From Escherichia phage BF17, in sequence record MW822008.1: a DNA stretch of 64,000 bases; one strand, written 5' to 3'. Numbering within the stretch: the stretch's first letter is position 1; every line of letters starts with the position of its first letter. The notes beneath the pieces are model-generated. The model made no database searches and had not been told where the DNA came from. It saw only the letters and a program-made list of their open reading frames with translations. The translations under genes were made by a program, and so were the position numbers. Shown here piece after piece: positions 1-64,000 of this stretch.

Positions 1-364
1 AGTAGGCAGAGGAAGTCTGCCGTACTTTTTAGTTTCCAAGCTCCTTTTCCATTTTTCAAATTACATCAAATGTAATCAAAAGTAATCACGCAATGATTAG
101 TACTGAATTATTACTTTCACCTTAATTTCAATTACCCTTTTACCCGTCGGGGTAAAATTCAATTACCCCTTGAGGCTCCAGAAAAAAGTTGGTTAGTACT
201 CCATCCTAAATCTCGATCCTAAAAATTTTGGAGTACCTATGAAATAAAAGTTGGATCTTCGAAAGTTGAAATTTACGTTGGGACGTTTATGATTTGTGGG
301 ATATAATGATGTTTGTAGACGGGTAGTTCTCAAGAATATCAGTACTGAATAATGAAAGAAAGTT

Positions 365-393
365 ATTGACATTATGATTCAGTACTGTATAAT
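365..393 (+). promoter_or_regulatory. sigma70-like promoter in leader region (TTGACA-17-TATAAT)
   Basis: TTGACA 365-370, TATAAT 388-393, AGTACTG immediately upstream of -10. Confidence 0.5.
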
Positions 394-584
394 GTTCTAC
401 ATAGCTTCAAGGGTGATGAGTTGCTGCGAACAATTCATTTACTCTACCTCCTGTCGTGAGACAGTACAGAAAAGATAGTTCCTCCTGTGGTGGTACATCT
501 TTTTGAACCTCATATGAAAATCGTAATAACAGTACTGATATTAACAGAATGGTGTCAGTACTGATTTTAATCTAAAGCATTATG

Positions 585-604
585 CCACCAGCACAAGCTG
601 GTGG
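585..604. other. Inverted Chi pair CCACCAGC-acaa-GCTGGTGG
   Basis: CCACCAGC 585-592 and GCTGGTGG 597-604 read directly. Confidence 0.6.
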
Positions 605-729
605 ATTCCCTCTAACAGTATTCAGTACTACATGATAGTCTTCATCCTCCTAGGGTAACATAGTGAGGGCTATGATGGCAGTACTGAATACTCCCTTTCA
701 AAAGATAGATCTATGGTATAGTACTGACG

Positions 730-920
730 GATTTTGGGCGTAGTTACCCTGGATGGATTTTGGACGTAGATATGTCTAGCCCTCCAGAAGTCTGGAAGTA
801 AAGATGGCTATCCATCTAGACGGCTAAACGGCTAGATTTCTGGATGGCTAGATGGCTAGACGTTTGGACGGCTAAACGGCTAGATGGTTACACGTCTGGA
901 AGTATAGACGGCTAAATCAA
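730..920. repeat. Iteron-like short direct repeats (GGCTA[GA]A[TC]GG x8; GTCTGGAAGTA x2; GGATTTTGGRCGTAG x2)
   Basis: direct repeats visible at 731-770 and 790-915; candidate origin or packaging region. Confidence 0.65.
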
Positions 921-1085
921 AATTTTATTTTGTTTTTCCAATAGTTCCCCTACCGCGTGGGGATAGTTTCCCCGCAGTATCTGGAGTTAGATTTTTCTGA
1001 ATCTGGAATCATTATCTTATAAACTGGGGGCAATGTCAACGACCTGGACGGATATTTTTAAAAATTTTTTCAGTACTGAATTTTG

Positions 1086-1330
1086 GGCGTAACTATGCAC
1101 CCGGTGGGCTTGAGTCTTTCTCGACTTGATGGAACTATTATACAGTACTGAAAAAATAAAGCAATACCCTGGAAGCAAAAAAGTTTTAATTAATTTGCTT
1201 GCTATCCTGGGCCGGACTATGGTACTATATTTCAGTACTGAGAAAGTGCGTTTACCTGCTAGGGTGCGGGAGTGTATCCTTTTTTTATATCTTGAATTTT
1301 GGGCGTAATTTCGCACCCTCTGGGGTTTCC
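1086..1330. promoter_or_regulatory. Promoter-like sites with conserved downstream CCCACCGGGTGCATA-type elements in both orientations
   Basis: minus-strand TATAAT-like with element at about 1093-1108; plus-strand AGGGTGCGGGAGTGTATCC 1261-1280 then T-run; minus element about 1300-1320. Confidence 0.45.
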
Positions 1331-1673
1331 GCTTTCTCGCGTCTATGTAGTAATTATACGCTTTTTCAGGATCAAGTCAATACCTAAAAACAAAATAATT
1401 GAAAATAATTTAACGCGTTTAAACGGCCCGTAAAGCCCTGGAATGATTGGAATGGTGCAAATGTATAGCTTATGTGTATTAATGCGTTAGAATGCGTCTG
1501 AGGCCGTTTTACGGGGTATGGGGATGATTTGGTGGATTGATTCAGTACTGAATAATAGTACTACTATATAGAAAGATAGTTCCCCTGGATGGTTGCAGTA
1601 CTGAATGATAGTACTGAATAATAGTTCCCCTATATAGAAAGAAAACTATTTTAAAAGTATTTGTAGAAAGTAC

Positions 1674-1701
1674 TTGCAAACTAAGTTTAACGGCGTATAA
1701 T
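1674..1701 (+). promoter_or_regulatory. sigma70 promoter (TTGCAA-16-TATAAT) with 5' stem-loop
   Basis: TTGCAA 1674-1679, TATAAT 1696-1701; hairpin AGCGGGAAcactTTCCCGCT about 1714-1733. Confidence 0.7.
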
Positions 1702-1756
1702 GTTTTACATCGAGAGCGGGAACACTTCCCGCTACATATTACGAGAGATTAAAACG

Positions 1757-2119
1757 ATGGCGACTCAAATCACTAAAATTATTGCTAACCTGGTTAACTT
1801 TCGCGACGAGATGAAAGATCTTCCGGCAGAAACGGTAAAAATTCACATTTCAGCTTATCGGGAACTTATTGCAATGTTACCGCTTAAGCGTGAACAATAC
1901 GCCGCGACCGTGATGCTTGATGCGATGATCCATAAGATGATCGCCAGTGATTTAACGATGGTTTATCAGTATATGGGCGAAAATTTCGCGGTGTATAGTA
2001 AACCAGTACCAGGAATGGAAAGTACAGAAGTATTACACGGTTTAAATTTAAAACAAGATGCATGGGATAATATGCCTCGTTTCCTGGTATGGGCTGACAG
2101 TGGCAAAATTTACGAATAA
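1757..2119 (+). CDS. hypothetical protein (120 aa)
   Basis: internal ATG 1757 of ORF 1700; track start lies in promoter -10; promoter + stem-loop upstream. Confidence 0.7.
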   Translation: MATQITKIIANLVNFRDEMKDLPAETVKIHISAYRELIAMLPLKREQYAATVMLDAMIHKMIASDLTMVYQYMGENFAVYSKPVPGMESTEVLHGLNLKQDAWDNMPRFLVWADSGKIYE

Positions 2120-2133
2120 GTTTAATAAAGTAC

Positions 2134-2161
2134 TTGCAAACTAAGTTTAAAAGCGTATAAT
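2134..2161 (+). promoter_or_regulatory. sigma70 promoter with 5' stem-loop
   Basis: TTGCAA 2134-2139, TATAAT 2156-2161, hairpin GTGGGGAAtagtTCCCCAC 2173-2191. Confidence 0.7.
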
Positions 2162-2213
2162 ACTTTACATCAGGTGGGGAATAGTTCCCCACTATAATTA
2201 AGAGATTAATTTT

Positions 2214-2447
2214 ATGAGTACTATTTTAACTGTTTCTCAATCCGTTGCACTGACTGACCTATTAAACGCTTTAAGCCGTTGCACTGAGGTTGGCTTGTTT
2301 GATGTGGTTGACGTTGCACCGGACGTTATTAATCATTTTTGTGATGCGATGGAAGAATGTAAGGAAGATGATAGCCGTATGATGGCGGTCGCCTTTGAGG
2401 AAGTACAGCCGGGTGAGATCAAAGGTTTACCAGTACTGAAAAAATAG
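2214..2447 (+). CDS. hypothetical protein (77 aa)
   Basis: ORF track; promoter + stem-loop upstream; weak AAGAG RBS. Confidence 0.7.
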   Translation: MSTILTVSQSVALTDLLNALSRCTEVGLFDVVDVAPDVINHFCDAMEECKEDDSRMMAVAFEEVQPGEIKGLPVLKK

Positions 2448-2450
2448 TAC

Positions 2451-2478
2451 TTGCAAACTAAGTTTAAAAGCGTATAAT
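2451..2478 (+). promoter_or_regulatory. sigma70 promoter with 5' stem-loop
   Basis: TTGCAA 2451-2456, TATAAT 2473-2478. Confidence 0.7.
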
Positions 2479-2529
2479 ACTTTCTATCAGGTGGTGAATA
2501 GTTCCCCACTATATAAGAGGATTAAAAAA

Positions 2530-2769
2530 ATGGCTAAATCAAAAATGTTCTTAGGTCACAAAAACAAAACTCATTGGAATGTAAGCCTTTGGATTAATAA
2601 CGATGAGTCATTGTACCGGTTGGCCCAGGACTTTATTAATGATAGCACTAATCGCAATGATGCGGCCCGTCATATGATGCTATTTTTAGAACAGACTGGA
2701 CAAGATAAAACACCGGACGGATTCAAATATAGCACTACTGCGATCCGTGCGGCGATGGTTGGAATGTAA
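2530..2769 (+). CDS. hypothetical protein (79 aa); paralog of 4570..4809
   Basis: ATG 2530 with RBS AAGAGGA; shares HKNKT(H/Q)WNVSLWINN...TPDGFKYSTTAIRAAMVGM with 4570 gene. Confidence 0.75.
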   Translation: MAKSKMFLGHKNKTHWNVSLWINNDESLYRLAQDFINDSTNRNDAARHMMLFLEQTGQDKTPDGFKYSTTAIRAAMVGM

Positions 2770-2782
2770 TAGAATTTATTTA

Positions 2783-2819
2783 AAGTACTATCATTTTTTT
2801 GCGATAGTACTTTATAATA
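2783..2819 (+). promoter_or_regulatory. Promoter with palindromic operator-like site AAGTACTATC...GATAGTACTT
   Basis: inverted repeat 2783-2792 / 2803-2812 followed by TATAAT 2814-2819. Confidence 0.55.
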
Positions 2820-2855
2820 GTGTTTTATTCATACACCAACGATAAGGGTAACAGC

Positions 2856-3122
2856 ATGAATATTAAGTATTTTGCGACGCGTGAACAAGCTCGGATCGCC
2901 GCACGCCAGGACGGGGCAACGTTTAAAGATATGGGAGCGGGATCGGCAAGTGGTGAACGTTGGGCCATTGTAAAGCGTAGTACCGCCAGATCATTACAGT
3001 ACTGGTTAGCGGCGTTAAAAAGTCCCGATAGTGTATCGCGTCGAGTGGTAGAAATAAAGCTCGACCGAAAGGGCAACCGCGTGACCGTGTACCGTACTAA
3101 AAAGATTGCAGTACTTGAATAA
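2856..3122 (+). CDS. hypothetical protein (88 aa); paralog of 15228..15623
   Basis: ATG 2856; shares FATREQARIAAR...FKDMG...RKGNRVTVY with 15228 gene. Confidence 0.75.
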   Translation: MNIKYFATREQARIAARQDGATFKDMGAGSASGERWAIVKRSTARSLQYWLAALKSPDSVSRRVVEIKLDRKGNRVTVYRTKKIAVLE

Positions 3123-3129
3123 AAAGTAC

Positions 3130-3157
3130 TTGCAAACTATGTTTAATGGCGTATAAT
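3130..3157 (+). promoter_or_regulatory. sigma70 promoter with 5' stem-loop
   Basis: TTGCAA 3130-3135, TATAAT 3152-3157, hairpin AGCGGGAAcactTCCCGCC. Confidence 0.7.
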
Positions 3158-3209
3158 GTTTTACATCGAGAGCGGGAACACTTCCCGCCTATAACCTGGA
3201 GTAATAAAA

Positions 3210-3440
3210 ATGACTAATATGTATATGACTGAAGTTAAAACCGTAAAAGATACTACCACGAATAAAACTACTTACTTACAGCGGATCTGCGGTGTATGGC
3301 AACGTATCAGCAAATCAAAGTACTTTAAATTAACATCATATGCAAACCGTTCGGATTCATTCAGTACTGAAATAAAAGGTAATAAAGTACACCAATACGG
3401 CACTTATTATTATTATAGCCTGGACGCGATTGCAGTATAA
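3210..3440 (+). CDS. hypothetical protein (76 aa)
   Basis: ORF track; RBS GGAG 3198-3201. Confidence 0.7.
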   Translation: MTNMYMTEVKTVKDTTTNKTTYLQRICGVWQRISKSKYFKLTSYANRSDSFSTEIKGNKVHQYGTYYYYSLDAIAV

Positions 3441-3470
3441 GCAGTTTACAAATCTTTACAATTGCCGGTA

Positions 3471-3550
3471 TTGACTTATTTTGTCAGTACTGGCATAATG
3501 TATTCATTGGCAGATAAGCCGTAGCCCATAGGGTGCGGGAGTGTATCTAT
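3471..3550 (+). promoter_or_regulatory. Promoter (TTGACT-17-CATAAT) plus conserved transcribed element GCCCATAGGGTGCGGGAGTGTATC
   Basis: TTGACT 3471-3476, CATAAT 3494-3499, element about 3524-3550; no ORF downstream. Confidence 0.55.
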
Positions 3551-3563
3551 AGAAAAAGTAGTT

Positions 3564-3643
3564 TATTACAGTTACAATTGTGCACCCGGTGGGTTAGCTG
3601 TTGTCATGGGGTATATTATGCCAGTACTTGATAATGCTGTCAA
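3564..3643 (-). promoter_or_regulatory. Convergent minus-strand promoter (TTGACA-17-CATAAT) plus conserved element ACCCACCGGGTGCACAA
   Basis: minus-strand -35 at 3638-3643, -10 at 3615-3620, element about 3575-3595; faces the 3471 promoter. Confidence 0.55.
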
Positions 3644-3688
3644 TACTTTTTTTACTATTCAGTACTGAAAACTATTTTTAAAAAGTAC

Positions 3689-3716
3689 TTGCAAACTATG
3701 TTTAAAGGCGTATAAT
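3689..3716 (+). promoter_or_regulatory. sigma70 promoter P1 upstream of structured leader
   Basis: TTGCAA 3689-3694, TATAAT 3711-3716. Confidence 0.65.
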
Positions 3717-3721
3717 GTTTT

Positions 3722-3806
3722 ACATCAGGACGGGGAACGAAATAAGTAACTCCCCGTTAAGTAGCCCAGGAGTAAGGCACACGAAAAACTCCCCTGATAA
3801 AATAGT
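3722..3806 (+). ncRNA. Conserved structured leader / candidate small RNA between tandem promoters (copy 1)
   Basis: about 85% identical to 14031-14114; hairpin CGGGGA...TCCCCG with compensatory change in copy 2. Confidence 0.4.
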
Positions 3807-3834
3807 TTGACAAATGTTTTTAAAAGCGTATAAT
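3807..3834 (+). promoter_or_regulatory. sigma70 promoter P2 (TTGACA-16-TATAAT)
   Basis: TTGACA 3807-3812, TATAAT 3829-3834. Confidence 0.65.
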
Positions 3835-3866
3835 ACTTACATCAACTACTGAATGAGGGTTACAAA

Positions 3867-4478
3867 ATGAAAACTATCACTACTACTACTTTCGTTATGG
3901 ATTTTTCTGAATTGAACGCAGAACAAAAAACGTCAGCTATCGAACTGGTTCGGGAACGTGAAAAAAACTTAAACGATGATTATTTTTCTGAAAGTGAAAT
4001 TGAATACTATAAAGAAACAGTACTACCGGAATATGGCATTAATGACGCTGATTTACGTTTCAGTGGCTTTTGGTCCCAGGGTGACGGTGCATCAATCAGT
4101 ACTGACCACGTTGACGCAGTGAAGTTTTTACGCAAGGTAAGAGCATTAACTAAGTATCGCTCAATCCGTCACTTGCTGAATGAAGATGATTTGGCGATGA
4201 GTGTAAAGCGTTCTCACTCCCACTACTCGCATGAAAACACTGTAAGCGGGTACATTGAATCGGCTTACACTGATTTAACCGCAAAACAAGAAACGTTAGT
4301 TAATGAGCTTGAGGAACTACTCACTGAAACTATTCGTGAATTATCCCGCAAGTTGTACCGTGATTTAGAGAATGCATATGAGGATCAATTCACTACTGAA
4401 AACATTACGGCACTGATTGAGGGTAACGAATATCAATTCAATGTTATTGATGGCGTAGTAGAATCAATCGAATATTAA
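3867..4478 (+). CDS. hypothetical acidic protein (203 aa)
   Basis: ORF track; RBS GAGGG; largest module-1 ORF after the kinase-like gene. Confidence 0.75.
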   Translation: MKTITTTTFVMDFSELNAEQKTSAIELVREREKNLNDDYFSESEIEYYKETVLPEYGINDADLRFSGFWSQGDGASISTDHVDAVKFLRKVRALTKYRSIRHLLNEDDLAMSVKRSHSHYSHENTVSGYIESAYTDLTAKQETLVNELEELLTETIRELSRKLYRDLENAYEDQFTTENITALIEGNEYQFNVIDGVVESIEY

Positions 4479-4491
4479 TTTAAAAAAGTAC

Positions 4492-4519
4492 TTGCAAACT
4501 AAGTTTAAAAGCGTATAAT
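4492..4519 (+). promoter_or_regulatory. sigma70 promoter with 5' stem-loop
   Basis: TTGCAA 4492-4497, TATAAT 4514-4519, hairpin GCGGGGAgtggTTCCCCGC. Confidence 0.7.
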
Positions 4520-4569
4520 ACTTTATATCGAGGCGGGGAGTGGTTCCCCGCTCAAACGAGGATTTAAAA

Positions 4570-4809
4570 ATGGCTAGTTCTAAAACTTACAACGGGCACA
4601 AAAACAAAACTCAATGGAATGTAAGCCTTTGGATTAATAACGGTGAGTCATTGTATCGGCTTGCACAAAGTTGTATCGCACAAAGTAGAACTAAAGATAT
4701 TGCAGCGGAATGTATGTACCGCAGATTAAAAGCCAACGGTACTACTACAACGCCGGACGGTTTTAAGTATAGCACTACTGCGATCCGTGCTGCAATGGTT
4801 GGAATGTAA
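4570..4809 (+). CDS. hypothetical protein (79 aa); paralog of 2530..2769
   Basis: ATG 4570, RBS GAGGA. Confidence 0.75.
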   Translation: MASSKTYNGHKNKTQWNVSLWINNGESLYRLAQSCIAQSRTKDIAAECMYRRLKANGTTTTPDGFKYSTTAIRAAMVGM

Positions 4810-4866
4810 TATTCAGTACTGAGATAATGGCGGGTAATAGTTCCCGCCTTTACTGAGGGTTATCTA

Positions 4867-5127
4867 ATGAGTAAAGTAATAAAGTACAATGTGTTAAGCA
4901 AATCATTGTCTATCAGTGAATGCACCGATGGTTTTTGGATGTACGATGAAACGCGTGGCATGAATTTAGCTATGCGTGCAAAAACTGCTGAGGCGGCGTA
5001 TATTCAAGCACTGGAATACTACCAGGAACGTTTAAAGGAAGTAGAAGAAGATTATAAAAGCCTCAAAGCGAAAGTAGATCATTTCGTCGGTCAATTCATC
5101 GAGGAAGACGACGACAAACAATATTGA
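4867..5127 (+). CDS. hypothetical protein (86 aa)
   Basis: ORF track; RBS GAGGG; upstream stem-loop GGCGGGtaatagttCCCGCC. Confidence 0.7.
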   Translation: MSKVIKYNVLSKSLSISECTDGFWMYDETRGMNLAMRAKTAEAAYIQALEYYQERLKEVEEDYKSLKAKVDHFVGQFIEEDDDKQY

Positions 5128-5135
5128 AAAAGTAC

Positions 5136-5163
5136 TTGCAATTAGTTTTCAGTACTGTATAAT
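5136..5163 (+). promoter_or_regulatory. sigma70 promoter with 5' stem-loop
   Basis: TTGCAA 5136-5141, TATAAT 5158-5163, hairpin GGGAGAAatggTTCTCCC. Confidence 0.7.
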
Positions 5164-5213
5164 GGTTTACATCAAAGGGAGAAATGGTTCTCCCTGGTAA
5201 TGAGGAAAATAAA

Positions 5214-5435
5214 ATGGCTAATATCACTACTCTTTCCCAACTGGAAGCACTGGTTAAATCTATGCGGGAACATGCCGACAAAATCGGCGTACAAGATCCA
5301 GCCGTTTGCTTCTGCGACGAATTGAATGATGATACCCTGGTAATAGCAGAAGTCCAGGACGTTTCTAACTATTCATCGCGTTACACTGGCGGCGTAGCAA
5401 ATAAAGGTGACTTCTGTTTATACCTTACAAAATAA
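5214..5435 (+). CDS. hypothetical protein (73 aa)
   Basis: ATG 5214, RBS GAGG 5202-5205. Confidence 0.75.
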   Translation: MANITTLSQLEALVKSMREHADKIGVQDPAVCFCDELNDDTLVIAEVQDVSNYSSRYTGGVANKGDFCLYLTK

Positions 5436-5438
5436 CAA

Positions 5439-5471
5439 CGCGGGGAGATAATAACTCCCCGTTACTTTTTC
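5439..5471 (+). terminator. Rho-independent terminator
   Basis: hairpin CGGGGAGataataaCTCCCCG followed by T-run. Confidence 0.7.
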
Positions 5472-5502
5472 AGTACTGAATCATTTAATAGACGGATCTA
5501 TG

Positions 5503-5573
5503 CACCCGGTGGGTTAGTGACTGTTTCGTCTTGATGTAGTAATTATGCCAGTACTGGATGCACTTGTCAACAA
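5503..5573 (-). promoter_or_regulatory. Minus-strand promoter (TTGACA-17-CATAAT) plus conserved ACCCACCGGGTGCATAG element
   Basis: -35 at 5568-5573, -10 at 5545-5550, element about 5503-5518; no minus-strand ORF. Confidence 0.5.
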
Positions 5574-5603
5574 CTATTTTTCAAATACTTTTTATTAAAA
5601 TAC

Positions 5604-5631
5604 TTGCAATTAGTTTTTAAACGCGTATAAT
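5604..5631 (+). promoter_or_regulatory. sigma70 promoter with 5' stem-loop
   Basis: TTGCAA 5604-5609, TATAAT 5626-5631. Confidence 0.7.
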
Positions 5632-5678
5632 GTTTTGCATAGGGGGAGCGGTTCCCCTGGTAACTAAGGAATAATAAA

Positions 5679-5915
5679 ATGCTTGAACAAATCAAATCAA
5701 CGTCTTCGAATGTAACGGGAACGGTAGCACACTTTACTAGTGATGAATCGCGGGGCGTTCCCTATTGTGCTGTACATGTAAACACTGAGGGTAACTACTG
5801 GTTTACGGTTTACGGATCATATTCATTTGGACGGCCAGGGCATCAAAAAATTCTGGATAAAGTACAACCAACGGGTAAAAATATCACTGCTGAAATGTTT
5901 TATAAAAAATCATAA
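5679..5915 (+). CDS. hypothetical protein (78 aa)
   Basis: ORF track; RBS AAGGA. Confidence 0.75.
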   Translation: MLEQIKSTSSNVTGTVAHFTSDESRGVPYCAVHVNTEGNYWFTVYGSYSFGRPGHQKILDKVQPTGKNITAEMFYKKS

Positions 5916-5920
5916 AGTAC

Positions 5921-5948
5921 TTGATAATAGTTTTTAGTACTGTATAAT
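5921..5948 (+). promoter_or_regulatory. sigma70 promoter with 5' stem-loop
   Basis: TTGATA 5921-5926, TATAAT 5943-5948, hairpin GGGGGAGCGGTTCCCCC. Confidence 0.65.
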
Positions 5949-5999
5949 ATTTTACATCGCAAGGGGGAGCGGTTCCCCCTGGTAACTAAGGATAATCAA

Positions 6000-6299
6000 A
6001 TGAAAATTGCAATCATCGCCCTGGCTTTATCTGTTTCCTCTTTCGCTGTTAATGCGTCATTAGATGTAAGTAGTGAAAAATTCATTCAGTGCACTGTTGC
6101 AATGACCGATGAAAGTACTGGCGAGATTGTTTTAAAGGATTTAGAGATCCAGCCGGAAGCATTTAAAAACGGGCCGTTCCATGAAGAAGACGAAAAAGGT
6201 AGCACGACAATTTATTACGATGCAAGTACTAAACGCGGTTCGGTCACTGTTATGGATACTGAGAAAGTAACTCATACTGGCGTTATTAATTGCCGTTGA
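6000..6299 (+). CDS. secreted/periplasmic hypothetical protein (99 aa) with N-terminal signal peptide
   Basis: MKIAIIALALSVSSFAVNA-S: hydrophobic core plus AxA-like cleavage site. Confidence 0.75.
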   Translation: MKIAIIALALSVSSFAVNASLDVSSEKFIQCTVAMTDESTGEIVLKDLEIQPEAFKNGPFHEEDEKGSTTIYYDASTKRGSVTVMDTEKVTHTGVINCR

Positions 6300-6320
6300 T
6301 ATATACTACGGGGTAACATC

Positions 6321-6551
6321 ATGACTAAGCGAATTGTTTTACTTAACGAAAGCAGTACTACACAACTACTTAACGCCGTGCATTATGATATTGAAACGAG
6401 CGTTAATCTTATCAGTACTGTAGTACTGTTGGACACTGGAAAGGTCGCCAATGATAAAGCGATTGCAGGTATACTAACGGATCTTGAGCCTGGTAGCAGT
6501 GCATCAATAACGTTAAATGGTAAAGTGTTTAACATTTTACTTACTGATTAA
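6321..6551 (+). CDS. hypothetical protein (76 aa)
   Basis: ORF track; RBS GGGG; same operon as 6000 gene. Confidence 0.65.
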   Translation: MTKRIVLLNESSTTQLLNAVHYDIETSVNLISTVVLLDTGKVANDKAIAGILTDLEPGSSASITLNGKVFNILLTD

Positions 6552-6555
6552 GTAC

Positions 6556-6586
6556 ATAGCCCACCTGGTGGGCTTTTTTGTTTTTG
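6556..6586 (+). terminator. Rho-independent terminator
   Basis: hairpin AGCCCACCtGGTGGGCT then TTTTTTG. Confidence 0.7.
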
Positions 6587-6633
6587 TAGTATCGTAGTAC
6601 TGAGATACTTTGAAAATAGTTTTAAAAAAGTAG

Positions 6634-6661
6634 TTGACATTACCGCAGAAAAGCGTAGAAT
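6634..6661 (+). promoter_or_regulatory. sigma70-like promoter (TTGACA-16-TAGAAT) with long diverged leader
   Basis: TTGACA 6634-6639, TAGAAT 6656-6661; leader 6668-6770 related to the 3722/14031 leaders. Confidence 0.6.
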
Positions 6662-6784
6662 GTATTACATCAAGACGGGGAGCACTAAGTAGACCGCCAG
6701 TAAGTCGAACGAAAAACTGGACACGTCGAGAAAACTTTGATACACTAATAAACGTAAACTAAACTTTAATTGAGGATTTATAAA

Positions 6785-7267
6785 ATGGCTAATGTAAAAT
6801 CATTCATCAAAGCACTGGTAGCAAATGAAACTAACGTCGCGGCTGAGATCCTGGCTGAACTGGATAACGATACCATGAAAGCGGTACGCAATAATTTTAA
6901 CATCGCGTACAGTACTGCGAAAGAACTACAAGCAAATAAAGCGGCAGAAATTGAAGCGGCAAAGGCGGCCCGTGAAGCAGAACTACAAGCAACAATCGAA
7001 AGTATTCAGGCGGCAGTAGTTGGATTGGATCTGGAAGTAGTTACAGAGATGGCACAAAAAGCCCTGGCGGTTAAGTATGGGGAAGACAAGCCAGAAGTAA
7101 AAGCCAAAAAATGGATTCAGGAACGCGTAGCGGTAGTACTGGACAACGGGGAAGAATATCTGATTCCGGTGCGTGGTAACTGCATTGCGGTAGTACTGGA
7201 CGCGATTAACTCCAGTGGTATGACTCGCGAGGAATGGATCGAAGCTCATCGCAAAGTTGAAGCATAA
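6785..7267 (+). CDS. hypothetical protein (160 aa), Ala/Glu-rich helical N-terminal part
   Basis: ATG 6785 with RBS GAGG 6772-6775. Confidence 0.75.
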   Translation: MANVKSFIKALVANETNVAAEILAELDNDTMKAVRNNFNIAYSTAKELQANKAAEIEAAKAAREAELQATIESIQAAVVGLDLEVVTEMAQKALAVKYGEDKPEVKAKKWIQERVAVVLDNGEEYLIPVRGNCIAVVLDAINSSGMTREEWIEAHRKVEA

Positions 7268-7286
7268 CAATTAAAGTACTGAATCA

Positions 7287-7318
7287 CTAGCCCACTTATA
7301 CAGTGGGCTTTTTTGTGT
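7287..7318 (+). terminator. Rho-independent terminator
   Basis: hairpin AGCCCACTtatacAGTGGGCT then TTTTTTG. Confidence 0.75.
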
Positions 7319-7324
7319 TTATCG

Positions 7325-7440
7325 TTTACCAGGCCACCAGCACCGCCTAGAAACGATTCTAACGCATTAAACTGATTATCTGATGCATCACCCTAGCTGG
7401 TGGCGTTAAGGTCGTTAGAATGCGATTGAGTGCGTTTAAA
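7325..7440. repeat. Large imperfect palindrome with Chi octamers on both arms and TTAGAATGCG motifs
   Basis: CCACCAGC 7334-7341 and GCTGGTGG 7396-7403; ATTCTAACGCATT / CGTTAGAATGCG inside. Confidence 0.5.
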
Positions 7441-7468
7441 GTATTTTACAAAAAGTAATAAAAAGTAC

Positions 7469-7496
7469 TTGCACGATTAAGAGATTAGCGTATAAT
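7469..7496 (+). promoter_or_regulatory. sigma70 promoter with 5' stem-loop
   Basis: TTGCAC 7469-7474, TATAAT 7491-7496, hairpin GGGGGAAacggTTCTCC. Confidence 0.7.
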
Positions 7497-7551
7497 GTTT
7501 TACATCGAGAGGGGGAAACGGTTCTCCTTCCAAATCAAAGGAATCAAAACA

Positions 7552-7779
7552 ATGGCTATTATCATTACTCGCGTATCTGGTACTACTGGCAACGAACAAG
7601 TAGTTGCAGTCATTACCAACAAGGAAGGTGCGGAATTGCAAAATGCAATGAATACCTGGGCCGTTAATGAGTTCGGTCAGTGGGCAAGTGTAGCATACAT
7701 TGAAACCTATCAAGTGCCGTCGATTAGTTTAACTGATTTGGGCGTTGAGCGTATCCTTTGCCTTGATGAATTAAATTAA
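7552..7779 (+). CDS. hypothetical protein (75 aa)
   Basis: ATG 7552, RBS AGGA 7538-7541. Confidence 0.75.
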   Translation: MAIIITRVSGTTGNEQVVAVITNKEGAELQNAMNTWAVNEFGQWASVAYIETYQVPSISLTDLGVERILCLDELN

Positions 7780-7787
7780 AAAAGTAC

Positions 7788-7815
7788 TTGCAAAGTAAAT
7801 CGAATAAAGTATAAT
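7788..7815 (+). promoter_or_regulatory. sigma70 promoter with 5' stem-loop
   Basis: TTGCAA 7788-7793, TATAAT 7810-7815, hairpin GGGGAGAAaatgGTTCTCCCC. Confidence 0.7.
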
Positions 7816-7865
7816 ACATTACATCAAGGGGAGAAAATGGTTCTCCCCACTACAAGGAAACTAAA

Positions 7866-8009
7866 ATGAAAACTTGTCAATGTGGTCAGAAATCTATTAC
7901 GGGTTTAAAGCGGGGCGTTGCTCTTTGCCAGTACCATTATAATTTACAAGTATGGGGTAAAGAATGGGCCGACCAGGTGGAAGCAGCAAAGAAAGCAAAA
8001 AGTAAGTAA
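7866..8009 (+). CDS. small Cys-containing protein (47 aa; CQCG...CQYHY), below ORF-track cutoff
   Basis: translated by hand: MKTCQCGQKSITGLKRGVALCQYHYNLQVWGKEWADQVEAAKKAKSK; RBS AAGGAA; promoter upstream. Confidence 0.6.
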   Translation: MKTCQCGQKSITGLKRGVALCQYHYNLQVWGKEWADQVEAAKKAKSK

Positions 8010-8022
8010 AAATATTATCACA

Positions 8023-8057
8023 GTACTATTGACATAGTTTGATAGTACTGGCATAAT
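8023..8057 (+). promoter_or_regulatory. Palindromic promoter cassette AGTACTAT-TGACATAGTTTG-ATAGTACT (copy 1)
   Basis: TTGACA 8029-8034, CATAAT 8052-8057; about 60 nt (8007-8070) exactly repeated at 8299-8362. Confidence 0.7.
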
Positions 8058-8088
8058 AGATTTTATCAAGACGACTAAGGAAAACAAA

Positions 8089-8301
8089 ATGGCTATCATT
8101 ACAAAAATCAAAGTAAACAAATCACTGGTTAAACTTGAACAAGTGAAAGCAGGTTATAAAGTATCGTGGTGCGGTATGTATCGGATGTTCGCAGATATTG
8201 ATGAAGCGATCAATTATTACAGCGACACGGTTAAAAACTTTGTTCGTGCTGATGTGGTTATGGCAGTGGCAGCACATAAAGCAGCGAAAGAAAGTAAGTA
8301 A
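8089..8301 (+). CDS. hypothetical protein (70 aa); paralog of 11203..11382
   Basis: ORF track; RBS AAGGAA; MAII(T/A)K start shared with 11203 gene. Confidence 0.75.
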   Translation: MAIITKIKVNKSLVKLEQVKAGYKVSWCGMYRMFADIDEAINYYSDTVKNFVRADVVMAVAAHKAAKESK

Positions 8302-8314
8302 AAATATTATCACA

Positions 8315-8349
8315 GTACTATTGACATAGTTTGATAGTACTGGCATAAT
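8315..8349 (+). promoter_or_regulatory. Palindromic promoter cassette (copy 2, exact repeat of copy 1)
   Basis: TTGACA 8321-8326, CATAAT 8344-8349. Confidence 0.7.
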
Positions 8350-8390
8350 AGATTTTATCAAGACAACATATTAATTTAAGGAATACAAAA

Positions 8391-8714
8391 ATGGCTAAAA
8401 CTATCATTAACACCGTTTCCCTGGCTGCAATCCGTGCAATCAATGTTGACGGTAAACGTTGGACTGATTCATATGGCAATACTTATCATTCTTGTCATGT
8501 AAGCGTTGAACTGGATAACGGTTTGAATGATCTGGCGGTTGAATCATTTACTTATGGCTATGAAGATGCATATCAACAAACGGCGTTAGATCTCTTAAAG
8601 GAATCAGTAGACGGGCTTAATACTGATGAAACCTCCCTTACTCGTTTGTGCAATGATCTTAATATCCCGTTGCATTGTACTGTACAGAATGTTAAACGCA
8701 AAAAAGATCTTTAA
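8391..8714 (+). CDS. hypothetical protein (107 aa); paralog of 14809..15132
   Basis: shares RWTDS(Y/H)GNTYHSC(H/Y)VS and C-terminal RKKD(L/M) with 14809 gene. Confidence 0.75.
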   Translation: MAKTIINTVSLAAIRAINVDGKRWTDSYGNTYHSCHVSVELDNGLNDLAVESFTYGYEDAYQQTALDLLKESVDGLNTDETSLTRLCNDLNIPLHCTVQNVKRKKDL

Positions 8715-8794
8715 TTAGCTTTACTTTATGCAGATACTTTGATATAGTGTCTGCATAGGGGAAAGAAATTAAATTAACTTAAGAGGATCGTATA

Positions 8795-9064
8795 ATGAAA
8801 AATATCAGTACTTTAATCGATGCAGGTACACATGTTCGGCGGTCTATGGTTGCAACCAGTACTACAAAACAAGTAGCGAGCGGTTATCTTGTATTTGTGC
8901 ACGATGGTAAACTCCTGGAACGTTCAATCAATTTTGATGTTAAAAACAATTGCCGTTTTATTATCTTTAAGCGTGAACAATATAAAATTGATTTACCAGC
9001 GAAGCCCATAAGCGGGGCGTACAACGTGCAATCATTGTTTGAGCGTCAACCTTACACCTATTAA
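8795..9064 (+). CDS. hypothetical protein (89 aa)
   Basis: ORF track; strong RBS AAGAGGA; upstream inverted repeat ATGCAGATACT...AGTGTCTGCAT. Confidence 0.7.
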   Translation: MKNISTLIDAGTHVRRSMVATSTTKQVASGYLVFVHDGKLLERSINFDVKNNCRFIIFKREQYKIDLPAKPISGAYNVQSLFERQPYTY

Positions 9065-9115
9065 TCAAAACATCGTTAGCGGTCGTTTAAGGCCGCTTAT
9101 ATTGGGGATTATACC

Positions 9116-9388
9116 ATGAACGTTAATCAAGTACTGAATGAGATCGAAAGCATCATTAAACCGATGAAGCGTACTGATGCTATGTTAACACCGGAAGAAA
9201 GCCGCCTATATGAGCGTTACAGCGTCGAACAAGTCCAGGCAATGGCTATGGCTACGCCAGCCGTTAAACCGCCTGAGAATGCGTTACAGGACGTTACAGG
9301 GGATTATATCATTAATCCAGTACTAGGGAAGATGCCGCCAATCACCGAAGAACAAAAAGACTATTTGAGTCAGTACTTAAAAGGTTAA
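9116..9388 (+). CDS. hypothetical protein (90 aa)
   Basis: ORF track; RBS GGGG. Confidence 0.65.
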   Translation: MNVNQVLNEIESIIKPMKRTDAMLTPEESRLYERYSVEQVQAMAMATPAVKPPENALQDVTGDYIINPVLGKMPPITEEQKDYLSQYLKG

Positions 9389-9393
9389 TTAAT

Positions 9394-9603
9394 ATGCTTA
9401 CTGTACAGGATAAGATCGACATCTTAAAGGTTAATATGTATGTGATTGATGCCGTACCTGGTAAAGTATTTGCATACGATGATTCTAATCGCAGTCCTTT
9501 CTATTGTAGTCATGTAGTTGGATACGTGCCGTTGGCGTATGTTATCGAAAGAGTGGTTGATGCAGCATACAATCATTTTTTAGAAAATAATACTTGCAAT
9601 TAG
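9394..9603 (+). CDS. hypothetical protein (69 aa)
   Basis: ORF track; 5 nt after previous stop. Confidence 0.6.
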   Translation: MLTVQDKIDILKVNMYVIDAVPGKVFAYDDSNRSPFYCSHVVGYVPLAYVIERVVDAAYNHFLENNTCN

Positions 9604-9621
9604 TTTTTAAACGCGTATAAT
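9594..9621 (+). promoter_or_regulatory. sigma70 promoter with 5' stem-loop
   Basis: TTGCAA 9594-9599, TATAAT 9616-9621, hairpin GGGGAGAAatgaTTCTCCCC. Confidence 0.7.
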
Positions 9622-9672
9622 GTTTTACATGAAGGGGAGAAATGATTCTCCCCACTAATTAAGGAATATGAA

Positions 9673-9819
9673 ATGAAAGCATCAAAAAAGAGTAATACCA
9701 AGAAAGCATGTTCACCTTTCGCTGGGGTATTCCCTTTACGTTTCGTTGATGAAGTGGTTTCCTACCCGCTGGGCCTTACTCCTGAGATGGTAGAAAGTTT
9801 GCGTAAATCTAAAAAATAA
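9673..9819 (+). CDS. small basic protein (48 aa), below ORF-track cutoff
   Basis: hand-translated MKASKKSNTKKACSPFAGVFPLRFVDEVVSYPLGLTPEMVESLRKSKK; RBS AAGGAA. Confidence 0.55.
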   Translation: MKASKKSNTKKACSPFAGVFPLRFVDEVVSYPLGLTPEMVESLRKSKK

Positions 9820-9823
9820 TACT

Positions 9824-9850
9824 TGCAATTAGTTTTCAGTACTGTATAAT
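9824..9850 (+). promoter_or_regulatory. sigma70 promoter with 5' stem-loop
   Basis: TTGCAA 9824-9829, TATAAT 9845-9850. Confidence 0.7.
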
Positions 9851-9900
9851 AGTTTACATGAAGGGGAGAAATGATTCTCCCCAATAACAGGAGAAACAAA

Positions 9901-10053
9901 ATGAAACAATACAACGCTCGGTTTGATGTTACTATCGGCAACGGCAAAGGTCAATTCTCTTTCAGTACTCGCCGCAGTTATACAGAAAACTTCCTGCGAA
10001 ATTGTGCACTGACCGCCGCACAAATTAAACATTACTTCCAGGCTAAAAAATGA
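9901..10053 (+). CDS. hypothetical protein (50 aa)
   Basis: ATG 9901 with RBS CAGGAG; track start 9871 lies in leader. Confidence 0.6.
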   Translation: MKQYNARFDVTIGNGKGQFSFSTRRSYTENFLRNCALTAAQIKHYFQAKK

Positions 10054-10139
10054 AATCATTAGCTTATTACAGTTCGGCGGTGATCGGTGCATTGATCGCG
10101 GCATTGTTAGTAACCTATCTATTCTTTATGGTGATTTAA
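10050..10139 (+). CDS. tiny hydrophobic single-TM peptide (29 aa)
   Basis: ATGA overlap with upstream stop; MKSLAYYSSAVIGALIAALLVTYLFFMVI. Confidence 0.35.
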   Translation: MKSLAYYSSAVIGALIAALLVTYLFFMVI

Positions 10140-10259
10140 ATGAATCCTAACGGTTTAATTTACAGTACTACTAAAACGAAAGCAGATAAAGCGAAAGTAA
10201 AGGAGTACATTAAGCAAGGCATGACGCGAAAGGCGGCAGTACTGAAAGCTAAAAAATAA
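10140..10259 (+). CDS. small basic protein (39 aa)
   Basis: ATG adjacent to previous TAA; MNPNGLIYSTTKTKADKAKVKEYIKQGMTRKAAVLKAKK. Confidence 0.35.
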   Translation: MNPNGLIYSTTKTKADKAKVKEYIKQGMTRKAAVLKAKK

Positions 10260-10267
10260 ATGAAAAA

Positions 10268-10350
10268 AGTGGTTGACTTCGGTCAGCCATTTTGCTATTA
10301 TATATTCATTGAGAGATAGCTCACTAGCCCACCGGGTGCATAAGTGTATC
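10268..10350 (+). promoter_or_regulatory. Composite module: terminator-like hairpin overlapping promoter (TTGACT-17-TATTAT) plus conserved element GCCCACCGGGTGCATAAGTGTATC
   Basis: hairpin 10271-10288 with T-run; TTGACT 10273-10278; TATTAT 10296-10301; element 10327-10350. Confidence 0.55.
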
Positions 10351-10394
10351 TATTATATAAGTATTGAGTACTGAGAACTATTTTTAAAAAGTAC

Positions 10395-10422
10395 TTGCAA
10401 ACTATCTCAATTGGCGTATAAT
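10395..10422 (+). promoter_or_regulatory. sigma70 promoter with 5' stem-loop
   Basis: TTGCAA 10395-10400, TATAAT 10417-10422. Confidence 0.7.
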
Positions 10423-10473
10423 GTTTTACATCGAGAGGGGGAACGGTTTCCCCTGGTAATAAGGAAACGAATC

Positions 10474-10815
10474 ATGACTATCTCAATTGCTCAATCTAAC
10501 TTTGAAAATGAAATCATCGCCCAGGCACTGCGTTTAAATGATGGTCGGGCCGAAATTAATTACGGTTTCAATTCAGGCGGTTGTGAAAACTATCAGTACT
10601 TTGTAACTGCTGATGGCGGTGTCCTGGGCATCAATACCGTTATTGTAAACATTCAGAAAATTAATTTCAATGATCCAGACGATAGCCAGTTTTACATTGT
10701 AGGCGTAGACGTGAACTATGAGGATGACTCACTAACTGATGATCACACTGGCGAGAAGTTAGAAAGTGCATACGGTGAAGATGATTATCAGTCCGGTCCA
10801 GAAGATTTTGAATAA
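10474..10815 (+). CDS. hypothetical protein (113 aa), acidic C-terminus
   Basis: ATG 10474 with RBS AAGGAA. Confidence 0.75.
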   Translation: MTISIAQSNFENEIIAQALRLNDGRAEINYGFNSGGCENYQYFVTADGGVLGINTVIVNIQKINFNDPDDSQFYIVGVDVNYEDDSLTDDHTGEKLESAYGEDDYQSGPEDFE

Positions 10816-10828
10816 TATTAAAAAATAG

Positions 10829-10857
10829 TTTGACAATAGATTATAGTACTGTATAAT
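10829..10857 (+). promoter_or_regulatory. sigma70 promoter (TTGACA-17-TATAAT) with 5' stem-loop
   Basis: TTGACA 10829-10834, TATAAT 10852-10857. Confidence 0.7.
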
Positions 10858-10906
10858 AAGTTACATCAAGGGGAGAATAGTTCTCCCCACTAACAGAGAA
10901 AACAAA

Positions 10907-11119
10907 ATGGCTAATATCTGCACTGTACTGAAAAATGCAAAACAAGTTTTATTTTCTGACCACGATTATTTTAATAAAGATATTACAGGCGTTCGGAATA
11001 TCAAAGATGTAAAAAGTGTTATGGGTATCTATTGCAATATGAAACGTGTTGGAACGTTCGGCGACAAAGTACTATACCAGGCAGGGGATTACAATTTTAC
11101 ACTGACTATCATTAACTAA
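10907..11119 (+). CDS. hypothetical protein (70 aa)
   Basis: ORF track; RBS GAGAAAA. Confidence 0.7.
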   Translation: MANICTVLKNAKQVLFSDHDYFNKDITGVRNIKDVKSVMGIYCNMKRVGTFGDKVLYQAGDYNFTLTIIN

Positions 11120-11132
11120 AAATATTATCACA

Positions 11133-11167
11133 GTACTATTGACATAGTTTGATAGTACTGACATAAT
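11133..11167 (+). promoter_or_regulatory. Palindromic promoter cassette (copy 3)
   Basis: TTGACA 11139-11144, CATAAT 11162-11167, flanked by AGTACTAT / ATAGTACT. Confidence 0.7.
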
Positions 11168-11202
11168 AACTTTTATCAACTACACTACTAAGGAATTAAA
11201 AA

Positions 11203-11382
11203 ATGGCTATCATCGCAAAAACTGAAATCGTTGGTCTGGATTCTATCATCATGACGTTTGAAGATCAAAAAGGTATGTATGTAGTTTCATATGGTGATTA
11301 TGTTCGGGAGTATGAAACGGTAGACGAAGCCTTTGAAAGTTATATTCGCCAGGTGAATAAAGCATACGACGACTACCGCTAA
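11203..11382 (+). CDS. hypothetical protein (59 aa); paralog of 8089..8301
   Basis: hand-translated; RBS AAGGAA. Confidence 0.6.
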   Translation: MAIIAKTEIVGLDSIIMTFEDQKGMYVVSYGDYVREYETVDEAFESYIRQVNKAYDDYR

Positions 11383-11403
11383 AATATATTACCAGTACTA
11401 TTA

Positions 11404-11437
11404 AAGTTATTGACATAGTTTGATAGTACTGTATAAT
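11404..11437 (+). promoter_or_regulatory. Palindromic promoter cassette (copy 4)
   Basis: TTGACA 11410-11415, TATAAT 11432-11437. Confidence 0.7.
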
Positions 11438-11481
11438 AAGTTTTATAAACAGTAGTTAACTTAACCTAAGAGAGAAATAAA

Positions 11482-11625
11482 ATGATCGCACTGGATTCAT
11501 TCATCGACGCAGTACTGGCAAAAACTGGCGAGGATCTGACCGCAGAACAATACGCGATGATCGAGCAATGTCAGCAAAACGGTAAATCGGTGAAAGATAC
11601 TGTTAAGATTATCCGCAAGATGTAA
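11482..11625 (+). CDS. small protein (47 aa), below ORF-track cutoff
   Basis: hand-translated MIALDSFIDAVLAKTGEDLTAEQYAMIEQCQQNGKSVKDTVKIIRKM; RBS AGAGAAA. Confidence 0.55.
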   Translation: MIALDSFIDAVLAKTGEDLTAEQYAMIEQCQQNGKSVKDTVKIIRKM

Positions 11626-11631
11626 GATTAT

Positions 11632-11665
11632 AGCCCACTGGTTAACGCTGGTGGGCTTTAATCCT
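11632..11665 (+). terminator. Terminator-like hairpin containing a Chi octamer
   Basis: AGCCCAC...GTGGGCT stem; GCTGGTGG 11647-11654; weak T-run. Confidence 0.45.
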
Positions 11666-11730
11666 TTACCCTATACAATGTCAGTACTAAACCGTTTATC
11701 TCATTAGAATGCGTTACAGGACGTTTGACA

Positions 11731-11928
11731 ATGATTAGCATGAAATCAGTACAAAAACAAATAGAAACATTATCAAAAATTAAACGTAAACAGTACTCGT
11801 TAGAATATACAATCAATGGTAACTATCATCTAATGAAAGAGAATAATTTTATCGTCATTGATGAATCATTGCAAGTTATTAGTATAGTACTGAAAGCATT
11901 AATTAATGATAGAAAAAAATTAAAATAA
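11731..11928 (+). CDS. hypothetical protein (65 aa), AT-rich codon usage
   Basis: ATG 11731 (track start is TTG 11725); weak RBS; no promoter seen. Confidence 0.4.
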   Translation: MISMKSVQKQIETLSKIKRKQYSLEYTINGNYHLMKENNFIVIDESLQVISIVLKALINDRKKLK

Positions 11929-11932
11929 TCTA

Positions 11933-12013
11933 TTGACAATATCCTCCAGTACTGGCATAATACTTACATCAAGACGAGAACGTCACTAACCCATAGGGTG
12001 CACAAATGTAACT
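11933..12013 (+). promoter_or_regulatory. Promoter (TTGACA-17-CATAAT) plus conserved element ACCCATAGGGTGCACAAATGTAAC
   Basis: TTGACA 11933-11938, CATAAT 11956-11961, element 11988-12013. Confidence 0.55.
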
Positions 12014-12020
12014 GTATAAT

Positions 12021-12057
12021 ATTGATCAAAAAATGATCTGATCAATACTTGATCAAT
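12021..12057. promoter_or_regulatory. GATC cluster: 4 GATC sites in 31 bp, three as TGATCAA
   Basis: GATC at 12024, 12035, 12040, 12051 within the leader upstream of the TraR-like gene. Confidence 0.6.
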
Positions 12058-12259
12058 TTGCGTAAAGTAGTATAATTCTATGCAGTTGGTTAGACGAAAG
12101 GTTATGATTAGTAGTGCAAGTGTATAAAAATTTTCATGGTGTATCGTTCCGCACATATGGCAATGAATATGTGGTATCATGTGGATTGGAAAAAGTAAGA
12201 ACAAGTAATATTATTGTCGCATTACAGTACTATAGTATTTTTATAATGAGGTTAAAATA

Positions 12260-12517
12260 ATGGCTGTAGGATTCGCGAAAGATGGGGCCGAACAAGACGA
12301 GATTAACGCAGTGATTCAGGCCGCCGTTAACCACGCTAGAAAGCAAATTAACGCACAAATAGAATCACTGATACATTGCCTCGACTGCGGCGATATAATC
12401 CCTGAGAAACGACGCCAGGCCGTTAAGGGATGTAAGTACTGCATAACTTGCCAGGAGGATCATGATAGTACTTTTAAACGTCCCCCGCGTAATTGTTGGC
12501 ATAGATCTATGAGATAA
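12260..12517 (+). CDS. TraR/DksA-family C4 zinc-finger protein (85 aa)
   Basis: CLDCGDIIPEKRRQAVKGCKYCITCQ = C-x2-C-x13-C-x2-C-x2-C arrangement with IPE..RR typical of TraR; RBS GAGG. Confidence 0.75.
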   Translation: MAVGFAKDGAEQDEINAVIQAAVNHARKQINAQIESLIHCLDCGDIIPEKRRQAVKGCKYCITCQEDHDSTFKRPPRNCWHRSMR

Positions 12518-12523
12518 AAAGTA

Positions 12524-12552
12524 TTGACAGTACTATCCAGTAGTGTTATAGT
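12524..12552 (+). promoter_or_regulatory. sigma70 promoter (TTGACA-17-TATAGT) with 5' stem-loop
   Basis: TTGACA 12524-12529, TATAGT 12547-12552, hairpin AGGGGAAacatcTTCCCCT. Confidence 0.65.
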
Positions 12553-12598
12553 ACTTACATCAAGGGGAAACATCTTCCCCTACTAAGAGGAAATGAAA

Positions 12599-12787
12599 AT
12601 GGAAAACTTATCAAGTATTTTAGTACAAGATGATTTCGGTAATCCTGGAAGTGCTATCATTGTTCGGGGTAATAAAGCAACATTTGTTATTGCTGGTGGA
12701 CCTGTACAGCGTAGCATTAAAAACAATGCCGTTACTATTAATAATGTACGCTATCGCTTAGATAAAGAATTGATTCATAAACTGTAA
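12599..12787 (+). CDS. hypothetical protein (62 aa)
   Basis: ATG 12599 with RBS AGAGG (track start 12593 too close to RBS). Confidence 0.65.
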   Translation: MENLSSILVQDDFGNPGSAIIVRGNKATFVIAGGPVQRSIKNNAVTINNVRYRLDKELIHKL

Positions 12788-12814
12788 TATTAATTTAATA
12801 GAGGATAACAATAA

Positions 12815-13138
12815 ATGTACATTCATACTACTATCACAAAGGAAGTCCGTTGCCAGTTCGAAAGTATTCCGGGCGTATGTTTCATCACTGGTACGTTTTC
12901 CCCTGGTGATCGTGATAATCCAGTACTGTTACAATTACGCCATCCATCATGGGATAAAGCATTTGATCTACCGTTGAATGAATTCGCAACTACTGCTGAA
13001 AAGTACATTAAAAATATTCGCGAGAATGATCGACTATTCATTAATGCTTTCAGTGATTCCGCGTTAAGCGAGATCCACAGCGTATTGGTTGCAATCATGG
13101 AATCAATGGAGAAAACTAAATTCAAACAAGGTGAATAA
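12815..13138 (+). CDS. hypothetical protein (107 aa)
   Basis: ORF track; RBS AGAGGA. Confidence 0.7.
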   Translation: MYIHTTITKEVRCQFESIPGVCFITGTFSPGDRDNPVLLQLRHPSWDKAFDLPLNEFATTAEKYIKNIRENDRLFINAFSDSALSEIHSVLVAIMESMEKTKFKQGE

Positions 13139-13144
13139 AAACTA

Positions 13145-13172
13145 TTGACAAGATAATCTAGTACTGTATAAT
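13145..13172 (+). promoter_or_regulatory. sigma70 promoter (TTGACA-16-TATAAT) with 5' stem-loop
   Basis: TTGACA 13145-13150, TATAAT 13167-13172. Confidence 0.7.
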
Positions 13173-13221
13173 AAGTTACATGAAGGGGAGAAATGATTCT
13201 CCCCACTGAGAGGAAAGAAAA

Positions 13222-13434
13222 ATGCAAGGTCAACTAATCGTTCGTAAATGGTCTGATACTAACGCTAAACCGTGGGATGTACAATACATCGGACCGGATG
13301 GGGTATCACGTTATCAGCCTGGCGTAACGCATAGTACTGAGCAATATGCCGCCGCTCACCGCGAACGCCTGTTAGAATCCATGAAACAGGGATACGGTGA
13401 AAAATTCATTCAAGATCATTGGCTGAAAGATTAA
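13222..13434 (+). CDS. hypothetical protein (70 aa)
   Basis: ORF track; RBS GAGAGGAAA. Confidence 0.75.
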   Translation: MQGQLIVRKWSDTNAKPWDVQYIGPDGVSRYQPGVTHSTEQYAAAHRERLLESMKQGYGEKFIQDHWLKD

Positions 13435-13451
13435 TATAAGGAGTACAGCTT

Positions 13452-13544
13452 ATGCAAATGAATCCGATGATTATTGTGTTAGCTGTACTTATGATCATTC
13501 ATGCAATAGTAAAAGTATTAACGCAATCAGGAGTAATAAAATGA
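13452..13544 (+). CDS. tiny hydrophobic single-TM peptide (30 aa)
   Basis: RBS AAGGAG 13436-13441; MQMNPMIIVLAVLMIIHAIVKVLTQSGVIK. Confidence 0.4.
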   Translation: MQMNPMIIVLAVLMIIHAIVKVLTQSGVIK

Positions 13545-13714
13545 TTCAAGTAGAATTATCAGTACTGAAAGATCTGTTTTATCGGTTAGGTACTACTGGC
13601 GAGTATCCTAAAAGTGATACCGCAAAACTTTTTGTATCACTCGACTTATGGCAACGCGAACAATTAGTAATGTCCTGGCGTAAAGGTAAAGCAGATAGCG
13701 AGGTGAAAGCATGA
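13541..13714 (+). CDS. small protein (57 aa)
   Basis: ATGA overlap with upstream stop; RBS CAGGAG. Confidence 0.45.
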   Translation: MIQVELSVLKDLFYRLGTTGEYPKSDTAKLFVSLDLWQREQLVMSWRKGKADSEVKA

Positions 13715-13860
13715 AAGAATTCTTATTCGAAGTAGTGTTTCAAGGTGTCGGTAGTAACCAACTGATTCGCTCAAGTGGTTATAATGTTAACCAGGCATGG
13801 AATAACATTAAACAAATGTACCCGAACGCTATCACCTATCGCAACCCGAAAGAAGTTTAA
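13711..13860 (+). CDS. small protein (49 aa)
   Basis: ATGA overlap with upstream stop; RBS GAGG. Confidence 0.45.
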   Translation: MKEFLFEVVFQGVGSNQLIRSSGYNVNQAWNNIKQMYPNAITYRNPKEV

Positions 13861-13873
13861 AAATATTTGAAAA

Positions 13874-13952
13874 AGGGATTGACTCCGGTCAGTCCCTTTG
13901 CTATTATATACGCATAGAAACAAATCAGCCCACAGGGTGCATAAATGTATCT
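13874..13952 (+). promoter_or_regulatory. Composite module: bidirectional terminator-like hairpin overlapping promoter plus conserved element AGCCCACAGGGTGCATAAATGTATC
   Basis: hairpin GGGATTGACtccgGTCAGTCCC 13875-13896, TTGACT 13878-13883, element 13927-13952; Chi GCTGGTGG 13960-13967 just downstream. Confidence 0.55.
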
Positions 13953-13998
13953 ATTGTTTGCTGGTGGCTAGTACTGAAAACTATTTTTAAAAAAGTAC

Positions 13999-14026
13999 TT
14001 GCATTGTACTTAGAATCAAGTATAAT
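13999..14026 (+). promoter_or_regulatory. sigma70 promoter P1 (TTGCAT-16-TATAAT)
   Basis: TTGCAT 13999-14004, TATAAT 14021-14026. Confidence 0.65.
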
Positions 14027-14030
14027 GTTT

Positions 14031-14114
14031 TACATCAGGACGGGGAACGAAACAAGTAACCCCGTTAAGTAGTCCAGGAGTAAGACATAAGAAAACCTCC
14101 CCTGATAAAATAGT
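14031..14114 (+). ncRNA. Conserved structured leader / candidate small RNA (copy 2)
   Basis: about 85% identical to 3722-3806; stem CGGGG...CCCCG one base pair shorter on both arms. Confidence 0.4.
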
Positions 14115-14142
14115 TTGACAATAGAAAGTAAACGAGTATAAT
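14115..14142 (+). promoter_or_regulatory. sigma70 promoter P2 (TTGACA-16-TATAAT)
   Basis: TTGACA 14115-14120, TATAAT 14137-14142. Confidence 0.65.
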
Positions 14143-14175
14143 ACTTACATCAACCACTGATAAGGAAACATTAAA

Positions 14176-14451
14176 ATGCGGATTCTACTGACAGCTAACG
14201 AAATCGAACAAGTACTGACTACTAACCTGGAAGACTGGAAACGTGAAGCAGATATCCAGGCGGTTCAACTGCTTAACGATAAGTTAACGCCGGATGACTT
14301 AAGCAAGATTGTAGATCCTCAATTCTACGAAGATATCCACGACACCGCGTTAAGCGTCGAGGATGTACTAGATAAGCACTACATTGATATTGATTTGCAG
14401 GTTTACGGTCGTAAAAACTTTATCACTATTCACGACATTTATAATAATTAA
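14176..14451 (+). CDS. hypothetical acidic protein (91 aa)
   Basis: ORF track; RBS AAGGAAA. Confidence 0.75.
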   Translation: MRILLTANEIEQVLTTNLEDWKREADIQAVQLLNDKLTPDDLSKIVDPQFYEDIHDTALSVEDVLDKHYIDIDLQVYGRKNFITIHDIYNN

Positions 14452-14454
14452 GTA

Positions 14455-14482
14455 TTGACAAAGTATCTTAGTACTGTATAAT
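14455..14482 (+). promoter_or_regulatory. sigma70 promoter with 5' stem-loop
   Basis: TTGACA 14455-14460, TATAAT 14477-14482, hairpin GGGGGAAtggTTCCCCTCC. Confidence 0.7.
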
Positions 14483-14537
14483 AGTTTACATCGAGAGGGG
14501 GAATGGTTCCCCTCCTAACAAAGAGAGAGAAATAAAA

Positions 14538-14720
14538 ATGGCTAAATGCACTATCTGCAAGAAAGAAATAGTATTAGTTCCAAGTGCCCGTGAACGTGCC
14601 GCTCGGTTCGGTGGCAAAGCGTCAGACTATACAAAAATGTTTACTACCCATGCAGCTTGCCAGGTAGCAAAACGTTCACAAGAAAGCGTAGAATTAATGC
14701 GTAAACTTTCCAAAAAATAA
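14538..14720 (+). CDS. small Cys-containing basic protein (60 aa; CTIC...ACQ)
   Basis: ORF track; RBS AGAGAGAGAAA. Confidence 0.7.
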   Translation: MAKCTICKKEIVLVPSARERAARFGGKASDYTKMFTTHAACQVAKRSQESVELMRKLSKK

Positions 14721-14723
14721 GTA

Positions 14724-14751
14724 TTGACAAAGTATCTTAGTACTGTATAAT
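14724..14751 (+). promoter_or_regulatory. sigma70 promoter with 5' stem-loop
   Basis: TTGACA 14724-14729, TATAAT 14746-14751. Confidence 0.7.
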
Positions 14752-14808
14752 AGTTTACATCAAGTGAGGGGAAACGGTTCCCCTCCTAACAAAGAGAGAG
14801 AAATAAAA

Positions 14809-15132
14809 ATGGCTATGATCCTTGCCCAGAAAGTAGAACTGAAAATTGTAACCTCCTTTGACATTAAAGTTAATCGGTGGACTGATTCACACGGCAATAC
14901 TTACCACTCTTGCTACGTGTCCGCGTTAATTGGCGACCGCTGGGAAGACTTGGGACATGAAACCTTTACTTACGGTTACGGTACACAAGGAGAATACACG
15001 GGCTTGGAGATCATTAAAGAAACCGTTATAGGTTTCAACCCGAAAGAAAAAGTTATTCACCGCATCGAAAAAGAGATTAACAAAGAAATAACAGTTCGCT
15101 ACTACGATGTAAAACGTAAGAAAGACATGTAA
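14809..15132 (+). CDS. hypothetical protein (107 aa); paralog of 8391..8714
   Basis: ATG 14809; track start 14764 lies in leader. Confidence 0.75.
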   Translation: MAMILAQKVELKIVTSFDIKVNRWTDSHGNTYHSCYVSALIGDRWEDLGHETFTYGYGTQGEYTGLEIIKETVIGFNPKEKVIHRIEKEINKEITVRYYDVKRKKDM

Positions 15133-15146
15133 TAGAATCCATTTAA

Positions 15147-15183
15147 AGTACTATTTGACATTGCCCAGATAGTACTTTATAAT
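15147..15183 (+). promoter_or_regulatory. Promoter TTGACA-17-TATAAT enclosed by palindrome AAGTACTAT...ATAGTACTT
   Basis: TTGACA 15155-15160, TATAAT 15178-15183; same architecture as 2783-2819. Confidence 0.65.
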
Positions 15184-15227
15184 AGACTCTAACTTGTAGT
15201 ACTAACTCAACTAATAGGATGTATACC

Positions 15228-15623
15228 ATGATTACTAAATTCTACGCTACCCGTGAAGCTGCCCGTATTGTTGCACGCGAGGAAGGAGCAGCATTTAAAG
15301 ACATGGGCAAAGATGCACCGAAAGGTCAACGCTGGGCCGTACAGTTCAAAGAAATCTCTGATATTGTGAATTCACCTGAGCCAGTACTAACAGCAGCAGA
15401 ACTAAAACGAGCGGATTTACTGGCGGCAGTACTTAACGCACAAGATGAATTTATCGCTGATTCTGATATCAAAGTACAGACAAACCATACCGCTTGGACT
15501 CACGCGGATCACCTGGCAAACCTTAAGCGTCCAAGTGAACTGGTTCGCAACCAGAAAGAGATCCGACACGACCGTAAGGGTAATCGTGTAACAGTATACA
15601 GTAAACGCCGCCAGGTTATCTAA
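15228..15623 (+). CDS. hypothetical protein (131 aa); paralog of 2856..3122
   Basis: ATG 15228 with RBS AGGA 15215-15218. Confidence 0.75.
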   Translation: MITKFYATREAARIVAREEGAAFKDMGKDAPKGQRWAVQFKEISDIVNSPEPVLTAAELKRADLLAAVLNAQDEFIADSDIKVQTNHTAWTHADHLANLKRPSELVRNQKEIRHDRKGNRVTVYSKRRQVI

Positions 15624-15643
15624 TAACTTGCAGTACTAACAAC

Positions 15644-15671
15644 ACGGCGGGATCAGTTCCCGCCTTTTTTA
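15644..15671 (+). terminator. Rho-independent terminator
   Basis: hairpin GGCGGGatcagttCCCGCC then TTTTTT. Confidence 0.75.
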
Positions 15672-15685
15672 TAGGATAAACTAAA

Positions 15686-15940
15686 ATGATTAAGGTACAA
15701 CTATCTAAAGATAATATCTTGCGGGTACACTATAAAGCACCACAGAGAATCATCACAAAGGCCGTACAGCTTGCTAATGAGTTTATTAATGGTAACCTAT
15801 TACCAAGGAAGTTAAGCAACGGAAAACTGCGTGTAATCGATGTAGACACTAACAACAGAATAGTAATTGAGAACACAGGAAAGATAAACCTATATGAACA
15901 CCAACAATATAATAAGAAAATAAAACTAATATCACGTTGA
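15686..15940 (+). CDS. hypothetical basic protein (84 aa)
   Basis: ORF track; RBS AGGA. Confidence 0.65.
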   Translation: MIKVQLSKDNILRVHYKAPQRIITKAVQLANEFINGNLLPRKLSNGKLRVIDVDTNNRIVIENTGKINLYEHQQYNKKIKLISR

Positions 15941-15965
15941 CAGTACTCAATTGTTTTAGTATTAT
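15937..15965 (+). promoter_or_regulatory. sigma70 promoter (TTGACA-17-TATTAT); duplicated cassette with 16213-16241
   Basis: TTGACA 15937-15942, TATTAT 15960-15965; leader TACACATACCAACACGGG shared. Confidence 0.6.
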
Positions 15966-15993
15966 GTACACATACCAACACGGGAGAAACAAA

Positions 15994-16212
15994 ATGAAAT
16001 TATCTAAAATCGAAAAGAAAACTATTGATGAAGCAGTTAAGCACGGTTATACCTTTCGTAATGATTCACATTTTACCAATTTTCAACAAGGCCAAAGGAC
16101 TATTAAAAAACTAATTGACAAAGGTTTATTAGTTAAAGTAGATAACGGTAACGGCATTGAGTATCAGCCAACCCAAGACGCATTATCTTTAAAGAAATAT
16201 GCAATTATCTAA
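15994..16212 (+). CDS. hypothetical protein (72 aa)
   Basis: ATG 15994; track start 15937 is the TTG of the -35. Confidence 0.7.
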   Translation: MKLSKIEKKTIDEAVKHGYTFRNDSHFTNFQQGQRTIKKLIDKGLLVKVDNGNGIEYQPTQDALSLKKYAII

Positions 16213-16241
16213 TTGACAGTACTCAAATGTTTTAGTACTAT
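16213..16241 (+). promoter_or_regulatory. sigma70 promoter (TTGACA-17-TACTAT)
   Basis: TTGACA 16213-16218, TACTAT 16236-16241. Confidence 0.6.
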
Positions 16242-16269
16242 ATGTACATACCAACACGGGGAAAACAAA

Positions 16270-16512
16270 ATGATTACTTTAGAAAAACGTATCAAAGAAA
16301 CTACATCGCTGGTGGAACTGTTAACAGTACTGAAATGCCGTACTACTCGGTTTAGTACACCGGACTTTATTAATATGGTTGATGTTAACGGTCGTTATCG
16401 CATTGCAGTAGAACATGGAACAGCGAAAGTATTCAGTACTAAAAACACTAAGGAAGTGATTCACGCGGTTAGTGTGAAAAAAGTGGTTGCCATTGATAGT
16501 AAAGTACTGTAA
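16270..16512 (+). CDS. hypothetical protein (80 aa)
   Basis: ATG 16270, RBS GGGGAAAA. Confidence 0.7.
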   Translation: MITLEKRIKETTSLVELLTVLKCRTTRFSTPDFINMVDVNGRYRIAVEHGTAKVFSTKNTKEVIHAVSVKKVVAIDSKVL

Positions 16513-16543
16513 GATAGTTTCATTAACTCAAGGAGAACATGCA

Positions 16544-17128
16544 ATGCGTAATTATACTAAATTCATCCGTACCCTGTCAGAAATGGAAACCAACAAAGAG
16601 ATCCTTTCAGCTTGTCGGTTAGCTGGTCTGGAGATCATCGGTGCGGGTTCTTCCCGTATTGTATTCGCTTTAAATGATCGGTTAGTGATTAAGGTCGCCA
16701 ATTGTGATGCGGGTGTAGAACAAAATGAAACTGAATGTAAGGTATGGAATTTTTTAGACTATGACCGCCCTCAATTGAAACAGTACTTTGCAAAGGTGCA
16801 TATGCATTTATGCGATCCTGATAATATGTTTATCGTTATGGATCGGTTGAGTACTGCAAGCAAAGGCAGTGTAAAGCACGTTAACGCGTGCAACGAATTA
16901 AAGTACAATATTAAACGTAATGCCATTGAACGCCAGCACCGCTTTGCTGATGCACTACAACACGTCGATGATACATTATCAACACTAACGATAAGAGATA
17001 TCAGAAAACAGAATATCGGCCAGGATCGTAATGGACTTATTAAAGTACTTGATTACGGTTTAACCCGCAATATCTGGAATCAGTACTATAAAAAGCGTGA
17101 TGTGGCAGCAAGTAAAGTAACACGATAA
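16544..17128 (+). CDS. putative small atypical protein kinase (194 aa) with Hanks-like catalytic motifs
   Basis: IIGAGSSRIVF (Gly-rich loop), VIKV (Lys), IRDIRKQNIG (cf. HRDxKxxN), VLDYGL (cf. DFG); ATG 16544 with RBS AAGGAG. Confidence 0.55.
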   Translation: MRNYTKFIRTLSEMETNKEILSACRLAGLEIIGAGSSRIVFALNDRLVIKVANCDAGVEQNETECKVWNFLDYDRPQLKQYFAKVHMHLCDPDNMFIVMDRLSTASKGSVKHVNACNELKYNIKRNAIERQHRFADALQHVDDTLSTLTIRDIRKQNIGQDRNGLIKVLDYGLTRNIWNQYYKKRDVAASKVTR

Positions 17129-17141
17129 AAAAGATTAAAAA

Positions 17142-17225
17142 AGGGATTGATTTCGGTCAGTCCCTTTGCTATTATATATTCATTGAGAGATAGCTCACTG
17201 ACCCACAGGGTGCATAAATGTATCT
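17142..17225 (+). promoter_or_regulatory. Composite module: terminator-like hairpin overlapping promoter plus conserved element ACCCACAGGGTGCATAAATGTATC
   Basis: hairpin GGGATTGAtttcgGTCAGTCCC 17143-17165; element 17201-17225. Confidence 0.55.
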
Positions 17226-17268
17226 ATTATATAAGTATTCAGTACTGAAAACTATTTTTAAAAAGTAC

Positions 17269-17296
17269 TTGCATTGTACTTAGAATCAAGTATAAT
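17269..17296 (+). promoter_or_regulatory. sigma70 promoter with 5' stem-loop
   Basis: TTGCAT 17269-17274, TATAAT 17291-17296. Confidence 0.7.
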
Positions 17297-17351
17297 GTTT
17301 TATATCGAGAGGGGGGGAACGGTTCTCCCTCAAAGAATAAGGAATAAAATC

Positions 17352-17573
17352 ATGACTACAATGACTTGCATTTACGCTTCCAATCTTCTGAATGATGCGG
17401 CCTTTAATGTTGATTCAGAATATCAATGTTATCGGGATGAAAATAAAAAAGTTTTTGTAGTTGATAATAATGGTTTCCATATTGAAATACAATCCGGCTT
17501 CACTGGTGTTGATGGTAAATCAGTATGGGGCGTACAGGATGATAACGGTACATATCATTTTAAACGTAATTAA
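17352..17573 (+). CDS. hypothetical protein (73 aa)
   Basis: ATG 17352, RBS AAGGAA. Confidence 0.75.
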   Translation: MTTMTCIYASNLLNDAAFNVDSEYQCYRDENKKVFVVDNNGFHIEIQSGFTGVDGKSVWGVQDDNGTYHFKRN

Positions 17574-17576
17574 GTA

Positions 17577-17604
17577 TTGACAAAGTATCTTAGTACTGTA
17601 TAAT
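17577..17604 (+). promoter_or_regulatory. sigma70 promoter with 5' stem-loop
   Basis: TTGACA 17577-17582, TATAAT 17599-17604. Confidence 0.7.
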
Positions 17605-17657
17605 AGTTTACATCAAGGGGAGAATAGTTCTCCCCGATACTAAAAGGAAACAAAATT

Positions 17658-17930
17658 ATGTCCAGCTACTCCGCTACTATGATCATTAAAGATATGAACG
17701 GTAATCCTACTTCCGCTGGTGGATCATTTGGAAACATTAATTTAGATGGTCGGTTATCCATGCAATCAGCCATCGATGCAGCGAAAGAAGTTTTTAAGAA
17801 TGAATGCACTGTAAGCAAGCTGGATTATATGGGATTCGCTATCGAGAAAACTAATCGTTTTGTGAACTACAAAAATCCACTGATGATTGATACTAACCTG
17901 AAAGCTAACGAAGTGGAATACTTATTATGA
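17658..17930 (+). CDS. hypothetical protein (90 aa)
   Basis: ORF track; RBS AAGGAAA. Confidence 0.75.
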   Translation: MSSYSATMIIKDMNGNPTSAGGSFGNINLDGRLSMQSAIDAAKEVFKNECTVSKLDYMGFAIEKTNRFVNYKNPLMIDTNLKANEVEYLL

Positions 17931-18118
17931 CAGTTGAAGAAGTTAAAAAAGTACTGGCAGTACTACGCTATCATAATCATTGCAAGGTGAAGAATGATCC
18001 TGATTATGTTGATTCATCCCTGGAGGAAGACACATTAAACGCAATAAGCCATATGCAAACATTAGCAAAGCGTATGACCGAAAAGAATAGACCGGACTAT
18101 ATCGGAAATAAAATTTAA
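17927..18118 (+). CDS. hypothetical protein (63 aa)
   Basis: ATGA start/stop overlap with 17658 gene. Confidence 0.6.
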   Translation: MTVEEVKKVLAVLRYHNHCKVKNDPDYVDSSLEEDTLNAISHMQTLAKRMTEKNRPDYIGNKI

Positions 18119-18125
18119 AAAGTAC

Positions 18126-18153
18126 TTGCATTGTAGTTAGATTAACGTATAAT
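18126..18153 (+). promoter_or_regulatory. sigma70 promoter with 5' stem-loop
   Basis: TTGCAT 18126-18131, TATAAT 18148-18153, hairpin GCGGGGGAAtagtTCTCCCGCC. Confidence 0.7.
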
Positions 18154-18204
18154 GTTTTACATAGAGCGGGGGAATAGTTCTCCCGCCAGTCCAGGAGATA
18201 CACC

Positions 18205-18468
18205 ATGAACACTATCGAAATCACTATCAATGCACACGTATACGACAACGTAGTACTGCAAACTACTATGACCGCTAACGATACCAGTACTTTGCGGAAT
18301 ACTGTTATTAGTGCCGTATGTGCCGCTATCGGTGATGTCGCCCTGGAAAATGCAAAACACGTAAACGATGGTTTCACTATGTGCAAACGTGATAACGCAA
18401 AACATATCATCGTGGAAGGTTACGGCGGTGTAGAATTTAATGTTTATATGAAAAAAGTACTTGCATAA
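18205..18468 (+). CDS. hypothetical protein (87 aa)
   Basis: ORF track; RBS CAGGAG; 3' end overlaps next promoter -35. Confidence 0.7.
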   Translation: MNTIEITINAHVYDNVVLQTTMTANDTSTLRNTVISAVCAAIGDVALENAKHVNDGFTMCKRDNAKHIIVEGYGGVEFNVYMKKVLA

Positions 18469-18488
18469 TAACTAAAACAAAGTATAAT
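18461..18488 (+). promoter_or_regulatory. sigma70 promoter with 5' stem-loop
   Basis: TTGCAT 18461-18466, TATAAT 18483-18488. Confidence 0.7.
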
Positions 18489-18535
18489 GTTTTGCATAGG
18501 GGGAGATGTCCTCCCCCACTAAAAGGAGTAATAAA

Positions 18536-18760
18536 ATGGCTAACTTTGATGAACTGATGCGGGAAGTAGCTAACCTGGCAGAAGAGAAAAAATCATTCGA
18601 TTCTATCTATAACACCTCTTACCGTGATTCAGTACTGGCATGTAACCAGGATCAAAAAGATGAACTAATCGCCACCTATCATGAAGCATGGAAGTACTAC
18701 CGACAATGGGAGAAAGAAGAAAGAGAGTCTACCATTGACGGCCTCAATAATCTAATCTAA
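18536..18760 (+). CDS. hypothetical protein (75 aa)
   Basis: ATG 18536, RBS AAAGGAG. Confidence 0.75.
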   Translation: MANFDELMREVANLAEEKKSFDSIYNTSYRDSVLACNQDQKDELIATYHEAWKYYRQWEKEERESTIDGLNNLI

Positions 18761-18773
18761 AAGTTTTATTTCA

Positions 18774-18808
18774 GTACTATTGACATAGCTTGATAGTACT
18801 GATGTAAT
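18774..18808 (+). promoter_or_regulatory. Palindromic promoter cassette (copy 5, diverged -10)
   Basis: AGTACTAT-TGACATAGCTTG-ATAGTACT; TTGACA 18780-18785. Confidence 0.6.
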
Positions 18809-18836
18809 AACTTTACTAACTACAAGGGGAAACATC

Positions 18837-19094
18837 ATGGAACAATTCACACAATATCGGGTAAATCCTCAAGCTATGGCCTACGTAGAAGACCATAAAA
18901 CGTTACCAGTACTGCAACCAGTTAAAGGCCATATCTATCGTGCAATGTCGTGGAGTACGGCCCAGGATGGCTATAAAACCGTAGCCGTTGGTATGTACTG
19001 CGGTAATGGTGAATGGTTTGATCCAAATAATCCGGTAGCCATTGACAGTACTGAAAAAATGAAATGGGCCGACTACATCGAAGATATTTCATAA
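18837..19094 (+). CDS. hypothetical protein (85 aa)
   Basis: ORF track; RBS AAGGGGAAA. Confidence 0.7.
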   Translation: MEQFTQYRVNPQAMAYVEDHKTLPVLQPVKGHIYRAMSWSTAQDGYKTVAVGMYCGNGEWFDPNNPVAIDSTEKMKWADYIEDIS

Positions 19095-19107
19095 AAAGAA
19101 TAAAAAA

Positions 19108-19187
19108 AAGGAGTTGACTTCGGTCCGCTCCTTTAGTACTATATACGCATAGAAACAAATCAGCCCACAGGGTGCATAAGTGTATCC
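19108..19187 (+). promoter_or_regulatory. Composite module: terminator-like hairpin overlapping promoter plus conserved element AGCCCACAGGGTGCATAAGTGTATC
   Basis: hairpin about 19109-19133; element 19162-19187; Chi GCTGGTGG 19222-19229 downstream. Confidence 0.55.
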
Positions 19188-19254
19188 AAAATATATAGTT
19201 AATAACGGTGAGTAACTATCTGCTGGTGGAACTAAAACTATTAATAAAAAAGTA

Positions 19255-19283
19255 TTGACAAAGTATATCAGTACTGCAATAAT
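19255..19283 (+). promoter_or_regulatory. sigma70-like promoter (TTGACA-17-AATAAT)
   Basis: TTGACA 19255-19260; GC-rich leader hairpin. Confidence 0.55.
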
Positions 19284-19336
19284 GTATCTCGTAGGGCGGC
19301 AATGGTGCGACGGCCCACAAAGTTAGGAGATTCAAA

Positions 19337-19669
19337 ATGAGTACTTCAATCGCTATCGTTAAAGCTTTCATCCGTACCAATGTTTCATCTGTATTCATCG
19401 ACGGTCTGGATCGGGAAGTAGAATACTCAATCATTATCGCACAGACTGCAAACGGTGCTCGGTATATCCTTAATGATAGTGAAGCAAATCACTACTACTT
19501 CACTAAAGCTACTGGCTTTAAACGCATCGATGCTGATGTAGTATACGCTAAGATGAATAAGCTGGTAGACAAGATTAACGCTAAAGGTACTATAGATTTA
19601 CAGTACTGGACCGAAACCGATCCAGAATATGGATCTCACCGCTACCTGAATCCAGGTATTAAAATGTAA
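19337..19669 (+). CDS. hypothetical protein (110 aa)
   Basis: ORF track; RBS AGGAG. Confidence 0.75.
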   Translation: MSTSIAIVKAFIRTNVSSVFIDGLDREVEYSIIIAQTANGARYILNDSEANHYYFTKATGFKRIDADVVYAKMNKLVDKINAKGTIDLQYWTETDPEYGSHRYLNPGIKM

Positions 19670-19676
19670 AAAGTAC

Positions 19677-19704
19677 TTGCATAGTACTTAGAATCAAGTA
19701 TAAT
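19677..19704 (+). promoter_or_regulatory. sigma70 promoter with 5' stem-loop
   Basis: TTGCAT 19677-19682, TATAAT 19699-19704, hairpin GGGGGAAatggTTCTCCCTCC. Confidence 0.7.
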
Positions 19705-19758
19705 GTTTTACATAGAGAGGGGGAAATGGTTCTCCCTCCTAAATTAAGGAGTTTTATC

Positions 19759-20160
19759 ATGACCTTCTCAATCAATTCCTTCGCTGACGTTTTAGTACTG
19801 GCTCGGACTTTCGGTAAAGATGCACTGGAGTACGCTGTAAGTAATGGCACTATCCAACCGGAACAGTGCCGCATCATTGGAAACTGCAAACGTTGGGCGG
19901 TATCCAATACTATTGCACTGGAAAACTTCCACGATGGCAACAATGAATATTCTGTTGATGTAGTATTCGAAGCCGTTGATCTCGGCGGTATCTATAATAC
20001 TAACCTGAATGATGTGCGTATCGTTCGCACGGGGTTCGGTGCTTATGATGTATCTATCCGTGAAGCTATGGACAACGGATACATTAGCAAGGACTTACTT
20101 GCTCACATCATGCAGCTGTGTACGGAACGTAACGAAGCACGCACTATCTTAGGACTGTAA
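19759..20160 (+). CDS. hypothetical protein (133 aa)
   Basis: ATG 19759, RBS AAGGAG. Confidence 0.75.
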   Translation: MTFSINSFADVLVLARTFGKDALEYAVSNGTIQPEQCRIIGNCKRWAVSNTIALENFHDGNNEYSVDVVFEAVDLGGIYNTNLNDVRIVRTGFGAYDVSIREAMDNGYISKDLLAHIMQLCTERNEARTILGL

Positions 20161-20228
20161 GCGTTACACATCACCAAACATCATAGGCCGCCTTGTAGCG
20201 GCCTTAACTATATCAGGAGTACATACAT

Positions 20229-20438
20229 ATGTTCTATACAGTATACAGCGTTCTAGGTACTATTGCAGGCGTACATGATAACGTCAATGATGCTATGCGT
20301 ACAGTACTGCAACAGGTTCCACTAAAGCCTAAGACCATTAAGCAGATGACAGCACGACTAACCAGGGCGACCGATGGCGTGGAAGTATGGCAGGACTACG
20401 GGGATACACAGATAATCGTTAGCGTAACGAAGGATTAA
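20229..20438 (+). CDS. hypothetical protein (69 aa)
   Basis: ORF track; RBS CAGGAG; GC-rich hairpin upstream. Confidence 0.65.
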   Translation: MFYTVYSVLGTIAGVHDNVNDAMRTVLQQVPLKPKTIKQMTARLTRATDGVEVWQDYGDTQIIVSVTKD

Positions 20439-20439
20439 T

Positions 20440-20720
20440 GCGTAAAGGGATCTAGTACTGATTCAGAAAAAAGTCAAGGCGTTTTTAAAATTATGCGTTA
20501 AAAAAATGCATAGGTAATCCCTTGACTTTTTTGAAATAAAAGGGATTGGACTATGGCAAAATGCGTAGGGGGCTAAAGGGCGGGTAACCTTTAGCGACTT
20601 CGAAAAAAGGAGTGATAGGGGCTTGACTTTTTATATAATTCTGATAATATATAGTCTATATTATATTTCATTCATATTTTATATGTTAGTTACATTAACT
20701 CAACTTTAGAGGTCACCGAA
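20440..20720. other. Intergenic boundary between moderate-GC early module and AT-rich paralog-array module
   Basis: three YTTGACTTTTT copies in alternating orientation; GC-rich GGGGGCTAAAGGGCGGG; promoter/RBS style changes after this point. Confidence 0.5.
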
Positions 20721-20722
20721 CT

Positions 20723-21088
20723 ATGAATCCATCATCTAATAAATGTGGTACTTCCTTTAATGTAGAATGGTTGTTTTTTAAACCTACATCTACTATAAAA
20801 TCATTCATTGCTGATATCACTGAAGCACCTGACACCCTTGTATCAGTTGTTAGCAACAATAACGAAATGGTATTTTCTATTGATGAAAATCAATATGCAG
20901 ATATCTATTCATTGATTCGTATAAAAAACTTAGTTGTACTGTCCGAGAAAGCGTTCGCAAAAGAAGCGAAGAAATGGGATTTTAAACTTCCTATTGAATT
21001 GGTACGTGAAATACAAAAATTGGGATGTACTACTATTGAGAATTGTAAAGACTCACGTGCTACTGGGAATATTTCATTTGAAGTATAA
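20723..21088 (+). CDS. hypothetical protein (121 aa), first gene of AT-rich module
   Basis: ORF track; RBS AGAGG. Confidence 0.65.
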   Translation: MNPSSNKCGTSFNVEWLFFKPTSTIKSFIADITEAPDTLVSVVSNNNEMVFSIDENQYADIYSLIRIKNLVVLSEKAFAKEAKKWDFKLPIELVREIQKLGCTTIENCKDSRATGNISFEV

Positions 21089-21111
21089 TGCATTTATATG
21101 AACAAAACATC

Positions 21112-21140
21112 TTGACATCATGCCTCACATGGGGTATGAT
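21112..21140 (+). promoter_or_regulatory. sigma70-like promoter (TTGACA-17-TATGAT) at head of family A array
   Basis: TTGACA 21112-21117, TATGAT 21135-21140. Confidence 0.6.
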
Positions 21141-21174
21141 GTTTTTTCACATATGAACCTATGGATTTTATCCT

Positions 21175-21372
21175 ATGCGTATTTTAACTAAAGAACAGCA
21201 CCACGAAAGACTTATCAATAACATGGCTATGATAATGTATAAGTCCCATGACCGTGGTATTGCCTATAAGCGTGAATTAATTATGGCACTATTCATTGGA
21301 ACTAACTTTCAGGAAAGGTATGTCAACGATTGGATTTGGTATTTAATTGAAGATATAACGAGTAAACTATGA
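21175..21372 (+). CDS. family A paralog (motif FIGTNFQE)
   Basis: ORF track; about 65 aa; conserved LGTNYQE-type core. Confidence 0.65.
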   Translation: MRILTKEQHHERLINNMAMIMYKSHDRGIAYKRELIMALFIGTNFQERYVNDWIWYLIEDITSKL

Positions 21373-21569
21373 AAATGCGTATTTTAAATAAAGAAGAATA
21401 TCAATCACTGTTACGTAAAAACTTCACAAAGATTTATAATACAGACACACACGTAGAACGAATGGAGTTATACCTTTTGATTACTTTGGGAACTAACTAT
21501 CAGGAAAGATGGGTGATTCAATATATGGATACATTGAAAAATAAAATATTGTCCACGAGGAAACAATGA
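21369..21569 (+). CDS. family A paralog (TLGTNYQE)
   Basis: ATGA overlap with upstream gene. Confidence 0.65.
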   Translation: MKMRILNKEEYQSLLRKNFTKIYNTDTHVERMELYLLITLGTNYQERWVIQYMDTLKNKILSTRKQ

Positions 21570-21775
21570 AAACTATAACACGAACCCAATCATACGGTCT
21601 TATCTTGAAATACATGGACTTAATGGTGGATATCAGCAAAGACCTTCCTAAAACTGAAATTGAAGTTGCAAGAGCAGAGATCCGCATGTTGGCTGTACTG
21701 AACACAAACCATCAGGAAGATTATGTTGAAGAATGGATTCGATTTTTAATAGAAGATATAAAGAGTAAATTATGA
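21566..21775 (+). CDS. family A paralog (VLNTNHQE)
   Basis: ATGA overlap. Confidence 0.65.
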   Translation: MKTITRTQSYGLILKYMDLMVDISKDLPKTEIEVARAEIRMLAVLNTNHQEDYVEEWIRFLIEDIKSKL

Positions 21776-21987
21776 TTATTATAGAAAACTCATATCAATA
21801 TACTGAACGCATCGCTGCCAGACAACTTGAAATCCTCATAATATACGAAGAGACTTCTGATTTAAACTTAGCCGAGGTATTGGAAAATGATATACTATTG
21901 GGTGCATTCTTAGGAACAGACTATCAGAAGTATTATGAGGAAAAGTATTTGTCATCTCTTGAGAAATATATCAGGAGCAAATTATGA
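21772..21987 (+). CDS. family A paralog (FLGTDYQK)
   Basis: ATGA overlap. Confidence 0.65.
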   Translation: MIIIENSYQYTERIAARQLEILIIYEETSDLNLAEVLENDILLGAFLGTDYQKYYEEKYLSSLEKYIRSKL

Positions 21988-22196
21988 TTTTTTTAACACC
22001 AGAAGAATATAAGAAACGTTTCAATTCCGCACAGGGTGAAATCTTACTTATATACCTTTCAAATGCAGACCTTAACTTATCAAGGGTATTAGAAAAAGAT
22101 TTACTTATGGGTGCATTCCTTGATACAGACTTTCAGGTGTATTATGTAGGGGAATACTTAATTGCACTCCAGAAATACATTAAGAGCAAACTATGA
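21984..22196 (+). CDS. family A paralog (FLDTDFQV)
   Basis: ATGA overlap. Confidence 0.65.
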   Translation: MIFLTPEEYKKRFNSAQGEILLIYLSNADLNLSRVLEKDLLMGAFLDTDFQVYYVGEYLIALQKYIKSKL

Positions 22197-22411
22197 AACA
22201 TTTAAGTAATTACGAGAAGAATAAAATTATCGTTGCTGCAATAAACAAATATTTTACACTTCCTCACACAGAAGGTTTATGTGTAAGGGAACACAGGATA
22301 AACACCACCGATATACGCATGATGGCTGTACTGGGGACGAACTTTCAGGAAGAGTATGTTGTTGCACACATAGTTGCCCTCACTGATTTAATAAGGGACA
22401 AATGCAAATGA
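22193..22411 (+). CDS. family A paralog (VLGTNFQE)
   Basis: ATGA overlap. Confidence 0.65.
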   Translation: MKHLSNYEKNKIIVAAINKYFTLPHTEGLCVREHRINTTDIRMMAVLGTNFQEEYVVAHIVALTDLIRDKCK

Positions 22412-22716
22412 AACACTTAACTGATGATGAATTTGAAACTATAATTCGTAAACTAACCCCCATCACAAGGATAGTCTACGGTGACCCCAGCCTTACATGG
22501 AACCAAATGCGAGCTAAAGTTAATGAGCTATGGTTGCTGTACTTTATGGGGACTCAATATCAAGATAAGTTTTGCACAGAATATATCGAACAATTAACGA
22601 ATGTTATACAGGATAAACTAGATGATTATTTGCTCACAAAACATGAAGATTTTATCAGGAGTGGAGTATCAGACTGCCCTCTTCTCTCTTCTAAACACCC
22701 TCCGCACGAACAATAA
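22402..22716 (+). CDS. family A paralog (FMGTQYQD) with C-terminal extension
   Basis: 104 aa; 3' end overlaps next paralog by about 74 nt. Confidence 0.55.
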   Translation: MQMKHLTDDEFETIIRKLTPITRIVYGDPSLTWNQMRAKVNELWLLYFMGTQYQDKFCTEYIEQLTNVIQDKLDDYLLTKHEDFIRSGVSDCPLLSSKHPPHEQ

Positions 22717-22894
22717 ACTTTATAATTCCCGTGAAGCTGATATCGTCAACGCTGATGTATATCTTAATAAATTCATAGGGACTAACTATCAAGAACTGTT
22801 CACTCTACGATATATCGCTGCATTGAGAAACGAAATATCAGATAAAACCCGTCAAGCCAGAAGAGAATGGAATAAACAATGCGACACAGACTAA
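22643..22894 (+). CDS. family A paralog (FIGTNYQE)
   Basis: internal ATG 22643 of ORF 22622. Confidence 0.55.
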   Translation: MKILSGVEYQTALFSLLNTLRTNNKLYNSREADIVNADVYLNKFIGTNYQELFTLRYIAALRNEISDKTRQARREWNKQCDTD

Positions 22895-23130
22895 ATCACA
22901 AAATGTATTGTAAACTATTACAGACACTGGCACAGAAACACTATGACACTGTATCTGAAATATTACCCTATGATATCATGCGTTTAATTCATAGTGAGGC
23001 AGAGATGCTTGTACTGATGACAGGCACTGATAAAAAAGCAATTGCCAAATCAATAGATATGTTCATCGAAGCACAATGTCAACACATTAGAACCGAGATA
23101 TGGAGACGAGAGAATGATAACACTAAATGA
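22879..23130 (+). CDS. family A paralog, divergent (LMTGTDKK)
   Basis: ORF track; position in array. Confidence 0.55.
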   Translation: MRHRLNHKMYCKLLQTLAQKHYDTVSEILPYDIMRLIHSEAEMLVLMTGTDKKAIAKSIDMFIEAQCQHIRTEIWRRENDNTK

Positions 23131-23329
23131 GTTTCAGTATCATTGGAGGTTACAAACTATCAAATCAAAAGTGTATAGTATTGTGTTAAACAAATCTATT
23201 GCACAAGAGGACAAATGTGTTATAATAGCTGAAATGAAGTTGGGTGCTTTCGTAGGGACAAACTATCAAAACATCTACACTGACGTATTGTTAAGTGCCT
23301 TACGTAACAAGGTGGTATCCAAAATATGA
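23114..23329 (+). CDS. family A paralog (FVGTNYQN)
   Basis: ORF track. Confidence 0.65.
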   Translation: MITLNEFQYHWRLQTIKSKVYSIVLNKSIAQEDKCVIIAEMKLGAFVGTNYQNIYTDVLLSALRNKVVSKI

Positions 23330-23544
23330 GAAATTTACAAGGCTTTGAATACATCAGACTCCTGAAAACATGCACCAGCAGAAGGAAAATCTTATCAAGC
23401 GATAAGAGCATCCAAGCTAACCTTAAGCACGCACTAGTAACTGAACTCTATGTAGGTGCACTCTTAGGCACAAACTATCAACAAATGTATGTAGATCTAT
23501 GGATTGACGCTCTACAGAAAGAGGTTAAAAGTAAATGCAAATGA
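23326..23544 (+). CDS. family A paralog (LLGTNYQQ)
   Basis: ATGA overlap. Confidence 0.65.
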   Translation: MRNLQGFEYIRLLKTCTSRRKILSSDKSIQANLKHALVTELYVGALLGTNYQQMYVDLWIDALQKEVKSKCK

Positions 23545-23753
23545 TTAATTTAAGTAAAGACGAATTTTATGTTATACTGGCGAAAACTTATCCAGCACGT
23601 AAGGCCGTTTATGATAGTCACATTATTGAACCCTCAAAGAAGTTGATTTTAGTAAATGAGATAAAGATGCTTTCAGTCTTAGGAACAAACTATCAAGAGA
23701 ATGCTGTACTGATGTTAATTGATGCCCTCCAGCGAGAGGTTAAACGTAAATGA
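23535..23753 (+). CDS. family A paralog (VLGTNYQE)
   Basis: ORF track. Confidence 0.65.
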   Translation: MQMINLSKDEFYVILAKTYPARKAVYDSHIIEPSKKLILVNEIKMLSVLGTNYQENAVLMLIDALQREVKRK

Positions 23754-23980
23754 AAATGATTAATTTAACTTACCATGAATATCAAAAACGTTTAAATGCA
23801 TCCAGAGATATAAGGATTCAAATATTCAATAACAAAAGATTGAAGCCTGATATCAGGAAAATCAAAATCATAGAAGCCGTGTTGTGCAACTTCCTAGGGA
23901 CTAACTATCAGGAAGGTAAGGTAGAAAACTATCTTATAGAACTCATGAATAGTATTGAAAATAAATGTAAGGGTAATTAA
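23750..23980 (+). CDS. family A paralog (FLGTNYQE)
   Basis: ATGA overlap. Confidence 0.65.
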   Translation: MKMINLTYHEYQKRLNASRDIRIQIFNNKRLKPDIRKIKIIEAVLCNFLGTNYQEGKVENYLIELMNSIENKCKGN

Positions 23981-23981
23981 C

Positions 23982-24221
23982 ATGAAAATGATTAAATTAT
24001 CTCAAGCAAAATATAAAGAACGCCTGGTAAAAATTGCACCTGGACTTAATGAAATCCATCACGGAGAAGTCATTAAACACGGAAATAAGATGATTATGAA
24101 ACTTGAGTTAAAGGTGGGTGCATTCATAGGAACAAACTATCAGGAGTATTATGTAGATGAATACATAATCGCACTTAAGAGATACATTGGAAGAAAACTA
24201 TATCTACAAACTAAAGAATAG
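23982..24221 (+). CDS. family A paralog (FIGTNYQE)
   Basis: internal ATG of ORF 23955; junction AAATGTAAGGGTAATTAACATG repeated at next gene. Confidence 0.6.
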   Translation: MKMIKLSQAKYKERLVKIAPGLNEIHHGEVIKHGNKMIMKLELKVGAFIGTNYQEYYVDEYIIALKRYIGRKLYLQTKE

Positions 24222-24250
24222 TATTGAAAATAAATGTAAGGGTAATTAAC

Positions 24251-24514
24251 ATGCAAATGATCAATTTAAGTAAAGATGAATATACCGAGCGTATGACAAA
24301 AATTACGCACAAACGTAATACAATCTATCACAACCCAGAAATTCAACACAGTAAGAAAATGATTATGATGCGTGAGTTAAAGATGGGTGTATTCTTAGGA
24401 ACAAACTATCAAGATACAGAAGTAAATCGCTTAATCGCGGAGTTGCTACTGGAAATCAGAGGTAAGCTGTACTTTCATCAAATGACCCAACCACTGAGGT
24501 GTACTAAGAAATGA
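24251..24514 (+). CDS. family A paralog (FLGTNYQD)
   Basis: internal ATG of ORF 24224; duplicated junction. Confidence 0.6.
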   Translation: MQMINLSKDEYTERMTKITHKRNTIYHNPEIQHSKKMIMMRELKMGVFLGTNYQDTEVNRLIAELLLEIRGKLYFHQMTQPLRCTKK

Positions 24515-24726
24515 TCAACATCACATTGCAAGAAAGATTCATCCGAATCAACTATGCAATTACCAAATTAGATGCTACTATAGGATTCCAAAGTCTACCA
24601 TACAAAACCAGATTGTTATTAGAGTGTGAAGCTAAGTTGGGTGTACTATTAGGGACGCAACACCAACAACGATATGTGGAAATCTGGATTGATCTTTTAA
24701 CCCAGGATGTACATGAGAGAATGTAA
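24511..24726 (+). CDS. family A paralog (LLGTQHQQ)
   Basis: ATGA overlap. Confidence 0.65.
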   Translation: MINITLQERFIRINYAITKLDATIGFQSLPYKTRLLLECEAKLGVLLGTQHQQRYVEIWIDLLTQDVHERM

Positions 24727-24981
24727 ATGCAAAATGAAATGATATACTTAACCTATAATGAATACGTCGAGAGATTAGTTCGTGCCAAGAGATATACCAA
24801 TAAACGTCCAATTGACCTAAACCAAACCCCTGCCGAAAGGAGTGCAGAAGTTTTATTCCAATCACTACCATACCTTCTTGGAACTGATAGACAAGAGGAA
24901 TATGTTGCACGTATGATTAGATATCTTAAAATCACTATTAAGGAAAAAGTAAATGCAAATGAAATACTTAACAGACGATGA
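24727..24981 (+). CDS. family A paralog (LLGTDRQE)
   Basis: ORF track. Confidence 0.65.
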   Translation: MQNEMIYLTYNEYVERLVRAKRYTNKRPIDLNQTPAERSAEVLFQSLPYLLGTDRQEEYVARMIRYLKITIKEKVNANEILNRR

Positions 24982-25204
24982 GTTAAAAGAACGACTAATT
25001 AAATCCAGAAAACTTACAAATCAACTTCCAAACGACACAAACAAGTCACATGCCGAAAGGAGTGCAGAAGTTTTATACATTCAACTCATGTACTTTCTTG
25101 GCACTGACAGACAAGAGTATTACATTGAAAGTATGCTTCGATATCTTAAATTCTCTATAAAGGAAAAGATACATGCTCAAGAATTTAAAAATCCTAACAG
25201 TTAA
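24953..25204 (+). CDS. family A paralog (FLGTDRQE)
   Basis: ORF track; close paralog of 24727 gene (HAERSAEVL shared). Confidence 0.65.
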   Translation: MQMKYLTDDELKERLIKSRKLTNQLPNDTNKSHAERSAEVLYIQLMYFLGTDRQEYYIESMLRYLKFSIKEKIHAQEFKNPNS

Positions 25205-25415
25205 TGAATATCATACGATTGTAATGAAAACTAATAGTGCAATTTCTAAAAAATCAAACCCCAAGTACATACTGGAACACACATTCGAAGAACGTCAATT
25301 AGCTTTAGTTGAAGCAAAACTTCTTGCACTCCTAGGAACAAACTATCAGGAAGAATACATCAGAAAACTAATATACCTTTTAACTAAACATATAAGAAAA
25401 AGAAAAAATGCATGA
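25173..25415 (+). CDS. family A paralog (LLGTNYQE)
   Basis: ORF track. Confidence 0.65.
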   Translation: MLKNLKILTVNEYHTIVMKTNSAISKKSNPKYILEHTFEERQLALVEAKLLALLGTNYQEEYIRKLIYLLTKHIRKRKNA

Positions 25416-25642
25416 AACACTTGACAGATGATGAACATGGACTTATAGTAATGGATGTAATCAACATCGAATACAAAAAGTTGATACGCTACCGTTGTTA
25501 TGAAGATAAGCAACTCGTTCTAGCAGAACAGAAGTTGTTTCGACTCTTAAACACAAACTTCCAAGCACAATACGAAGAATCGTATATGTACCTTTTGGCG
25601 AGGAAAGCAAAAAGAGATTATGAAAATTTTAAGCAAAGGTGA
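25412..25642 (+). CDS. family A paralog (LLNTNFQA)
   Basis: ATGA overlap. Confidence 0.65.
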   Translation: MKHLTDDEHGLIVMDVINIEYKKLIRYRCYEDKQLVLAEQKLFRLLNTNFQAQYEESYMYLLARKAKRDYENFKQR

Positions 25643-25841
25643 TTCAGTAATATTACTTATAGAGAGTTCAAGTAAATTCTTAAACATAACACTGTCTGAT
25701 ATAGATGAAGATGACAAAGAAGTACTGAGAGCAGATTTAAGAGTACTGTTACATATCGGAACAAACCTACAAGAAGAATATGTAGAGTGCTACATTAATG
25801 AACTTAAAGAATCAGTACTGAGAAAATGCAAATGCAAATGA
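25620..25841 (+). CDS. family A paralog (HIGTNLQE)
   Basis: ORF track. Confidence 0.65.
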   Translation: MKILSKGDSVILLIESSSKFLNITLSDIDEDDKEVLRADLRVLLHIGTNLQEEYVECYINELKESVLRKCKCK

Positions 25842-26065
25842 AAATCATTTCACCCACAGAATACAACCAACTATTAAGTAGTTTAATTCTAAAGCTGTTT
25901 ATAACAAAAAGCATGAAATTACCAGATGATGAAATAAGTATTCTAGTAAGTGAAATCTATGTTCAAGCTACACTAGGGACTAACTATCAAGAATGCAATA
26001 TTAATGATTACATCAATGAACTAAAAAGGTTTATCCAATGCAAATGCGAATCATTACCGAAGTAG
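25826..26065 (+). CDS. family A paralog (TLGTNYQE)
   Basis: ORF track. Confidence 0.65.
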   Translation: MQMQMKIISPTEYNQLLSSLILKLFITKSMKLPDDEISILVSEIYVQATLGTNYQECNINDYINELKRFIQCKCESLPK

Positions 26066-26280
26066 AATACCTAACAATCATAAATGGACTGTTTTCGAAG
26101 TTATTTGCCATTAACACATCAAAACTTCCAGATTCTGATAAAATTATTAAGTTAAATGAAATCTACGTTCAAGCTACTCTAGGAACAAACTATCAAGAAG
26201 CCAATGTGTATAATTACATTAATACACTCAAAAGGGTAATACAATTAAAATGCACAGACAGCACACACACAAACCCCTAG
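26038..26280 (+). CDS. family A paralog (TLGTNYQE)
   Basis: close paralog of 25826 gene. Confidence 0.65.
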   Translation: MQMRIITEVEYLTIINGLFSKLFAINTSKLPDSDKIIKLNEIYVQATLGTNYQEANVYNYINTLKRVIQLKCTDSTHTNP

Positions 26281-26480
26281 GAACAGCAGAATACATTGAA
26301 CTAATGGCTGCAAACTTCTCATCCTTTAAGAAACTGATGCAAGAATCAAAGAATGATTTAGAATATCACATCAAAAGTTCAGATTTAAGATTGCTACTCA
26401 CTCTAGGAACAGATTCCCAAGAGCGATTTGTCAATGAGCATATTAGAGCACTTTTAAATGGCATCAGGAATAAACTATGA
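26250..26480 (+). CDS. family A paralog (TLGTDSQE)
   Basis: ORF track. Confidence 0.6.
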   Translation: MHRQHTHKPLGTAEYIELMAANFSSFKKLMQESKNDLEYHIKSSDLRLLLTLGTDSQERFVNEHIRALLNGIRNKL

Positions 26481-26693
26481 AGGAAATATCAAATCAAGAG
26501 TACTTGGCACTATTCAGGAAGAATAATCACAAATATATGGCACTTGATTCAAGAACTGATATAAGTGAACTTGAAAAAAAATCTTTTGCGTTCAGAGATG
26601 ATAGTACTGACACTCTTAGGAACACAGCATCAAGAGAGAACTGTTAATTCACACATAGGGATTCTTATGCAGATAGTTCAGGAAAAGATATGA
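26477..26693 (+). pseudogene. family A paralog disrupted by +1 frameshift at an A8 homopolymer
   Basis: N-terminal frame MKEISNQEYLALF... stops at 26645-26647; the C-terminal ...MIVLTLLGTQHQERTVNSHIGILMQIVQEKI is in the +1 frame; A-run 26574-26581. Confidence 0.6.
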
Positions 26694-26911
26694 GAATCAT
26701 AACACAACAAGATATTCTTAAGTTCACAAGGGTTCATGCATCTGAATTTGATGCTATATTATCAAAAAGTTACAACAACCCTTATACACAAGATGTACAT
26801 TACAGTGAATTATGGATGTATATACTTTTAGGTACAAATAAGCAAGAGCAAGCCGTACAGAAGTATTTGACAGCTTTACGTGATGCTACTGCTAATGGAG
26901 TATGTGTTTAA
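26690..26911 (+). CDS. family A paralog (LLGTNKQE)
   Basis: ORF track. Confidence 0.65.
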   Translation: MRIITQQDILKFTRVHASEFDAILSKSYNNPYTQDVHYSELWMYILLGTNKQEQAVQKYLTALRDATANGVCV

Positions 26912-26912
26912 T

Positions 26913-27155
26913 ATGAAAGTACTGACAGAAATAGAAATGTATCATAGATTTAATAAGTACTATCATTTACTTAAGCCTATACAGAGGATTAAATGTCCAT
27001 TTGAAGAGAAACAGGTTTTAATCTATGAGCACAAGTTCTTTGTATCATTAGGTACAGATCAACAAGAGTACTATTTGACGTTGTACTTGATTACATTAAT
27101 AGATTTAATTCACTATAAAACCAAACAAGCTAATAAAGAGAAATATGAAAACTAA
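26913..27155 (+). CDS. family A paralog (SLGTDQQE)
   Basis: internal ATG of ORF 26880. Confidence 0.6.
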   Translation: MKVLTEIEMYHRFNKYYHLLKPIQRIKCPFEEKQVLIYEHKFFVSLGTDQQEYYLTLYLITLIDLIHYKTKQANKEKYEN

Positions 27156-27489
27156 TATACAACTCAAGGTATATAAATCATTTGAACATACATATATCAA
27201 AAGTAGTCTATGTAGAGATGTAATGGATTACAAGGGTAAGCCATTCACAATTACCTATGATTCTTATGTTAGTGATTTATATATATCATTTGTTAATTAC
27301 GAAAATAAAATATACAAGCACGTTGATATTAAAGATTTAAGTACTTTATCACCAGAGGAATACTTTCAGGAATCATTAGTATGGGATTTAGAGTTTCCTA
27401 TGCCATTAGTACATAAGATGATAGTACTAATGAAAGAATCTAAACAGGAGCCTAATGGTGATTATGAAGAACACACAGTTGAGTACTGA
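27145..27489 (+). CDS. family B paralog (PEEYFQESLVWD)
   Basis: ORF track; conserved acidic-aromatic FQ motif in C-terminal third. Confidence 0.65.
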   Translation: MKTNIQLKVYKSFEHTYIKSSLCRDVMDYKGKPFTITYDSYVSDLYISFVNYENKIYKHVDIKDLSTLSPEEYFQESLVWDLEFPMPLVHKMIVLMKESKQEPNGDYEEHTVEY

Positions 27490-27850
27490 TAATATTAAGA
27501 GTTATACAAGCTCAAGTACTGTGACAATCGAAGTGAATTCTATTAATGCTGGTAATGCAGTAGATAAGTTCTTTATTGCTCAAGGGTACAGGAAAGATAT
27601 TCATCAATATTGTTCAGTATATGGGGAGTACAATAGTACTGAAGATATAATTTATTGGTCAACACATCAAGATTATCTAACTAAAATTGGCGTTCCAGAT
27701 GTTAGTACTTTATCTGAAGAAGAATACTTTCAGTACAGCTTAGTACATGATGTACCTATACCTTTAGGGTTAATCAAGGGTATACAGGAAGAGGTTCATA
27801 AGCTTAAATCCATGAGTAAAGGTACTTTCATTAGAACAGTGCAATACTAG
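27455..27850 (+). CDS. family B paralog (EEEYFQYSLVHD)
   Basis: ORF track; RBS AGGAG. Confidence 0.65.
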   Translation: MVIMKNTQLSTDNIKSYTSSSTVTIEVNSINAGNAVDKFFIAQGYRKDIHQYCSVYGEYNSTEDIIYWSTHQDYLTKIGVPDVSTLSEEEYFQYSLVHDVPIPLGLIKGIQEEVHKLKSMSKGTFIRTVQY

Positions 27851-27851
27851 C

Positions 27852-27880
27852 TTGACAGTACTTTTCATTACTGATATAGT
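27852..27880 (+). promoter_or_regulatory. sigma70-like promoter (TTGACA-17-TATAGT)
   Basis: TTGACA 27852-27857, TATAGT 27875-27880. Confidence 0.55.
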
Positions 27881-27911
27881 ACCTGTACGTTAATCATTAG
27901 GGTAGAAAATT

Positions 27912-28157
27912 ATGTTAAATTTTTTAAATTTCCTTATCGTCTTGTGTATTGTTCTTGGGATTGCACCATTTGTATTGTATTTCATGGATTCAGATGAAAT
28001 GCAGAAGATGAATTGCACAAGGACAGGACAGAGTAGAGTAGAGACGATTCTTATGCCTGTTACGGTTATTGTTAACAACATGCCCATTACGAACATGGTC
28101 CCTACCCTAACGACAACGTACCAGTACTCTTGTGCTGACGGAGAGAGGTGGAGATGA
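27912..28157 (+). CDS. small membrane protein (81 aa) with N-terminal TM helix
   Basis: MLNFLNFLIVLCIVLGIAPFVLYF hydrophobic segment. Confidence 0.6.
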   Translation: MLNFLNFLIVLCIVLGIAPFVLYFMDSDEMQKMNCTRTGQSRVETILMPVTVIVNNMPITNMVPTLTTTYQYSCADGERWR

Positions 28158-28465
28158 AATTTAATATAGCAAAAACATCTAATATATGTATATTTGGTTA
28201 TGCCGAAGAGTTGGGTGATATTGACATTCTTTTGTACAAAAAGGATGGTGTTATGCATTTCAAGTACCAGGATGAAGAGGCAGACAATTATCTTTTACCT
28301 AATTTAGTACAAATGCAGGAAGATGAATTATTCCAGTACAGCTTAGTATACGACATTGATATTTGCACGATGCCAGTACTAATTAGTATTCAAAAAGTGA
28401 TGCTCGATATGTATGATAAGCTAATACAAGGTATGTCAGGGAGGATCATTGAAATTGACATATAA
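28148..28465 (+). CDS. family B paralog (EDELFQYSLVYD)
   Basis: ORF track. Confidence 0.65.
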   Translation: MEMKFNIAKTSNICIFGYAEELGDIDILLYKKDGVMHFKYQDEEADNYLLPNLVQMQEDELFQYSLVYDIDICTMPVLISIQKVMLDMYDKLIQGMSGRIIEIDI

Positions 28466-28661
28466 GAATATACCTAATGCATATGAAATGAAGTACAGGG
28501 AGTTTATTAAAAATGTACACACCGATCCTTTTAATATCAAAATATCAGATTTTGATGTATTATTTTATCTAGGGACAATAGCACAGGATCAATGCGTTGA
28601 TAAGCTCATATGGTCCTTGAAAATGGAGATACAATGCAGACCCAAATATATAAAAAGGTAG
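28449..28661 (+). CDS. family A-like paralog (YLGTIAQD)
   Basis: ORF track. Confidence 0.55.
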   Translation: MKLTYKNIPNAYEMKYREFIKNVHTDPFNIKISDFDVLFYLGTIAQDQCVDKLIWSLKMEIQCRPKYIKR

Positions 28662-28897
28662 ATTCTTTATTGTACGCTTCAAAGTACAGGGATTTTTGTT
28701 TACGAGGGGGAGAGGAAGATTTCTCTCTGAGATTATCTGAATTTAATATGTTATTTTATCTTGGTACAAAAGATCAAGAAGATACAGTACAGAAATTTAT
28801 CAAGCACCTTGAACAAAAAATTCATATGCAAATTTTTATGCTTAAGGTACATAATGAGATAAACAAATATGAACCCAACAATAGTACAGGATCTTAA
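28634..28897 (+). CDS. family A-like paralog (YLGTKDQE)
   Basis: internal ATG of ORF 28610. Confidence 0.55.
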   Translation: MQTQIYKKVDSLLYASKYRDFCLRGGEEDFSLRLSEFNMLFYLGTKDQEDTVQKFIKHLEQKIHMQIFMLKVHNEINKYEPNNSTGS

Positions 28898-29255
28898 ACA
28901 AGTAATATTCCTTTTGAATACCAGAAGTGAATTGTATACAGAGTTAAAAGAGATTAATGCATTTTATCAGAATTTTGTAATCCAAGAGTTCAGTGATTTA
29001 ATTACAGATGCATTATTTGAATTCTCGGAGAAATACAAAGGAACAGAGTTCAGTGTTAAGAATGTTATTCGTCCAAGTACAAGGAAAATTATATTATCAC
29101 ATTTTACATTTGACAATAAAGATTTATTCAGTCATAATCCAAGTACAGCTTTATATTTTATTCCTGATTCAGATAAAAATCATCCTATTCATTACGGATG
29201 GATTTTGTCATATATAGTACAAGGAAAGGAGTATCCTATTAAATGGAAAGATTAG
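28869..29255 (+). CDS. hypothetical protein (128 aa)
   Basis: ORF track. Confidence 0.55.
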   Translation: MNPTIVQDLKQVIFLLNTRSELYTELKEINAFYQNFVIQEFSDLITDALFEFSEKYKGTEFSVKNVIRPSTRKIILSHFTFDNKDLFSHNPSTALYFIPDSDKNHPIHYGWILSYIVQGKEYPIKWKD

Positions 29256-29403
29256 GGCGATTAGATTATTACACAATTAATACAAATTATTTGTTGCGTA
29301 ATATAAAATCCGATTACAAAATATGGATAAAGAACAGAGATAGCATGTGTTATGAATTTTATTTAGATTATGCTATCAAACGATTTTTAAGAGAAGAACA
29401 TTA

Positions 29404-29607
29404 ATGCAAAAGATTAATACGATAACATTAAATGCATTACAGGATTCATTATTAGATAGTATTAAGATGTATTACAATATACATTTGAAGGGTGGTATTG
29501 ATGATTACGATTATTATTTGAGTTTAATTACATTTGAGCACCTTTCAGTACAGGACAGGATTTTACATCCTACAAATCCTAGGTATCCATCGATAGGTAA
29601 ATTATGA
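29404..29607 (+). CDS. hypothetical protein (67 aa)
   Basis: ORF track. Confidence 0.5.
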   Translation: MQKINTITLNALQDSLLDSIKMYYNIHLKGGIDDYDYYLSLITFEHLSVQDRILHPTNPRYPSIGKL

Positions 29608-30158
29608 ATGAGATAGAGTTATTAGCACACAAGATAAGTACAATAATGCTTATCCTCAATAACAACCATCCTATATCGCAGATAGATGGAATCCTGAGTC
29701 AGAGGACAGGTGGTAGTTTATATTTGTCCATAAACGCAGATATCGCAAGGAAATACATTGATATTGACATTGATGTTGAAATCGAATATGATACAACGGG
29801 GATTGTTGGTGTAGGTGCATTAATCAGTTCAAATCCAGTATCAGCATCCCCATTGACCAAAGATGTTAGTACAGGATTCGAAGGGTATTTGTGGTACAAT
29901 ACCAATGATGATTATTTTATATATCAGCATTCCAATACAAATTATGATGAAGACAAATTTCAGTTCATAGACCCTTATGATGAAGCTGAAGTATTTCAAA
30001 AATCATTAATCACAAAACCGCATGAGATGATGTATCTAATTTTATTCAGTACAATGCATTTGAATCCATTAATTAAAGGTTTAAAATTTTATATTCAATT
30101 AAATTTAGTCCATGTAGTTTATGATTTATTAATGCAAGGATATAGTTATGAAGTATAA
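29604..30158 (+). CDS. family B-like paralog (EAEVFQKSLIT; C-terminal LIKGLKFYIQ)
   Basis: ATGA overlap; copy 1 of a tandem segmental duplication. Confidence 0.65.
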   Translation: MNEIELLAHKISTIMLILNNNHPISQIDGILSQRTGGSLYLSINADIARKYIDIDIDVEIEYDTTGIVGVGALISSNPVSASPLTKDVSTGFEGYLWYNTNDDYFIYQHSNTNYDEDKFQFIDPYDEAEVFQKSLITKPHEMMYLILFSTMHLNPLIKGLKFYIQLNLVHVVYDLLMQGYSYEV

Positions 30159-30230
30159 AATGAAGTATAAAATGATGTATACCCCAAGATATGATTTATG
30201 TTGAATTAGAAGATGATGCATCCATCAATA
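30148..30230 (+). pseudogene. truncated remnant of the 5' end of gene 30738 created by segmental duplication
   Basis: GGATATAGTTATGAAGTATAAAATGA...CCCCAAGATATGATTTATGTTGAATTAGAAGATGATG nearly identical to 30728-30800 with 1-nt insertion. Confidence 0.6.
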
Positions 30231-30241
30231 GGTAATAATAT

Positions 30242-30748
30242 ATGAATGAGATAGAATTATTAGCACACAAGATTAGTACAGTAATGCTTATGCTCAAGAA
30301 TAATCATTCTATGCATAAGTACATTTATATAGGTGATTTACGCATAGAAGATAGATATGATAAATTATCGTTTTTGTTTAAAGATGAAAGTAATGCAAAA
30401 GTTTGTTTTGCAGCATTTGCCCAAGGCAATCCAGAACAAGCATCTCCTGTTATATACGAAAATAGTGAAGGGTATTTGTGGGTCAACACAAACGATTATT
30501 TCTTTTATGATTTGAAACAAAATGATGAAGTAGAAGCACGAATTGATTTAATTGATATTAGTTCAGATTGTAGTTCTGAATTATTTCAGAAATCGTTATT
30601 ATACAGTCCTCGTCAAATACATTATCTAAAGTTATTCAGTTCATTGTACGCGAATCCTTTAATTAAGGGTTTTAAATTTTATATCAAAATTCCGTACCTT
30701 TCAAACGTTTATGATATTTTGATGCAAGGATATAGTTATGAAGTATAA
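30242..30748 (+). CDS. family B-like paralog (SSELFQKSLLY); copy 2 of duplication
   Basis: N-terminus MNEIELLAHKIST shared with 29604 gene. Confidence 0.65.
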   Translation: MNEIELLAHKISTVMLMLKNNHSMHKYIYIGDLRIEDRYDKLSFLFKDESNAKVCFAAFAQGNPEQASPVIYENSEGYLWVNTNDYFFYDLKQNDEVEARIDLIDISSDCSSELFQKSLLYSPRQIHYLKLFSSLYANPLIKGFKFYIKIPYLSNVYDILMQGYSYEV

Positions 30749-31049
30749 AATGATGTATACCCCAGATATGATTTATGTTGAATTAGAAGATGATGACGAT
30801 GGGTGGAATTTGATTTATTCAAGAAGTTCAGGTTGGTACATGGCACATTTAAATGATTCGATAGTTACAGATTATTTTGTAGATTTCAATACATTATCCG
30901 ATGAAGAATTGTTCCAACAGCAATTAGTGATTGACACGGGTGGTTATGATGTCTTATTATTAAAAAAGATACAGAAAGCTGTTATTGATTTTAAGCCCAT
31001 GATATGGCAAAGGAAATATTATGACCTCGAAGTACCGTACCAGCAATGA
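30738..31049 (+). CDS. family B paralog (DEELFQQQLVID)
   Basis: ORF track. Confidence 0.65.
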   Translation: MKYKMMYTPDMIYVELEDDDDGWNLIYSRSSGWYMAHLNDSIVTDYFVDFNTLSDEELFQQQLVIDTGGYDVLLLKKIQKAVIDFKPMIWQRKYYDLEVPYQQ

Positions 31050-31587
31050 TATTCAGTACACCTACGCTAATGCAATCCTTATGGGACAAAAGTTAGCTTG
31101 TATTGTTGCAGCCTTATATAATGCACAGAAAGATTACAAGCGTCACATCCACAAATGTATTGGTATTATTCCATCGAAGTACAATACATATATTACGTGC
31201 ACGAGTCATTTTGATAAACGATTCAATACACCTGATAACCCAAATGCCCGTAGTGTTATTGGTCTTTTGGATTTTGCCCCTGGGGCTGTTATTGGAAAGA
31301 ATGATTTAGAGTACGCATGGTATAATAAAAATTCCCCATTAGTAATGGTAACATATAATAAAGAAACGAACAAAACAATAGAGTACAATACATATAAATC
31401 AGAGGAAGAATTTTTCCAAGGTTCAATGCTTGTACCAGTGCGTTTGTTATTTTATAATGTCATAATGAGTACAGTACACAATAGTCCATTACACAAGAAT
31501 CACAAAATTAATTTCAATTTTTGTGCTTATGCGATTGATGGTGTTTATGAGTGCTTAATGGAGATATTGAGTTATGAAGCTGAATAA
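31021..31587 (+). CDS. family B paralog (EEEFFQGSMLV)
   Basis: ORF track. Confidence 0.6.
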   Translation: MTSKYRTSNDIQYTYANAILMGQKLACIVAALYNAQKDYKRHIHKCIGIIPSKYNTYITCTSHFDKRFNTPDNPNARSVIGLLDFAPGAVIGKNDLEYAWYNKNSPLVMVTYNKETNKTIEYNTYKSEEEFFQGSMLVPVRLLFYNVIMSTVHNSPLHKNHKINFNFCAYAIDGVYECLMEILSYEAE

Positions 31588-31915
31588 TACATTTGATATT
31601 AATAAGTTAAGAGAATGGTTTTATAGTATTGAAATTGAAGCCATCCCGTATCATAGATATGAACAATATAATTTAACCAGTATTGATATCAGTGAGTTGT
31701 ACGCGTATTATCAAAGTGCATTAGAGATGCATAAGTTATTTTTGAGTACAGATTTTGTTCTAAATTACAATTTTGAGGAATTTAAAAATTATAATTTAGT
31801 ACAGAAATATGTAGTAGCAAAGTACATGTACAATCAAGGAATCAAAGGTTGCATCGAATTCAATACCGTTCTTGTTTTAGTTGAGGTAATTTTATGCACC
31901 GCATGTCTGATTTAG
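31574..31915 (+). CDS. hypothetical protein (113 aa)
   Basis: ORF track. Confidence 0.5.
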   Translation: MKLNNTFDINKLREWFYSIEIEAIPYHRYEQYNLTSIDISELYAYYQSALEMHKLFLSTDFVLNYNFEEFKNYNLVQKYVVAKYMYNQGIKGCIEFNTVLVLVEVILCTACLI

Positions 31916-32400
31916 AGTTCAGTTTAGATGCAGCATTTAAATTTGTTCACAAAATAGAAACAATATACAGTACATTATGTGCAATAACATCAGTATCAAA
32001 AGAGCTTGATGTTGGTGAAAGGTATCAGGTGTGGAATAATTCATTTTTTAATAAAGAACATTCTTCGACGGCATTTTATATTTTAGCATTTAATCCCACC
32101 AATTGTTACCCAGAGAAGCATGAACGTTATCCGAATGACGACATGTGGTTTGAGTACAAAGAAGATTCTTATATGTCGTCAATTGTAGTTCCTGATGATT
32201 TTAATGCACAAGATTTAACAGAAGAGTGGTGGTTCCAGCAGAATTTAGTACATGATGATATTGATTTATTTTTCTATATTGCATTTAAAATGCTTTATCA
32301 CAACAATATAGTTAAAGAAAGTGTATCGTTTTCATGTCTATATATTGATGATTTGTACAATGAAATTCAAATAAACATGCCCAGAACGCCTGTATCGTAA
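31894..32400 (+). CDS. family B paralog (EEWWFQQNLVHD)
   Basis: ORF track. Confidence 0.65.
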   Translation: MHRMSDLEFSLDAAFKFVHKIETIYSTLCAITSVSKELDVGERYQVWNNSFFNKEHSSTAFYILAFNPTNCYPEKHERYPNDDMWFEYKEDSYMSSIVVPDDFNAQDLTEEWWFQQNLVHDDIDLFFYIAFKMLYHNNIVKESVSFSCLYIDDLYNEIQINMPRTPVS

Positions 32401-32425
32401 GATATGGGCTTTTTTCGTTTTGGTA

Positions 32426-32454
32426 TTGACATAGAAGACCAAAGCTGTTATCAT
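32426..32454 (+). promoter_or_regulatory. sigma70-like promoter (TTGACA-17-TATCAT)
   Basis: TTGACA 32426-32431, TATCAT 32449-32454. Confidence 0.55.
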
Positions 32455-32482
32455 GTGTAATCATTTTAAAGGAGAACATATA

Positions 32483-32995
32483 GTGAGTTTCATAATCCCA
32501 AGTACATACGAAGATGCATCAAGTGCAGTTCATAAGATTCATTATATTTTTAATTTAATTATTAGATCTGCAAAAATTAAAATGTATGCACCTCTTGTGA
32601 CAAATAATCGAAATGAAGAAATTTTTATTAGCACAGACAAAATTATTTTTCCATCTTTCCATGAAGATAGATTGTGGTTCATGCATTTAGCTGCATTACA
32701 AAAATATAAAATGTCAATTCGTAATAATTTGGATATACCGTTATATCATCCTGATATTGGAGAGGATGAATATTTTCAGTACAGTACAGTACACCGCCAT
32801 GAAGATATCTTTGTTGCTATGCTTATTGCTAAATTGAATACCGTTGATTTGGAGCAGCACAAATATAATAATACATCATGTAAGATCATAATCCCTGCAT
32901 TCATAGCTCTTTATGATTATGTGGTGCATAACATAAAAGATGATACATATGCTTTCAATGAAGAGTATTTGGATTTTTTTAAGGAGAACATATGA
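32483..32995 (+). CDS. family B paralog (EDEYFQYSTVH)
   Basis: GTG 32483 with RBS AAAGGAG; track start 32453 lies in promoter. Confidence 0.6.
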   Translation: MSFIIPSTYEDASSAVHKIHYIFNLIIRSAKIKMYAPLVTNNRNEEIFISTDKIIFPSFHEDRLWFMHLAALQKYKMSIRNNLDIPLYHPDIGEDEYFQYSTVHRHEDIFVAMLIAKLNTVDLEQHKYNNTSCKIIIPAFIALYDYVVHNIKDDTYAFNEEYLDFFKENI

Positions 32996-33522
32996 GCAGT
33001 ACAACAGTACAGAAAGCAATGTCATTCAATGAAATTGGTACATTTAAAGATAAGATCATTGATTGCCTTGAATACATGATTTGTAGTAATATCGAAAGTA
33101 TCGAGATATTTAACAAGACAAATCGCTCTTACCATATGATGTACATTGCAAACAATAATGGTATCATTCCATTTATTTCGGATAGTACAATATGGTACGC
33201 ATGTGATACGAAAAAAACCACAATAGGTTTACATTTATTTGAGACACATTATGATCTAATTATTCCTGAACATTGTATGCAAGAAGAAGAATATTTTCAA
33301 ATGCAATGTATACATTCACCATTAGTGTTGTTTAGTTTATATATTATACCTTATATCACCAAATGTGTTCATGAGAATAAAGCTCCGTGGAATCATGAAT
33401 TTGTATCGTTGAAGTTATTGTATAATGTATTAGTAGAATATTATGATTACAGGCACAATGGTACAATCAGTGATGTATGGGATTTTGAATCGCTAAGGGT
33501 GAAAACATACACAGGTGAATGA
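32992..33522 (+). CDS. family B paralog (EEEYFQMQCIH)
   Basis: RBS AAGGAG; ATGA overlap. Confidence 0.65.
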   Translation: MSSTTVQKAMSFNEIGTFKDKIIDCLEYMICSNIESIEIFNKTNRSYHMMYIANNNGIIPFISDSTIWYACDTKKTTIGLHLFETHYDLIIPEHCMQEEEYFQMQCIHSPLVLFSLYIIPYITKCVHENKAPWNHEFVSLKLLYNVLVEYYDYRHNGTISDVWDFESLRVKTYTGE

Positions 33523-34138
33523 TATGACCAGAATTAAAATGTATGATTTGATGCAGTACAGTAAAATTGCCATTCCAGTGCTTAATAAAGTGCTGGATGC
33601 ATTCATTGCCAAATACCCTGAGAATTCAGTGTTATGTATTCCATTTAGCGTTCCAGATAAAGATGATATATTCCAAGTGAATGTCAGTACACGTGGTATT
33701 ACATTACAGCAGAAATACATGGATACGGAATATTATGGAATAAAGTTGGATTCAGTACAGGGTTCAAAATCAGCCTATGATTTTTTTGTTCCTAATAATA
33801 TAGAGTCATGGGAAACAAACATTTCAAAGAAAGATGAAAATGATGTTCCTATTAGTGGTGTGTTCAACAATAAAGTTTTTTATTATTACGAAACCGACAA
33901 ATTCCCTGAAGAGTTATATTACAATTCAGAAATGAATGAAGATGTAGATGCATTCATGTTTCAATTATCTTTAGTACATGATATCATTGATGTTCAAGAG
34001 TTAAGAGCAGAAATCAATTTAGCTAAAGAGTTATCGGACATGCTGCCACCGTTTAGTATGCTTTTTTGTGAAGGTGGTTATTTTTCAAAAGAAGTGTTTG
34101 AACATTTCGTAGATGTTGTAAAAGGGTTGGATATATAG
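33515..34138 (+). CDS. family B paralog (DAFMFQLSLVHD)
   Basis: ORF track. Confidence 0.65.
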   Translation: MNDMTRIKMYDLMQYSKIAIPVLNKVLDAFIAKYPENSVLCIPFSVPDKDDIFQVNVSTRGITLQQKYMDTEYYGIKLDSVQGSKSAYDFFVPNNIESWETNISKKDENDVPISGVFNNKVFYYYETDKFPEELYYNSEMNEDVDAFMFQLSLVHDIIDVQELRAEINLAKELSDMLPPFSMLFCEGGYFSKEVFEHFVDVVKGLDI

Positions 34139-34139
34139 T

Positions 34140-34334
34140 ATGCTTACAGTTGATGTTAAACAAAAATACCGTAAGTTTGATTGGTTCACCGATAGTTTCC
34201 AGCTTGAATTATTACATATGAATATCAGTGAAACATTATGTGCAGAAACACAAGATGAATTTGATGATAGAGTGATGAACATAGTAATGCTTTCTTGCTT
34301 TAAACATTTTGGTTATTTTTTCGGACAGAATTGA
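34140..34334 (+). CDS. hypothetical protein (64 aa)
   Basis: ORF track. Confidence 0.45.
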   Translation: MLTVDVKQKYRKFDWFTDSFQLELLHMNISETLCAETQDEFDDRVMNIVMLSCFKHFGYFFGQN

Positions 34335-34342
34335 GGTAAAAA

Positions 34343-34858
34343 ATGCATCAACACAAGCATCATTCATATGATTTTGCAATTAACATTATGAAGTTCATTC
34401 GAGCGTTGGAGGATGGGAAGCTTAGTCATAAGTACAGGAAAGAGGGTAACAATTGGTTCAGAAATGATTCCGAGTTCAGTTGTCATAAAATCGTGTATAG
34501 TAATCAGTACAGTGCCAATTACCTACAAGATGTAGTGATGTGTTTTGAATACGTGTTGCAGTTCAGGGGTTCAATCCAAGATGAGTTGATGGAGAACATG
34601 TACATCCGATACCTTCCAATGCTCAAAGATGAAAATGTATTATTAAATTCAATATACCAACGAGTTCGTGAAATTGAGTGCAGGGATATATTAGATACAG
34701 AAGAATCGTATTTCCAGCAATCCCTGATTTATTCACCTGATTTATTACAGGTACATAATTTGTTTAATACATTACGTCAGAACATCAGTACAGACATATT
34801 TTTGTCATTATCGGATTATGATACATTTGTCAAAGATTTAGAGGAAATAGGATTATGA
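34343..34858 (+). CDS. family B paralog (EESYFQQSLIY)
   Basis: ORF track; RBS GAGG. Confidence 0.65.
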   Translation: MHQHKHHSYDFAINIMKFIRALEDGKLSHKYRKEGNNWFRNDSEFSCHKIVYSNQYSANYLQDVVMCFEYVLQFRGSIQDELMENMYIRYLPMLKDENVLLNSIYQRVREIECRDILDTEESYFQQSLIYSPDLLQVHNLFNTLRQNISTDIFLSLSDYDTFVKDLEEIGL

Positions 34859-35196
34859 GTAGATTTTCGGTTTGTGTGGTAAACATAAAAAGTGATGGTA
34901 GTTTAATTGAATTAGATGTATATGATGATGATAATGCATATGGTATTAAAGTACAGGACAATGATGTGCAGTTCAGTTCAAGAACAAATTTTGAAAATCC
35001 AGTCCAAGTTCCTAATTTCATAGAAGATGAAGCAGCACGTTTCCAATACGAAACGGCATATGACAATGTACATATGCATATTATTATGCAACAAAGTTTA
35101 GTTCAATTAGTTCCTTTGTTCAGACAAAATATATATGTACATGAATTGTCGATCAATGACGTTCGCAGTTCCGTATTGTTCGATACAAATATGTAA
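34855..35196 (+). CDS. family B-like paralog (EAARFQYETAYD)
   Basis: ATGA overlap. Confidence 0.6.
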   Translation: MSRFSVCVVNIKSDGSLIELDVYDDDNAYGIKVQDNDVQFSSRTNFENPVQVPNFIEDEAARFQYETAYDNVHMHIIMQQSLVQLVPLFRQNIYVHELSINDVRSSVLFDTNM

Positions 35197-35206
35197 GGAA
35201 AGTACA

Positions 35207-35749
35207 ATGAGTTTATTAGATACATTAGAAAAAGACAGAAGTGCAATTAAGCGTTTAAAAGAGCAAGTACAAAAGATTGTATACAACGTTGATAAGTTTG
35301 AGGTTCCCGGAAGATTTGGTGATATTTCCCATACGGAGATCAAATCCCTTAAGTCAGATTTGTTGATTAAAAATAAAAATGGGTTGATTTTAGTTTTGAG
35401 TTCAGATATGATGGGGGCAACACATAGTTATAATGCAGTATCGGTGCGTTCAGAGTGTGAAGGTATATATCTATCACAGGGTTTCAATAGCGAGACACAG
35501 GTTTGTTTTTGTGATGCAGTACATGACCCTATGAAGTTCACGAGAAGTGAAGCCCAAGCGTTATTAGAGCTATCAGACGAGAGTTTGTTTCAGTACAGTA
35601 CAATGTATGACAATGATAAGCTTCGTTGTATGTACGCTGTAAAGCATTATACACAGGAGTTCTCTGGATTTGCATACCTTTTAGTTAGAACCAATACCAG
35701 ATATATTGATATGTTAGAAGATTACATCGATAAAGTTGTTAATGTATGA
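35207..35749 (+). CDS. family B paralog (DESLFQYSTMYD)
   Basis: ATG 35207 with RBS AAGGAAA; track start 35135 overlaps upstream gene. Confidence 0.6.
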   Translation: MSLLDTLEKDRSAIKRLKEQVQKIVYNVDKFEVPGRFGDISHTEIKSLKSDLLIKNKNGLILVLSSDMMGATHSYNAVSVRSECEGIYLSQGFNSETQVCFCDAVHDPMKFTRSEAQALLELSDESLFQYSTMYDNDKLRCMYAVKHYTQEFSGFAYLLVRTNTRYIDMLEDYIDKVVNV

Positions 35750-35770
35750 TTTTGTGATGGGATGATGCTA

Positions 35771-35941
35771 ATGAAAGAGTTATTTGAAGATCAGTTCAAT
35801 ACATATGTGGATAATATTCTTTATTCCAGTCGTGCCAGTCAACGAGGAAATCGTGCTTACAATATTGATTACCTATTGGTGGTGCTGAGTTCACAGTACA
35901 CCAATGCGGTACAAAGGGTTTATTATGAAAAGTGCAAGTAA
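35771..35941 (+). CDS. small hypothetical protein (56 aa), below ORF-track cutoff
   Basis: hand-translated MKELFEDQFNTYVDNILYSS...; fills gap in array. Confidence 0.35.
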   Translation: MKELFEDQFNTYVDNILYSSRASQRGNRAYNIDYLLVVLSSQYTNAVQRVYYEKCK

Positions 35942-36134
35942 TAGTGATATTGCAAAGGAGAAGTTTAAGTGCAGTTTAGATTACGGTTTAAATGATTTTC
36001 TTACATGCACAATGTACAGGGATGATGATTATGAACAATCCGTAATTTCGTTGCACAGATATTTAGAAATAATTTACGCAAGATATCTTAGAAGGTTAGA
36101 GGGAATAGGGGATTGGTATAATGATTACGTTTGA
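35925..36134 (+). CDS. hypothetical protein (about 69 aa)
   Basis: internal ATG of ORF 35904. Confidence 0.4.
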   Translation: MKSASNSDIAKEKFKCSLDYGLNDFLTCTMYRDDDYEQSVISLHRYLEIIYARYLRRLEGIGDWYNDYV

Positions 36135-36357
36135 AGAACCAGAAACAATGAGTCCATATACGATGAAAGGTTTTGAATTCATGATGGATTCGATTTTGAA
36201 GAGTTCGTGTTTAGTACACAATCCTGAGCGTGCAACAGTGAGGGAATATCAGGACAATGCATTACAGCGTGTAATGAATATGTACAGGAATACGAGTCGC
36301 AAGCTTTGTGCGTTGAAAAGGATTGAAGAAATCAAGGTTTCTAGGCTGAATAAATAG
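36121..36357 (+). CDS. hypothetical protein (78 aa)
   Basis: ORF track. Confidence 0.5.
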   Translation: MITFEEPETMSPYTMKGFEFMMDSILKSSCLVHNPERATVREYQDNALQRVMNMYRNTSRKLCALKRIEEIKVSRLNK

Positions 36358-36369
36358 AGACGTTTCATT

Positions 36370-36400
36370 TTGACAGGCCGCTGGAGGGGGTCAAAAAAAT
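36370..36400. repeat. GC-rich palindromic island TTGACAGGCCGCTGGAGGGGGTCAA in AT-rich array
   Basis: TTGAC / GTCAA arms flanking a 15-nt GC-rich core, followed by A-run. Confidence 0.45.
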
Positions 36401-36556
36401 TTCCGCTGAAAAACATGCTAAGGTATATGTTTAATATAAAGTTTTATATTGTGTTTTTTCAGAGTACAGTTCATGTTTCTTGAAACAAAAAATACCCCGC
36501 CGCCGAACGTTCTCCTTATATTGGAGTTTACCTTATTAATTATAGTAGAGATTAAG

Positions 36557-36934
36557 ATGGAAATAAAATATAATGAATTTTGTGCAAGGACATGGATGTA
36601 CACTGGTGAGTTAGTTACGCACTCTAACTTATACAAGGGTGATTTAAACTACGCTAGGGACAAGATTTTAAAGTACTGGAATGCTGACTTTTATTTGATG
36701 GATTTTAGTACTGGGTTTAGGGGTAAAGCAACCGAGATGTTGGACTATACAGTACTTGATGATTCTGCACTGTTTCAGGCGGCATTAGTATTTGATAAGA
36801 AGTACATCTGTACATTAGAAGAGATGATTGAATTACAGCGTAGAATTAAATGTATTCACAGGGAATGTATAGATATCTGGTGCAGTACTGGTGAAGATGA
36901 TTTTTGTAATCATTTCAATCTAGGGGAAGTGTGA
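36557..36934 (+). CDS. family B paralog (DSALFQAALVFD)
   Basis: internal ATG 36557 of ORF 36449; start uncertain. Confidence 0.55.
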   Translation: MEIKYNEFCARTWMYTGELVTHSNLYKGDLNYARDKILKYWNADFYLMDFSTGFRGKATEMLDYTVLDDSALFQAALVFDKKYICTLEEMIELQRRIKCIHRECIDIWCSTGEDDFCNHFNLGEV

Positions 36935-36936
36935 TG

Positions 36937-37095
36937 GAATTTGATTTTTTAATATCAGTACATTCTTTTAAGCACAGTTATCAGTACTTTTGTAATTTAA
37001 ACAAAGGTGATTTGATTATGGATACAGATACAGAGGCTGTATACAGTTCTAATATTCTGTACAAATTCAGTACTAATCTGAAGGAGATTTTATGA
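36937..37095 (+). pseudogene. duplicated 5' fragment of gene 37463 (truncated copy, 52 aa ORF)
   Basis: 36937-37030 nearly identical to 37463-37550 (ATGGAATTTGATTTTTTAATATCAGTACAT...). Confidence 0.55.
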
Positions 37096-37463
37096 AAAAA
37101 GAAATTAGAATTCAATTCGGTATGAGGAAAAGAGAGGTCATCTGTACACTGAATCATGCGGTCGTGGAAAGCCTTGGTGGTGCATTACAAAAATTCTCCC
37201 ATTTTGTTCTTGTACTATATGAAAATGGGTCTTTTAAAATCTTCACATATGATGATTCAAAAAATTACCGTAATGATTTTGTAAATCTGACAGTACTGTC
37301 AGAAGAGGAATTCTTTCAGGAAAGTACTGTCTGGAATTTACCAGGAGCACCAATTGAATACGTCCGTGCTACACAGGCAGAAATGATCAAAGTAATGCAG
37401 AACTATCCAGAAGATTATATGACTAAGTTTCCTGAATCTATTTATGTAGAGGTTGAGTACTGA
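37092..37463 (+). CDS. family B paralog (EEEFFQESTVWN)
   Basis: RBS AAGGAG. Confidence 0.65.
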   Translation: MKKEIRIQFGMRKREVICTLNHAVVESLGGALQKFSHFVLVLYENGSFKIFTYDDSKNYRNDFVNLTVLSEEEFFQESTVWNLPGAPIEYVRATQAEMIKVMQNYPEDYMTKFPESIYVEVEY

Positions 37464-37819
37464 TGGAATTTGATTTTTTAATATCAGTACATACTTTCAA
37501 GCACAGTTATCAGTACTTTTGTAATTTAAACAAAGGTGATTTAATGCACAGTGCAAATGAGTATATTCATTACACTCAGGGTAAATTTACATTCATTGAT
37601 TACAGTTCATTACAGTATCCACACCAAGATATGCCGGACTATACATTAATGGATACCGCAGAACTATTCCAAGAATCATTAGTATTTGATAAGAAGTACT
37701 TGTGTACATTTGAAGAAGTTATTGCAATACAAAATGAAATGAAAGAGTATGCTGCTTTGCATAAACCCAATGCAAGTATTAATCAAGAATACAAATTCAA
37801 TTTAGGAATTCAAGAATGA
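37463..37819 (+). CDS. family B paralog (TAELFQESLVFD)
   Basis: ORF track. Confidence 0.65.
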   Translation: MEFDFLISVHTFKHSYQYFCNLNKGDLMHSANEYIHYTQGKFTFIDYSSLQYPHQDMPDYTLMDTAELFQESLVFDKKYLCTFEEVIAIQNEMKEYAALHKPNASINQEYKFNLGIQE

Positions 37820-38175
37820 CATATGATTATTCTATGTACTATTATAAGTTACCTAAAGGATGGGACTTGTGCTGTAATCTTATTAAGGGCGACTCGGAAC
37901 ATGAGTTGAGTTTATATATGCATTACAAAGATTCTTGTTTTAAATTTATTCATGTATCACATGACGACTATGACTATGAATCTGAGAGTCTTATAGATTA
38001 TACAGTACTGGACGATGGTGAACTATTTCAGGCTGCATTAGTGTTTGATAAGAATAAGTACTCCTGTACATTTGAAGAAATGGTTTCTTTGCAAAATGAA
38101 ATGAAGAGATTTGAAAAAGAAAACGTATTTAATCCATCCCCATCAAGAACGAATAATTATTATTTCAATATATGA
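37816..38175 (+). CDS. family B paralog (DGELFQAALVFD)
   Basis: ATGA overlap. Confidence 0.65.
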   Translation: MTYDYSMYYYKLPKGWDLCCNLIKGDSEHELSLYMHYKDSCFKFIHVSHDDYDYESESLIDYTVLDDGELFQAALVFDKNKYSCTFEEMVSLQNEMKRFEKENVFNPSPSRTNNYYFNI

Positions 38176-38184
38176 GATTATAAA

Positions 38185-38676
38185 ATGACATTACAGAGTT
38201 CATTGGAAAAAGCAAAGAAGATTCATGAGTACATGAATATGGCAAAAGAAGGTTCAGTTTACGGTGTTTTCAAAGACACAAGTACTCAATATTATGTACC
38301 GGATAACCTCCTTTATAATGACTGCTCAGATACAGAAACGTGCGTACTGGATACAGAAACGTGCATACTAGATACCGACCCTAATGATTATGAATGCTTC
38401 ATTAATATGCATAATGAGTACATGGTCTATATTAATGATACAGATACCATCAACAGTACTGACAGCGATTCCAATGACATTATAATTCCGAGTGAAGTAC
38501 TGGAAGGTCCGTGGGATAGTGAAGAGTATTACTTCCAACAAAGTACTGTATATGATAATGAAGTACTTGATGTTATTATAATTATGTGGTACTTTAAAAG
38601 TATTGGTTCTGGGAACTTCTATTTCGATTACAAATACGTAAAGAAAACTGTAGATAACGGTATTAACAGGGGTTGA
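38185..38676 (+). CDS. family B2 paralog (SEEYYFQQSTVYD); contains 21-bp internal tandem repeat
   Basis: GATACAGAAACGTGC(G/A)TACT(G/A) x2 at about 38322-38363. Confidence 0.65.
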   Translation: MTLQSSLEKAKKIHEYMNMAKEGSVYGVFKDTSTQYYVPDNLLYNDCSDTETCVLDTETCILDTDPNDYECFINMHNEYMVYINDTDTINSTDSDSNDIIIPSEVLEGPWDSEEYYFQQSTVYDNEVLDVIIIMWYFKSIGSGNFYFDYKYVKKTVDNGINRG

Positions 38677-38677
38677 A

Positions 38678-39148
38678 ATGAGTTTAGAAAGAGCATTAGA
38701 GATTGCGAAGTTAATTGATTTATGCAGCAAAGAAATTGTAGCAAATTGTCTTAATGGATATCTATTCAAGGAAGGTAAATCATATTGTCGAATGAGATAC
38801 GATGACAGTAGTGAGTACATTCACATGTATGAAGAAAACTTAGATTCTTCTGAAACAACACTCAATGGGTGTGATGTTAATTTGGAAGATAATTACATGT
38901 ACTTCTGTCGTGATGCTGATATTTTAATACAAGATTCTGACATTATATCTGGTGCAGCAGAGAAACATCTTCCGTATTCAGTACTGGATAATGACTGGGG
39001 AAGTGAAGAGTACTACTTCCAGCAGAATACTATCTACGAGGAAGATGTACTTGACAAGCTTGTCATTCTGTGGTACTTTAATAATACAGATTGTCCTAGC
39101 TTCTATTTGGACTTGGATCTACTACGAGTTATTAAAGAGGATATATGA
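38678..39148 (+). CDS. family B2 paralog (SEEYYFQQNTIYE)
   Basis: N-terminus MSLERALEIAK. Confidence 0.65.
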   Translation: MSLERALEIAKLIDLCSKEIVANCLNGYLFKEGKSYCRMRYDDSSEYIHMYEENLDSSETTLNGCDVNLEDNYMYFCRDADILIQDSDIISGAAEKHLPYSVLDNDWGSEEYYFQQNTIYEEDVLDKLVILWYFNNTDCPSFYLDLDLLRVIKEDI

Positions 39149-39588
39149 GTTTAGCAAGTGCACTTGAACTAGCACACAGAATACATCACTTCCACGATAA
39201 CATAAAAAGTGGGTTCTATGGTGATAAAGTAAGTGCATTTGGTGATGAGTATTATCTATCAGGTATAAAGACATACTCTGATGATATTTTACTTATGGGA
39301 CAGGATAAAGACAATACTATACAGTACTCTTCATGTAGTCAATATACTAATTTTTTTGTATATATTCCAGGTACTAAGATTACTTTTGACACAACAAATA
39401 CACCTGTTGACTTCGGGGTACTTGATGGCCAGTGGGGTACTGAAGAGTATTACTTCCAACAGAGTCTCATTTTTAACCAAGAAATTCTTGATTCCTTGGT
39501 TGTGTTGTGGTACTTTAAGGAATTGAATTTTGAACCATTCTTTCTTGACTGGGGAGCATGTGAATATTTAAGTACAGGGGATTTGTAA
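39145..39588 (+). CDS. family B2 paralog (TEEYYFQQSLIFN)
   Basis: ATGA overlap. Confidence 0.65.
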   Translation: MSLASALELAHRIHHFHDNIKSGFYGDKVSAFGDEYYLSGIKTYSDDILLMGQDKDNTIQYSSCSQYTNFFVYIPGTKITFDTTNTPVDFGVLDGQWGTEEYYFQQSLIFNQEILDSLVVLWYFKELNFEPFFLDWGACEYLSTGDL

Positions 39589-40076
39589 TGTCATTACAAA
39601 GTGCATTGAAAGAAGCAAAGAAGATTCATGAGTACATGATTATGGTACAGGAAGGTTCAGTACCAGGTGTATATAAAACATCTGATACTGAATTTTTTGT
39701 AAAAGACCGTGACGATTATGACGAGTCCGAGATATGTGCAGAAACATTAGTACTGCACACTGATACTGGTGACAGTGATAACTGTGAATATCATATGTAC
39801 AATCAGTACATTAGTTATTGTCGTAATGAAGATATTACCATCTACAACACAGATAGTGATGCTGATGACACTATCATTCCTTATTCAGTACTGGAAGGAC
39901 CGTGGGATAGTGAAGAATATTACTTCCAGAATAGTACGTTGTACAATGAAGAAGAATTAGATGTTATTGTAATTATGTGGTATTTCAAAAGTATTGACTC
40001 CAGTAGTTTCTATTTTGATTATGAATATGTAGAGAATACTGTAGGAGAAGGTAATGTCATTACAAAGTGCTCTTGA
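39588..40076 (+). CDS. family B2 paralog (SEEYYFQNSTLYN)
   Basis: close paralog of 38185 gene. Confidence 0.65.
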   Translation: MSLQSALKEAKKIHEYMIMVQEGSVPGVYKTSDTEFFVKDRDDYDESEICAETLVLHTDTGDSDNCEYHMYNQYISYCRNEDITIYNTDSDADDTIIPYSVLEGPWDSEEYYFQNSTLYNEEELDVIVIMWYFKSIDSSSFYFDYEYVENTVGEGNVITKCS

Positions 40077-40506
40077 AAAAGCAAAAGAACTACATGGATA
40101 CTTTGACGATATAAAGGCAGGAAAGTTCAAAGAAGTGTACAAAGCCGAGAACGGCAACTACTACAAGGATGAAATGTATAATAACTCCGTTGGTGTAAGG
40201 GTTATTCTTGGGTTGAATTCCAATAGTCCTATATCGTTTTCTGAATACAATAGAGATGCAGAATTTATTAGTTATGTTGAAAATGGTAGCATTCGTTTTA
40301 TTAATCGCAAAAAACCATTAATTTTGAATTATGAAGTACTGGAAGGTCCGTGGGATAGTGAAGAGTATTACTTCCAAAACAGTACTGTTTACGATGATGA
40401 AGTACTTGAAGCATTAGTTATTATGTGGTACTTAAAGAGTGTTAACTGTCCTCGATTTTATTTGGATTTCGAAGAACTTCGTAAAGATCCAGAAGGTATA
40501 GAATGA
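40054..40506 (+). CDS. family B2 paralog (SEEYYFQNSTVYD)
   Basis: ORF track. Confidence 0.65.
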   Translation: MSLQSALEKAKELHGYFDDIKAGKFKEVYKAENGNYYKDEMYNNSVGVRVILGLNSNSPISFSEYNRDAEFISYVENGSIRFINRKKPLILNYEVLEGPWDSEEYYFQNSTVYDDEVLEALVIMWYLKSVNCPRFYLDFEELRKDPEGIE

Positions 40507-40817
40507 AAAACTTATTCAGTGTTCAGTACGTCCCTGGTGAAATTAGTTTATTGTATCTGTTTGATCATGATAATTCATTATTACTAGTAGTAAAGAAATG
40601 CCAAGCTAGTTCATTTGTTGAATACATTCACGATAGTGAATATATACCTGATTTTTTAGAGTGTGATTATTACGATGAACATGAATCATTTATTTTCCAG
40701 GAATCGCTCGTGTGGGATAAATCGATCAACTTCTTTACGTTAATTGAATTACAAAAGCAGGTGAAGTATCATTGGAATTACTTAATCACACAGGATTACA
40801 TTGAGATAGAAATATAA
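40503..40817 (+). CDS. family B paralog (ESFIFQESLVWD)
   Basis: ATGA overlap. Confidence 0.65.
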   Translation: MKNLFSVQYVPGEISLLYLFDHDNSLLLVVKKCQASSFVEYIHDSEYIPDFLECDYYDEHESFIFQESLVWDKSINFFTLIELQKQVKYHWNYLITQDYIEIEI

Positions 40818-41125
40818 TGACTAAAAATGAATTTGATTCACTTTGTACGGTTTATAATTCATTAACAGAAATACCTGACTTTATTAATTACATTTCAGCT
40901 TTAAATCAAATTATGCATAGTTTTGAACAATCGTTTGAAGAGAAATATGCTGGTAGAAAAGTTCTATGTCATATGTCAATGTACTTAGGAGATGGTGAGC
41001 CTTACACTACAAGTACTACATGTGAAATAAAAAAATATAATATATTATTGGGGACAATAGAATTCACAGTATCCAATGGTGGTAGTTATATGTACTTTAG
41101 AGATGGAGTGGTTGAATTATTATGA
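40817..41125 (+). CDS. hypothetical protein (102 aa)
   Basis: ORF track. Confidence 0.5.
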   Translation: MTKNEFDSLCTVYNSLTEIPDFINYISALNQIMHSFEQSFEEKYAGRKVLCHMSMYLGDGEPYTTSTTCEIKKYNILLGTIEFTVSNGGSYMYFRDGVVELL

Positions 41126-41571
41126 GTTACGAAAGTGCAATCAAGAAAGCAAATGATATTCTACGCGTCGTTAAATTCTTCAAAGAAAATCCTGAATACT
41201 TAGCTGATGAAAACCATGATCACGATGAGAGATTGAGACGAAAAATTGTCGCTTTATTTGACACTAATGCGGATAATTATAGTCTAATTGAGTTAGCATA
41301 CGATTATATTTCATTGAACCGAAACGGCAATATAGTTAATATAGAAAGACATGCAACTGAAGAATCTTTTAAAATTTCAGATATTTTATCCCTGAGTACT
41401 GAAGAAGGGTACTTCCAGGGTAGTACTGTTTATGAACAAGGGACACTTGACAATCTATGCACATTCAGTGTAATATATCAGAAATCTGTACTAGATGTAT
41501 TTTATCTTGACACTGCTGAACTGGATACACTAACCAATTTTGTTACTACTGAAGAGGCTACATTCGAGTGA
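41122..41571 (+). CDS. family B2-like paralog (TEEGYFQGSTVYE)
   Basis: ATGA overlap. Confidence 0.65.
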   Translation: MSYESAIKKANDILRVVKFFKENPEYLADENHDHDERLRRKIVALFDTNADNYSLIELAYDYISLNRNGNIVNIERHATEESFKISDILSLSTEEGYFQGSTVYEQGTLDNLCTFSVIYQKSVLDVFYLDTAELDTLTNFVTTEEATFE

Positions 41572-42104
41572 TGAAAGTTAACATCAATGACTTTGATGCA
41601 TTACAAGATTTATCAAAAAAGATTCGCACCATTGTACCAGTACTCAAAAAATGCAGTACTGGTTTAATCGATCCTAGTACTGTTGTTAATGAGAAGTACA
41701 ATTTTCATTATGTATTACAGGGTACTGGGGCATTCCAGAAGTGTGAGGTGCGTGAGACACACGTAATTGATACATCATTGTTTTCTATTGGTGCACCTGT
41801 GTCGAATAATACTATTTTCCTAGACAACGCTGGAAATATTCAACAATTAACATTTAAGAAAAGGAAAAAGAACAATAACATTGGTGTGTATGCGATGAAG
41901 TGGGGGCAACCTGATTTGAAGCGTGAAATTCACATCCCTAAGTACAATTACAATGCATTTGACGAACAGTGTTTTCAACTATCGTGTACTGACCCTGACT
42001 ATGCTATCATTCAGTTCTATATGGAATTGCAGATTGCATTTAACAGTAATTTGTATATTAACTTATTGGCGATGAACATCGATGAAGTATTCAAAAACAT
42101 TTAA
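41568..42104 (+). CDS. family B-like paralog (DEQCFQLSCTD)
   Basis: ATGA overlap. Confidence 0.55.
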   Translation: MMKVNINDFDALQDLSKKIRTIVPVLKKCSTGLIDPSTVVNEKYNFHYVLQGTGAFQKCEVRETHVIDTSLFSIGAPVSNNTIFLDNAGNIQQLTFKKRKKNNNIGVYAMKWGQPDLKREIHIPKYNYNAFDEQCFQLSCTDPDYAIIQFYMELQIAFNSNLYINLLAMNIDEVFKNI

Positions 42105-42300
42105 TCGAATTGAATACATGAGAACTGTGAGTGCAGTGTGGGACATATGGTTCACTACTAAACCAAAAATGGATTACCATGACTTTAAGCTCTTGTTCTT
42201 CGTTGGCTCTAACAAACAGGATGTTGCAATGAAGGGTTATATTCAGCACTTACAGGAACTAATCCAGAAGAGAATATATGAAAATAATAGACCAAAATGA
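42082..42300 (+). CDS. family A-like paralog (FVGSNKQD)
   Basis: ORF track. Confidence 0.55.
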   Translation: MKYSKTFNRIEYMRTVSAVWDIWFTTKPKMDYHDFKLLFFVGSNKQDVAMKGYIQHLQELIQKRIYENNRPK

Positions 42301-42469
42301 CATTGCTAAACTATTCAATATATATTCTACTAGAATGATGCAAACAGACTCATATAGTACTGAATTCAAAGAGTTGAAAGTACTGATGTACTTAGGAACC
42401 CAATACCAAGAACAAGTTATTTTAGAATATATTAATTCGTTGAAGAAGGATATCCGTTATGTACGATGA
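42278..42469 (+). CDS. family A-like paralog (YLGTQYQE)
   Basis: ORF track. Confidence 0.6.
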   Translation: MKIIDQNDIAKLFNIYSTRMMQTDSYSTEFKELKVLMYLGTQYQEQVILEYINSLKKDIRYVR

Positions 42470-43019
42470 TTTAGATCTTGCGTTTGAACGTATGGTAATT
42501 TTAATGCAATGTGCAGAAATGCATGAAACAATCCGTCGCACCAAAGGGATTGAATATACAAGTAAACTATTCTCATACGAAAGTCGTCGAGGGATGGATC
42601 ATTTTTACTGCACTGATTGTTCAAAGTTTTCAGTACTGAAATATTATCATCCTACTGTTTCCAATAATAGTTTAATATCCACATATGACGGTGTTCTGTT
42701 TAGTGTAATGTATGACACATTACATCCATCAATTTCAATCTATAAAGATTGCGATAGTAGTTTATCGTATATAATTGAAGATTACTTATCTCCTAATACT
42801 GAAGAGAATATTTTTCAGAACAGTGTGTTGCATGATGAATTAAGCATAAAATGCATCTATATGTTCAATAAGTTAAAAGAGTACGCCGATAATAATTACT
42901 TAATTGATAAGTTAGCAGTATTGTCTGTTTCCGTTTTTAATACAAATGACATTGATATGAAATACTATAATGAGATTTGTAAAGTACATCATATGTATAA
43001 GGAACTATTATGTCAATAA
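42459..43019 (+). CDS. family B paralog (EENIFQNSVLHD)
   Basis: ORF track. Confidence 0.6.
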   Translation: MYDDLDLAFERMVILMQCAEMHETIRRTKGIEYTSKLFSYESRRGMDHFYCTDCSKFSVLKYYHPTVSNNSLISTYDGVLFSVMYDTLHPSISIYKDCDSSLSYIIEDYLSPNTEENIFQNSVLHDELSIKCIYMFNKLKEYADNNYLIDKLAVLSVSVFNTNDIDMKYYNEICKVHHMYKELLCQ

Positions 43020-43612
43020 ATGCAAATAAATGTTGTAGTGCAGATGTGCATTTGTTTTTTAAGAAATTAGCAAATGATATTATATATATGCAGGAAATGA
43101 TTTATCACAAACGAGCGGATTTAGAAAAAGCATTAGTACAGTTCTCATTTATGCTTGATGGTGATATATTTCTAGAGAGTGATGCATTGCGAATAGTATT
43201 AGACAAAAATGCTAAAAGATTTTTATTTCATATAGATAATAAATTATGTTCCTCCGTATGTCGTACTTTTTATAATCGTGATTCGGACTTATATCAATTC
43301 CTTTATTCTAAAGGTGCAGTAGAAGCATCATATGGTGATGGTTATGCCCTAGGAAAGAGTATTCCATTTATGAAATCATTTAAAATAGAACACATCAGTA
43401 CTGATGAAGATGCAATGTTCACAAATGATATAACTATGGGACGTGAAGATGCAATGCGATATATTACAAATTCTATGCATACATTCTTTCAACGAACAGA
43501 ATTTGATAATGTATATATATCAAATGTAAATATTTTCAATGACCTGTGTCAGTACTTGAGAAGTGTTTGTGATTTTGATGAAAGCTATTGTAAGCTTTAT
43601 ACTGAGGTATAA
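43010..43612 (+). CDS. hypothetical protein (200 aa), weak family B resemblance
   Basis: ORF track. Confidence 0.55.
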   Translation: MSINANKCCSADVHLFFKKLANDIIYMQEMIYHKRADLEKALVQFSFMLDGDIFLESDALRIVLDKNAKRFLFHIDNKLCSSVCRTFYNRDSDLYQFLYSKGAVEASYGDGYALGKSIPFMKSFKIEHISTDEDAMFTNDITMGREDAMRYITNSMHTFFQRTEFDNVYISNVNIFNDLCQYLRSVCDFDESYCKLYTEV

Positions 43613-43617
43613 AACAA

Positions 43618-43980
43618 ATGAACACATTAAGTATTACATACTATACAACTAAAAAATTAGTTACTTGTTTAATATCATTGAAGACAAATCATGATGATAT
43701 GTTTGATATGGCTGCATATGAATTAGAATTATCAGAAGATGGCTTCAAGAGCTATGAAGTATATAGCTATGTTCGTGAAGATGTAATTGACACTACACTA
43801 ATGCAAGAGGATGAGTTATTCCAAGAAAGTTTAGTATGGGATAATAAGTACGATTGTAACTTTGATTTCTTATGTTTAATCCAGAAAGAAATGAAAAGAA
43901 TCTTTGATAATTATCCAGTGAAGAGATTGAGTACTGGACCGGAGCAGTACAGGAGAATTTTATTCCGTTATGAAGACTGA
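43618..43980 (+). CDS. family B paralog (EDELFQESLVWD)
   Basis: ORF track. Confidence 0.65.
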   Translation: MNTLSITYYTTKKLVTCLISLKTNHDDMFDMAAYELELSEDGFKSYEVYSYVREDVIDTTLMQEDELFQESLVWDNKYDCNFDFLCLIQKEMKRIFDNYPVKRLSTGPEQYRRILFRYED

Positions 43981-44305
43981 ATTAGTGAAAGTAATGTACG
44001 CTACTCATATTAAACTACTACTTGTGAAATTTGATTATAATAAAAAACATAATGATTTCTATACTTTAATTCGTGATGAAAATACATTCTCCTTGCGATG
44101 CAACAATATACCGTTGAAGATAAATGATTTTACTTCACTTGACGAGGGTGAATTATTTCAAGAATCATTAGTTTTTAATAGTAATATAAAAATTGATATA
44201 GAAGTTATTAAAAAATACCAGATTTTATTGAACAAAATTATGAATTGTTATCCATGTGAAATAGGTGGTCATATGCAGTTCAAATCAAAAATGTATGAAT
44301 TATGA
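43970..44305 (+). CDS. family B paralog (EGELFQESLVFN)
   Basis: ORF track. Confidence 0.65.
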   Translation: MKTELVKVMYATHIKLLLVKFDYNKKHNDFYTLIRDENTFSLRCNNIPLKINDFTSLDEGELFQESLVFNSNIKIDIEVIKKYQILLNKIMNCYPCEIGGHMQFKSKMYEL

Positions 44306-44312
44306 GGTTTAT

Positions 44313-44849
44313 ATGTTAGATGAAAAAATGAACAATGGAACACAATATAATCATCTTAAGTTAGATACATTCGAATCAGCTATCAGTACTGCACAAGATA
44401 TAATTGATATTATCAAGTTCATTAAAGAAAATAAGTTCAAATGTTTGAAAATACTAAATCGTTCAATGTACCGTGATAACAATATTCATGTATCAGTACG
44501 TAGACCGAAAGATAAAGAAAGTGGGAGAGATTTCTATAACAACAGTGAGCAGTTCGAATGTGAATATGATCCAGAATTCAGAGGCGGTTTCATGTGTTAC
44601 TGTATAAAGGATACCTCACACATTGAGATACGTTCATCGAAAGGTGGCATACGTACATTAGAGTTCATTGATATAGTTTTAAATCAGGAATACTACTTTC
44701 AACTATCATTGTTGTTTCCTGCATACGATTTAGGAGTTCTATTCATGTATAAGTACTTTTATGAGCACTGGAATGAAGACTTCTATCTGGACTTAGAAGA
44801 TTACCAATTAGTTTGGAAAGAAATGGTAGAACTTCGCAACCCATCTTGA
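44313..44849 (+). CDS. family B2-like paralog (NQEYYFQLSLLF)
   Basis: ATG 44313 with RBS GAGG 44304-44307; track start 44265 overlaps upstream gene. Confidence 0.6.
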   Translation: MLDEKMNNGTQYNHLKLDTFESAISTAQDIIDIIKFIKENKFKCLKILNRSMYRDNNIHVSVRRPKDKESGRDFYNNSEQFECEYDPEFRGGFMCYCIKDTSHIEIRSSKGGIRTLEFIDIVLNQEYYFQLSLLFPAYDLGVLFMYKYFYEHWNEDFYLDLEDYQLVWKEMVELRNPS

Positions 44850-44855
44850 CACCCT

Positions 44856-44909
44856 CCGATTCTTTGTGATATAATCTCTTTATATTAATTGTAAAGGGTT
44901 ATATCACAA
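44856..44909 (+). promoter_or_regulatory. Promoter with extended -10 (TGaTATAAT) inside inverted repeat TTGTGATATAA...TTATATCACAA
   Basis: TTGACA 44856-44861, TATAAT 44880-44885; 11-bp arms; GATTCTT(T)GTGATATAAT motif recurs at 57905. Confidence 0.55.
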
Positions 44910-45385
44910 TGTCCAAAGACCTATCATTTAGCAATGCACAAAAAATAGCAAAAGACATTATCAGGGTTTATAAATTCCTTGCGAATGTTACTGAAGATTT
45001 TTTCGTGGGGGAACATAAAGTTATTAAACGAAATGGATACCTTTCCTTTATGGATGGGTTACTCTATAGTTCAGATGAATCAACTTGTAGCATTAGAGTA
45101 CTTGATGAAGTACCAAGTGGTGATTTTATTTCATACCATTTTCCAAGTTCAGATAATTTCAAATACTACAATCATCTTCTTATAAATGAAGCATTTGATA
45201 CGATTGTAATTAACACTGAAGAAGAGTTCTTCCAGTACAGTACTGTGTATCCAGAGAGGATTGTTTTCAGTTCAGTGATTTACACTGCCCTTAAAAATGA
45301 ACTAAATTCCGATAGTGATCATTACTACTTGGACCTGAACAATGTCGATTGTATTATTGAGTACATGGAGAAAAATGGTTTATGA
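44909..45385 (+). CDS. family B2-like paralog (EEEFFQYSTVYP)
   Basis: ORF track. Confidence 0.65.
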   Translation: MSKDLSFSNAQKIAKDIIRVYKFLANVTEDFFVGEHKVIKRNGYLSFMDGLLYSSDESTCSIRVLDEVPSGDFISYHFPSSDNFKYYNHLLINEAFDTIVINTEEEFFQYSTVYPERIVFSSVIYTALKNELNSDSDHYYLDLNNVDCIIEYMEKNGL

Positions 45386-45876
45386 TTACTACAGAATATG
45401 ATTACTATGGTGTTTTAGAATTTACAGAAAATATCTATCGCATTGCAAAGGAGTTCAGAAGTCCTAAGCCTTTTGGTGGTATGTTTCAATACGATGAGTT
45501 CAGTTCATCTAAAGGAAGACTAGCATTTACTAATGTTAGAGGTAATCAAATCTACGCGGAGTACTTTGATGATAATGACTTTCATTACAAAGCCGAATAC
45601 ATTTCATATTGCCCTGGGTCTGATTTGAAGATTAATATTGATACCTTTAGAGATTCAGTGCTTGTCCCTTATAGTGAGTTAGTTTTCATGACAGAAGAAA
45701 TGTACTTTCAAGAGTCTTGTATTCATGATGTAAAAGTACTTAATGCTATGTTATTTTATGGTGCACTACTTCATCATTACAAATACAAACAACGATTCTT
45801 TTTAGATTTAGTAGTATACTATAAATGCGTGGATTATTTGAATGCAAAATACGACAACAATTCAGTACATGACTGA
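45382..45876 (+). CDS. family B paralog (EEMYFQESCIHD)
   Basis: ATGA overlap. Confidence 0.65.
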   Translation: MITTEYDYYGVLEFTENIYRIAKEFRSPKPFGGMFQYDEFSSSKGRLAFTNVRGNQIYAEYFDDNDFHYKAEYISYCPGSDLKINIDTFRDSVLVPYSELVFMTEEMYFQESCIHDVKVLNAMLFYGALLHHYKYKQRFFLDLVVYYKCVDYLNAKYDNNSVHD

Positions 45877-46204
45877 TGGTACTGAATACTTTGTTTCAAG
45901 ATATGTAATCAACCACAACCATTATGTAACCTATATTCCAGAGTACAATCAATTTTATATCCAGATTTATCAAAATAATGGAAAGATAAATGATATATAT
46001 TCAGAAATAAAAATCCCTGATTATAGTACTTTATCAGAAGAGGAATTATTTCAGGAGAGCACTATCAGTACTGAAGATGTGTACGAAATAATGGAATACC
46101 AGAAGGTACTTAAACATTTTCATGAAGCAAATGATATACAAATCGATATTGTTAAACCGTGGTGTTACAATACATATGAGGTAAATTATGTTAGAAATGA
46201 TTAA
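45842..46204 (+). CDS. family B paralog (EEELFQESTIS)
   Basis: ORF track; true start may be ATG 45869. Confidence 0.6.
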   Translation: MQNTTTIQYMTDGTEYFVSRYVINHNHYVTYIPEYNQFYIQIYQNNGKINDIYSEIKIPDYSTLSEEELFQESTISTEDVYEIMEYQKVLKHFHEANDIQIDIVKPWCYNTYEVNYVRND

Positions 46205-46601
46205 AATTATGCAACGCTGTCTTGTTGATCAACACGGGGTATATGGATATCGTTTAAGTGCTCCTATTGACAAAAATAAAACAACCTATGTAAGCTATAA
46301 TGCTGTACAAGGATTTGATATATTCATTAGTACTAATTATCAAATCAAACAAGCGAAAGATGTGTCTATAATGACCCCTGATGAGTTATTTCAGTACAGC
46401 TTAGTCTTTCCTACATGTATCGATTTACAACGTCTAGGAGCGATACAGAAGGTTTTACGCGAACATAAAGTACAACCCAATAAAGTCACACACATTCCAG
46501 AAACAATCTTCAAAACCATAGAAGTAGAAACTCCTGATTATATGTTAAGTGATGATGAGTACTACGAGAAACACTTCCCTGGTAAAGTTTGGAGAGACTA
46601 A
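46188..46601 (+). CDS. family B paralog (PDELFQYSLVFP)
   Basis: ORF track. Confidence 0.65.
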   Translation: MLEMIKIMQRCLVDQHGVYGYRLSAPIDKNKTTYVSYNAVQGFDIFISTNYQIKQAKDVSIMTPDELFQYSLVFPTCIDLQRLGAIQKVLREHKVQPNKVTHIPETIFKTIEVETPDYMLSDDEYYEKHFPGKVWRD

Positions 46602-47083
46602 TGAACCGAAAGTACAGAGAAACTATGAAGTTCGCTAAGGAGTGTTTAGAGACAGTTGATTTCATTTTCGATAACAAAGACTCACTGGGTCATCACTTCG
46701 TAATTACAAAGAAAGAAGATAAGAGATACAAGTGTGAAAGATTAGGATACAGTATTGAGTTCTCCTTAATGATTGATGGAATGATAAACTCCTTATATGA
46801 ATGTGGTAAGACTGATTACCTTTCATTTAGATCATGGAGTGAAGGTATCATGTTCTTGAGAACAAATGGAGTTTTATATCCGTTTCTTGATGATTTATCA
46901 GAAGAAAGTTACTTTCAAAATAGTTTAATTTACACAGAAAAAGAACTCAAAATGCTATTCATTATGTCGTACTTTAAAAAGTACTGCAAATTTAATACAT
47001 TATCTTTTGAGATTTCTGCAATGAAAGTATTCATTAAAAATGTAAAAGAATTAAAGAGGGCTTTTAATGTACATAGAAAATGA
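46589..47083 (+). CDS. family B2 paralog (EESYFQNSLIYT)
   Basis: ORF track. Confidence 0.65.
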   Translation: MERLMNRKYRETMKFAKECLETVDFIFDNKDSLGHHFVITKKEDKRYKCERLGYSIEFSLMIDGMINSLYECGKTDYLSFRSWSEGIMFLRTNGVLYPFLDDLSEESYFQNSLIYTEKELKMLFIMSYFKKYCKFNTLSFEISAMKVFIKNVKELKRAFNVHRK

Positions 47084-47609
47084 GAATGTAAAATGCATTA
47101 CTGACATTTGTATAAAATTAATGAAAATTTTCATTAACCCAAAATACAAGACTCGTTCTTTACGTCATAATATTGATGAGCATTGTACCATTAATATACT
47201 AGGTAGTATTCTTGATGTAAAATATGATGGTAAAATGTTATTCGGTATAAGAGAAGAGAAGATAGATGATGCATTCTTTTCTTCTAAAGATAAATTTGAA
47301 CCTTCTGATTATAAAGTGATTATTCGTGATGATAGCATCTATATTAGTAGTGATTATTCAAATTACTTCGATAAAATATACACTGAAAACGTTGACTACC
47401 ATTATGAAATGATAGATTTACCAGTAACAGACATTGATATGGAGAGAATCAAATTTTCATTATCAGATAATGAGTACTTAGGTATACAAACATATTATTC
47501 ACTACAAGGAAAGATTCCACCTGCTATGTATATAAGGATTGAGATTGGTAATGTATTCAATGATAAGGTTATATCAATTGCTGATAAAATATTGGGGGTT
47601 GAATTATGA
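47067..47609 (+). CDS. hypothetical protein (180 aa)
   Basis: ORF track. Confidence 0.55.
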   Translation: MYIENENVKCITDICIKLMKIFINPKYKTRSLRHNIDEHCTINILGSILDVKYDGKMLFGIREEKIDDAFFSSKDKFEPSDYKVIIRDDSIYISSDYSNYFDKIYTENVDYHYEMIDLPVTDIDMERIKFSLSDNEYLGIQTYYSLQGKIPPAMYIRIEIGNVFNDKVISIADKILGVEL

Positions 47610-48169
47610 ATATCAATGATTACCAATTTCATAGGCTTGAATTTCGTCATTGTGTTGCATTTGCAAAAACATTGATGTGCATCATTGACACTCTTTCATC
47701 CAAACAATTTCGTAAGGATAATGATTTATTTCTGAAAAAAGGTCGTGTAACATCAACCGATATCGGTATTGAACTATTTGTTGATATCAGTGTTGATACC
47801 GGAGACAGTACAAGGGTTGGTTGTATAGGTCATATTGGTACACATTGCTTCACATGGAATCCAAATACAAGTCAAGTACGAATTGATTATAGAAATTCAC
47901 GTTGGGTTGATCTTAGTACTGAATCAGATTTAGAATCAGCTATGTTCCAGCTAAGTTTAATTCACAATCCTAATGAACTTCTTTACATTATTACTTTCAG
48001 TTATCTGTTACAAAACTACAATAAACCATCAGGTTTTTTTATAGAATCAGATATAGATGAAATTATGGAAGAGATTCCCAGTTTAAAGGATATTCTGGAA
48101 GAAAAAGATTTCTATGAAGACTTAAGAGATTTATACGACATGCACTTGGAGTTATTTAAGAATGGATAA
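47606..48169 (+). CDS. family B paralog (ESAMFQLSLIHN)
   Basis: ATGA overlap. Confidence 0.65.
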   Translation: MNINDYQFHRLEFRHCVAFAKTLMCIIDTLSSKQFRKDNDLFLKKGRVTSTDIGIELFVDISVDTGDSTRVGCIGHIGTHCFTWNPNTSQVRIDYRNSRWVDLSTESDLESAMFQLSLIHNPNELLYIITFSYLLQNYNKPSGFFIESDIDEIMEEIPSLKDILEEKDFYEDLRDLYDMHLELFKNG

Positions 48170-48680
48170 AGATGATATTCTAATTAGACTAATTAATAGT
48201 TTAATAAAGTTCTCAAATAATGATGTCGATACATACAAAGTAGGGGATATTGAATACAAATCATTTGGTATGTACGGTGAGGATAAAACATATTATGCGT
48301 CAATGAAATTTCAAGATTTTCACGAGATGTTAATATCGTTATCATATGAAGATGTTGATCCAAGATGGAGTTCCAGTATTTCACTATCGAGAATGGTAAT
48401 TCGTAGTAAGCATCGTTATATTTCGTCAAAGAATACTCCTAACTTGATTAATATTGTGTTGAATGAAAATACAAATCCCCTATCTAAACATGATATCGTA
48501 CCGTTAACCGATGAAGTTCTTTTTCAATTGAGTACCATTTGTGATGAAGATGTGATATCATGTATGAAAATTTATGAGAAGGTTGGGAGTGATATTCCTA
48601 TGAACTATTACCTAACTATAGATGGAACGTACCTTCGAGATGATGTTTTAGCGTACATTGACAGTGTTTTACCAAAATAA
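48162..48680 (+). CDS. family B paralog (DEVLFQLSTICD)
   Basis: ORF track. Confidence 0.65.
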   Translation: MDKDDILIRLINSLIKFSNNDVDTYKVGDIEYKSFGMYGEDKTYYASMKFQDFHEMLISLSYEDVDPRWSSSISLSRMVIRSKHRYISSKNTPNLINIVLNENTNPLSKHDIVPLTDEVLFQLSTICDEDVISCMKIYEKVGSDIPMNYYLTIDGTYLRDDVLAYIDSVLPK

Positions 48681-48703
48681 AGACCCGTATGGGTCTTTTT
48701 GTG
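48680..48703 (+). terminator. Rho-independent terminator
   Basis: hairpin AGACCCgtatGGGTCT then TTTTTG. Confidence 0.7.
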
Positions 48704-48755
48704 TTTATGGCTTTACAAGAGCATTCAGGTGTGTTATACTTGATTTTAACTAGAG

Positions 48756-49334
48756 TTGGAGGAATCTATGAGTACTGAATTAATTAAAGAAGTCACATTA
48801 CTTCTGAAGCATTGTTTTAAGTTCATTCCTGATACTGGCTCACGCCAGTACATTAAAGTTAATGAGAAATATAACATCAATATCCTTGTATCTGAAACTG
48901 CGAGCAGTTATGCAAACATTGAGTTGGATTCTGAAGAAAAATATACAGTATTACAAATCATAGCAGATGTACAACGTAAACAAGATTATCGTTCTTCATT
49001 TTACAACGATCATCTGTGTGTTTGCTCAAACTTCAGTGAGAATAAAATTGTGTATAAGAATTTATACACACATGAAGTGATTGATACATATAATTATAAA
49101 ATTTCATCTGATGAATACAATGTTCTAATGTTCAACGCAAACCTTTTGTATGATGCCAGTACTGTACGCTGTTTAGAGTTAGCATATAAAATTCCAAAGA
49201 TCATGGAAAGAAAAGATTTGATTCACTTTAAAACTATTTTAAAATACAGTACAAAAGAATTAGAGGATTTAGTACAGGCTCTTAAGAATTTCATTAATGA
49301 ACATGTACCTGTTAAATTCGAGGATGCACAATGA
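48756..49334 (+). CDS. hypothetical protein (192 aa), family B-like
   Basis: RBS GGAGG. Confidence 0.65.
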   Translation: MEESMSTELIKEVTLLLKHCFKFIPDTGSRQYIKVNEKYNINILVSETASSYANIELDSEEKYTVLQIIADVQRKQDYRSSFYNDHLCVCSNFSENKIVYKNLYTHEVIDTYNYKISSDEYNVLMFNANLLYDASTVRCLELAYKIPKIMERKDLIHFKTILKYSTKELEDLVQALKNFINEHVPVKFEDAQ

Positions 49335-49915
49335 ACCATATCAGAACTAAAATTTTGAGACTCATGCATGACATTGCAGAACTTTCAGAGATTCATGACA
49401 TTACAGAAATTGTTGAATTTGATAATTATCGACTGAAAATTGAAAACAAATCCAAACATCGTTTTGGTTCAGTTCAGTTGGATGTATATAAAACTTATGA
49501 ATTTTCTAAAAAAATTAAAAGTTCATGGGATACGATTACTATGTACATTCGCACATCCAGAAATCGTGAACGTATTGGTTCTATTTCTTCTAATATGGTA
49601 TTTGCGAATGCATTACATGAAAAAATGAATAAAATTGTAGAATCTGATTTCAGTGAAGATGATGGTTTTATTGGGTTGGATGTTCCACCAGAATTAGACC
49701 AAAGTGAAGATATTCGAGATGCATTCATTTTCCAGAAATCATTGTTGGACAATTACAAAGAATTCGAGTACTTAATGCTTTGTTACGATACTGCAAAAGT
49801 TCTTGATTGTGGTGAACTAGTTATGTACAATGATTTTATCAATTACAAGACTGATGTTCTGAATACACTACTTCAAAATATAGAATCGGTTAAGGAAAAA
49901 TATGAACGCTTATAG
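49331..49915 (+). CDS. family B paralog (DAFIFQKSLLDN)
   Basis: ATGA overlap. Confidence 0.65.
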   Translation: MNHIRTKILRLMHDIAELSEIHDITEIVEFDNYRLKIENKSKHRFGSVQLDVYKTYEFSKKIKSSWDTITMYIRTSRNRERIGSISSNMVFANALHEKMNKIVESDFSEDDGFIGLDVPPELDQSEDIRDAFIFQKSLLDNYKEFEYLMLCYDTAKVLDCGELVMYNDFINYKTDVLNTLLQNIESVKEKYERL

Positions 49916-50483
49916 TTATATGACAGAACGCCATCAGTTATTATATGATATCAGTAAAAAAATGCTATCAATTGTTGGTAGTGCGAAAGAAATTGAAAAA
50001 CAATATCTCATCCGTGATGTATCAATTTCATCCAAATGTTGGTCAAATGAATATTACGACCACGGTATTCTTACTATTTCTGGGGCCAGAAATATTTGTA
50101 TTGTAAAAAATAAAAGTAAAAGTAATGAAGAGTGTGAGATTAGAACCGATATACAAATTAAGGATGATGGAAGTTTTTCACATCACCCATTCCATATTAG
50201 TACTATTGGTGTTTTATATAATATTAAAGTACTATTCGGTGATGAAGAGTATGTGTTAAAAGCTATCAATCCAGATTCAAGTACAGTTGAAGAAGAACTG
50301 TTCCAGATGAGCACTGTTATACCTGAAGAGGTTCTTAGTACTGTTGTTTTTTGTAGTTTAATTTATCATACATACAAAAAGAACCAATTCGATTTCCACA
50401 TTTTAGGAACGTACATCTTCAATACTTTGAATGTTGATCGTTTAAAAGCATTAAATGCAGCAATGGATAAGGTGCTACAATGA
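49902..50483 (+). CDS. family B paralog (EEELFQMSTVIP)
   Basis: ORF track. Confidence 0.65.
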   Translation: MNAYSYMTERHQLLYDISKKMLSIVGSAKEIEKQYLIRDVSISSKCWSNEYYDHGILTISGARNICIVKNKSKSNEECEIRTDIQIKDDGSFSHHPFHISTIGVLYNIKVLFGDEEYVLKAINPDSSTVEEELFQMSTVIPEEVLSTVVFCSLIYHTYKKNQFDFHILGTYIFNTLNVDRLKALNAAMDKVLQ

Positions 50484-50908
50484 CAAGAGATGATTGTTTG
50501 TACATATGGGATATAATTGAAACTACACTTTCAAATCCAGAAAATTATAAAACAAAAAAAAGACAACGACACAAAATATGGATAGATTTGTTCGTTGAGG
50601 GCATACACGCAGTGACTATTTGGGATTCACCGAGGGCATCAGCATCTACTCTATTGGACAATGAATGCATTGATTGCATTAATTCCACTTTTCATCTCTA
50701 CGGTACTACATTTTTCGGTACATTTCTGGATATTGAAAGTAAAGATGATATTGATTCACTTGCGTTACAATACCAAGTACTGTATAATACTAAATTAATT
50801 TACGATTTAGTACTAGCTTCTTATGTGTATAAATTAATGATGAAATATAATCATATTTCTGTTTCAGTTTATACTAAGGATATTCTTTCATTAAGAGACA
50901 AAACATGA
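50480..50908 (+). CDS. family B-like paralog (SLALQYQVLYN)
   Basis: ATGA overlap. Confidence 0.55.
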   Translation: MTRDDCLYIWDIIETTLSNPENYKTKKRQRHKIWIDLFVEGIHAVTIWDSPRASASTLLDNECIDCINSTFHLYGTTFFGTFLDIESKDDIDSLALQYQVLYNTKLIYDLVLASYVYKLMMKYNHISVSVYTKDILSLRDKT

Positions 50909-51414
50909 GTTTATTAAATGCACGCGAATTAGTTGAGATGTATGAGATTTTGTCTTCATATAAAAATTCTCATGGAGATGTGATTCTCGACAAAAAGTTC
51001 CATGTCAGTGTTGAACATATATCAAATATAGATATGATTTCTTTGGTGGAAAGTGATAAGTCAGGTCTTGAACGCGATATCATGCGTTTGATTTATATTC
51101 CCAAACCATCATATACTAATGATAGTTCAATTAGTAATGAGACATTCATGTATAGTCCTGGTACGGATTCTACTATAGTATCGCTGTCCAATAAATCAAT
51201 GGGTACTTTCCAATTCATCTATACCAGTACTGATAACATTGAAGAAATTGAATTTCAAAACAATACATTAAGTCCATGTAGTAGTGTTATAACCTTTATG
51301 TCATATCTATGGTCAACTAAAACAAGTGCTGTTGTATATAGTTCAAATTATACACAAGATAGTATTGTTGAATCATATAAAGTTCTAAAGGAATACTATG
51401 AAAATAACAAATGA
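50905..51414 (+). CDS. family B-like paralog (EEIEFQNNTLSP)
   Basis: ATGA overlap. Confidence 0.55.
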   Translation: MSLLNARELVEMYEILSSYKNSHGDVILDKKFHVSVEHISNIDMISLVESDKSGLERDIMRLIYIPKPSYTNDSSISNETFMYSPGTDSTIVSLSNKSMGTFQFIYTSTDNIEEIEFQNNTLSPCSSVITFMSYLWSTKTSAVVYSSNYTQDSIVESYKVLKEYYENNK

Positions 51415-51979
51415 TTTTATTAAAAGTGTAGTACACCCTATGCTTAGTATTATGAAAAAAATACAGAATCTACCGGAAGATAACGATTACAAGTTTAATC
51501 GTTTTGATTCAGATGTGTTTTGTATTGAAATTGAAATTAATAACAATCGCAATTTACATTTAAAATTCAAAGAATCGTCAAGTCCGTACTACAACTTTGA
51601 TATGAATTTTAAAATAGATACTGACATTGAAGAAAACGTAATATCAAATCATACTAGCAAAAATGGTTTTATGCATAGAACTACTATGTACAATAATAAA
51701 AATAGTATTATATCTAAATGGAATCATCAATTCACTAAAATTTGTGAAATTGAATATAGTGATTTTGGTGAAGAGAATTACTTTCAGTTAAGTACAATTC
51801 ATGAACTTCCACCGTATGATTATGTTAAAACATGGTTTGATATTCATAATATAATTGATGATGCAATCAAACTTCCATTTGGTGTGTCAATATCATATAC
51901 TGCTCCTAAAACATTTGTTTTTACTGAAGATATGATTATGAAAAAGATATGGGCAATTATCCCACTTATGATGGATTAA
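51398..51979 (+). CDS. family B paralog (EENYFQLSTIHE)
   Basis: ORF track. Confidence 0.65.
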   Translation: MKITNDFIKSVVHPMLSIMKKIQNLPEDNDYKFNRFDSDVFCIEIEINNNRNLHLKFKESSSPYYNFDMNFKIDTDIEENVISNHTSKNGFMHRTTMYNNKNSIISKWNHQFTKICEIEYSDFGEENYFQLSTIHELPPYDYVKTWFDIHNIIDDAIKLPFGVSISYTAPKTFVFTEDMIMKKIWAIIPLMMD

Positions 51980-51983
51980 ATTC

Positions 51984-52011
51984 GTACCAGGGGTTGACTC
52001 TGGTATTTTTG
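51984..52011 (+). terminator. Terminator hairpin overlapping a TTGACT -35 box
   Basis: ACCAGgggttgactCTGGT then T-run; RBS AAAGGAG downstream. Confidence 0.55.
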
Positions 52012-52040
52012 TATGATACATTGTCCTAAAGGAGAATTTT

Positions 52041-52592
52041 ATGAACTACAATCATGATCTTTTTACATTATGTGCATCCAAATGTGTTGATGGATGGACA
52101 GATAAAATCAATACCATAATTCATCGATATCTGGTCTTTAGTTCTCGTGCACGAAGTGAGGGGGCTATGGATTTCAAATATACACTATCTATTGATGGTG
52201 TAACTATCCATGCAGACGAAGAACGTCTGAGCATTAATTTGTATGATTCCTGTGTATTTGCTATTCACCAAAAGATGGGGAAAGGATGGGGTTGTAATAA
52301 CATTAACTCAAAAGCTATCTTTTGGGTTGGTCACCACCAGACAGTACTTGATCCTTCAATCAAATCTAATCTTTTATCCGATAATATGGTTTATGATTTA
52401 TTGTACTCCGAAGAACAACATTTTCAGTTAAGTACATTACATGATCTGGCACAGTACGAGGATTGTTACAAAACATTAGAACTATGCCATTCCCTTGAAC
52501 TTAAAGATAAATTGATACAAGTTTACCCTTCATTCTTTCATGAAGAAGTACAAAGTACACTAGATCATATTTTATATGGATACGATAAATGA
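52041..52592 (+). CDS. family B paralog (EEQHFQLSTLHD)
   Basis: RBS AAAGGAG. Confidence 0.65.
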   Translation: MNYNHDLFTLCASKCVDGWTDKINTIIHRYLVFSSRARSEGAMDFKYTLSIDGVTIHADEERLSINLYDSCVFAIHQKMGKGWGCNNINSKAIFWVGHHQTVLDPSIKSNLLSDNMVYDLLYSEEQHFQLSTLHDLAQYEDCYKTLELCHSLELKDKLIQVYPSFFHEEVQSTLDHILYGYDK

Positions 52593-53191
52593 GAAAAAGT
52601 TATCAAGAAGCTATTGACTTAATTCGTGAAGTTATCAAGGTGGCTCCTGCTGCTATTGAGTTCAAGAAGTCCATATACAAGAAGTATGGTTCAATGTCGA
52701 GTATGTGCTTTCAAAAGAAACGTAGAGCATTCACTACCCAGTACTGGAATGATTCTATCATCCTGAGCAATGAGACTCAGCGTATTTTAACACTAGAATC
52801 TGAACCTAATGAGTACGGGGAAGGGAACATTTGTGTACCTGATTATGATGAAATTAACTTCAACTGCGGTGATTTTGAAACAACATTATTACTTCATGAG
52901 GGTTATCCAGAAGGTGATGTATTAGCTGAGTACAATCCAAAAACTAAAATTCTCAAAAGAGGAATCCAGTTCACTATTAATAACAAAGATGATGTTCAAG
53001 CAGCACTGATGCAACTGAGTACAAGTGAACCTATCACTATTAGTGTAGAAGAGTTATGGGGAATTATTTCAGTACTCAATGAGTGCTACAAAGTAAAATC
53101 ATTGCGTAAACACAGCATTATATTACATACCAATATGGCAAATATAAAATGTAAGCACATTCAAGAAATGGTGGTTCCAGATGGACTTTAA
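52589..53191 (+). CDS. family B-like paralog (QAALMQLSTSEP)
   Basis: ATGA overlap. Confidence 0.55.
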   Translation: MRKSYQEAIDLIREVIKVAPAAIEFKKSIYKKYGSMSSMCFQKKRRAFTTQYWNDSIILSNETQRILTLESEPNEYGEGNICVPDYDEINFNCGDFETTLLLHEGYPEGDVLAEYNPKTKILKRGIQFTINNKDDVQAALMQLSTSEPITISVEELWGIISVLNECYKVKSLRKHSIILHTNMANIKCKHIQEMVVPDGL

Positions 53192-53765
53192 AGAAATTGA
53201 AAGTAAATTAAAGTACTTCAAAGATATCAAACTTCTTTGGAAAAAGTATAAAGTTGATTACAATTTCAGTGATGATGAGACAATAAAATACATTGAGATT
53301 AATATCAAAATCAAGTTCAAGAATAATAATTATGGTGAAGTAACCTTAAATCATACTGGTATATCACTCAAGGACTATGATGGTACAACACTCGCATATT
53401 TTGACTTCACACCAGAACCAGGTGAAACACTACTTAGTGAGATAAATTCCTATGACATGGAAGTGTTCGGCGGGAATCCGTTACTGTTCCGACTTTCTGA
53501 AGAGTGGAGTGAAGAGTACTACACTTACAAAGATGGTGTAGTACTTGATATTCATGGAGAAGTTGTGAATGACTTGGAAGAACGTTTGTTCCAAGAATTG
53601 TGTGTTTCAAATACTTCATATGCATACAATCATATCCTTGACATGTTTGATTTATATAGTAAAATAGATGCTGAAATGAAGGCACATGGTATTCATTACC
53701 TTACAATTAACGACTATGCTCAACTCGAAACCGCTGTGAAAGCATTGACTAAAGTACTGAAATAG
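53181..53765 (+). CDS. family B-like paralog (EERLFQELCVSN)
   Basis: ORF track. Confidence 0.55.
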   Translation: MDFKEIESKLKYFKDIKLLWKKYKVDYNFSDDETIKYIEINIKIKFKNNNYGEVTLNHTGISLKDYDGTTLAYFDFTPEPGETLLSEINSYDMEVFGGNPLLFRLSEEWSEEYYTYKDGVVLDIHGEVVNDLEERLFQELCVSNTSYAYNHILDMFDLYSKIDAEMKAHGIHYLTINDYAQLETAVKALTKVLK

Positions 53766-53774
53766 GAATGAAAT

Positions 53775-54188
53775 ATGAAACTGTATCATGCGAGTACTGT
53801 AAAAATTGATAACTTTTATATCCCGTATGGTGGTCTTCATATGGGAGGTAAACACAGTGCTTTGGAAGCTGCATTACGCAAGCTGAGAAGCCCACTGAAC
53901 GTAGTAGACGCATGTACAGTATACTTGCATACCTTAGAAGTTGATGTTGATAACGTGCTTCTGTGTGAAGATTTAGGCAGTGATGATGAGTGGCGTTCAC
54001 TTATTGAGAATTGCACTGCTCAAGGTTATGATGCTGTTCAGTACAAAAATGATTACGAGCCAGACAATGTTCCTAGCTTTATGATTTGGGATGCATCTAA
54101 AGTTCGCATCATTGAAGTTGATGCTATGCATATGGATGAAGCTGAAATGATTATCGAAGATTTTCTTGATGAATATGAAGGTGTATAA
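53775..54188 (+). CDS. hypothetical protein (137 aa), not a family A/B member
   Basis: ORF track; RBS AGGAA. Confidence 0.6.
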   Translation: MKLYHASTVKIDNFYIPYGGLHMGGKHSALEAALRKLRSPLNVVDACTVYLHTLEVDVDNVLLCEDLGSDDEWRSLIENCTAQGYDAVQYKNDYEPDNVPSFMIWDASKVRIIEVDAMHMDEAEMIIEDFLDEYEGV

Positions 54189-54724
54189 TGTCTGAACCGA
54201 TGGTAGCACTGGCACGTACAAAATTACTATTAAAGATTGGTGAGATTTTTACGGTTCTTCTGTCCAATAATATTGATATCACTGAGCTAGATATTAAGCA
54301 ACCGTGGGAAGTGACTATGTTCTCGGCGTTCCACCGATTGTCATATAAAGGTGAAAGTGTTCTTGATTTTAACCCTAAAGCAAAATTCATAGATTATGCT
54401 GCGTTGTACAGAGAGTTGCACAGAAATATTTATTCCGGTTGTATAACCAATAACTTCAAAGAAATTAAAGTTCAAACTGCATCACATGAGTTCAATGATT
54501 TACTTTATCCAGAATTTAATCTAACGGAAGAATTACTCTTTCAGTACTCGTTAATTCTCACAAATCTCGAAACACTAGAGTTCTACAAAGAGTTAGTAGA
54601 TATTTTTATGAATACACGACTTTCAAAAGATATTGTGATATTCTGGTATACAGAGCATGTTACGGAGGAATTGCTTACTGAATTTCTTCTAAATATGACA
54701 GCTATAAAGGAGAAGTTATGTTAG
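54188..54724 (+). CDS. family B paralog (EELLFQYSLILT)
   Basis: ORF track. Confidence 0.65.
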   Translation: MSEPMVALARTKLLLKIGEIFTVLLSNNIDITELDIKQPWEVTMFSAFHRLSYKGESVLDFNPKAKFIDYAALYRELHRNIYSGCITNNFKEIKVQTASHEFNDLLYPEFNLTEELLFQYSLILTNLETLEFYKELVDIFMNTRLSKDIVIFWYTEHVTEELLTEFLLNMTAIKEKLC

Positions 54725-55191
54725 ATATTTTAGGAAACATCGATACTGCAAATTATTTTATCCAGGACGCACTGTTCAATACAGTTCAACAAGGATTAGA
54801 AGTTCGTCATAACGTTTACCAAGGTGATGGTTATTTCGTTGATATTGTTGAGGCACGAAAGAATACGTTTAATGTTAACATTACAACACTGGGTAGACAG
54901 AACATTGCACGAATTTTAGTAAGTAAAGATGAAATTGTATTGAGATACAGTGCTAAGTTTATGTTGACTTATAAGAAAAAAACTGATATGTTCAGTACTA
55001 ATTTATTTGATGAGCCATTTGACCTTGAAGATATTGAAGCTACTTTCTTTACTCAAAGTACTATGGTAAAATACACTGATGTTCAATTTTCTGCTGATGT
55101 AATGTCAGAAACATTACAAATGATCAAGGTATTATTTTATGCATTTGAGCAATTTAGAGAAGAAAGAAACAAGGTTAACAACCACAGATGA
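54718..55191 (+). CDS. family B-like paralog (EATFFTQSTMV)
   Basis: ORF track. Confidence 0.55.
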   Translation: MLDILGNIDTANYFIQDALFNTVQQGLEVRHNVYQGDGYFVDIVEARKNTFNVNITTLGRQNIARILVSKDEIVLRYSAKFMLTYKKKTDMFSTNLFDEPFDLEDIEATFFTQSTMVKYTDVQFSADVMSETLQMIKVLFYAFEQFREERNKVNNHR

Positions 55192-55552
55192 ACTAATAGA
55201 GGCGATGACTAAGGAGTCAAAATACCACAAAGGGATTCGTCTATATTTTATAGATATTGGTTCAATGGAAGGCATATACATTTATGGTTCACAATCTTTA
55301 TCTTATGATGTAATGCCAAAAAAACATGTAAAAATCTTTTTAGGTTCAAATAAAAAAACTTTCTTGACAATTAATGATAAAAACGTTATTATGAATTCGT
55401 TGGGTCATGATAAGGTGGAAATTGATCTAAACACACTGGAGGATATTGATTTTTTTCAATACGAGTGTTTAGGTGTTGACTTACATGGCATTAGTAGCGA
55501 TATGATAAAATCATTAATCAAATATTTCGAAGGTGTTCATAAATGTATCTAA
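55139..55552 (+). CDS. family B-like paralog (IDFFQYECLGVD)
   Basis: ORF track; true start may be ATG 55205. Confidence 0.5.
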   Translation: MHLSNLEKKETRLTTTDELIEAMTKESKYHKGIRLYFIDIGSMEGIYIYGSQSLSYDVMPKKHVKIFLGSNKKTFLTINDKNVIMNSLGHDKVEIDLNTLEDIDFFQYECLGVDLHGISSDMIKSLIKYFEGVHKCI

Positions 55553-56040
55553 CTAAATCAATGAAAAATTCATTTGATAAAATCAAGAGTTGTCTTGATG
55601 GGGAAAATATTACAAGTGTTACACAAACTGCTGACCAAATTCAAAGCAGTTCAAGTGATTGTACTGTTATTTTAGGTTTACATAGTCTACGTTTATCAAT
55701 AGTAAATAATATTGACAACACTGCTATTGTAATCACACCATGCCATATTCAAAATGAGAATGGTGTATATCTTCATCACATGGGAACAGTATTTCATATT
55801 TTCAATACAAACGAAAACATTGTTAAGGAATACAATACTCTTAATATTGATTCAGGTGAATTATTTCAAATGAGTACTTTGTACTCATGTAATTTTACAG
55901 ATACTTCATGTATTTTGCCATTTTTCTTGGAAATTATTAAGAAAATGGAAAATTTAAAACGTGAATACAATAAAGAAATGGTTCCTGAAGCTATATTAAA
56001 TATTACTAATGCTATAGAGAAGTATAATGCAGTGACTTAA
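55543..56040 (+). CDS. family B paralog (SGELFQMSTLYS)
   Basis: ORF track. Confidence 0.65.
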   Translation: MYLTKSMKNSFDKIKSCLDGENITSVTQTADQIQSSSSDCTVILGLHSLRLSIVNNIDNTAIVITPCHIQNENGVYLHHMGTVFHIFNTNENIVKEYNTLNIDSGELFQMSTLYSCNFTDTSCILPFFLEIIKKMENLKREYNKEMVPEAILNITNAIEKYNAVT

Positions 56041-56082
56041 TAAAAACGCACATGGAGTGCATTAGAAGATCAAGGATAGATC

Positions 56083-56556
56083 ATGGAGATTAAAACTGTT
56101 GAAAATGGGAAAATTGATGACATTTTAGAGTTGGACGCATTCAAAGTTCATGATATAATGTTTAATGTGAAGGACATTATTCAATGTCTATTTTTGTGTA
56201 GCAAGACAATGCATGATTTTTTTCACAACCCAAATACTAACGTTTTTATACTAACAATCAGTACTGAAAACTCGTTTATCATGGGTATGCCTATGAGTAC
56301 AAATGAACAATATATTGATTGTGTTATTCGTAATAACGATAGTATTACGCCACAATCTGAAGTACGTAAAAAGAAAAACACCTACACAATCAAAGATGAT
56401 AAAATTATGATGTGCTGTAGTAAAGGGTTTATATTAGATAATTTTATCGTAAAAGACAGTTATCACGACTTTAAAGTATCTGAAAATCAATCCAATGTAG
56501 TTCTTTATGCGAGTGACATAGAAAGTCTAACAGTTAAAGATCCTAGTTTGGAGTAA
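56083..56556 (+). CDS. hypothetical protein (157 aa)
   Basis: ORF track. Confidence 0.6.
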   Translation: MEIKTVENGKIDDILELDAFKVHDIMFNVKDIIQCLFLCSKTMHDFFHNPNTNVFILTISTENSFIMGMPMSTNEQYIDCVIRNNDSITPQSEVRKKKNTYTIKDDKIMMCCSKGFILDNFIVKDSYHDFKVSENQSNVVLYASDIESLTVKDPSLE

Positions 56557-56558
56557 TT

Positions 56559-56690
56559 ATGTCGAAGAAAGTTAACAATTTCGTACAGAAACACATGAAT
56601 GAGTTTAATAAACCTCAGACACATGTGGATCGTAAAAAAGAAATGAAAAATGGTAAAGTAAAACACAAGTCGAGATTTATTCTCGACTAA
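56559..56690 (+). CDS. small basic protein (43 aa), below ORF-track cutoff
   Basis: hand-translated MSKKVNNFVQKHMNEFNKPQTHVDRKKEMKNGKVKHKSRFILD; RBS GGAG; terminator overlaps 3' end. Confidence 0.4.
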   Translation: MSKKVNNFVQKHMNEFNKPQTHVDRKKEMKNGKVKHKSRFILD

Positions 56691-56697
56691 TTTTTTG
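56668..56697 (+). terminator. Rho-independent terminator
   Basis: hairpin GTCGAGAtttatTCTCGAC then TTTTTTG. Confidence 0.7.
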
Positions 56698-56719
56698 TCT
56701 AAATTTATGAGGATTGTAT

Positions 56720-57568
56720 ATGTTAGACATTTCAGATTTTCTTAATTTTAAAAAGTATTCAGTACTTGAACATATCAACGAATTTCTGAATTCTACTACA
56801 CCATTTGGTATCAGTACATCAGATGCATACGATGGATATACAATCTTCCCATACAATGACTTTCAAATTTCCGTCAAAAAAGGTATTACAAAAGAAGTTG
56901 CAATTCGTGATGTAGTAATGTATAGCGATTCTTCTATTTCTTACTGTCATGATGTGAACAAGTTTGAATCTCTTGCAACACCTAATTGTTCATACTACAA
57001 ATCCCATGACACGATGATGTATAAAGAACAACATATCAATGGTGTTTCGTTCTATAAAACTAGCAGTGATAAATCATATACATCTAGAGATGATTTTGGA
57101 AAATACACATGTACTATGCACACGGATAATGAAAAAACAAATTACACTCATTCATTCGAGTCCAAATTCCAAGAGAGTGAAGTTTCAAATATCACTATAC
57201 AAGAACAGGTTTCAGAAGGCATTGTATATCGTAGCACTGCATTCTTTCGCATGAAAGATATTGCCACAGGCAGACCAATGATGTACAATATTGATATATA
57301 CATGAAAGGTGATATATCCGAAGTAGTGATTAGTACTGGTTATCGTGAAAAATATACAGTTACAATGGAATCACCAGATGCATCATTAGTTCACCTCTTT
57401 AACAATTTATATACATTCCAATTCGAACTTAGTTTCGATCCAAATGAATATCAAATATTTGATATATTAAAAAGTAATATTATTAATAAGTTAGAATATT
57501 ACTACAAGTTAGGTGGTAAGATGTGCATAGTTAATACTATGTTACATAACATAAAAGAAACATTATAA
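56720..57568 (+). CDS. hypothetical protein (282 aa)
   Basis: ATG 56720 with RBS GAGGA; track start 56714 is TTG. Confidence 0.7.
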   Translation: MLDISDFLNFKKYSVLEHINEFLNSTTPFGISTSDAYDGYTIFPYNDFQISVKKGITKEVAIRDVVMYSDSSISYCHDVNKFESLATPNCSYYKSHDTMMYKEQHINGVSFYKTSSDKSYTSRDDFGKYTCTMHTDNEKTNYTHSFESKFQESEVSNITIQEQVSEGIVYRSTAFFRMKDIATGRPMMYNIDIYMKGDISEVVISTGYREKYTVTMESPDASLVHLFNNLYTFQFELSFDPNEYQIFDILKSNIINKLEYYYKLGGKMCIVNTMLHNIKETL

Positions 57569-57584
57569 ATCTGGAGGATTTGGT

Positions 57585-57878
57585 ATGGATACTAAATTCA
57601 AAATTATTTTTAAAACTAAGCCGTATATTCCACATACAGCAGAACGTTTTATACCACATGGTGCTGAGGAAATTATTCACCAAGATGGTACTAAGTTATA
57701 CCTTGTTCCTTGTTCTTATGAACGTGCAGTAGAAATGTTACTAATGAATGCTAGACTATGCAAAAACAAGTACATTAGTTACCTATACAATGAACATATT
57801 TTAGATTTCAATGATGAAAATATGTTCATTCTAGCAATCGAGGATTTTGATAACTGGTACAATATTATTAAAATCTAA
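57585..57878 (+). CDS. hypothetical protein (97 aa)
   Basis: RBS GGAGGA. Confidence 0.7.
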   Translation: MDTKFKIIFKTKPYIPHTAERFIPHGAEEIIHQDGTKLYLVPCSYERAVEMLLMNARLCKNKYISYLYNEHILDFNDENMFILAIEDFDNWYNIIKI

Positions 57879-57888
57879 TGAAAATAAT

Positions 57889-57935
57889 GTGAACATATTA
57901 GATTCTTGTGATATAATGTTCACATCTTTTTTTGA
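57889..57935 (+). promoter_or_regulatory. Inverted repeat GTGAACAT...ATGTTCAC with T-run, enclosing extended -10 promoter motif GATTCTTGTGATATAAT
   Basis: TATAAT 57913-57918; same motif as 44868-44885. Confidence 0.55.
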
Positions 57936-57949
57936 TAACGGAGATATAG

Positions 57950-58336
57950 ATGAATACAAGTTCAATCCTAAAAGCAATTGGTGGTGTTTTACTCATTGAA
58001 GTAAAAGGTGAGCCAAAGCTATGCTGTTTAGAAGATATGAAGAATACAAAACACTTCAGTACTGGTCAGATTTTCAATGCCATTCGTATTCTAAATGACA
58101 AATCCATTGCTGATTATGGAAAAGTTTGGCCTGTATATCAAAATGCTGATGGTGATATCAGTACTGATTGGAAAACAATTGAGGCGGTACGACAAAGTTG
58201 TGAGAGTGATTGGGACTTCATTGTTGAAGTTTGTGATCAACTACAAGAAGATGTTCCAGAAATTGTCGAACGAAAAGAAGTCCTAGCACGACTTGAAAAA
58301 TTCCGTCACGGAACACTACAGTATAACACAATCTAA
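57950..58336 (+). CDS. hypothetical protein (128 aa)
   Basis: ORF track; RBS GGAG. Confidence 0.7.
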   Translation: MNTSSILKAIGGVLLIEVKGEPKLCCLEDMKNTKHFSTGQIFNAIRILNDKSIADYGKVWPVYQNADGDISTDWKTIEAVRQSCESDWDFIVEVCDQLQEDVPEIVERKEVLARLEKFRHGTLQYNTI

Positions 58337-58385
58337 TCTGCTTATTAAAAATATCTAATTAACATTATATAAAAGGAATTTAAAA

Positions 58386-58691
58386 ATGGAAGACAATGGA
58401 ATGAAATTTGATATGTTTGAAGGTGTACCAGAGTTCGATTTCAACAAACTTGAAGAAGGTGAGGAATCAGAACTAGTCAGTGTTACACTTAAAGCAGATT
58501 CTAAGAAGAAATATTCATCAGCAGTACGTTCACGTTCACAAGAAGAATACGAAACATTTATTGAAAGTATTCATTATGAAACATTCCATCATGCAGATGG
58601 AACTCCATATGAAGTACGTGTAACAGTACTGAAGCCTGAAGTAAATCCAATGGAAAATCTACGTCCTGTTTACTGCTGGGCAAGTCACTAA
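58386..58691 (+). CDS. hypothetical acidic protein (101 aa)
   Basis: RBS AAAGGAA. Confidence 0.7.
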   Translation: MEDNGMKFDMFEGVPEFDFNKLEEGEESELVSVTLKADSKKKYSSAVRSRSQEEYETFIESIHYETFHHADGTPYEVRVTVLKPEVNPMENLRPVYCWASH

Positions 58692-58696
58692 TAAAC

Positions 58697-58733
58697 CAAA
58701 GGACGGGATTTGTTATCTCGTCCTTTTTTTGTC
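58697..58733 (+). terminator. Rho-independent terminator
   Basis: hairpin AAAGGACGggatttgttatctCGTCCTTT then TTTTTT. Confidence 0.7.
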
Positions 58734-58742
58734 TGGAGATGT

Positions 58743-59597
58743 ATGAAACTTTATCTAATCGTTGACTACAATAAGGATTATGCTGGTAACTTCACCGAAG
58801 ATTCGGATGGATATTGCACATCGACTAATGTCAATGTACGTAGCAGTAGTGCTCATGAACATGAATCTTGTAAAAATCTAAAAGATTTTATCGCATACCG
58901 AGCATTTGAAAAGAACTTCTGCCGCAGTAGATATTCGAAGTTTGAGTACCCGTTAATTGATGTTCCTGATGATTTAATGTTCCAGTTAATGCTAACTGGA
59001 GTTCAAGATTATGATTACATAGCATATAATCATATTACTAAGAAAATTTATATTGGTACATCATCACATGACACTTCTATGTATGCATCATGCCCAGATG
59101 ATCGAATGAATGATAGAAAATCATACTATAGTGGATCAGTTGGTTTAAATGATTCATTAAATGAAAATTTATTCTTTGAGTATGTTTATGATTACCATCA
59201 TGAGAAAAAAGAACGTGAAGATTACTGTATAGCAATTGATAGTACTAATGGGTATGAAGACGTGAAAGAAGCACTTATGCCGTACATTATTGAAAAGTAC
59301 TACAAAGATTTTCAGTACTGTAGTAATTTTCTAATCAGAAATTCTATTATAATCGGTCGCCAATCTAGTGCATACTCTCAGTACTATAATGATTCACCAG
59401 TAGCATCGGCAAATGAAATGTGTGATATTTTACAAATTCCACGTGAAGATATGGCATTCATTTTTACATCTTTTATTGAAGATGATGAGTTGTATATTAA
59501 AAATAAACACCGTTTCATGCCAAGCAAGATTGAGGTTATTCGAAGTTTTAGTGTTGATATACTAACAAATTTCACAGAAAAAACCGAATATAACTGA
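58743..59597 (+). CDS. hypothetical protein (284 aa)
   Basis: ATG 58743 with RBS GGAG; track start 58710 lies in terminator. Confidence 0.7.
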   Translation: MKLYLIVDYNKDYAGNFTEDSDGYCTSTNVNVRSSSAHEHESCKNLKDFIAYRAFEKNFCRSRYSKFEYPLIDVPDDLMFQLMLTGVQDYDYIAYNHITKKIYIGTSSHDTSMYASCPDDRMNDRKSYYSGSVGLNDSLNENLFFEYVYDYHHEKKEREDYCIAIDSTNGYEDVKEALMPYIIEKYYKDFQYCSNFLIRNSIIIGRQSSAYSQYYNDSPVASANEMCDILQIPREDMAFIFTSFIEDDELYIKNKHRFMPSKIEVIRSFSVDILTNFTEKTEYN

Positions 59598-59625
59598 GAC
59601 AAATGATAAGTTAATGATATAATAT

Positions 59626-59661
59626 AAGGTGACAACATAATATGTTAGTCACCTTTTTTTA
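59626..59661 (+). terminator. Rho-independent terminator
   Basis: hairpin AGGTGACaacataatatgttAGTCACCT then TTTTTTT. Confidence 0.75.
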
Positions 59662-60200
59662 ATCCTGAAAGGTTCCCATAAGGAAATGATTAAAAGCCTA
59701 ATCCACTCGAAAATGTAGAGGGTAGATGAGTAGTCCTTTCAGTACGAACAGCAGATGAAACCCGTTAGATGATGGCATAGTTTGAACCACTCACGGCAAT
59801 GCGGCTGTATAAAGAACTCCAATAGGATAAAGAGAGTTCCTCGATAGACATATAAGGATCGCACCTTACCAATTATCTAAGGGAGATTTCATAAGAAATA
59901 TGCGGTCGGAATTATACAATATAGTTGCGTCCAAATTTTGTGAAATCAAATACAAGTACTGGTCATATGGTATTTGTATTATGTGTCGGGATGTTTAAGA
60001 CCGACGACCGTTGCTACAAGAACCGCGATAGAGAGAAACAGAGCAACCCGCTTTCGTCTCGTAAGAGAATTCGTGATATGAACTATGTGAAGGCCACCAG
60101 CGTCAAACTTTTTTGTTCTTTCCCCTGCGGGGGGGATGAAATATGCTCAAGCAAACCCCGTCAATATTAATTAAAAGAAAATAGTACTTGTAGAATTAGA
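59662..60200. other. ORF-poor, relatively GC-rich intergenic region; candidate structured RNA or replication/recombination site
   Basis: no ORF with RBS; long-range complementary segments (GACGACCGTTGC / GCAACCCGCTTTCGTC); CCACCAGC 60094-60101; CCCCTGCGGGGGGG hairpin. Confidence 0.35.
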
Positions 60201-60279
60201 CATGCGTAGCATGGTAATTCTACTGATGTTGATGAAATCAACGTCACGTATATTCATTGATGTTTCCATAGGAATAATG

Positions 60280-60822
60280 ATGGCATTTATTAGAAAAGAA
60301 AAAACTGTTACTTATAAAACTTTGAATTTTGATGATTGCATTAATCAATCACAAGACGAAGATATCTTTACTGGATATGTGGTTATTAAAGAAAAAGGAT
60401 GCATTTCTTATATAAAGGAATTGCAAAATGGAATTGAAGTGACTTCAGTTAAATTACTTCCTACTCAAAAACCAACAATATCAAAAGCCCAGTATGGTAA
60501 TTATTTTGAAGAAAGATATAGTAATAATTCAATAAGTGTTAAGGCTCATATTATTAAAGGAGAACTAGAAGGAGAATATAGAAAATACAACCCACAAGGA
60601 AAATGTGTTTGGGTTAAATACTTCAATTCAGGATATGATGTAACATCTGAAATTATAGAGTTCTTAGGTTTAAAATGTACCCCTGAGACTATTCACGATT
60701 ATAAGTTCAATACTGAAGAAGAGTTTAATCTGATGATGCGTTACGGTTCACATTTTAAATTTTTATATGAATATAACATTGACAGTAGTACTTTTGATAA
60801 GATAGTACACAACTGTCTCTAA
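60280..60822 (+). CDS. hypothetical protein (about 180 aa)
   Basis: ATG 60280 (or 60277) with RBS AGGA; track start 60202 lacks RBS. Confidence 0.6.
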   Translation: MAFIRKEKTVTYKTLNFDDCINQSQDEDIFTGYVVIKEKGCISYIKELQNGIEVTSVKLLPTQKPTISKAQYGNYFEERYSNNSISVKAHIIKGELEGEYRKYNPQGKCVWVKYFNSGYDVTSEIIEFLGLKCTPETIHDYKFNTEEEFNLMMRYGSHFKFLYEYNIDSSTFDKIVHNCL

Positions 60823-60838
60823 CAAAAGGAATTATATA

Positions 60839-61360
60839 ATGTCGAAGAAGGATGCTTCGAAAAAACATTCAGTACATTTTAGTACTGGAAAAGATAACTG
60901 GACAACTCCAAAGGATTTCTTTGAAGATTTGGATGAACTCTGGGAATTTACACTAGATGCAGCATGTGTCAAAGAAACTGCATTGTGTGATAATTTTTTC
61001 ACTCCAGAAGATGATTCACTGTCACAGGATTGGGGAAATAATATAGTTTGGTTGAATCCACCATATAGTGACTTGAAAACTTGGTTATCTAAAGCAGTAG
61101 ATGCATATAATAACGGGGCAACTGTAGTTATTCTTGTACCCTCAAGAACCGATACAATTGCTTTTCAGGATTATGCTGCTAAAATATGTGATTGTATTTG
61201 TTTTATTAAGGGAAGATTGAGATTTGGTATACCAGAAGAACCCGATAAGAAAACAGATTCAGCACCATTTCCTTCGTGTCTGATAGTACTGGATAAGTAC
61301 TTAACCACTGCTAAAATCAATTATCTTAAATCTCTTGGGTTGGTGATGAAGAATTTATGA
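60839..61360 (+). CDS. phage Dam-family DNA N6-adenine methyltransferase (173 aa)
   Basis: WTTPKDFF...LDAAC...WLNPPYS: NPPY catalytic motif plus overall pattern of the small phage Dam family; RBS AAAGGAA. Confidence 0.75.
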   Translation: MSKKDASKKHSVHFSTGKDNWTTPKDFFEDLDELWEFTLDAACVKETALCDNFFTPEDDSLSQDWGNNIVWLNPPYSDLKTWLSKAVDAYNNGATVVILVPSRTDTIAFQDYAAKICDCICFIKGRLRFGIPEEPDKKTDSAPFPSCLIVLDKYLTTAKINYLKSLGLVMKNL

Positions 61361-61890
61361 AAGAAACATGCGTATTAACTTTTGGACGTGTTAATCCCGT
61401 ACATCGTGGACATGGTTTAGTTTTTGAAAAGGCCAAAACATTACAAGAACAGTACAATGCTGATTTAAAAATATATCTAAGCACCAGTACTGACAATATA
61501 AAAAACCCACTCCCACCTGAACTAAAAATGTATTATACAGAGGGATTCTATCCTTCAGTGCAAGAGAACATCTACACAGAAGACAATCTATTTGATATAA
61601 TGAGAGAACTGGATGGAAAGTACTTAGATGTTCTTTTCATATGTGGTTCTGACCGTATTGATTCTTTTCAAAAAACTCTTGACATGTACAATGGTAAGTT
61701 GTATAATTTTTGTAGTATAAAAGCAATTCAAGCAGGTATTGACCGTAATGTAAGTCAATATAGCTCAACACAAATGCGTAACTTCGCAAAAAATGAAGAT
61801 TTTGATAGTTTTCGTGAGTTTTTACCTGGAAATGACGAGGACTTAAAAATACAATTATTTGAAGACGTTATAAAATACATGAGGAAATAA
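61357..61890 (+). CDS. nucleotidyltransferase with HxGH motif, NMN adenylyltransferase-like (177 aa)
   Basis: N-terminal TFGRVNPVHRGH matches the G(R/K)FxPxHxGH signature of NadM/NadR-type adenylyltransferases; ATGA overlap with methyltransferase gene. Confidence 0.55.
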   Translation: MKETCVLTFGRVNPVHRGHGLVFEKAKTLQEQYNADLKIYLSTSTDNIKNPLPPELKMYYTEGFYPSVQENIYTEDNLFDIMRELDGKYLDVLFICGSDRIDSFQKTLDMYNGKLYNFCSIKAIQAGIDRNVSQYSSTQMRNFAKNEDFDSFREFLPGNDEDLKIQLFEDVIKYMRK

Positions 61891-61892
61891 TT

Positions 61893-62186
61893 ATGTCAGT
61901 ACTGTTCAAAACCAATCCAGTACTTTGGGATCAAAATGAGCAATCAGGATTTCGTTCCATCCATGTTGAATACAAAGGTAATACTGTAGTTGCAATTATT
62001 GCTAACAAAACTCTAGGAAACTGGACTGCACAGGTTGTTCCTATGGGATATTCTTACACATCTGATGAGGTTCAATTCCTGGCTGAACTATATCGTCAAG
62101 TGCCGTTTATCATTAATGTACTAGAAGGTAATGATACATTATCACATGCAGATGTGATTAATTTTCTTGGAAACTTGCATGTGTGA
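61893..62186 (+). CDS. hypothetical protein (97 aa)
   Basis: RBS GAGGAAA. Confidence 0.7.
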   Translation: MSVLFKTNPVLWDQNEQSGFRSIHVEYKGNTVVAIIANKTLGNWTAQVVPMGYSYTSDEVQFLAELYRQVPFIINVLEGNDTLSHADVINFLGNLHV

Positions 62187-62466
62187 TGAAATAAATCTTA
62201 CAGGATATTTTTTACAAGAATCAATGATTAAATTTAGTGATAAATTTTCAGTACTGGATGGTATCGAAATGTGGCATGTCAAACCACTGTTCCACACTTT
62301 CAGTAAAGAGCACAAAATGTTATTGACTGAAGCCAGTAAATCAAATAACATATGTGAAATCAAAATTGGTGTAAATGTCTATAAAGGGATGGTTATCTTT
62401 TTTGACAATAACAGCAACTACTTTTATATTGTTAAGGAGCATTACGTTGACAAATACAAATACTAA
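62179..62466 (+). CDS. hypothetical protein (95 aa)
   Basis: ATG 62179; track start 62167 is TTG. Confidence 0.6.
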   Translation: MCDEINLTGYFLQESMIKFSDKFSVLDGIEMWHVKPLFHTFSKEHKMLLTEASKSNNICEIKIGVNVYKGMVIFFDNNSNYFYIVKEHYVDKYKY

Positions 62467-63067
62467 TACATATTTCCGTTATCTTCGATTAGGTCTTTCC
62501 CTACGTCCGATCCGTGGAAAGTGCGATTCACTCGCTGACCTTGACTATGCATATGCATTACATCATGAAGGTGTACAGTATGTATTGGGTGATTATGGTG
62601 AATTTGAAGAAACAAATGACAGTACTGGAATTAATGCTGGTGTAGAAAATCTTAACAACATTGCTAACAGTTCTCGCCATGACATTGTGTTACAGATTCA
62701 AAACTTTATTGAGCAACACACAGGCAAACGTGTTTGGTGCTATGTCGGTACTGATGCACAAATGTCAATTTCATTCGGTAACGATGAAGGATATGTTGCA
62801 CAGCTTATTATGGATTTTGAATCTGAAGAGAAGTTTTTAGAATTCAAAGAAAAGATTATTCAGTCACTTGTTGATATGGGTATCCCCGAAGATAAAATGC
62901 CAGAAGTTCAAAACATTGATGAATTTGTTTTGATTCCATCTGATGAGAAATATGATGCAATGTTTACTGCTCTTAATATTCCAGGAGTTATTGTGGAGTA
63001 CTTTGATGATGGTGATGATAGTATCTATATCGATCTAGATGACGATGACGATGACGACGATGAATAA
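62447..63067 (+). CDS. hypothetical acidic protein with poly-Asp C-terminal tail
   Basis: TTG 62447 preceded by RBS AAGGAG 62434-62439 (start uncertain; track gives 62375); C-terminus DLDDDDDDDDE. Confidence 0.5.
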   Translation: MTNTNTNTYFRYLRLGLSLRPIRGKCDSLADLDYAYALHHEGVQYVLGDYGEFEETNDSTGINAGVENLNNIANSSRHDIVLQIQNFIEQHTGKRVWCYVGTDAQMSISFGNDEGYVAQLIMDFESEEKFLEFKEKIIQSLVDMGIPEDKMPEVQNIDEFVLIPSDEKYDAMFTALNIPGVIVEYFDDGDDSIYIDLDDDDDDDDE

Positions 63068-63073
63068 TGTACA

Positions 63074-63102
63074 TAGCCCGACATAAGTTCGGGCTATTTT
63101 TG
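63074..63102 (+). terminator. Rho-independent terminator
   Basis: hairpin AGCCCGAcataagtTCGGGCT then ATTTTTG. Confidence 0.75.
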
Positions 63103-63113
63103 TAAGGGGATAT

Positions 63114-63389
63114 ATGAATTATAAAGTTCTACAATATACATACAGTGTTTTGTTTGATTTACATCACAATGGAAGATATCTCAATACAATACGAGAAAAC
63201 ACATTCACTCATACTATCTGGATTAATCACTTAATAATGATACGTGAATATTTTGTTAATAGTGAGATAATCATTCGTGGTAAAAAACAGAAGATAGAAC
63301 AAGTTAATAGTTTTGGTGGTAAATTAGTACTATCATTTATAGATAGTAATACTAATGAAAGATATAGTATAGATTTGGTGGACATATGA
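63114..63389 (+). CDS. family C paralog (MNYKVLQYTYSVLFDL...)
   Basis: RBS AAGGGGA; N-terminal motif shared with following genes. Confidence 0.65.
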   Translation: MNYKVLQYTYSVLFDLHHNGRYLNTIRENTFTHTIWINHLIMIREYFVNSEIIIRGKKQKIEQVNSFGGKLVLSFIDSNTNERYSIDLVDI

Positions 63390-63652
63390 ATTATAAAGAT
63401 TTCCTACTAACATACAAGATTATTCGAGATTTAGCACACGACAATGATAGCCCTAGTCTAGAAGACACATGCACTGAAATGATTCATACGATTCGTGGTA
63501 AGATTAAAAAAAAATTCAGTACTGTTATTATTGGTGATGACCATGCAGAATTTTCTGATATAATCATTAGACGTGATGGTAAAGTTGAGGTTCAGTACTA
63601 CACTGATTTTGGATTTACCAGTATTCCGTTGGAGATATTCCCTTGGGATTAA
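63386..63652 (+). CDS. family C paralog (MNYKDFLLTYKIIRDL...)
   Basis: ATGA overlap. Confidence 0.65.
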   Translation: MNYKDFLLTYKIIRDLAHDNDSPSLEDTCTEMIHTIRGKIKKKFSTVIIGDDHAEFSDIIIRRDGKVEVQYYTDFGFTSIPLEIFPWD

Positions 63653-63954
63653 ATTTAAATGATATACAATTCACTTATAAGATCCTATATGATTTGTATG
63701 ATGTATACCTTGTTAGTAACAACATAGGTTCACATAACCGATCCAAAGAACAACCATTTATTGATTTATATATTGAGTACTTAGATTCAGTAGGTGAATA
63801 TATAAAAAAGAATTACAGTACTTTTATCGATGGAAATGATAAATTCGATTTCTATGGTGTACAATCATATAATGGTATAATCCATGTTCAATTTCAGGAA
63901 ATAACCGATAGGGGATTTATCGAGATTAAAGTTGTGAAGTTGGTGAATTTATAA
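63643..63954 (+). CDS. family C paralog (LNDIQFTYKILYDL...)
   Basis: ORF track. Confidence 0.6.
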   Translation: MGLNLNDIQFTYKILYDLYDVYLVSNNIGSHNRSKEQPFIDLYIEYLDSVGEYIKKNYSTFIDGNDKFDFYGVQSYNGIIHVQFQEITDRGFIEIKVVKLVNL

Positions 63955-63964
63955 GAGGTTACAT

Positions 63965-64000
63965 ATGTTATTAAATGATATACAATTCACATACAAATTT
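63965..64000 (+). CDS. family C paralog, 5' partial (MLLNDIQFTYKF...), runs off window
   Basis: ATG 63965 with RBS AGAGG; same N-terminal motif. Confidence 0.5.
   Translation, partial: MLLNDIQFTYKF

Follow-up and report, generated by a model that had tools for sequence, protein, structure and literature searches.

Enrichment of conserved Chi octamers in the direct terminal repeat of an Asteriusvirus jumbo coliphage

Several groups of phages carry the host recombination sequence Chi. P1 and its relatives (P7, D6) have about 50 Chi sites, concentrated in or near their terminally redundant regions (Subramaniam & Smith, 10.1101/2021.07.08.451572). The lambdoid phages of the LLS class, which have no Rec module, carry Chi at high density (Genome Res 2025, PMC12315714; Bobay et al. 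2013, PMC3784561), and among the phages that package concatemers it is the T5-like and P1-like ones that over-represent Chi most (Bobay et al., PMC3784561). Here we describe a Chi array in the terminal repeat of a jumbo phage. It is a new instance of a kind already proposed for P1 and the LLS-type lambdoid phages; for the jumbo phages considered here, we found no report of a terminal-repeat Chi array in the literature.

The window, that is, the whole stretch of 64,000 nucleotides that was analysed, comes from Escherichia phage BF17 (MW822008.1). At 94-96% identity, its nearest relatives belong to the genus Asteriusvirus and infect Escherichia (E. coli) and Salmonella; by this relationship the host is enterobacterial, as the earlier note on this DNA had supposed. 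For both hosts, GCTGGTGG is the established Chi sequence of RecBCD (PMC12315714, PMC3784561). The window opens with the same 28 nt as vB_Ec-M-J and as fEgEco12, whose left terminus has been determined by experiment; base 1 is, as judged from homology, the physical left end of the genome. The termini of a relative have been set experimentally by PhageTerm and restriction digests, and its DNA is cut as predicted in silico and is therefore not heavily modified (PMC13070987). We placed the right boundary of the direct terminal repeat (DTR) at 20590, between GGGCGGGTAACCT and the following T, on the basis of the homologous DTR ends in fEgEco12 and vB_Ec-M-J. Only the left copy falls in the window, and the right copy was judged from relatives: the two 21,525-bp copies of vB_Ec-M-J are identical, and at least nine related records carry the 500-640 region twice. 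The repeat contains the immediate-early region, in which about 46 small plus-strand ORFs have a sigma-70-type promoter apiece; there are ten perfect promoters of the form TTGACA-N16/17-TATAAT.

Table 1. Chi octamers and the terminal repeat in the window
Feature	Position	Strand	Remark
Direct terminal repeat (DTR), left copy, Asteriusvirus jumbo coliphage	1..20590	+	Placed by homology to known termini
Chi palindrome CCACCAGC-ACAA-GCTGGTGG	585..604	both	Exact match; about 0.6 kb from left end
Palindrome left arm, Chi readable from the left terminus by RecBCD	585-592	-	
Palindrome right arm, Chi readable from the right	597-604	+	
Chi, intergenic, active for left-to-right RecBCD	7334..7341	-	25 nt past canonical terminator 7289-7309
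Chi, intergenic, active for right-to-left RecBCD	7396..7403	+	Kept in 5/5 relatives
Chi, intergenic, overlaps 3' arm of hairpin AGCCCAC...GTGGGCT	11647..11654	+	
Chi within small ORF 12593-12787	12692..12699	+	
Chi, intergenic, upstream of early promoter	13960..13967	+	
Chi in ORF 16213-16512, read ..tcG CTG GTG Gaa	16308..16315	+	
Chi in ORF 17658-17930	17715..17722	+	
Chi, intergenic, 26 nt upstream of -35 box at 19255	19222..19229	+	
Isolated Chi beyond the repeat, outside the cluster	60094..60101	-	End of small ORF or intergenic gap

The E. coli Chi sequence is strongly over-represented in the window. There are 11 exact matches, eight on the plus and three on the minus strand (Table 1). 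Ten of these had been listed in the earlier note, all correctly; the plus-strand enrichment that it claimed is real and stronger than it stated, and the site at 16308 had been overlooked. Five plus-strand sites (597, 7396, 11647, 13960 and 19222) are indeed intergenic, as it had said, and the other three lie in ORFs. In 100 dinucleotide-preserving shuffles of the window the expected number on both strands was 0.42 and the maximum 2, so that the octamer is well above background frequency, and a check with Markov models agrees. These models, of order 0-4 and trained on 1-20600, i.e. on the repeat itself, expect 0.11-0.33 sites on the plus and 0.04-0.11 on the minus strand (Poisson P about 1e-10 to 1e-13 and about 1e-3, respectively). 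The repeat holds ten sites, eight plus and two minus, which is about 25-60 times the expectation in both orientations and about 50 fold overall; its density is one Chi per 2.1 kb, whereas E. coli has one per 4.6 kb. No excess is seen among the 24 one-mismatch variants (three found against 4.2 expected on the plus strand, none against 2.3 on the minus strand).

The octamers are shown, by comparison between relatives, to be under purifying selection. Across five relatives, substitutions amount to 1/376 in the octamers as against 412/9430 in the flanks (Fisher P = 2.4e-6), i.e. the octamers are conserved about 16 times better. For example, the octamer at 13960 is intact in vB_Ec-M-J despite changes at 23/211 flanking positions, and that at 16308 is intact in relatives whose flanks diverge by 10%. 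The site at 7334 is kept in 4/5 relatives, slurp01 reading CCACTAGC. At the left-end palindrome, the region of which was found in 35 Asteriusvirus records, both arms of CCACCAGC-N4-GCTGGTGG are invariant in five genomes, including the distant fENko-Kae01, while loop and flanks vary.

We give almost no credence to the idea that the array is a neutral by-product of base composition or codon usage, of host DNA acquired recently, or of an amplified repeat family that bears the octamer. It is true that the repeat has a GC content of 38.4% compared with 32.3% past it, that the plus strand is G-rich, that the strand ratio equals the compositional expectation and that repeated regulatory elements abound in it. 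However, models trained on this very repeat still expect fewer than 0.4 sites, the Chi flanks are not repeated (we looked for a common motif in them and found none), and Chi is twice as dense as in E. coli DNA. Codon usage fails to account for the excess, most of the sites being intergenic. Given the octamer conservation, the variant counts and the Markov expectation, this explanation is largely refuted; it also has to face the independent origin of the enrichment in other lineages.

The earlier note had assigned the cluster to an "early module". The true unit is the 20,590-bp DTR, and the cluster ends at the repeat boundary: the 43.4 kb of the window past it contain no plus-strand and a single minus-strand Chi. 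A minus-strand Chi at 59909 of vB_Ec-M-J has a map position similar to that of the outlying site at 60094 (a match in position only, with no alignment). In the whole genome of vB_Ec-M-J the 21.5-kb repeat contributes 11 Chi and the 335.5 kb of unique DNA contribute 23 (0.51/kb vs 0.069/kb; Poisson P = 4.7e-7), and the richest 21.5-kb window outside the repeat holds five. In six Asteriusvirus genomes, all Chi in the examined stretches lie downstream of the left-terminus motif, and where a stretch extends to the repeat-end motif, as four of them do, all of its Chi also lie before that motif. The same was seen further away. Klebsiella phage fENko-Kae01 has 12 plus and 2 minus sites in its 19.7-kb repeat and one of each in the following 30 kb, and Pectobacterium phage CBB has 7 plus and 2 minus sites in a 22.5-kb repeat and 2 plus and 1 minus in the following 27.5 kb. 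Of the 14 repeat sites of fENko-Kae01, 11 are without a homologous counterpart in Asteriusvirus; our site at 11647 does have a homologous Chi-bearing site there, at 19354. Three lineages thus show repeat-confined Chi enrichment, for the most part with sites at non-homologous positions.

With respect to direction, the earlier note had read the strand-biased enrichment as pointing to protection of linear phage DNA or to stimulation of recombination in a defined direction. The plus-strand count is real (8:2, or 4:1, in the repeat), but the bias is explained by base composition alone. Models of order 1-3 predict a plus fraction of 0.71-0.82, the strand-ratio test pooled over the three lineages gives P = 0.13-0.63, and both orientations are enriched. 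The directional evidence is instead positional. Within the repeat, plus-strand sites tend toward the right end and minus-strand sites toward the left (P about 0.003-0.005); a Chi is displaced toward the terminus from which it would be active (mean fractional distance 0.36, P = 0.003), the coupling between position and orientation holds on permutation of the orientation labels (P = 0.004), and local composition, tried as a predictor of this coupling, does not predict it. The two-way palindrome 0.6 kb from the left end points the same way. The nearest active Chi lies 585 bp in from the left end and 1,361 bp in from the right, a geometry that appears to fit orientation-dependent activity. The latter distance, from 19222 to the right repeat boundary, is identical in vB_Ec-M-J and fEgEco12, and the right-copy counterpart of this site would be the first active Chi for a RecBCD entering the right genome end.

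Could the octamer be an element of the phage's own, unrelated to RecBCD, for example a site for a phage protein such as terminase, or a DNA or RNA hairpin or terminator? We think this very unlikely, although some observations speak for it. The 585-604 segment would fold as a stable DNA hairpin with 8-bp arms (-9.9 kcal/mol, z -3.6), a perfect promoter that is followed by no ORF lies upstream at 366-393, the record of phage G17 labels the counterpart of the palindrome "terminator", and in vB_Ec-M-J 7/11 sites are intergenic as compared with 35% intergenic sequence (P = 0.05). On the other hand, a hairpin formed by the octamer occurs at this one pair of sites only, and a T-run looked for 3' of it is absent; the flanks of the other eight sites are unrelated, and three of these sites fall in coding sequence. 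Moreover, a protein site or a stem would partly tolerate single mismatches, yet one-mismatch variants are not in excess, and it is the exact host 8-mer that occurs at non-homologous positions in phages whose hosts belong to three enterobacterial genera. The link with terminator-like hairpins that had been drawn before holds for the arms of the 585/597 hairpin, for 7334 near a terminator and for 11647; no terminator is predicted at the other sites, and the association is weak.

A RecBCD-related role, i.e. protection of linear DNA or stimulation of recombination, as had been suggested in the earlier note, remains the best explanation. We consider it rather probable that the sites are genuine host Chi, kept by selection within the 20.6-kb DTR and acting in cis on host RecBCD. 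Most likely the array turns an enzyme that degrades DNA ends into a helper of recombination. Beyond the selection of Chi in the repeat, we infer every step as follows. The packaged genome would be linear with the same repeat at each end, and the left end probably enters first, by analogy with T5 and T7. RecBCD loaded there and moving rightward would cross only 585 bp of non-coding leader before its first active Chi, the next being at 7334. An enzyme that loads on the right end and moves leftward through the right copy would have its first active Chi 1.36 kb in (19222), with seven others further on. Chi is recognised by RecBCD with an assumed efficiency of 20-40% per site; with eight sites, recognition before the enzyme leaves the repeat would be about 85-98% likely. 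At Chi, RecBCD would stop degrading the 3'-ended strand and load RecA on it. Since this strand is repeat sequence, it could invade the other copy of the repeat in the same or in a sister genome, by which the ends would be preserved and circles or concatemers made, or recombination-dependent replication primed, ahead of the expression of the phage's own UvsX/UvsY system. A Chi beyond the repeat would leave a 3' tail with no partner at the other genome end, which may account for the end of the array at the boundary of the repeat.

Some observations fit this mechanism less easily. With only two active sites, protection of the left end would be incomplete (about 36-64% recognition at the assumed efficiency). 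In lambdoid phages, a high Chi content accompanies the absence of phage recombination genes (PMC12315714, PMC3784561). The Asteriusvirus lineage has such genes: in the relative vB_Ec-M-J, where they were examined and where they lie beyond the part corresponding to our window, we found a match to the RecA/UvsX family (54 bits vs a cutoff of 27), a match to UvsY (26.6 vs 22.8) and Mre11-like and Rad50-like proteins. Since the relatives encode their own recombination system, the need for RecBCD and RecA is not obvious. In the literature we found no experimental data on whether Asteriusvirus depends on RecBCD or RecA for growth. In favour of the mechanism, a PHROGs scan of the 46 ORFs of the repeat gave no match to any known inhibitor of RecBCD or protector of DNA ends. 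However, about 87% of PHROG families have no known function, and the ends may instead be protected by a capping protein in the virion or by a RecBCD inhibitor that goes unrecognised.

The recombination genes also bear on another reading, in which the array is a shield or decoy only, attenuating or inactivating RecBCD and so guarding the immediate-early genes, and also limiting the RecBCD-dependent capture of CRISPR spacers from the injected ends. Recombination between the repeats would then be left to UvsX/UvsY, or the genome would never circularise. A lineage with its own recombinase, mediator and Mre11/Rad50-like nuclease could be of this kind. RecBCD is disabled once it has acted at Chi, and spacer acquisition in E. 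coli is bounded by Chi. Furthermore, the first left-active Chi lies within the 1.7-kb non-coding leader, before the first gene at 1700, and the first-entering end of a terminal-repeat phage is exposed before any phage protein is made, as has been argued for T5 (10.1101/866236). Still, we hold pure protection to be unlikely, though clearly less so than the phage-element reading. It leaves the exact stop at the repeat boundary unexplained, as a shield for the whole genome should reach inward, and likewise the lack of any plus-strand Chi over the 33 kb next inward of the right copy in vB_Ec-M-J; and eight of the ten sites face the right end, which does not adjoin the unique early genes. The reading in which Chi recruits RecBCD for recombination between the repeats would account for the stop.

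How does this array compare with the known ones? The resemblance to P1 lies in a Chi density above that of E. coli, in the gathering of both orientations at the packaged ends or terminal repeats, and in the proposed role, RecBCD-Chi-RecA recombination between the terminal repeats of injected linear DNA. Unlike the virulent 350-kb myovirus described here, P1 is temperate and packages by headful (pac), with a variable, permuted redundancy of about 5-10 kb instead of a fixed 20.6-kb repeat with exact termini. P1 is without a UvsX-type recombinase, whereas this lineage has recombination genes of its own, and in P1 the dependence on RecBCD is known from experiments, whereas here the role of RecBCD is predicted from sequence.

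The LLS-class phages share the terminal clustering of Chi, its orientation for RecBCD at an exposed end and the same reading, that host recombination is recruited for growth. Their 20:3 orientation bias comes from cohesive ends with a single entry end, whereas the jumbo phages serve both ends and show a ratio within compositional expectation; the absence of phage recombination genes that defines the class is not seen here, as checked in vB_Ec-M-J. T5 is, like our phage, a virulent coliphage with a long exact direct terminal repeat (10 kb), which carries host-transcribed pre-early genes and enters first. Its first 45 kb contain only two Chi, both on the plus strand and inside the repeat (8127 and 8689), compared with the ten repeat sites here, and in the 45 kb scanned its repeat has neither a terminal palindrome nor a left-active site; CBB also is without the palindrome, its first left-active Chi being at 3514. 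The gene content of T5 is unrelated. Finally, the E. coli chromosome has the same octamer, the same enzyme and the main orientation on the G-rich strand, but there Chi lies mostly in ORFs, where codon usage (CTG-GTG) favours it, and occurs throughout the genome, whereas the Chi sites of this phage are mostly intergenic, twice as dense and limited to about 6% of the genome.

The Chi octamer GCTGGTGG (reverse complement CCACCAGC), the recombination signal of E. coli RecBCD, has 11 exact matches in the window, 8 on the + strand and 3 on the - strand. The earlier note had given ten of them, all at correct coordinates, and had overlooked the + strand site at 16308, so that there is one site more than claimed. 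With dinucleotide-preserving shuffles, the expectation is 0.42 in the window and the shuffle maximum is 2. Markov models of order 0-4, fitted on 1-20600, lie far below the observed counts: they predict 0.11-0.33 sites on the + strand and 0.04-0.11 on the - strand (Poisson P of about 1e-10 to 1e-13 and about 1e-3, respectively). The expectation of an order-5 model is higher (1.6), but the Chi sites themselves inflate that model. The Chi enrichment is real, and amounts to about 25-60 fold for both orientations.

The earlier note had assigned this enrichment to an "early module". We find that its unit is the terminal repeat, since 10 of the 11 sites fall in 1-20590. The first 20 kb of the window are a mosaic match, at 94-96% identity, to Escherichia and Salmonella jumbo phages with genomes of about 350 kb, which belong to the genus Asteriusvirus (PBECO4/121Q/slurp01 group). 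The record of one relative, vB_Ec-M-J (OQ718158.1), has a "Direct Terminal Repeats" feature at 1-21525 that is collinear with the window, and in the whole assembled record the two end copies of 21,525 bp each are identical. For another, fEgEco12, PhageTerm analysis gave a direct terminal repeat of 20,993 bp, which restriction digests confirmed (PMC13070987, which mentions neither Chi nor RecBCD). According to the same paper, termini have been mapped in only five genomes of the group; in four of them the repeat is about 20 kb long, and the 8.3 kb repeat of the fifth, UE-S1, is doubted there. The first 28 bases of the window (AGTAGGCAGAGGAAGTCTGCCGTACTTT) are those of fEgEco12 and vB_Ec-M-J from base 1 onward, and the repeat-end sequence of both maps to window position 20590. 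Because of these two matches, we place the physical left terminus of the genome at base 1 and the left repeat copy at 1-20590. GC content is 38.4% within the repeat vs 32.3% in the next 43 kb, with a sharp step at 20590/20591. The repeat holds about 46 small + strand ORFs. Almost all of them have a strong promoter of sigma-70 type to themselves, and in ten cases this promoter is a perfect consensus match. The gene layout also shifts at the step: small genes with separate promoters give way to small ORFs that overlap and are densely packed. Paralogous pairs of small early genes and a promoter-like hairpin in three copies are further features of the repeat (see table).

Features of the window, with positions in window coordinates
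Feature	Position	Strand	Remark
Chi	597, 7396, 11647, 12692, 13960, 16308, 17715, 19222	+	exact match
Chi	585, 7334, 60094	-	exact match
Chi palindrome CCACCAGC-ACAA-GCTGGTGG	585-604	both orientations	8-bp hairpin
Non-coding leader	1-1699		at genome terminus, 1.7 kb
Hairpin at very end of genome	2-21		
Perfect TTGACA-N16-TATAAT promoter	366-393		no ORF behind it
Iteron-like tandem repeats	806-914		units of 8, 24 and 32 nt; GGCTAGAYG
Palindrome CAGTACTG	e.g. 340, 380, 530, 556, 679, 1071 ... 63517		63 copies in window
28-nt hairpin AAAGGGATTGACTCCGGTCAGTCCCTTT, then GCTATTATAT	10266-10293, 13872-13899, 17140-17167		-35-like TTGAC within stem, -10-like TATTAT after stem
Paralogous small early gene pairs	2491-2769/4540-4809; 8391-8714/14764-15132; 2820-3122/15219-15623		phrog_871, phrog_6246 and phrog_8127, two each

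The confinement of Chi to the repeat can be followed into other phages. The repeat of vB_Ec-M-J has 0.51 Chi/kb and its unique DNA 0.069/kb; at the latter rate, 1.5 sites would be expected in the repeat (Poisson P = 4.7e-7), and any other 21.5-kb window holds at most 5. This best non-repeat window comes from a much weaker secondary group of + strand sites at 213.7-235.7 kb (213674, 219631, 227948, 229941, 230115 and 235745), which spans the genes for DNA polymerase, terminase, SSB, UvsX, UvsY, helicase and primase. In the stretches fetched from six Asteriusvirus genomes, one of them a Salmonella phage, all Chi sites lie downstream of the left-terminus motif, and where a stretch extends to the repeat-end motif (four cases) they also lie before that motif. 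Chi is absent from the right-end unique DNA (1.8-2.3 kb) ahead of the terminus motif in three collapsed records, and from the 2.5-10 kb covered past the repeat end in the Asteriusvirus stretches. The Klebsiella aerogenes phage fENko-Kae01, which has not been placed in a genus and whose repeat was mapped by PhageTerm, shares only about 28% ANI with Asteriusvirus, and 11 of its 14 Chi sites have no homologous counterpart there, which argues that the arrays were largely built independently.

Chi sites inside and beyond the terminal repeat (+ strand/- strand)
Phage	Repeat	Chi in repeat	DNA beyond repeat	Chi beyond repeat
This window	20,590 bp	8+/2-	next 43.4 kb	0+/1-
vB_Ec-M-J	21,525 bp	9+/2-	335.5 kb unique DNA	14+/9-
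fENko-Kae01 (Klebsiella aerogenes)	19,736 bp	12+/2-	next 30 kb	1+/1-
CBB (Pectobacterium, Mimasvirus)	22,456 bp	7+/2-	next 27.5 kb	2+/1-

The lone site outside the repeat in the window, at 60094-60101, lies beside a C7/G7 hairpin (cccctgcgggggg) and at the end of the small, Cys-rich ORF 59925-60170; a comparable map position in vB_Ec-M-J, 59909, also carries a - strand Chi.

Chi in the repeat is shown to be under selection. In a comparison of the ten repeat octamers with five relatives, only 1 of 376 aligned positions is substituted (0.27%), vs 412 of 9430 (4.4%) in the flanks of ±100 nt; the difference (Fisher P = 2.4e-6) is descriptive only, as the genomes are related. The 24 one-mismatch variants of Chi occur at or below expectation (3 observed vs 4.2 on the + strand, 0 vs 2.3 on the - strand). 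No shared motif was found in the Chi flanks, and the idea that Chi is a piece of a longer repeated element was dropped on these grounds. In the vB_Ec-M-J repeat, 7 of the 11 sites are intergenic vs 35% of the sequence (P = 0.05), which is the reverse of the E. coli chromosome, where Chi is mostly coding. Furthermore, Chi occurs once per 2.1 kb in the repeat and once per 4.6 kb in E. coli K-12, a roughly twofold difference in density. Because of these results on octamer conservation, variants, flanks, intergenic location and density, we reject composition, codon usage, host-derived DNA and hitch-hiking with a repeat family as explanations. Apart from Chi, the top octamers are members of the promoter, terminator and CAGTACTG families. 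As for the terminator-like hairpins that the earlier note had placed near Chi, a consensus scan gives only one canonical terminator near any site (7289-7309), and an Rfam scan of 1-21000 at the gathering threshold gave zero matches.

The interpretation in the earlier note is right in substance, apart from the unit and from the evidence for direction, which rests on where the sites lie and not on how many there are per strand. The + strand is G-rich; models of order 1-3 predict a + fraction of 0.71-0.82 and 0.82 is observed, so the 8:2 strand ratio in the repeat matches composition and is no proof of direction. Pooled over three lineages, the ratio of 27+ to 6- gives P = 0.13-0.63 against the compositional expectation. 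The strand bias of a G-rich motif thus needs to be judged against strand composition. We replaced the strand-ratio argument by a test of position against orientation, in which a - strand Chi counts as active for RecBCD entering from the left end and a + strand Chi for RecBCD entering from the right. In all three lineages the + sites are shifted to the right within the repeat (mean relative position 0.58-0.69) and the - sites to the left (0.03-0.65, mean 0.26). The mean distance of a site from the terminus for which it is active is 0.36 of the repeat length (P = 0.003 vs uniform placement; 0.005 without shared sites; 0.004 by permutation of orientation labels), and local composition does not predict this pattern. 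End-directed placement is thereby shown. From the left terminus, the first active Chi is at 585, within the leader; from the right it is 1,361 bp in (site 19222), at the identical distance in vB_Ec-M-J and fEgEco12. In fENko-Kae01 the first active sites are 484 bp and 375 bp from the left and right termini.

The leftmost two sites form a Chi palindrome; folded as DNA, its hairpin has -9.9 kcal/mol (z -3.6). When four Asteriusvirus genomes are aligned with fENko-Kae01, neither arm shows any change; the loop is ACAA, TTGT (the reverse complement of ACAA) or TTAA, and in fENko-Kae01 the sequence directly flanking the arms has diverged. Most genomes have ACAA (window 593-596) and fEgEco12 has TTGT (586-589), an exchange that is the expected product of a hairpin flip. 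The palindrome region was found in 35 Asteriusvirus records, and twice in at least 9 of them, namely in assemblies of 366-384 kb with both copies of the repeat retained. CBB lacks the palindrome. One record labels the region a terminator; no T-run follows the hairpin at 585-604. An IMG/VR scan for CCACCAGC-N3-8-GCTGGTGG returned at least 120 loci over many unrelated contigs and was too unspecific to inform. A role in packaging or replication, or as non-coding RNA, is conceivable for the other elements of the leader. Immediately upstream of the Chi palindrome, two copies of the palindrome CAGTACTG form a hairpin (530-563) that is kept in fENko-Kae01. There are 36 copies of CAGTACTG in the repeat vs about 1.4 expected there, frequently between or beside promoter hexamers, and its core AGTACT is found 252 times in the 64 kb; the palindrome may serve as a promoter element or as the binding site of a regulator.

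Beyond selection on Chi, confinement to the repeat and end-directed placement, we infer the following RecBCD-Chi-RecA steps. RecBCD would load at each physical end of the injected linear DNA and would recognise Chi while still within the repeat. At an assumed recognition of 20-40% per site, the eight right-facing sites would give about 85-98% recognition and the two left-facing ones about 36-64%. At Chi, degradation would turn into RecA loading on a 3' tail of repeat sequence; this tail would invade the other repeat copy, and the invasion would preserve the ends and yield circles or concatemers or prime replication. The array would stop at the boundary because a tail with its end in unique DNA would lack a partner sequence at the opposite end of the genome. 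For T5, it has been argued that the end which enters first is exposed at a time when the cell contains no phage protein yet (10.1101/866236); a cis-acting DNA signal would solve this timing problem. Since fEgEco12 DNA cuts as predicted in silico (PMC13070987), base modification is unlikely to hide Chi.

Against this mechanism stands the fact that the lineage encodes its own UvsX/UvsY and Mre11/Rad50-like genes. An end cap or an unrecognised RecBCD inhibitor may also exist; a PHROGs scan of the 46 repeat ORFs gave no match to known RecBCD inhibitors or end protectors, which is weak negative evidence. Nearly all matches were to families of unknown function, the sole clear functional label being a DksA-like zinc finger (ORF 12260-12517), and ORF 10411-10815 weakly matched (35 bits) a family labelled DNA ligase. 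Returning to the RecBCD-Chi-RecA route, it is conceivable, though in our estimate rather unlikely, that the repeats of about 20 kb in RaK2/Asteriusvirus-type phages are dedicated RecBCD-handling cassettes. The palindrome about 0.5 kb from the presumed first-entering end and the graded, opposite-facing array would then program RecBCD-RecA to join the repeats, circularising the 350-kb genome or starting its replication within the first minutes, and the host pathway would be an obligatory first step despite a complete T4-like recombination system. If this is true, a Chi cluster can serve to predict where unassembled jumbo phage genomes physically begin and end.

The restriction of a host-enzyme signal to the repeat gives a concrete, testable hypothesis on how linear DNA of 350 kb withstands RecBCD and is turned into a form that replicates. 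The group consists of widespread coliphages that are therapeutic candidates, and termini are unmapped in most published genomes; a Chi cluster, combined with the motifs at terminus and boundary, is a simple marker for the terminal repeat in collapsed assemblies.

Nothing specific was found in the literature on Chi or RecBCD in Asteriusvirus, in jumbo phages or in their terminal repeats, and the Chi array of these repeats is apparently unreported; a Citrobacter podophage paper was discarded as a report of Chi, as the match was only a string in its RBS table. Terminally clustered Chi in phages is already known, and the repeat array is a further case. The closest functional analogue is P1, which has 50 Chi concentrated in or near the terminal redundancy and RecBCD-dependent growth, and for which Chi-driven circularisation has been proposed. 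In LLS-type lambdoids Chi is terminally clustered and oriented, but that class is defined by absent recombination genes, whereas the present lineage has its own. T5-like phages are reported to over-represent Chi strongly (PMC3784561). The first 45 kb of T5 contain only two sites, both on the + strand (8127 and 8689) and inside the 10.2-kb terminal repeat; in the right-hand repeat copy these fall about 1.5-2 kb from the right terminus. The array described here extends the idea known from P1 and the LLS phages to virulent jumbo phages with their own recombinases. It is distinctive in its strict confinement to a fixed 20-kb repeat, in the conserved two-way palindrome close to the left end and in its coexistence with a phage-encoded recombination system. 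To specialists such an array is unsurprising in principle, yet it is clean, kept across genera and directly testable.

Follow-up and report, generated by a model that had tools for sequence, protein, structure and literature searches.

The window analyzed here, 64,000 nucleotides of Escherichia phage BF17 (MW822008.1), is, by sequence comparison, the left end of a jumbo coliphage of the Asteriusvirus type (121Q/PBECO4 group); its early region is 92-97% identical to Asteriusvirus genomes. On the same comparison, the left end of the window is homologous to a direct terminal repeat of ~21 kb: in vB_Ec-M-J, the annotated repeat (1-21525) covers the homologous early region, and Sharanji and fEgEco12 have terminal repeats of 20.7-21 kb (PMC11895373, PMC13070987). 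The first 20 kb constitute an early (host-takeover) gene field. A strict promoter scan (TTGACA or TTGCAA, a spacer of 16-18 nt and TATAAT, with at most one mismatch in total) identified 36 sigma70 sites on the + strand and four on the - strand between 1650 and 20200, where 100 dinucleotide shuffles gave an expectation of 0.93 +/- 1.0; the other 43.8 kb of the window contains 14 such sites on the + strand and three on the - strand. Adding a site with two mismatches at 16213 yields a list of 37 promoters, each 28-57 nt ahead of an ATG with its Shine-Dalgarno site. Strong sigma70-type early promoters are arrayed along the field with one small ORF apiece, and the estimate of about 35 near-consensus promoters in an earlier, sequence-only reading of this DNA holds well (36-37 on the + strand versus about one expected), as does the TACATC-type start region it described, since TACAT(C/G/A) follows about 25 of the 37 promoters by our own count. 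Canonical terminators with T6-T7 runs lie at 6558, 7289 and 15646 within the same region.

Perfect hairpins, defined by a stem of at least 6 bp with at least 4 G-C pairs and a loop of 3-5 nt, begin 8-14 nt past the -10 hexamer (most commonly 12 nt) in 22 cases, and another, at 2490-2510, is interrupted by one mismatch, such that 23 of the 36-37 promoters have a canonical G-run/loop/C-run hairpin:

1674..1733 (+): TTGCAA-16-TATAAT; hairpin 1715-1733 (AGCGGGAAcacTTCCCGCT); ATG 1757
2134..2193 (+): TTGCAA-16-TATAAT; hairpin 2173-2193; ATG 2214
2451..2510 (+): TTGCAA-16-TATAAT; hairpin 2490-2510, one U-C mismatch; ATG 2530
3130..3188 (+): TTGCAA-16-TATAAT; hairpin 3172-3188; ATG 3210
4492..4552 (+): TTGCAA-16-TATAAT; hairpin 4532-4552; ATG 4570
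5136..5195 (+): TTGCAA-16-TATAAT; hairpin 5176-5195; ATG 5214
5604..5659 (+): TTGCAA-16-TATAAT; hairpin 5640-5659, only 8 nt past the -10; ATG 5679
5921..5980 (+): TTGATA-16-TATAAT; hairpin 5962-5980; ATG 6000
7469..7530 (+): TTGCAC-16-TATAAT; hairpin 7509-7530, two G·U pairs; ATG 7552
7788..7848 (+): TTGCAA-16-TATAAT; hairpin 7828-7848; ATG 7866
9594..9653 (+): TTGCAA-16-TATAAT; hairpin 9634-9653 (GGGGAGAAatgaTTCTCCCC); ATG 9673
9823..9882 (+): TTGCAA-16-TATAAT; hairpin 9863-9882; ATG 9901
10395..10454 (+): TTGCAA-16-TATAAT; hairpin 10436-10454, one G·U pair; ATG 10474
10830..10888 (+): TTGACA-16-TATAAT (12/12); hairpin 10870-10888; ATG 10907
12524..12581 (+): TTGACA-17-TATAGT; hairpin 12563-12581; ATG 12599
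13145..13204 (+): TTGACA-16-TATAAT (12/12); hairpin 13185-13204; ATG 13222
14455..14514 (+): TTGACA-16-TATAAT; hairpin 14495-14514; ATG 14538
14724..14785 (+): TTGACA-16-TATAAT; hairpin 14766-14785; ATG 14809
17269..17331 (+): TTGCAT-16-TATAAT; hairpin 17309-17331, G·U pairs; ATG 17352
17577..17635 (+): TTGACA-16-TATAAT; hairpin 17617-17635; ATG 17658
18126..18186 (+): TTGCAT-16-TATAAT; hairpin 18166-18186; ATG 18205
18461..18517 (+): TTGCAT-16-TATAAT; hairpin 18499-18517 (GGGGGAGatgtcCTCCCCC); ATG 18536
19677..19738 (+): TTGCAT-16-TATAAT; hairpin 19717-19738; ATG 19759; last cassette of the field

At three further promoters (3689, 13999 and 6634) a longer structured leader opens where the hairpin usually starts. 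The promoter at 19255 has a hairpin of another kind, that at 11933 serves an ORF-less unit, and nine are hairpin-free; in all, about 10 of the 37 lack a hairpin:

3689..3806 (+): promoter; alpha-type structured leader (Y-shaped, 85 nt) that opens with ACGGGGA...TCCCCGT where the hairpin usually sits and extends into the next promoter
13999..14114 (+): TTGCAT-16-TATAAT; alpha-type structured leader, second copy
6634..6784 (+): TTGACA-16-TAGAAT; long beta-type leader with a covarying stem and conserved loop UAAGUCGAACGAAAAA; ATG 6785
19255..19316 (+): TTGACA-17-AATAAT; different, imperfect hairpin at ~19294-19316; ATG 19337
11933..12010 (+): TTGACA-17-CATAAT; promoter of the ORF-less unit (ACATCAAGACGAGAACGTCACTAACCCATAGGGTGCA)
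3807..3834 (+): hairpin-less promoter (12/12); ATG 3867
8029..8057 (+): hairpin-less family TTGACA-17-TGgCATAAT, then TTATCAAGAC; ATG 8089
8321..8349 (+): hairpin-less promoter, 8029 family; ATG 8391
11139..11167 (+): hairpin-less promoter, 8029 family; ATG 11203
11410..11437 (+): hairpin-less promoter (12/12); ATG 11482
14115..14142 (+): hairpin-less promoter (12/12); ATG 14176
15155..15183 (+): hairpin-less promoter (12/12); ATG 15228
15937..15965 (+): hairpin-less promoter; ATG 15994
16213..16241 (+): hairpin-less promoter, near-duplicate of 15937; ATG 16270

The sequence-only reading had placed a hairpin after each promoter; only about two thirds have one. Folded over 45 nt, 24 of the 37 leaders reach <= -10 kcal/mol, compared with 3-4% of background 45-mers. 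The hairpins end 17-25 nt before the ATG, and their loops are 3, 4 or 5 nt in length, such that the "tetraloop" described earlier fits some loops (4 nt) but not others (3 or 5 nt), while the GAA...UUC loop closure described with it is true of most copies (62 of 73 unique copies), with a 5' arm that is always purine-rich. All 23 hairpins lack a trailing U-tract, and a terminator scan flagged none of them. At the mismatched 2490-2510 hairpin, relatives keep an intact GGTGGGGAA arm.

Searching the window and six phage loci (seven sources) with a covariance model, R1, returned 85 copies, every one on the gene strand; the model did not match 77 of the 79 viral contigs obtained with a loose pattern, nor the RB49 locus (~685 kb in total). 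The 73 unique copies include 43 distinct stems, yet 87.9% of the cells in the hairpin alignment are paired. All eight stem pairs show two-sided changes, and 45 compensatory cells were observed versus 17.9 in shuffles, a value that 0 of 500 shuffles reached, although these counts overstate the number of independent events, the copies being paralogs that recombination exchanges. Controls in which the pairing partner was slid scored far below the true pairing, and internal non-Watson-Crick pairs comprised 22 G·T and one A·C. These data demonstrate that the hairpin is conserved in structure but not in sequence, that its spacing from the -10 hexamer is fixed, and that it is under constraint on the mRNA-sense strand. 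The covariation bears out the earlier proposal that hairpin sequence varies while structure is kept, and the strand asymmetry of the wobble pairs fits the RNA-level role proposed alongside it.

Comparison with four relatives indicated that the cassettes are also sites of exchange: 28 of 40 indel breakpoints lie within cassettes (22.8% expected, p = 3e-10), and six distinct indels have 43-99 bp overlaps in which one cassette in one genome corresponds to two flanking cassettes in the other. The gene at 2214-2446 is missing in four relatives, which have a single cassette there instead; G17 lacks the gene at 8089-8300 (74-bp cassette overlap at the junction), and SHEFM2K lacks those at 14538-14720 (95-bp overlap) and 15994 (61-bp overlap). 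Conversely, Turkey3 has a 281-bp insertion at cassette 9823 and G17 a 396-bp insertion at cassette 17577, both bordered by duplicated cassette sequence (99 bp in G17). Even orthologs with 93-100% identity have different cassettes; the gene at 12599 is 99% identical in Turkey3 and under a different cassette, the stem of the 18126 cassette differs on both arms in Turkey3, and the G17 ortholog of the gene at 7552 has a hairpin-less cassette. Cassette 7788 and its gene are found at 90-95% identity in rV5-like phages (Vequintavirinae). Together, these results demonstrate that cassettes are swapped among genes, phages and phage families and that they mark indel junctions, and the repeated cassette DNA may provide the homology for recombinational gene shuffling. 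We are highly confident that the element is an RNA-level leader hairpin within portable, recombining early cassettes.

Nearly all of the small genes are each served by a portable expression cassette of ~85-95 bp, composed of an A/T-rich upstream stretch, a near-consensus sigma70 promoter, a conserved (T)ACATC start region, in two thirds of cases a hairpin with a 7-9 bp stem (G-run/loop/C-run), an A-rich spacer, a Shine-Dalgarno site and the ATG. By sigma70 spacing rules, host RNA polymerase would start at an A 6 or 8 nt past TATAAT, which would place the hairpin at about +4/+8 to +25 of the cassette's own mRNA. A structured 5' end would slow 5'-end-dependent decay (RppH, RNase E entry), and fragments cut from read-through transcripts would gain the same protection. 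We tentatively favor mRNA 5'-end protection as the most likely job of the hairpin, at somewhat less than an even chance. Two computational tests gave it little support. From the predicted start, an unpaired leader of 3-8 nt precedes the hairpin, which is therefore not strictly 5'-terminal, and classical ompA-type stabilizers reportedly (Emory and Belasco, 1992) need to be positioned within a few nt of the 5' end. Predicted accessibility of the ribosome-binding site was 0.68 with and 0.70 without the hairpin, and an "insulator" effect on translation is thus not supported in silico. Because one third of the early promoters have no hairpin and at least one gene has a hairpin-less cassette in its G17 ortholog, the hairpin is dispensable or merely modulatory.

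Alternatively, though with considerably lower probability, the hairpin could be a recognition handle by which a phage or host protein regulates the whole early class, by shutting off early mRNA or its translation at the switch from early to middle expression, by loading an antiterminator (as in lambda nut/boxB), or by marking "self" against phage-induced RNA decay. Within Asteriusvirus the loop-proximal stem is conserved in sequence as well as structure, including the GAA...UUC closure and the purine-rich 5' arm, and the element is limited to one temporal gene class and to the gene strand; a bound protein would, moreover, present RNase E with a large obstacle of a kind shown to protect mRNA (PMC9943677). 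Across lineages, however, stems are wholly different while the geometry is kept, which favors a generic physical role unless a binder has co-evolved in each lineage. When the 5' arm is removed in silico, an anti-SD-like 3' arm is freed and the predicted accessibility of the ribosome-binding site drops from 0.68 to 0.59 (p = 0.003), but this switch effect is small and barely exceeds that of a shuffled 3' arm (0.59 versus 0.63). We found no boxA-like motif in the early region, the loops are not GNRA-like and range in length from 3 to 7 nt, and our analysis identified no candidate RNA-binding protein.

It is unlikely that the hairpins are true PeSLs, acting as terminators, attenuators or 3' exonuclease barriers for upstream transcripts and present in their own transcript incidentally. 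RB49 stem-loops share the polarity of G-run, loop and C-run, and one cut lacZ expression to the same degree as rrnB T1 did (PMC2839356). Canonical terminators are missing from most genes here, so that read-through into the next cassette is expected, and some hairpins of this region just upstream of genes are annotated as ARNold terminators in G17. Nevertheless, none of the 23 hairpins has a U-tract or terminator-scan flag, while the region does contain the canonical terminators at 6558, 7289 and 15646; placement is fixed downstream of the -10 hexamer, versus -24 to -13 relative to the -10 end in RB49; a 3' barrier would do better in front of the AU-rich promoter RNA than behind it; the first cassette (1674) has a hairpin despite having no upstream gene; and a terminator at +8 to +27 would also abort the cassette's own transcripts.

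Less likely still, the hairpin could be a functionless passenger of a selfish or recombination-homogenized cassette, conserved through copy-and-paste descent. The cassettes are clearly copied and exchanged, one third of promoters manage without a hairpin, and the BF17 copy at 2490 has a disruptive mismatch, but the 43 stem variants retain pairing, double-sided changes at eight of eight pairs are well in excess of shuffled controls, and RaK2 and rV5-like phages repeat the geometry although their stems are unrelated and even their -10 types differ, which copy-and-paste descent cannot account for. A DNA-level inverted repeat, either a palindromic operator for a dimeric early repressor or a cruciform or recombination site, is very improbable: although the (near-)perfect palindrome lies just past the start site, a position from which a bound protein could obstruct elongation, and the loop is where an RB49 PeSL crossover was mapped (PMC2839356), half-site spacing varies (3, 4 and 5 nt loops between otherwise identical arms) in a way that dimeric DNA binders tolerate poorly, the arms vary by compensatory substitution with no single half-site sequence kept, and 22 G·T versus one A·C fits + strand RNA and not duplex DNA.

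Portable early cassettes with a leader hairpin that is likely protective are our best overall explanation, one we consider about evenly balanced between right and wrong. The proposed match to the PeSL cassettes of T4-type phages fails on hairpin placement, and the BF17 cassettes are not PeSLs in the published sense. In RB49, as examined here, the stem-loop begins 13-24 nt upstream of the -10 hexamer's end (e.g. TTGACAggggatcggtgatccccTATAAT), inside the promoter and ahead of the start site, whereas in BF17 it begins 8-14 nt after the -10; the BF17 hairpin would be transcribed as part of its own cassette's message and is not followed by a U-tract. The two systems are nonetheless alike in their evolution, with breakpoints in cassettes, indels that exchange one cassette for two, and orthologs under different cassettes. 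RaK2 and the rV5-like phages share the BF17 hairpin arrangement with unrelated stems: the RaK2 stems are GGGGATACA/TGTATCCCT and GGAGATTCCA/TGGAATCTCC, and in the rV5-like phage A73 stems of GCGGC/GCCGC and GCGGGG/CCCCGC lie 11-13 nt after a -10 of TAAACT or TAAATT.

Bases 1600-9600 are 92-97% identical, in 3-11 collinear pieces, to Asteriusvirus jumbo coliphages, with ECO103 4-12-1, Turkey3, G17, Sharanji, phAPEC6 and UB among the top matches. In phage vB_Ec-M-J, the homologous stretch lies within the annotated direct terminal repeat (1-21525), and terminal repeats of 20,668 bp and 20,993 bp have been reported for Sharanji (PMC11895373) and fEgEco12 (PMC13070987), indicating that the region from 1650 to 20200 is the early small-gene field of the terminal repeat. 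Its ~60 plus-strand ORFs encode 47-213 aa, and their annotation in relatives is almost all hypothetical. The product of one early gene (12260-12517, plus strand) is a C4 zinc-finger protein of the DksA/TraR type (Pfam PF01258, E = 1.6e-10), and 16544-17128 (plus strand) has a weak protein-kinase-like match (Pfam Pkinase, E = 0.002, under the cut-off), its homologue in relatives being annotated as a putative Ser/Thr kinase. At 750-915, within 1.6 kb of non-coding sequence at the end of the genome, is a repeat array with an 8-bp period (GGCTAAAC, GGCTAGAT, GGACGTAG and similar), with other short repeats around it (TAGTTCCCCT, TTTTGGGCGTA); the array could represent iterons or packaging/terminus signals.

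A strict promoter scan (TTGACA or TTGCAA, a spacer of 16-18 nt and TATAAT, with at most one mismatch) detected 36 sites on the plus strand and 4 on the minus strand between 1650 and 20200, compared with 0.93 +/- 1.0 in 100 dinucleotide shuffles. With one weaker site added the list comes to 37, and the sequence-only reading, which had counted about 35 near-consensus promoters, was right on this point. A looser scan returned nine 12/12 sites, all on the plus strand, and the promoters are preceded by aaaaagtac/ttaaaaa. Between the -10 hexamer and the start they are A/T-rich (GTTTT, ACTTT), which would make them insensitive to a DksA/TraR-like inhibitor of host promoters with GC-rich discriminators. 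There are 117 copies of the palindrome AGTACT in 1650-20200, where base composition predicts 6, and 252 in the whole window (~21 expected), most densely in 1-20200; many are extended to CAGTACTG, and many fall within promoter spacers or directly ahead of the -35 hexamer (aaaAGTACTTGCAA).

Each promoter had been thought to carry a 5' stem-loop, which proved too broad. Scanning for stems of 6 bp or more, including 4 or more G-C pairs, and loops of 3-8 nt yielded 22 perfect hairpins that start 8-14 nt (most commonly 12 nt) past the -10 hexamer, with stems of 7-9 bp and at least 4 G-C pairs, and a hairpin with one mismatch (2490-2510) brings the canonical total to 23 among the 37 promoters. The others comprise three with long structured leaders that start where the hairpins do (promoters 3689, 13999 and 6634), one with a different hairpin (19255), one that belongs to an ORF-less unit (11933) and nine without a hairpin. 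No promoter-downstream hairpin of the scanned type was found in the other 44 kb of the window. Predicted folds of the 45 nt from the presumed start are two-peaked, with 24 leaders at -10 to -16 kcal/mol and 11 near zero, and only 3-4% of background 45-mers fold at -10 kcal/mol or better. The 5' arm is purine-rich and the 3' arm pyrimidine-rich, and the hairpin ends 17-25 nt before the ATG. As to the tetraloop attributed to these hairpins, some loops are indeed of 4 nt, but they range over 3-5 nt (TAG, ATGG, ATGA, CAC and others) and there is no uniform tetraloop. In the cassettes (the repeated modules that run from promoter to ATG) with a loop ATG at 5184, 9871, 18506 or 19726, that ATG is in frame with the downstream gene, so that a mechanical ORF list starts those four genes 30-33 nt too early; the true starts are likely the Shine-Dalgarno-proximal ATGs at 5214, 9901, 18536 and 19759.

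Transcription from sigma70 promoters usually begins 6-9 nt past the -10 hexamer, preferably at a purine that follows a pyrimidine. The start is thus probably the A at position 6 or 8 of gttttACATC, which would leave 3-8 unpaired nt ahead of the stem (5-8 if +1 is the sixth base past the -10 hexamer, 3-6 if it is the eighth), and a few leaders, including those of cassettes 5604 and 19677, would pair almost from +1. We found no mapped transcription starts for Asteriusvirus or Vequintavirinae in the open-access literature.

Because alignment of the cassettes by MAFFT mis-registers the stems, we used a covariance model with a hand-given structure, comprising the -10 hexamer, the start region and the hairpin (8 pairs). 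The model identified 85 copies, all on the gene strand, with 27 in G17, 23 in the window, 15 in EJP2, 11 in fENko-Kae01 and 8 in 7t3; among rV5-like phages, A73 has 4 and LTH01 has 3. The window's matches all fall within 1.7-19.7 kb of the 64 kb. As a negative control we used viral contigs retrieved from IMG/VR with the loose pattern TATAATN5ACATN4GGGG, mostly single chance matches, and the model had no match in 77 of these 79 contigs nor in the RB49 locus (~685 kb in total).

In the model alignment, 87.9% of cells are paired and double-sided changes occur at all 8 pairs. There are 45 compensatory cells compared with 17.9 in shuffles, a value reached in 0 of 500 shuffles, although such cell counts overstate the number of independent events since the copies are paralogs that undergo exchange. 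Covariation was scored at 0.316, compared with 0.09-0.14 when the 3' partners were slid, and the 73 unique copies contain 43 distinct stems, as expected from the proposal that the sequence varies while the structure is kept. With strand-neutral scoring, internal mismatches comprise 22 G·T and 1 A·C; several of the G·T are one inherited variant (GGGGGAA/TTCTCCC), and G·T still occurs at six or more different positions. Moreover, loop length differs between copies with otherwise identical arms. The covariation, the variety of stems, the G·T bias and the variation in loop length together argue for a hairpin in the sense-strand RNA rather than an operator in duplex DNA, upholding the RNA-level role that had been suggested. 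These results show a sense-strand hairpin that is conserved and keeps a fixed position within the leaders of portable early cassettes. An Rfam scan of 1-21.5 kb (E up to 1) gave three sub-threshold, chance-level matches, none at a cassette hairpin, and ARAGORN detected no tRNA or tmRNA.

The same geometry recurs in other phages with unrelated stems. Native cassettes of A73 have the -10 hexamers TAAACT, TAAATT or TAAGAT and, 11-13 nt past them, the stems GCGGC/GCCGC, GCGGGG/CCCCGC and CGCCGC/GCGGCG; in RaK2 the stems GGGGATACA/TGTATCCCT, GGAGATTCCA/TGGAATCTCC and GGGAATGAA/TTCATTCCC lie 10-14 nt past TATAAT. The cassette is present in 121Q-group and RaK2-group jumbo phages and in rV5-like phages. 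Position and structure, not sequence, are conserved across the four lineages examined, suggesting that the role is generic and linked to the transcript's 5' end, and that very strongly transcribed messages of enterobacterial phages generally benefit from a hairpin at about +5 to +25. The open-access genome papers for Sharanji, fEgEco12, RaK2, CBB and PA5oct do not mention a promoter-plus-hairpin cassette, and either say nothing of promoters or list only promoters and terminators; the rV5 paper likewise reports 33 promoters and 20 terminators but no leader hairpin. Hairpins directly upstream of genes in this field are sometimes labelled terminators by annotators.

The cassettes are also where related genomes differ. 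In comparisons with G17, Turkey3, SHEFM2K and UB, the cassettes make up 22.8% of the region but contain 28 of the 40 indel breakpoints (p = 3e-10). Six distinct indels have overlaps of 43-99 bp, with a single cassette in one genome corresponding to two flanking cassettes in another:

2214-2446, window gene
8089-8300, window gene
14538-14720, window gene
15994-16211, window gene
9813-9871, site of an insert in relatives
17572-17670, site of an insert in relatives

Genes that are 93-100% identical across phages have different cassettes (those behind 12524, 9823, 18126, 17269 and 14455), the gene behind cassette 7469 has a hairpin-less cassette in G17, and one cassette with its gene (MKTCQCG...) is present at 90-95% identity in rV5-like phages. 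The window's cassettes thus evolve like PeSLs, the promoter-early stem-loops of T4-type phages. The leader-hairpin cassette is real and statistically solid, a mobile regulatory cassette whose hairpin has shifted to the 5' leader; it extends the idea of such cassettes beyond T4-type phages and shows that the same cassettes and genes pass between unrelated coliphage families.

As the function of the hairpin we tentatively favor protection of the 5' end of the mRNA, a reading with a fair amount in its favor that we would still not call probable. The hairpin keeps its place relative to the start site rather than to the stop codon upstream, and no gene lies ahead of the first cassette. Moreover, read-through transcripts cleaved within their AU-rich promoter RNA would have the hairpin close to their new 5' end. 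On the other hand, the hairpin falls short of being strictly terminal if transcription starts where we placed it. A role as an obstacle to scanning by RNase E is weakened by the finding that the scanning enzyme bypasses simple or orthogonal stem-loops (PMC9943677). Our two computational tests lend 5' protection little support: predicted accessibility of the ribosome-binding site was 0.68 with the hairpin and 0.70 without it (insulator test; not significant), and removal of the 5' arm (switch test) gave a predicted 0.59 compared with 0.63 for a shuffled arm, a small drop that barely exceeds the control.

Alternatively, the hairpin could be a handle for a binding protein, which we consider unlikely. 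Lambda nut sites, which act on nascent RNA through boxA and a boxB hairpin, resemble the cassettes in placing a small RNA hairpin in the early transcript just past sigma70 early promoters. They occur once per operon, whereas the window has 23 hairpins, one per gene, and boxB has a 5-bp stem and a GNRA-like pentaloop in contrast to the 7-9 bp stems and variable 3-5 nt loops here. A search of 1-21 kb for boxA (CGCTCTTA-like; YGCTCTTWA) found none, and the hairpins do not qualify as nut/boxB sites.

A PeSL-type attenuator or 3' barrier would act on transcription arriving from upstream, and this we regard as quite improbable. None of the 23 hairpins is followed by a U-tract or flagged by the terminator scan, which argues against intrinsic termination; canonical terminators with T6-T7 runs are present in the same region at 6558, 7289 and 15646. 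A long shot, and the speculative reading for which the switch test was retained, is that the hairpin is a class-wide regulatory handle for early shut-off. The purine-rich 5' arm would mimic a Shine-Dalgarno sequence and occupy the anti-Shine-Dalgarno-like 3' arm (UUCUCCCC or CCCCUCCU); a later-made phage factor would bind or cleave the 5' arm, or else the leader, and the freed 3' arm would mask the real Shine-Dalgarno site, or the message would be exposed to decay. Hairpin-bearing early genes would then be switched off together while hairpin-less cassettes escape, and, because the module is portable, a newly captured gene would inherit the timing of shut-off.

That the hairpin is a hitch-hiker with no function of its own is very doubtful, and a DNA operator, rejected on the covariation, the stem variants and the bias of G·T over A·C, is scarcely credible. 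Aid to promoter escape is rejected on geometry, by inference, since the 3' arm (+18 to +25) would clear the RNA exit channel only once the polymerase had reached about +36 to +40, well after escape. Stems of 7-9 bp are too short for RNase III, and a processing site for this enzyme is rejected.

Other kinds of element were also noticed. Ten ORF-less units consist of a strong promoter and, ~30 nt on, the motif CCCA(C/T)NGGGTGC(A); some continue into a weak hairpin and one (1261-1280) into a T7 run, and two stand face to face at 3440-3660. They have no Rfam match and are candidate small RNAs:

3525, 10328, 11990, 13929, 17202 and 19164, plus strand, ORF-less unit
5513, 3593, 1324 and 1108, minus strand, ORF-less unit

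The long leaders behind three early promoters share a hairpin with a conserved 16-nt loop (UAAGNCNNACGAAAAA), the stem of which covaries between phages (GGAG/CUCC, CCAG/CUGG, UCCUG/CAGGA, ACUUG/CAAGU). The type behind promoters 3689 and 13999 (alpha) has a Y-shaped predicted fold (-22 kcal/mol, z = -3) and occurs in rV5-like phages as well; no long leader matches Rfam:

3722-3806, 14032-14114 and 6667-6784, window, long structured leader
1952-2050, comparison phage locus L003, long structured leader
2045-2135, comparison phage locus L002, long structured leader

Finally, G-run/C-run hairpins without a promoter, which may be degraded half cassettes or terminators, occur at three places:

4829-4848, just upstream of a Shine-Dalgarno site
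5440-5462, flagged terminator-like
15646-15664, flagged terminator-like and followed by T6

For annotation, these results define in searchable form how early genes are expressed from a common module in the 121Q/PBECO4/RaK2 jumbo phage group; for RNA biology, they reveal a second architecture, its hairpin lying in the 5' leader rather than inside the promoter; and for engineering, they supply ready-made and naturally diversified parts for strong expression in E. coli.

PeSLs have been described in RB49/phi1, PST/T4 and nt-1/KVP40 (Arbiol et al. 2010, PMC2839356; Comeau et al. 2014, PMC4122927) as a sigma70-like early promoter with a G-run/loop/C-run stem-loop that precedes the start site, lying upstream of, within or overlapping the promoter, and that is interpreted as terminating or attenuating transcription from upstream; excised mini-circles of cassette plus ORF are among their criteria (PMC2839356; PMC4122927), and one stem-loop equalled rrnB T1 in a lacZ assay (PMC2839356). 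Like them, the window's cassettes are repeated intergenic modules of ~100 bp that combine AT-rich upstream sequence, a near-consensus sigma70-type early promoter, a stable G-tract/loop/C-tract stem-loop and a Shine-Dalgarno site, and they lie in a plastic region of small ORFan genes where modules bound the indels between close relatives. The stem-loop, however, does not precede the start site. In the strong promoters of RB49 ORF185-211 it sits in the -35/-10 spacer (TTGACAggggatcggtgatccccTATAAT) or over the -10 hexamer and starts 13-24 nt ahead of the end of the -10, whereas the window's hairpin starts 8-14 nt past it; in PST it is just upstream of the promoter, and no published PeSL has it inside its own transcript. 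The window's hairpins also differ in lacking a U-tract, in their strand-specific tolerance of G·U and in being carried in the terminal repeat of a ~350 kb jumbo phage instead of a T4-type phage. The match to PeSLs that had been proposed does not hold, therefore: given the position of the hairpin and the missing U-tracts, these cassettes are not PeSLs in the published sense. Four composites in the window do have the PeSL layout, with a 12-bp hairpin (AAAGGGATTGACtccgGTCAGTCCCTTT) that holds the -35 hexamer TTGACT in its 5' arm, then TTT and an extended -10 (TGcTATTAT):

10266-10301, plus strand, PeSL-layout composite, terminator-like
13872-13907, plus strand, PeSL-layout composite, terminator-like
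17140-17175, plus strand, PeSL-layout composite, terminator-like
19110-19145, plus strand, PeSL-layout composite, not flagged by the terminator scan

The start region ATCAAGACGA is common to RB49 PeSL leaders (ACCCATCAAGACGAGATACCACTTAGGAG; 114.5-123.7 kb, locus L010), the window's hairpin-less family and its ORF-less units (compared at window positions 8057-8090 and 11961-11985), a hint that unrelated coliphages share or exchange a leader.

The field as a whole resembles the T5 pre-early and SPO1 host-takeover modules in its small genes, strong host-sigma promoters and terminal-repeat location. Those modules (the work of Davison in 2015 and of Stewart et al. in 1998) reportedly hold, within a long direct terminal repeat, numerous small genes without known function, and each gene is said to combine a very strong promoter of the host-sigma type with a strong ribosome-binding site; we know of no description of a conserved leader hairpin or cassette exchange in them. 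In the ompA 5' UTR, the stabilizer hairpin hp1 is said (Emory, Bouvet and Belasco, 1992) to be needed within a few nt (about 0-4) of the 5' end; the window's hairpin probably lies 3-8 unpaired nt in. Like hp1, and like the synthetic 5' hairpins that Carrier and Keasling reportedly used as mRNA stabilizers in 1999, the window's leader places a short GC-rich hairpin near the 5' end, followed by a strong ribosome-binding site.
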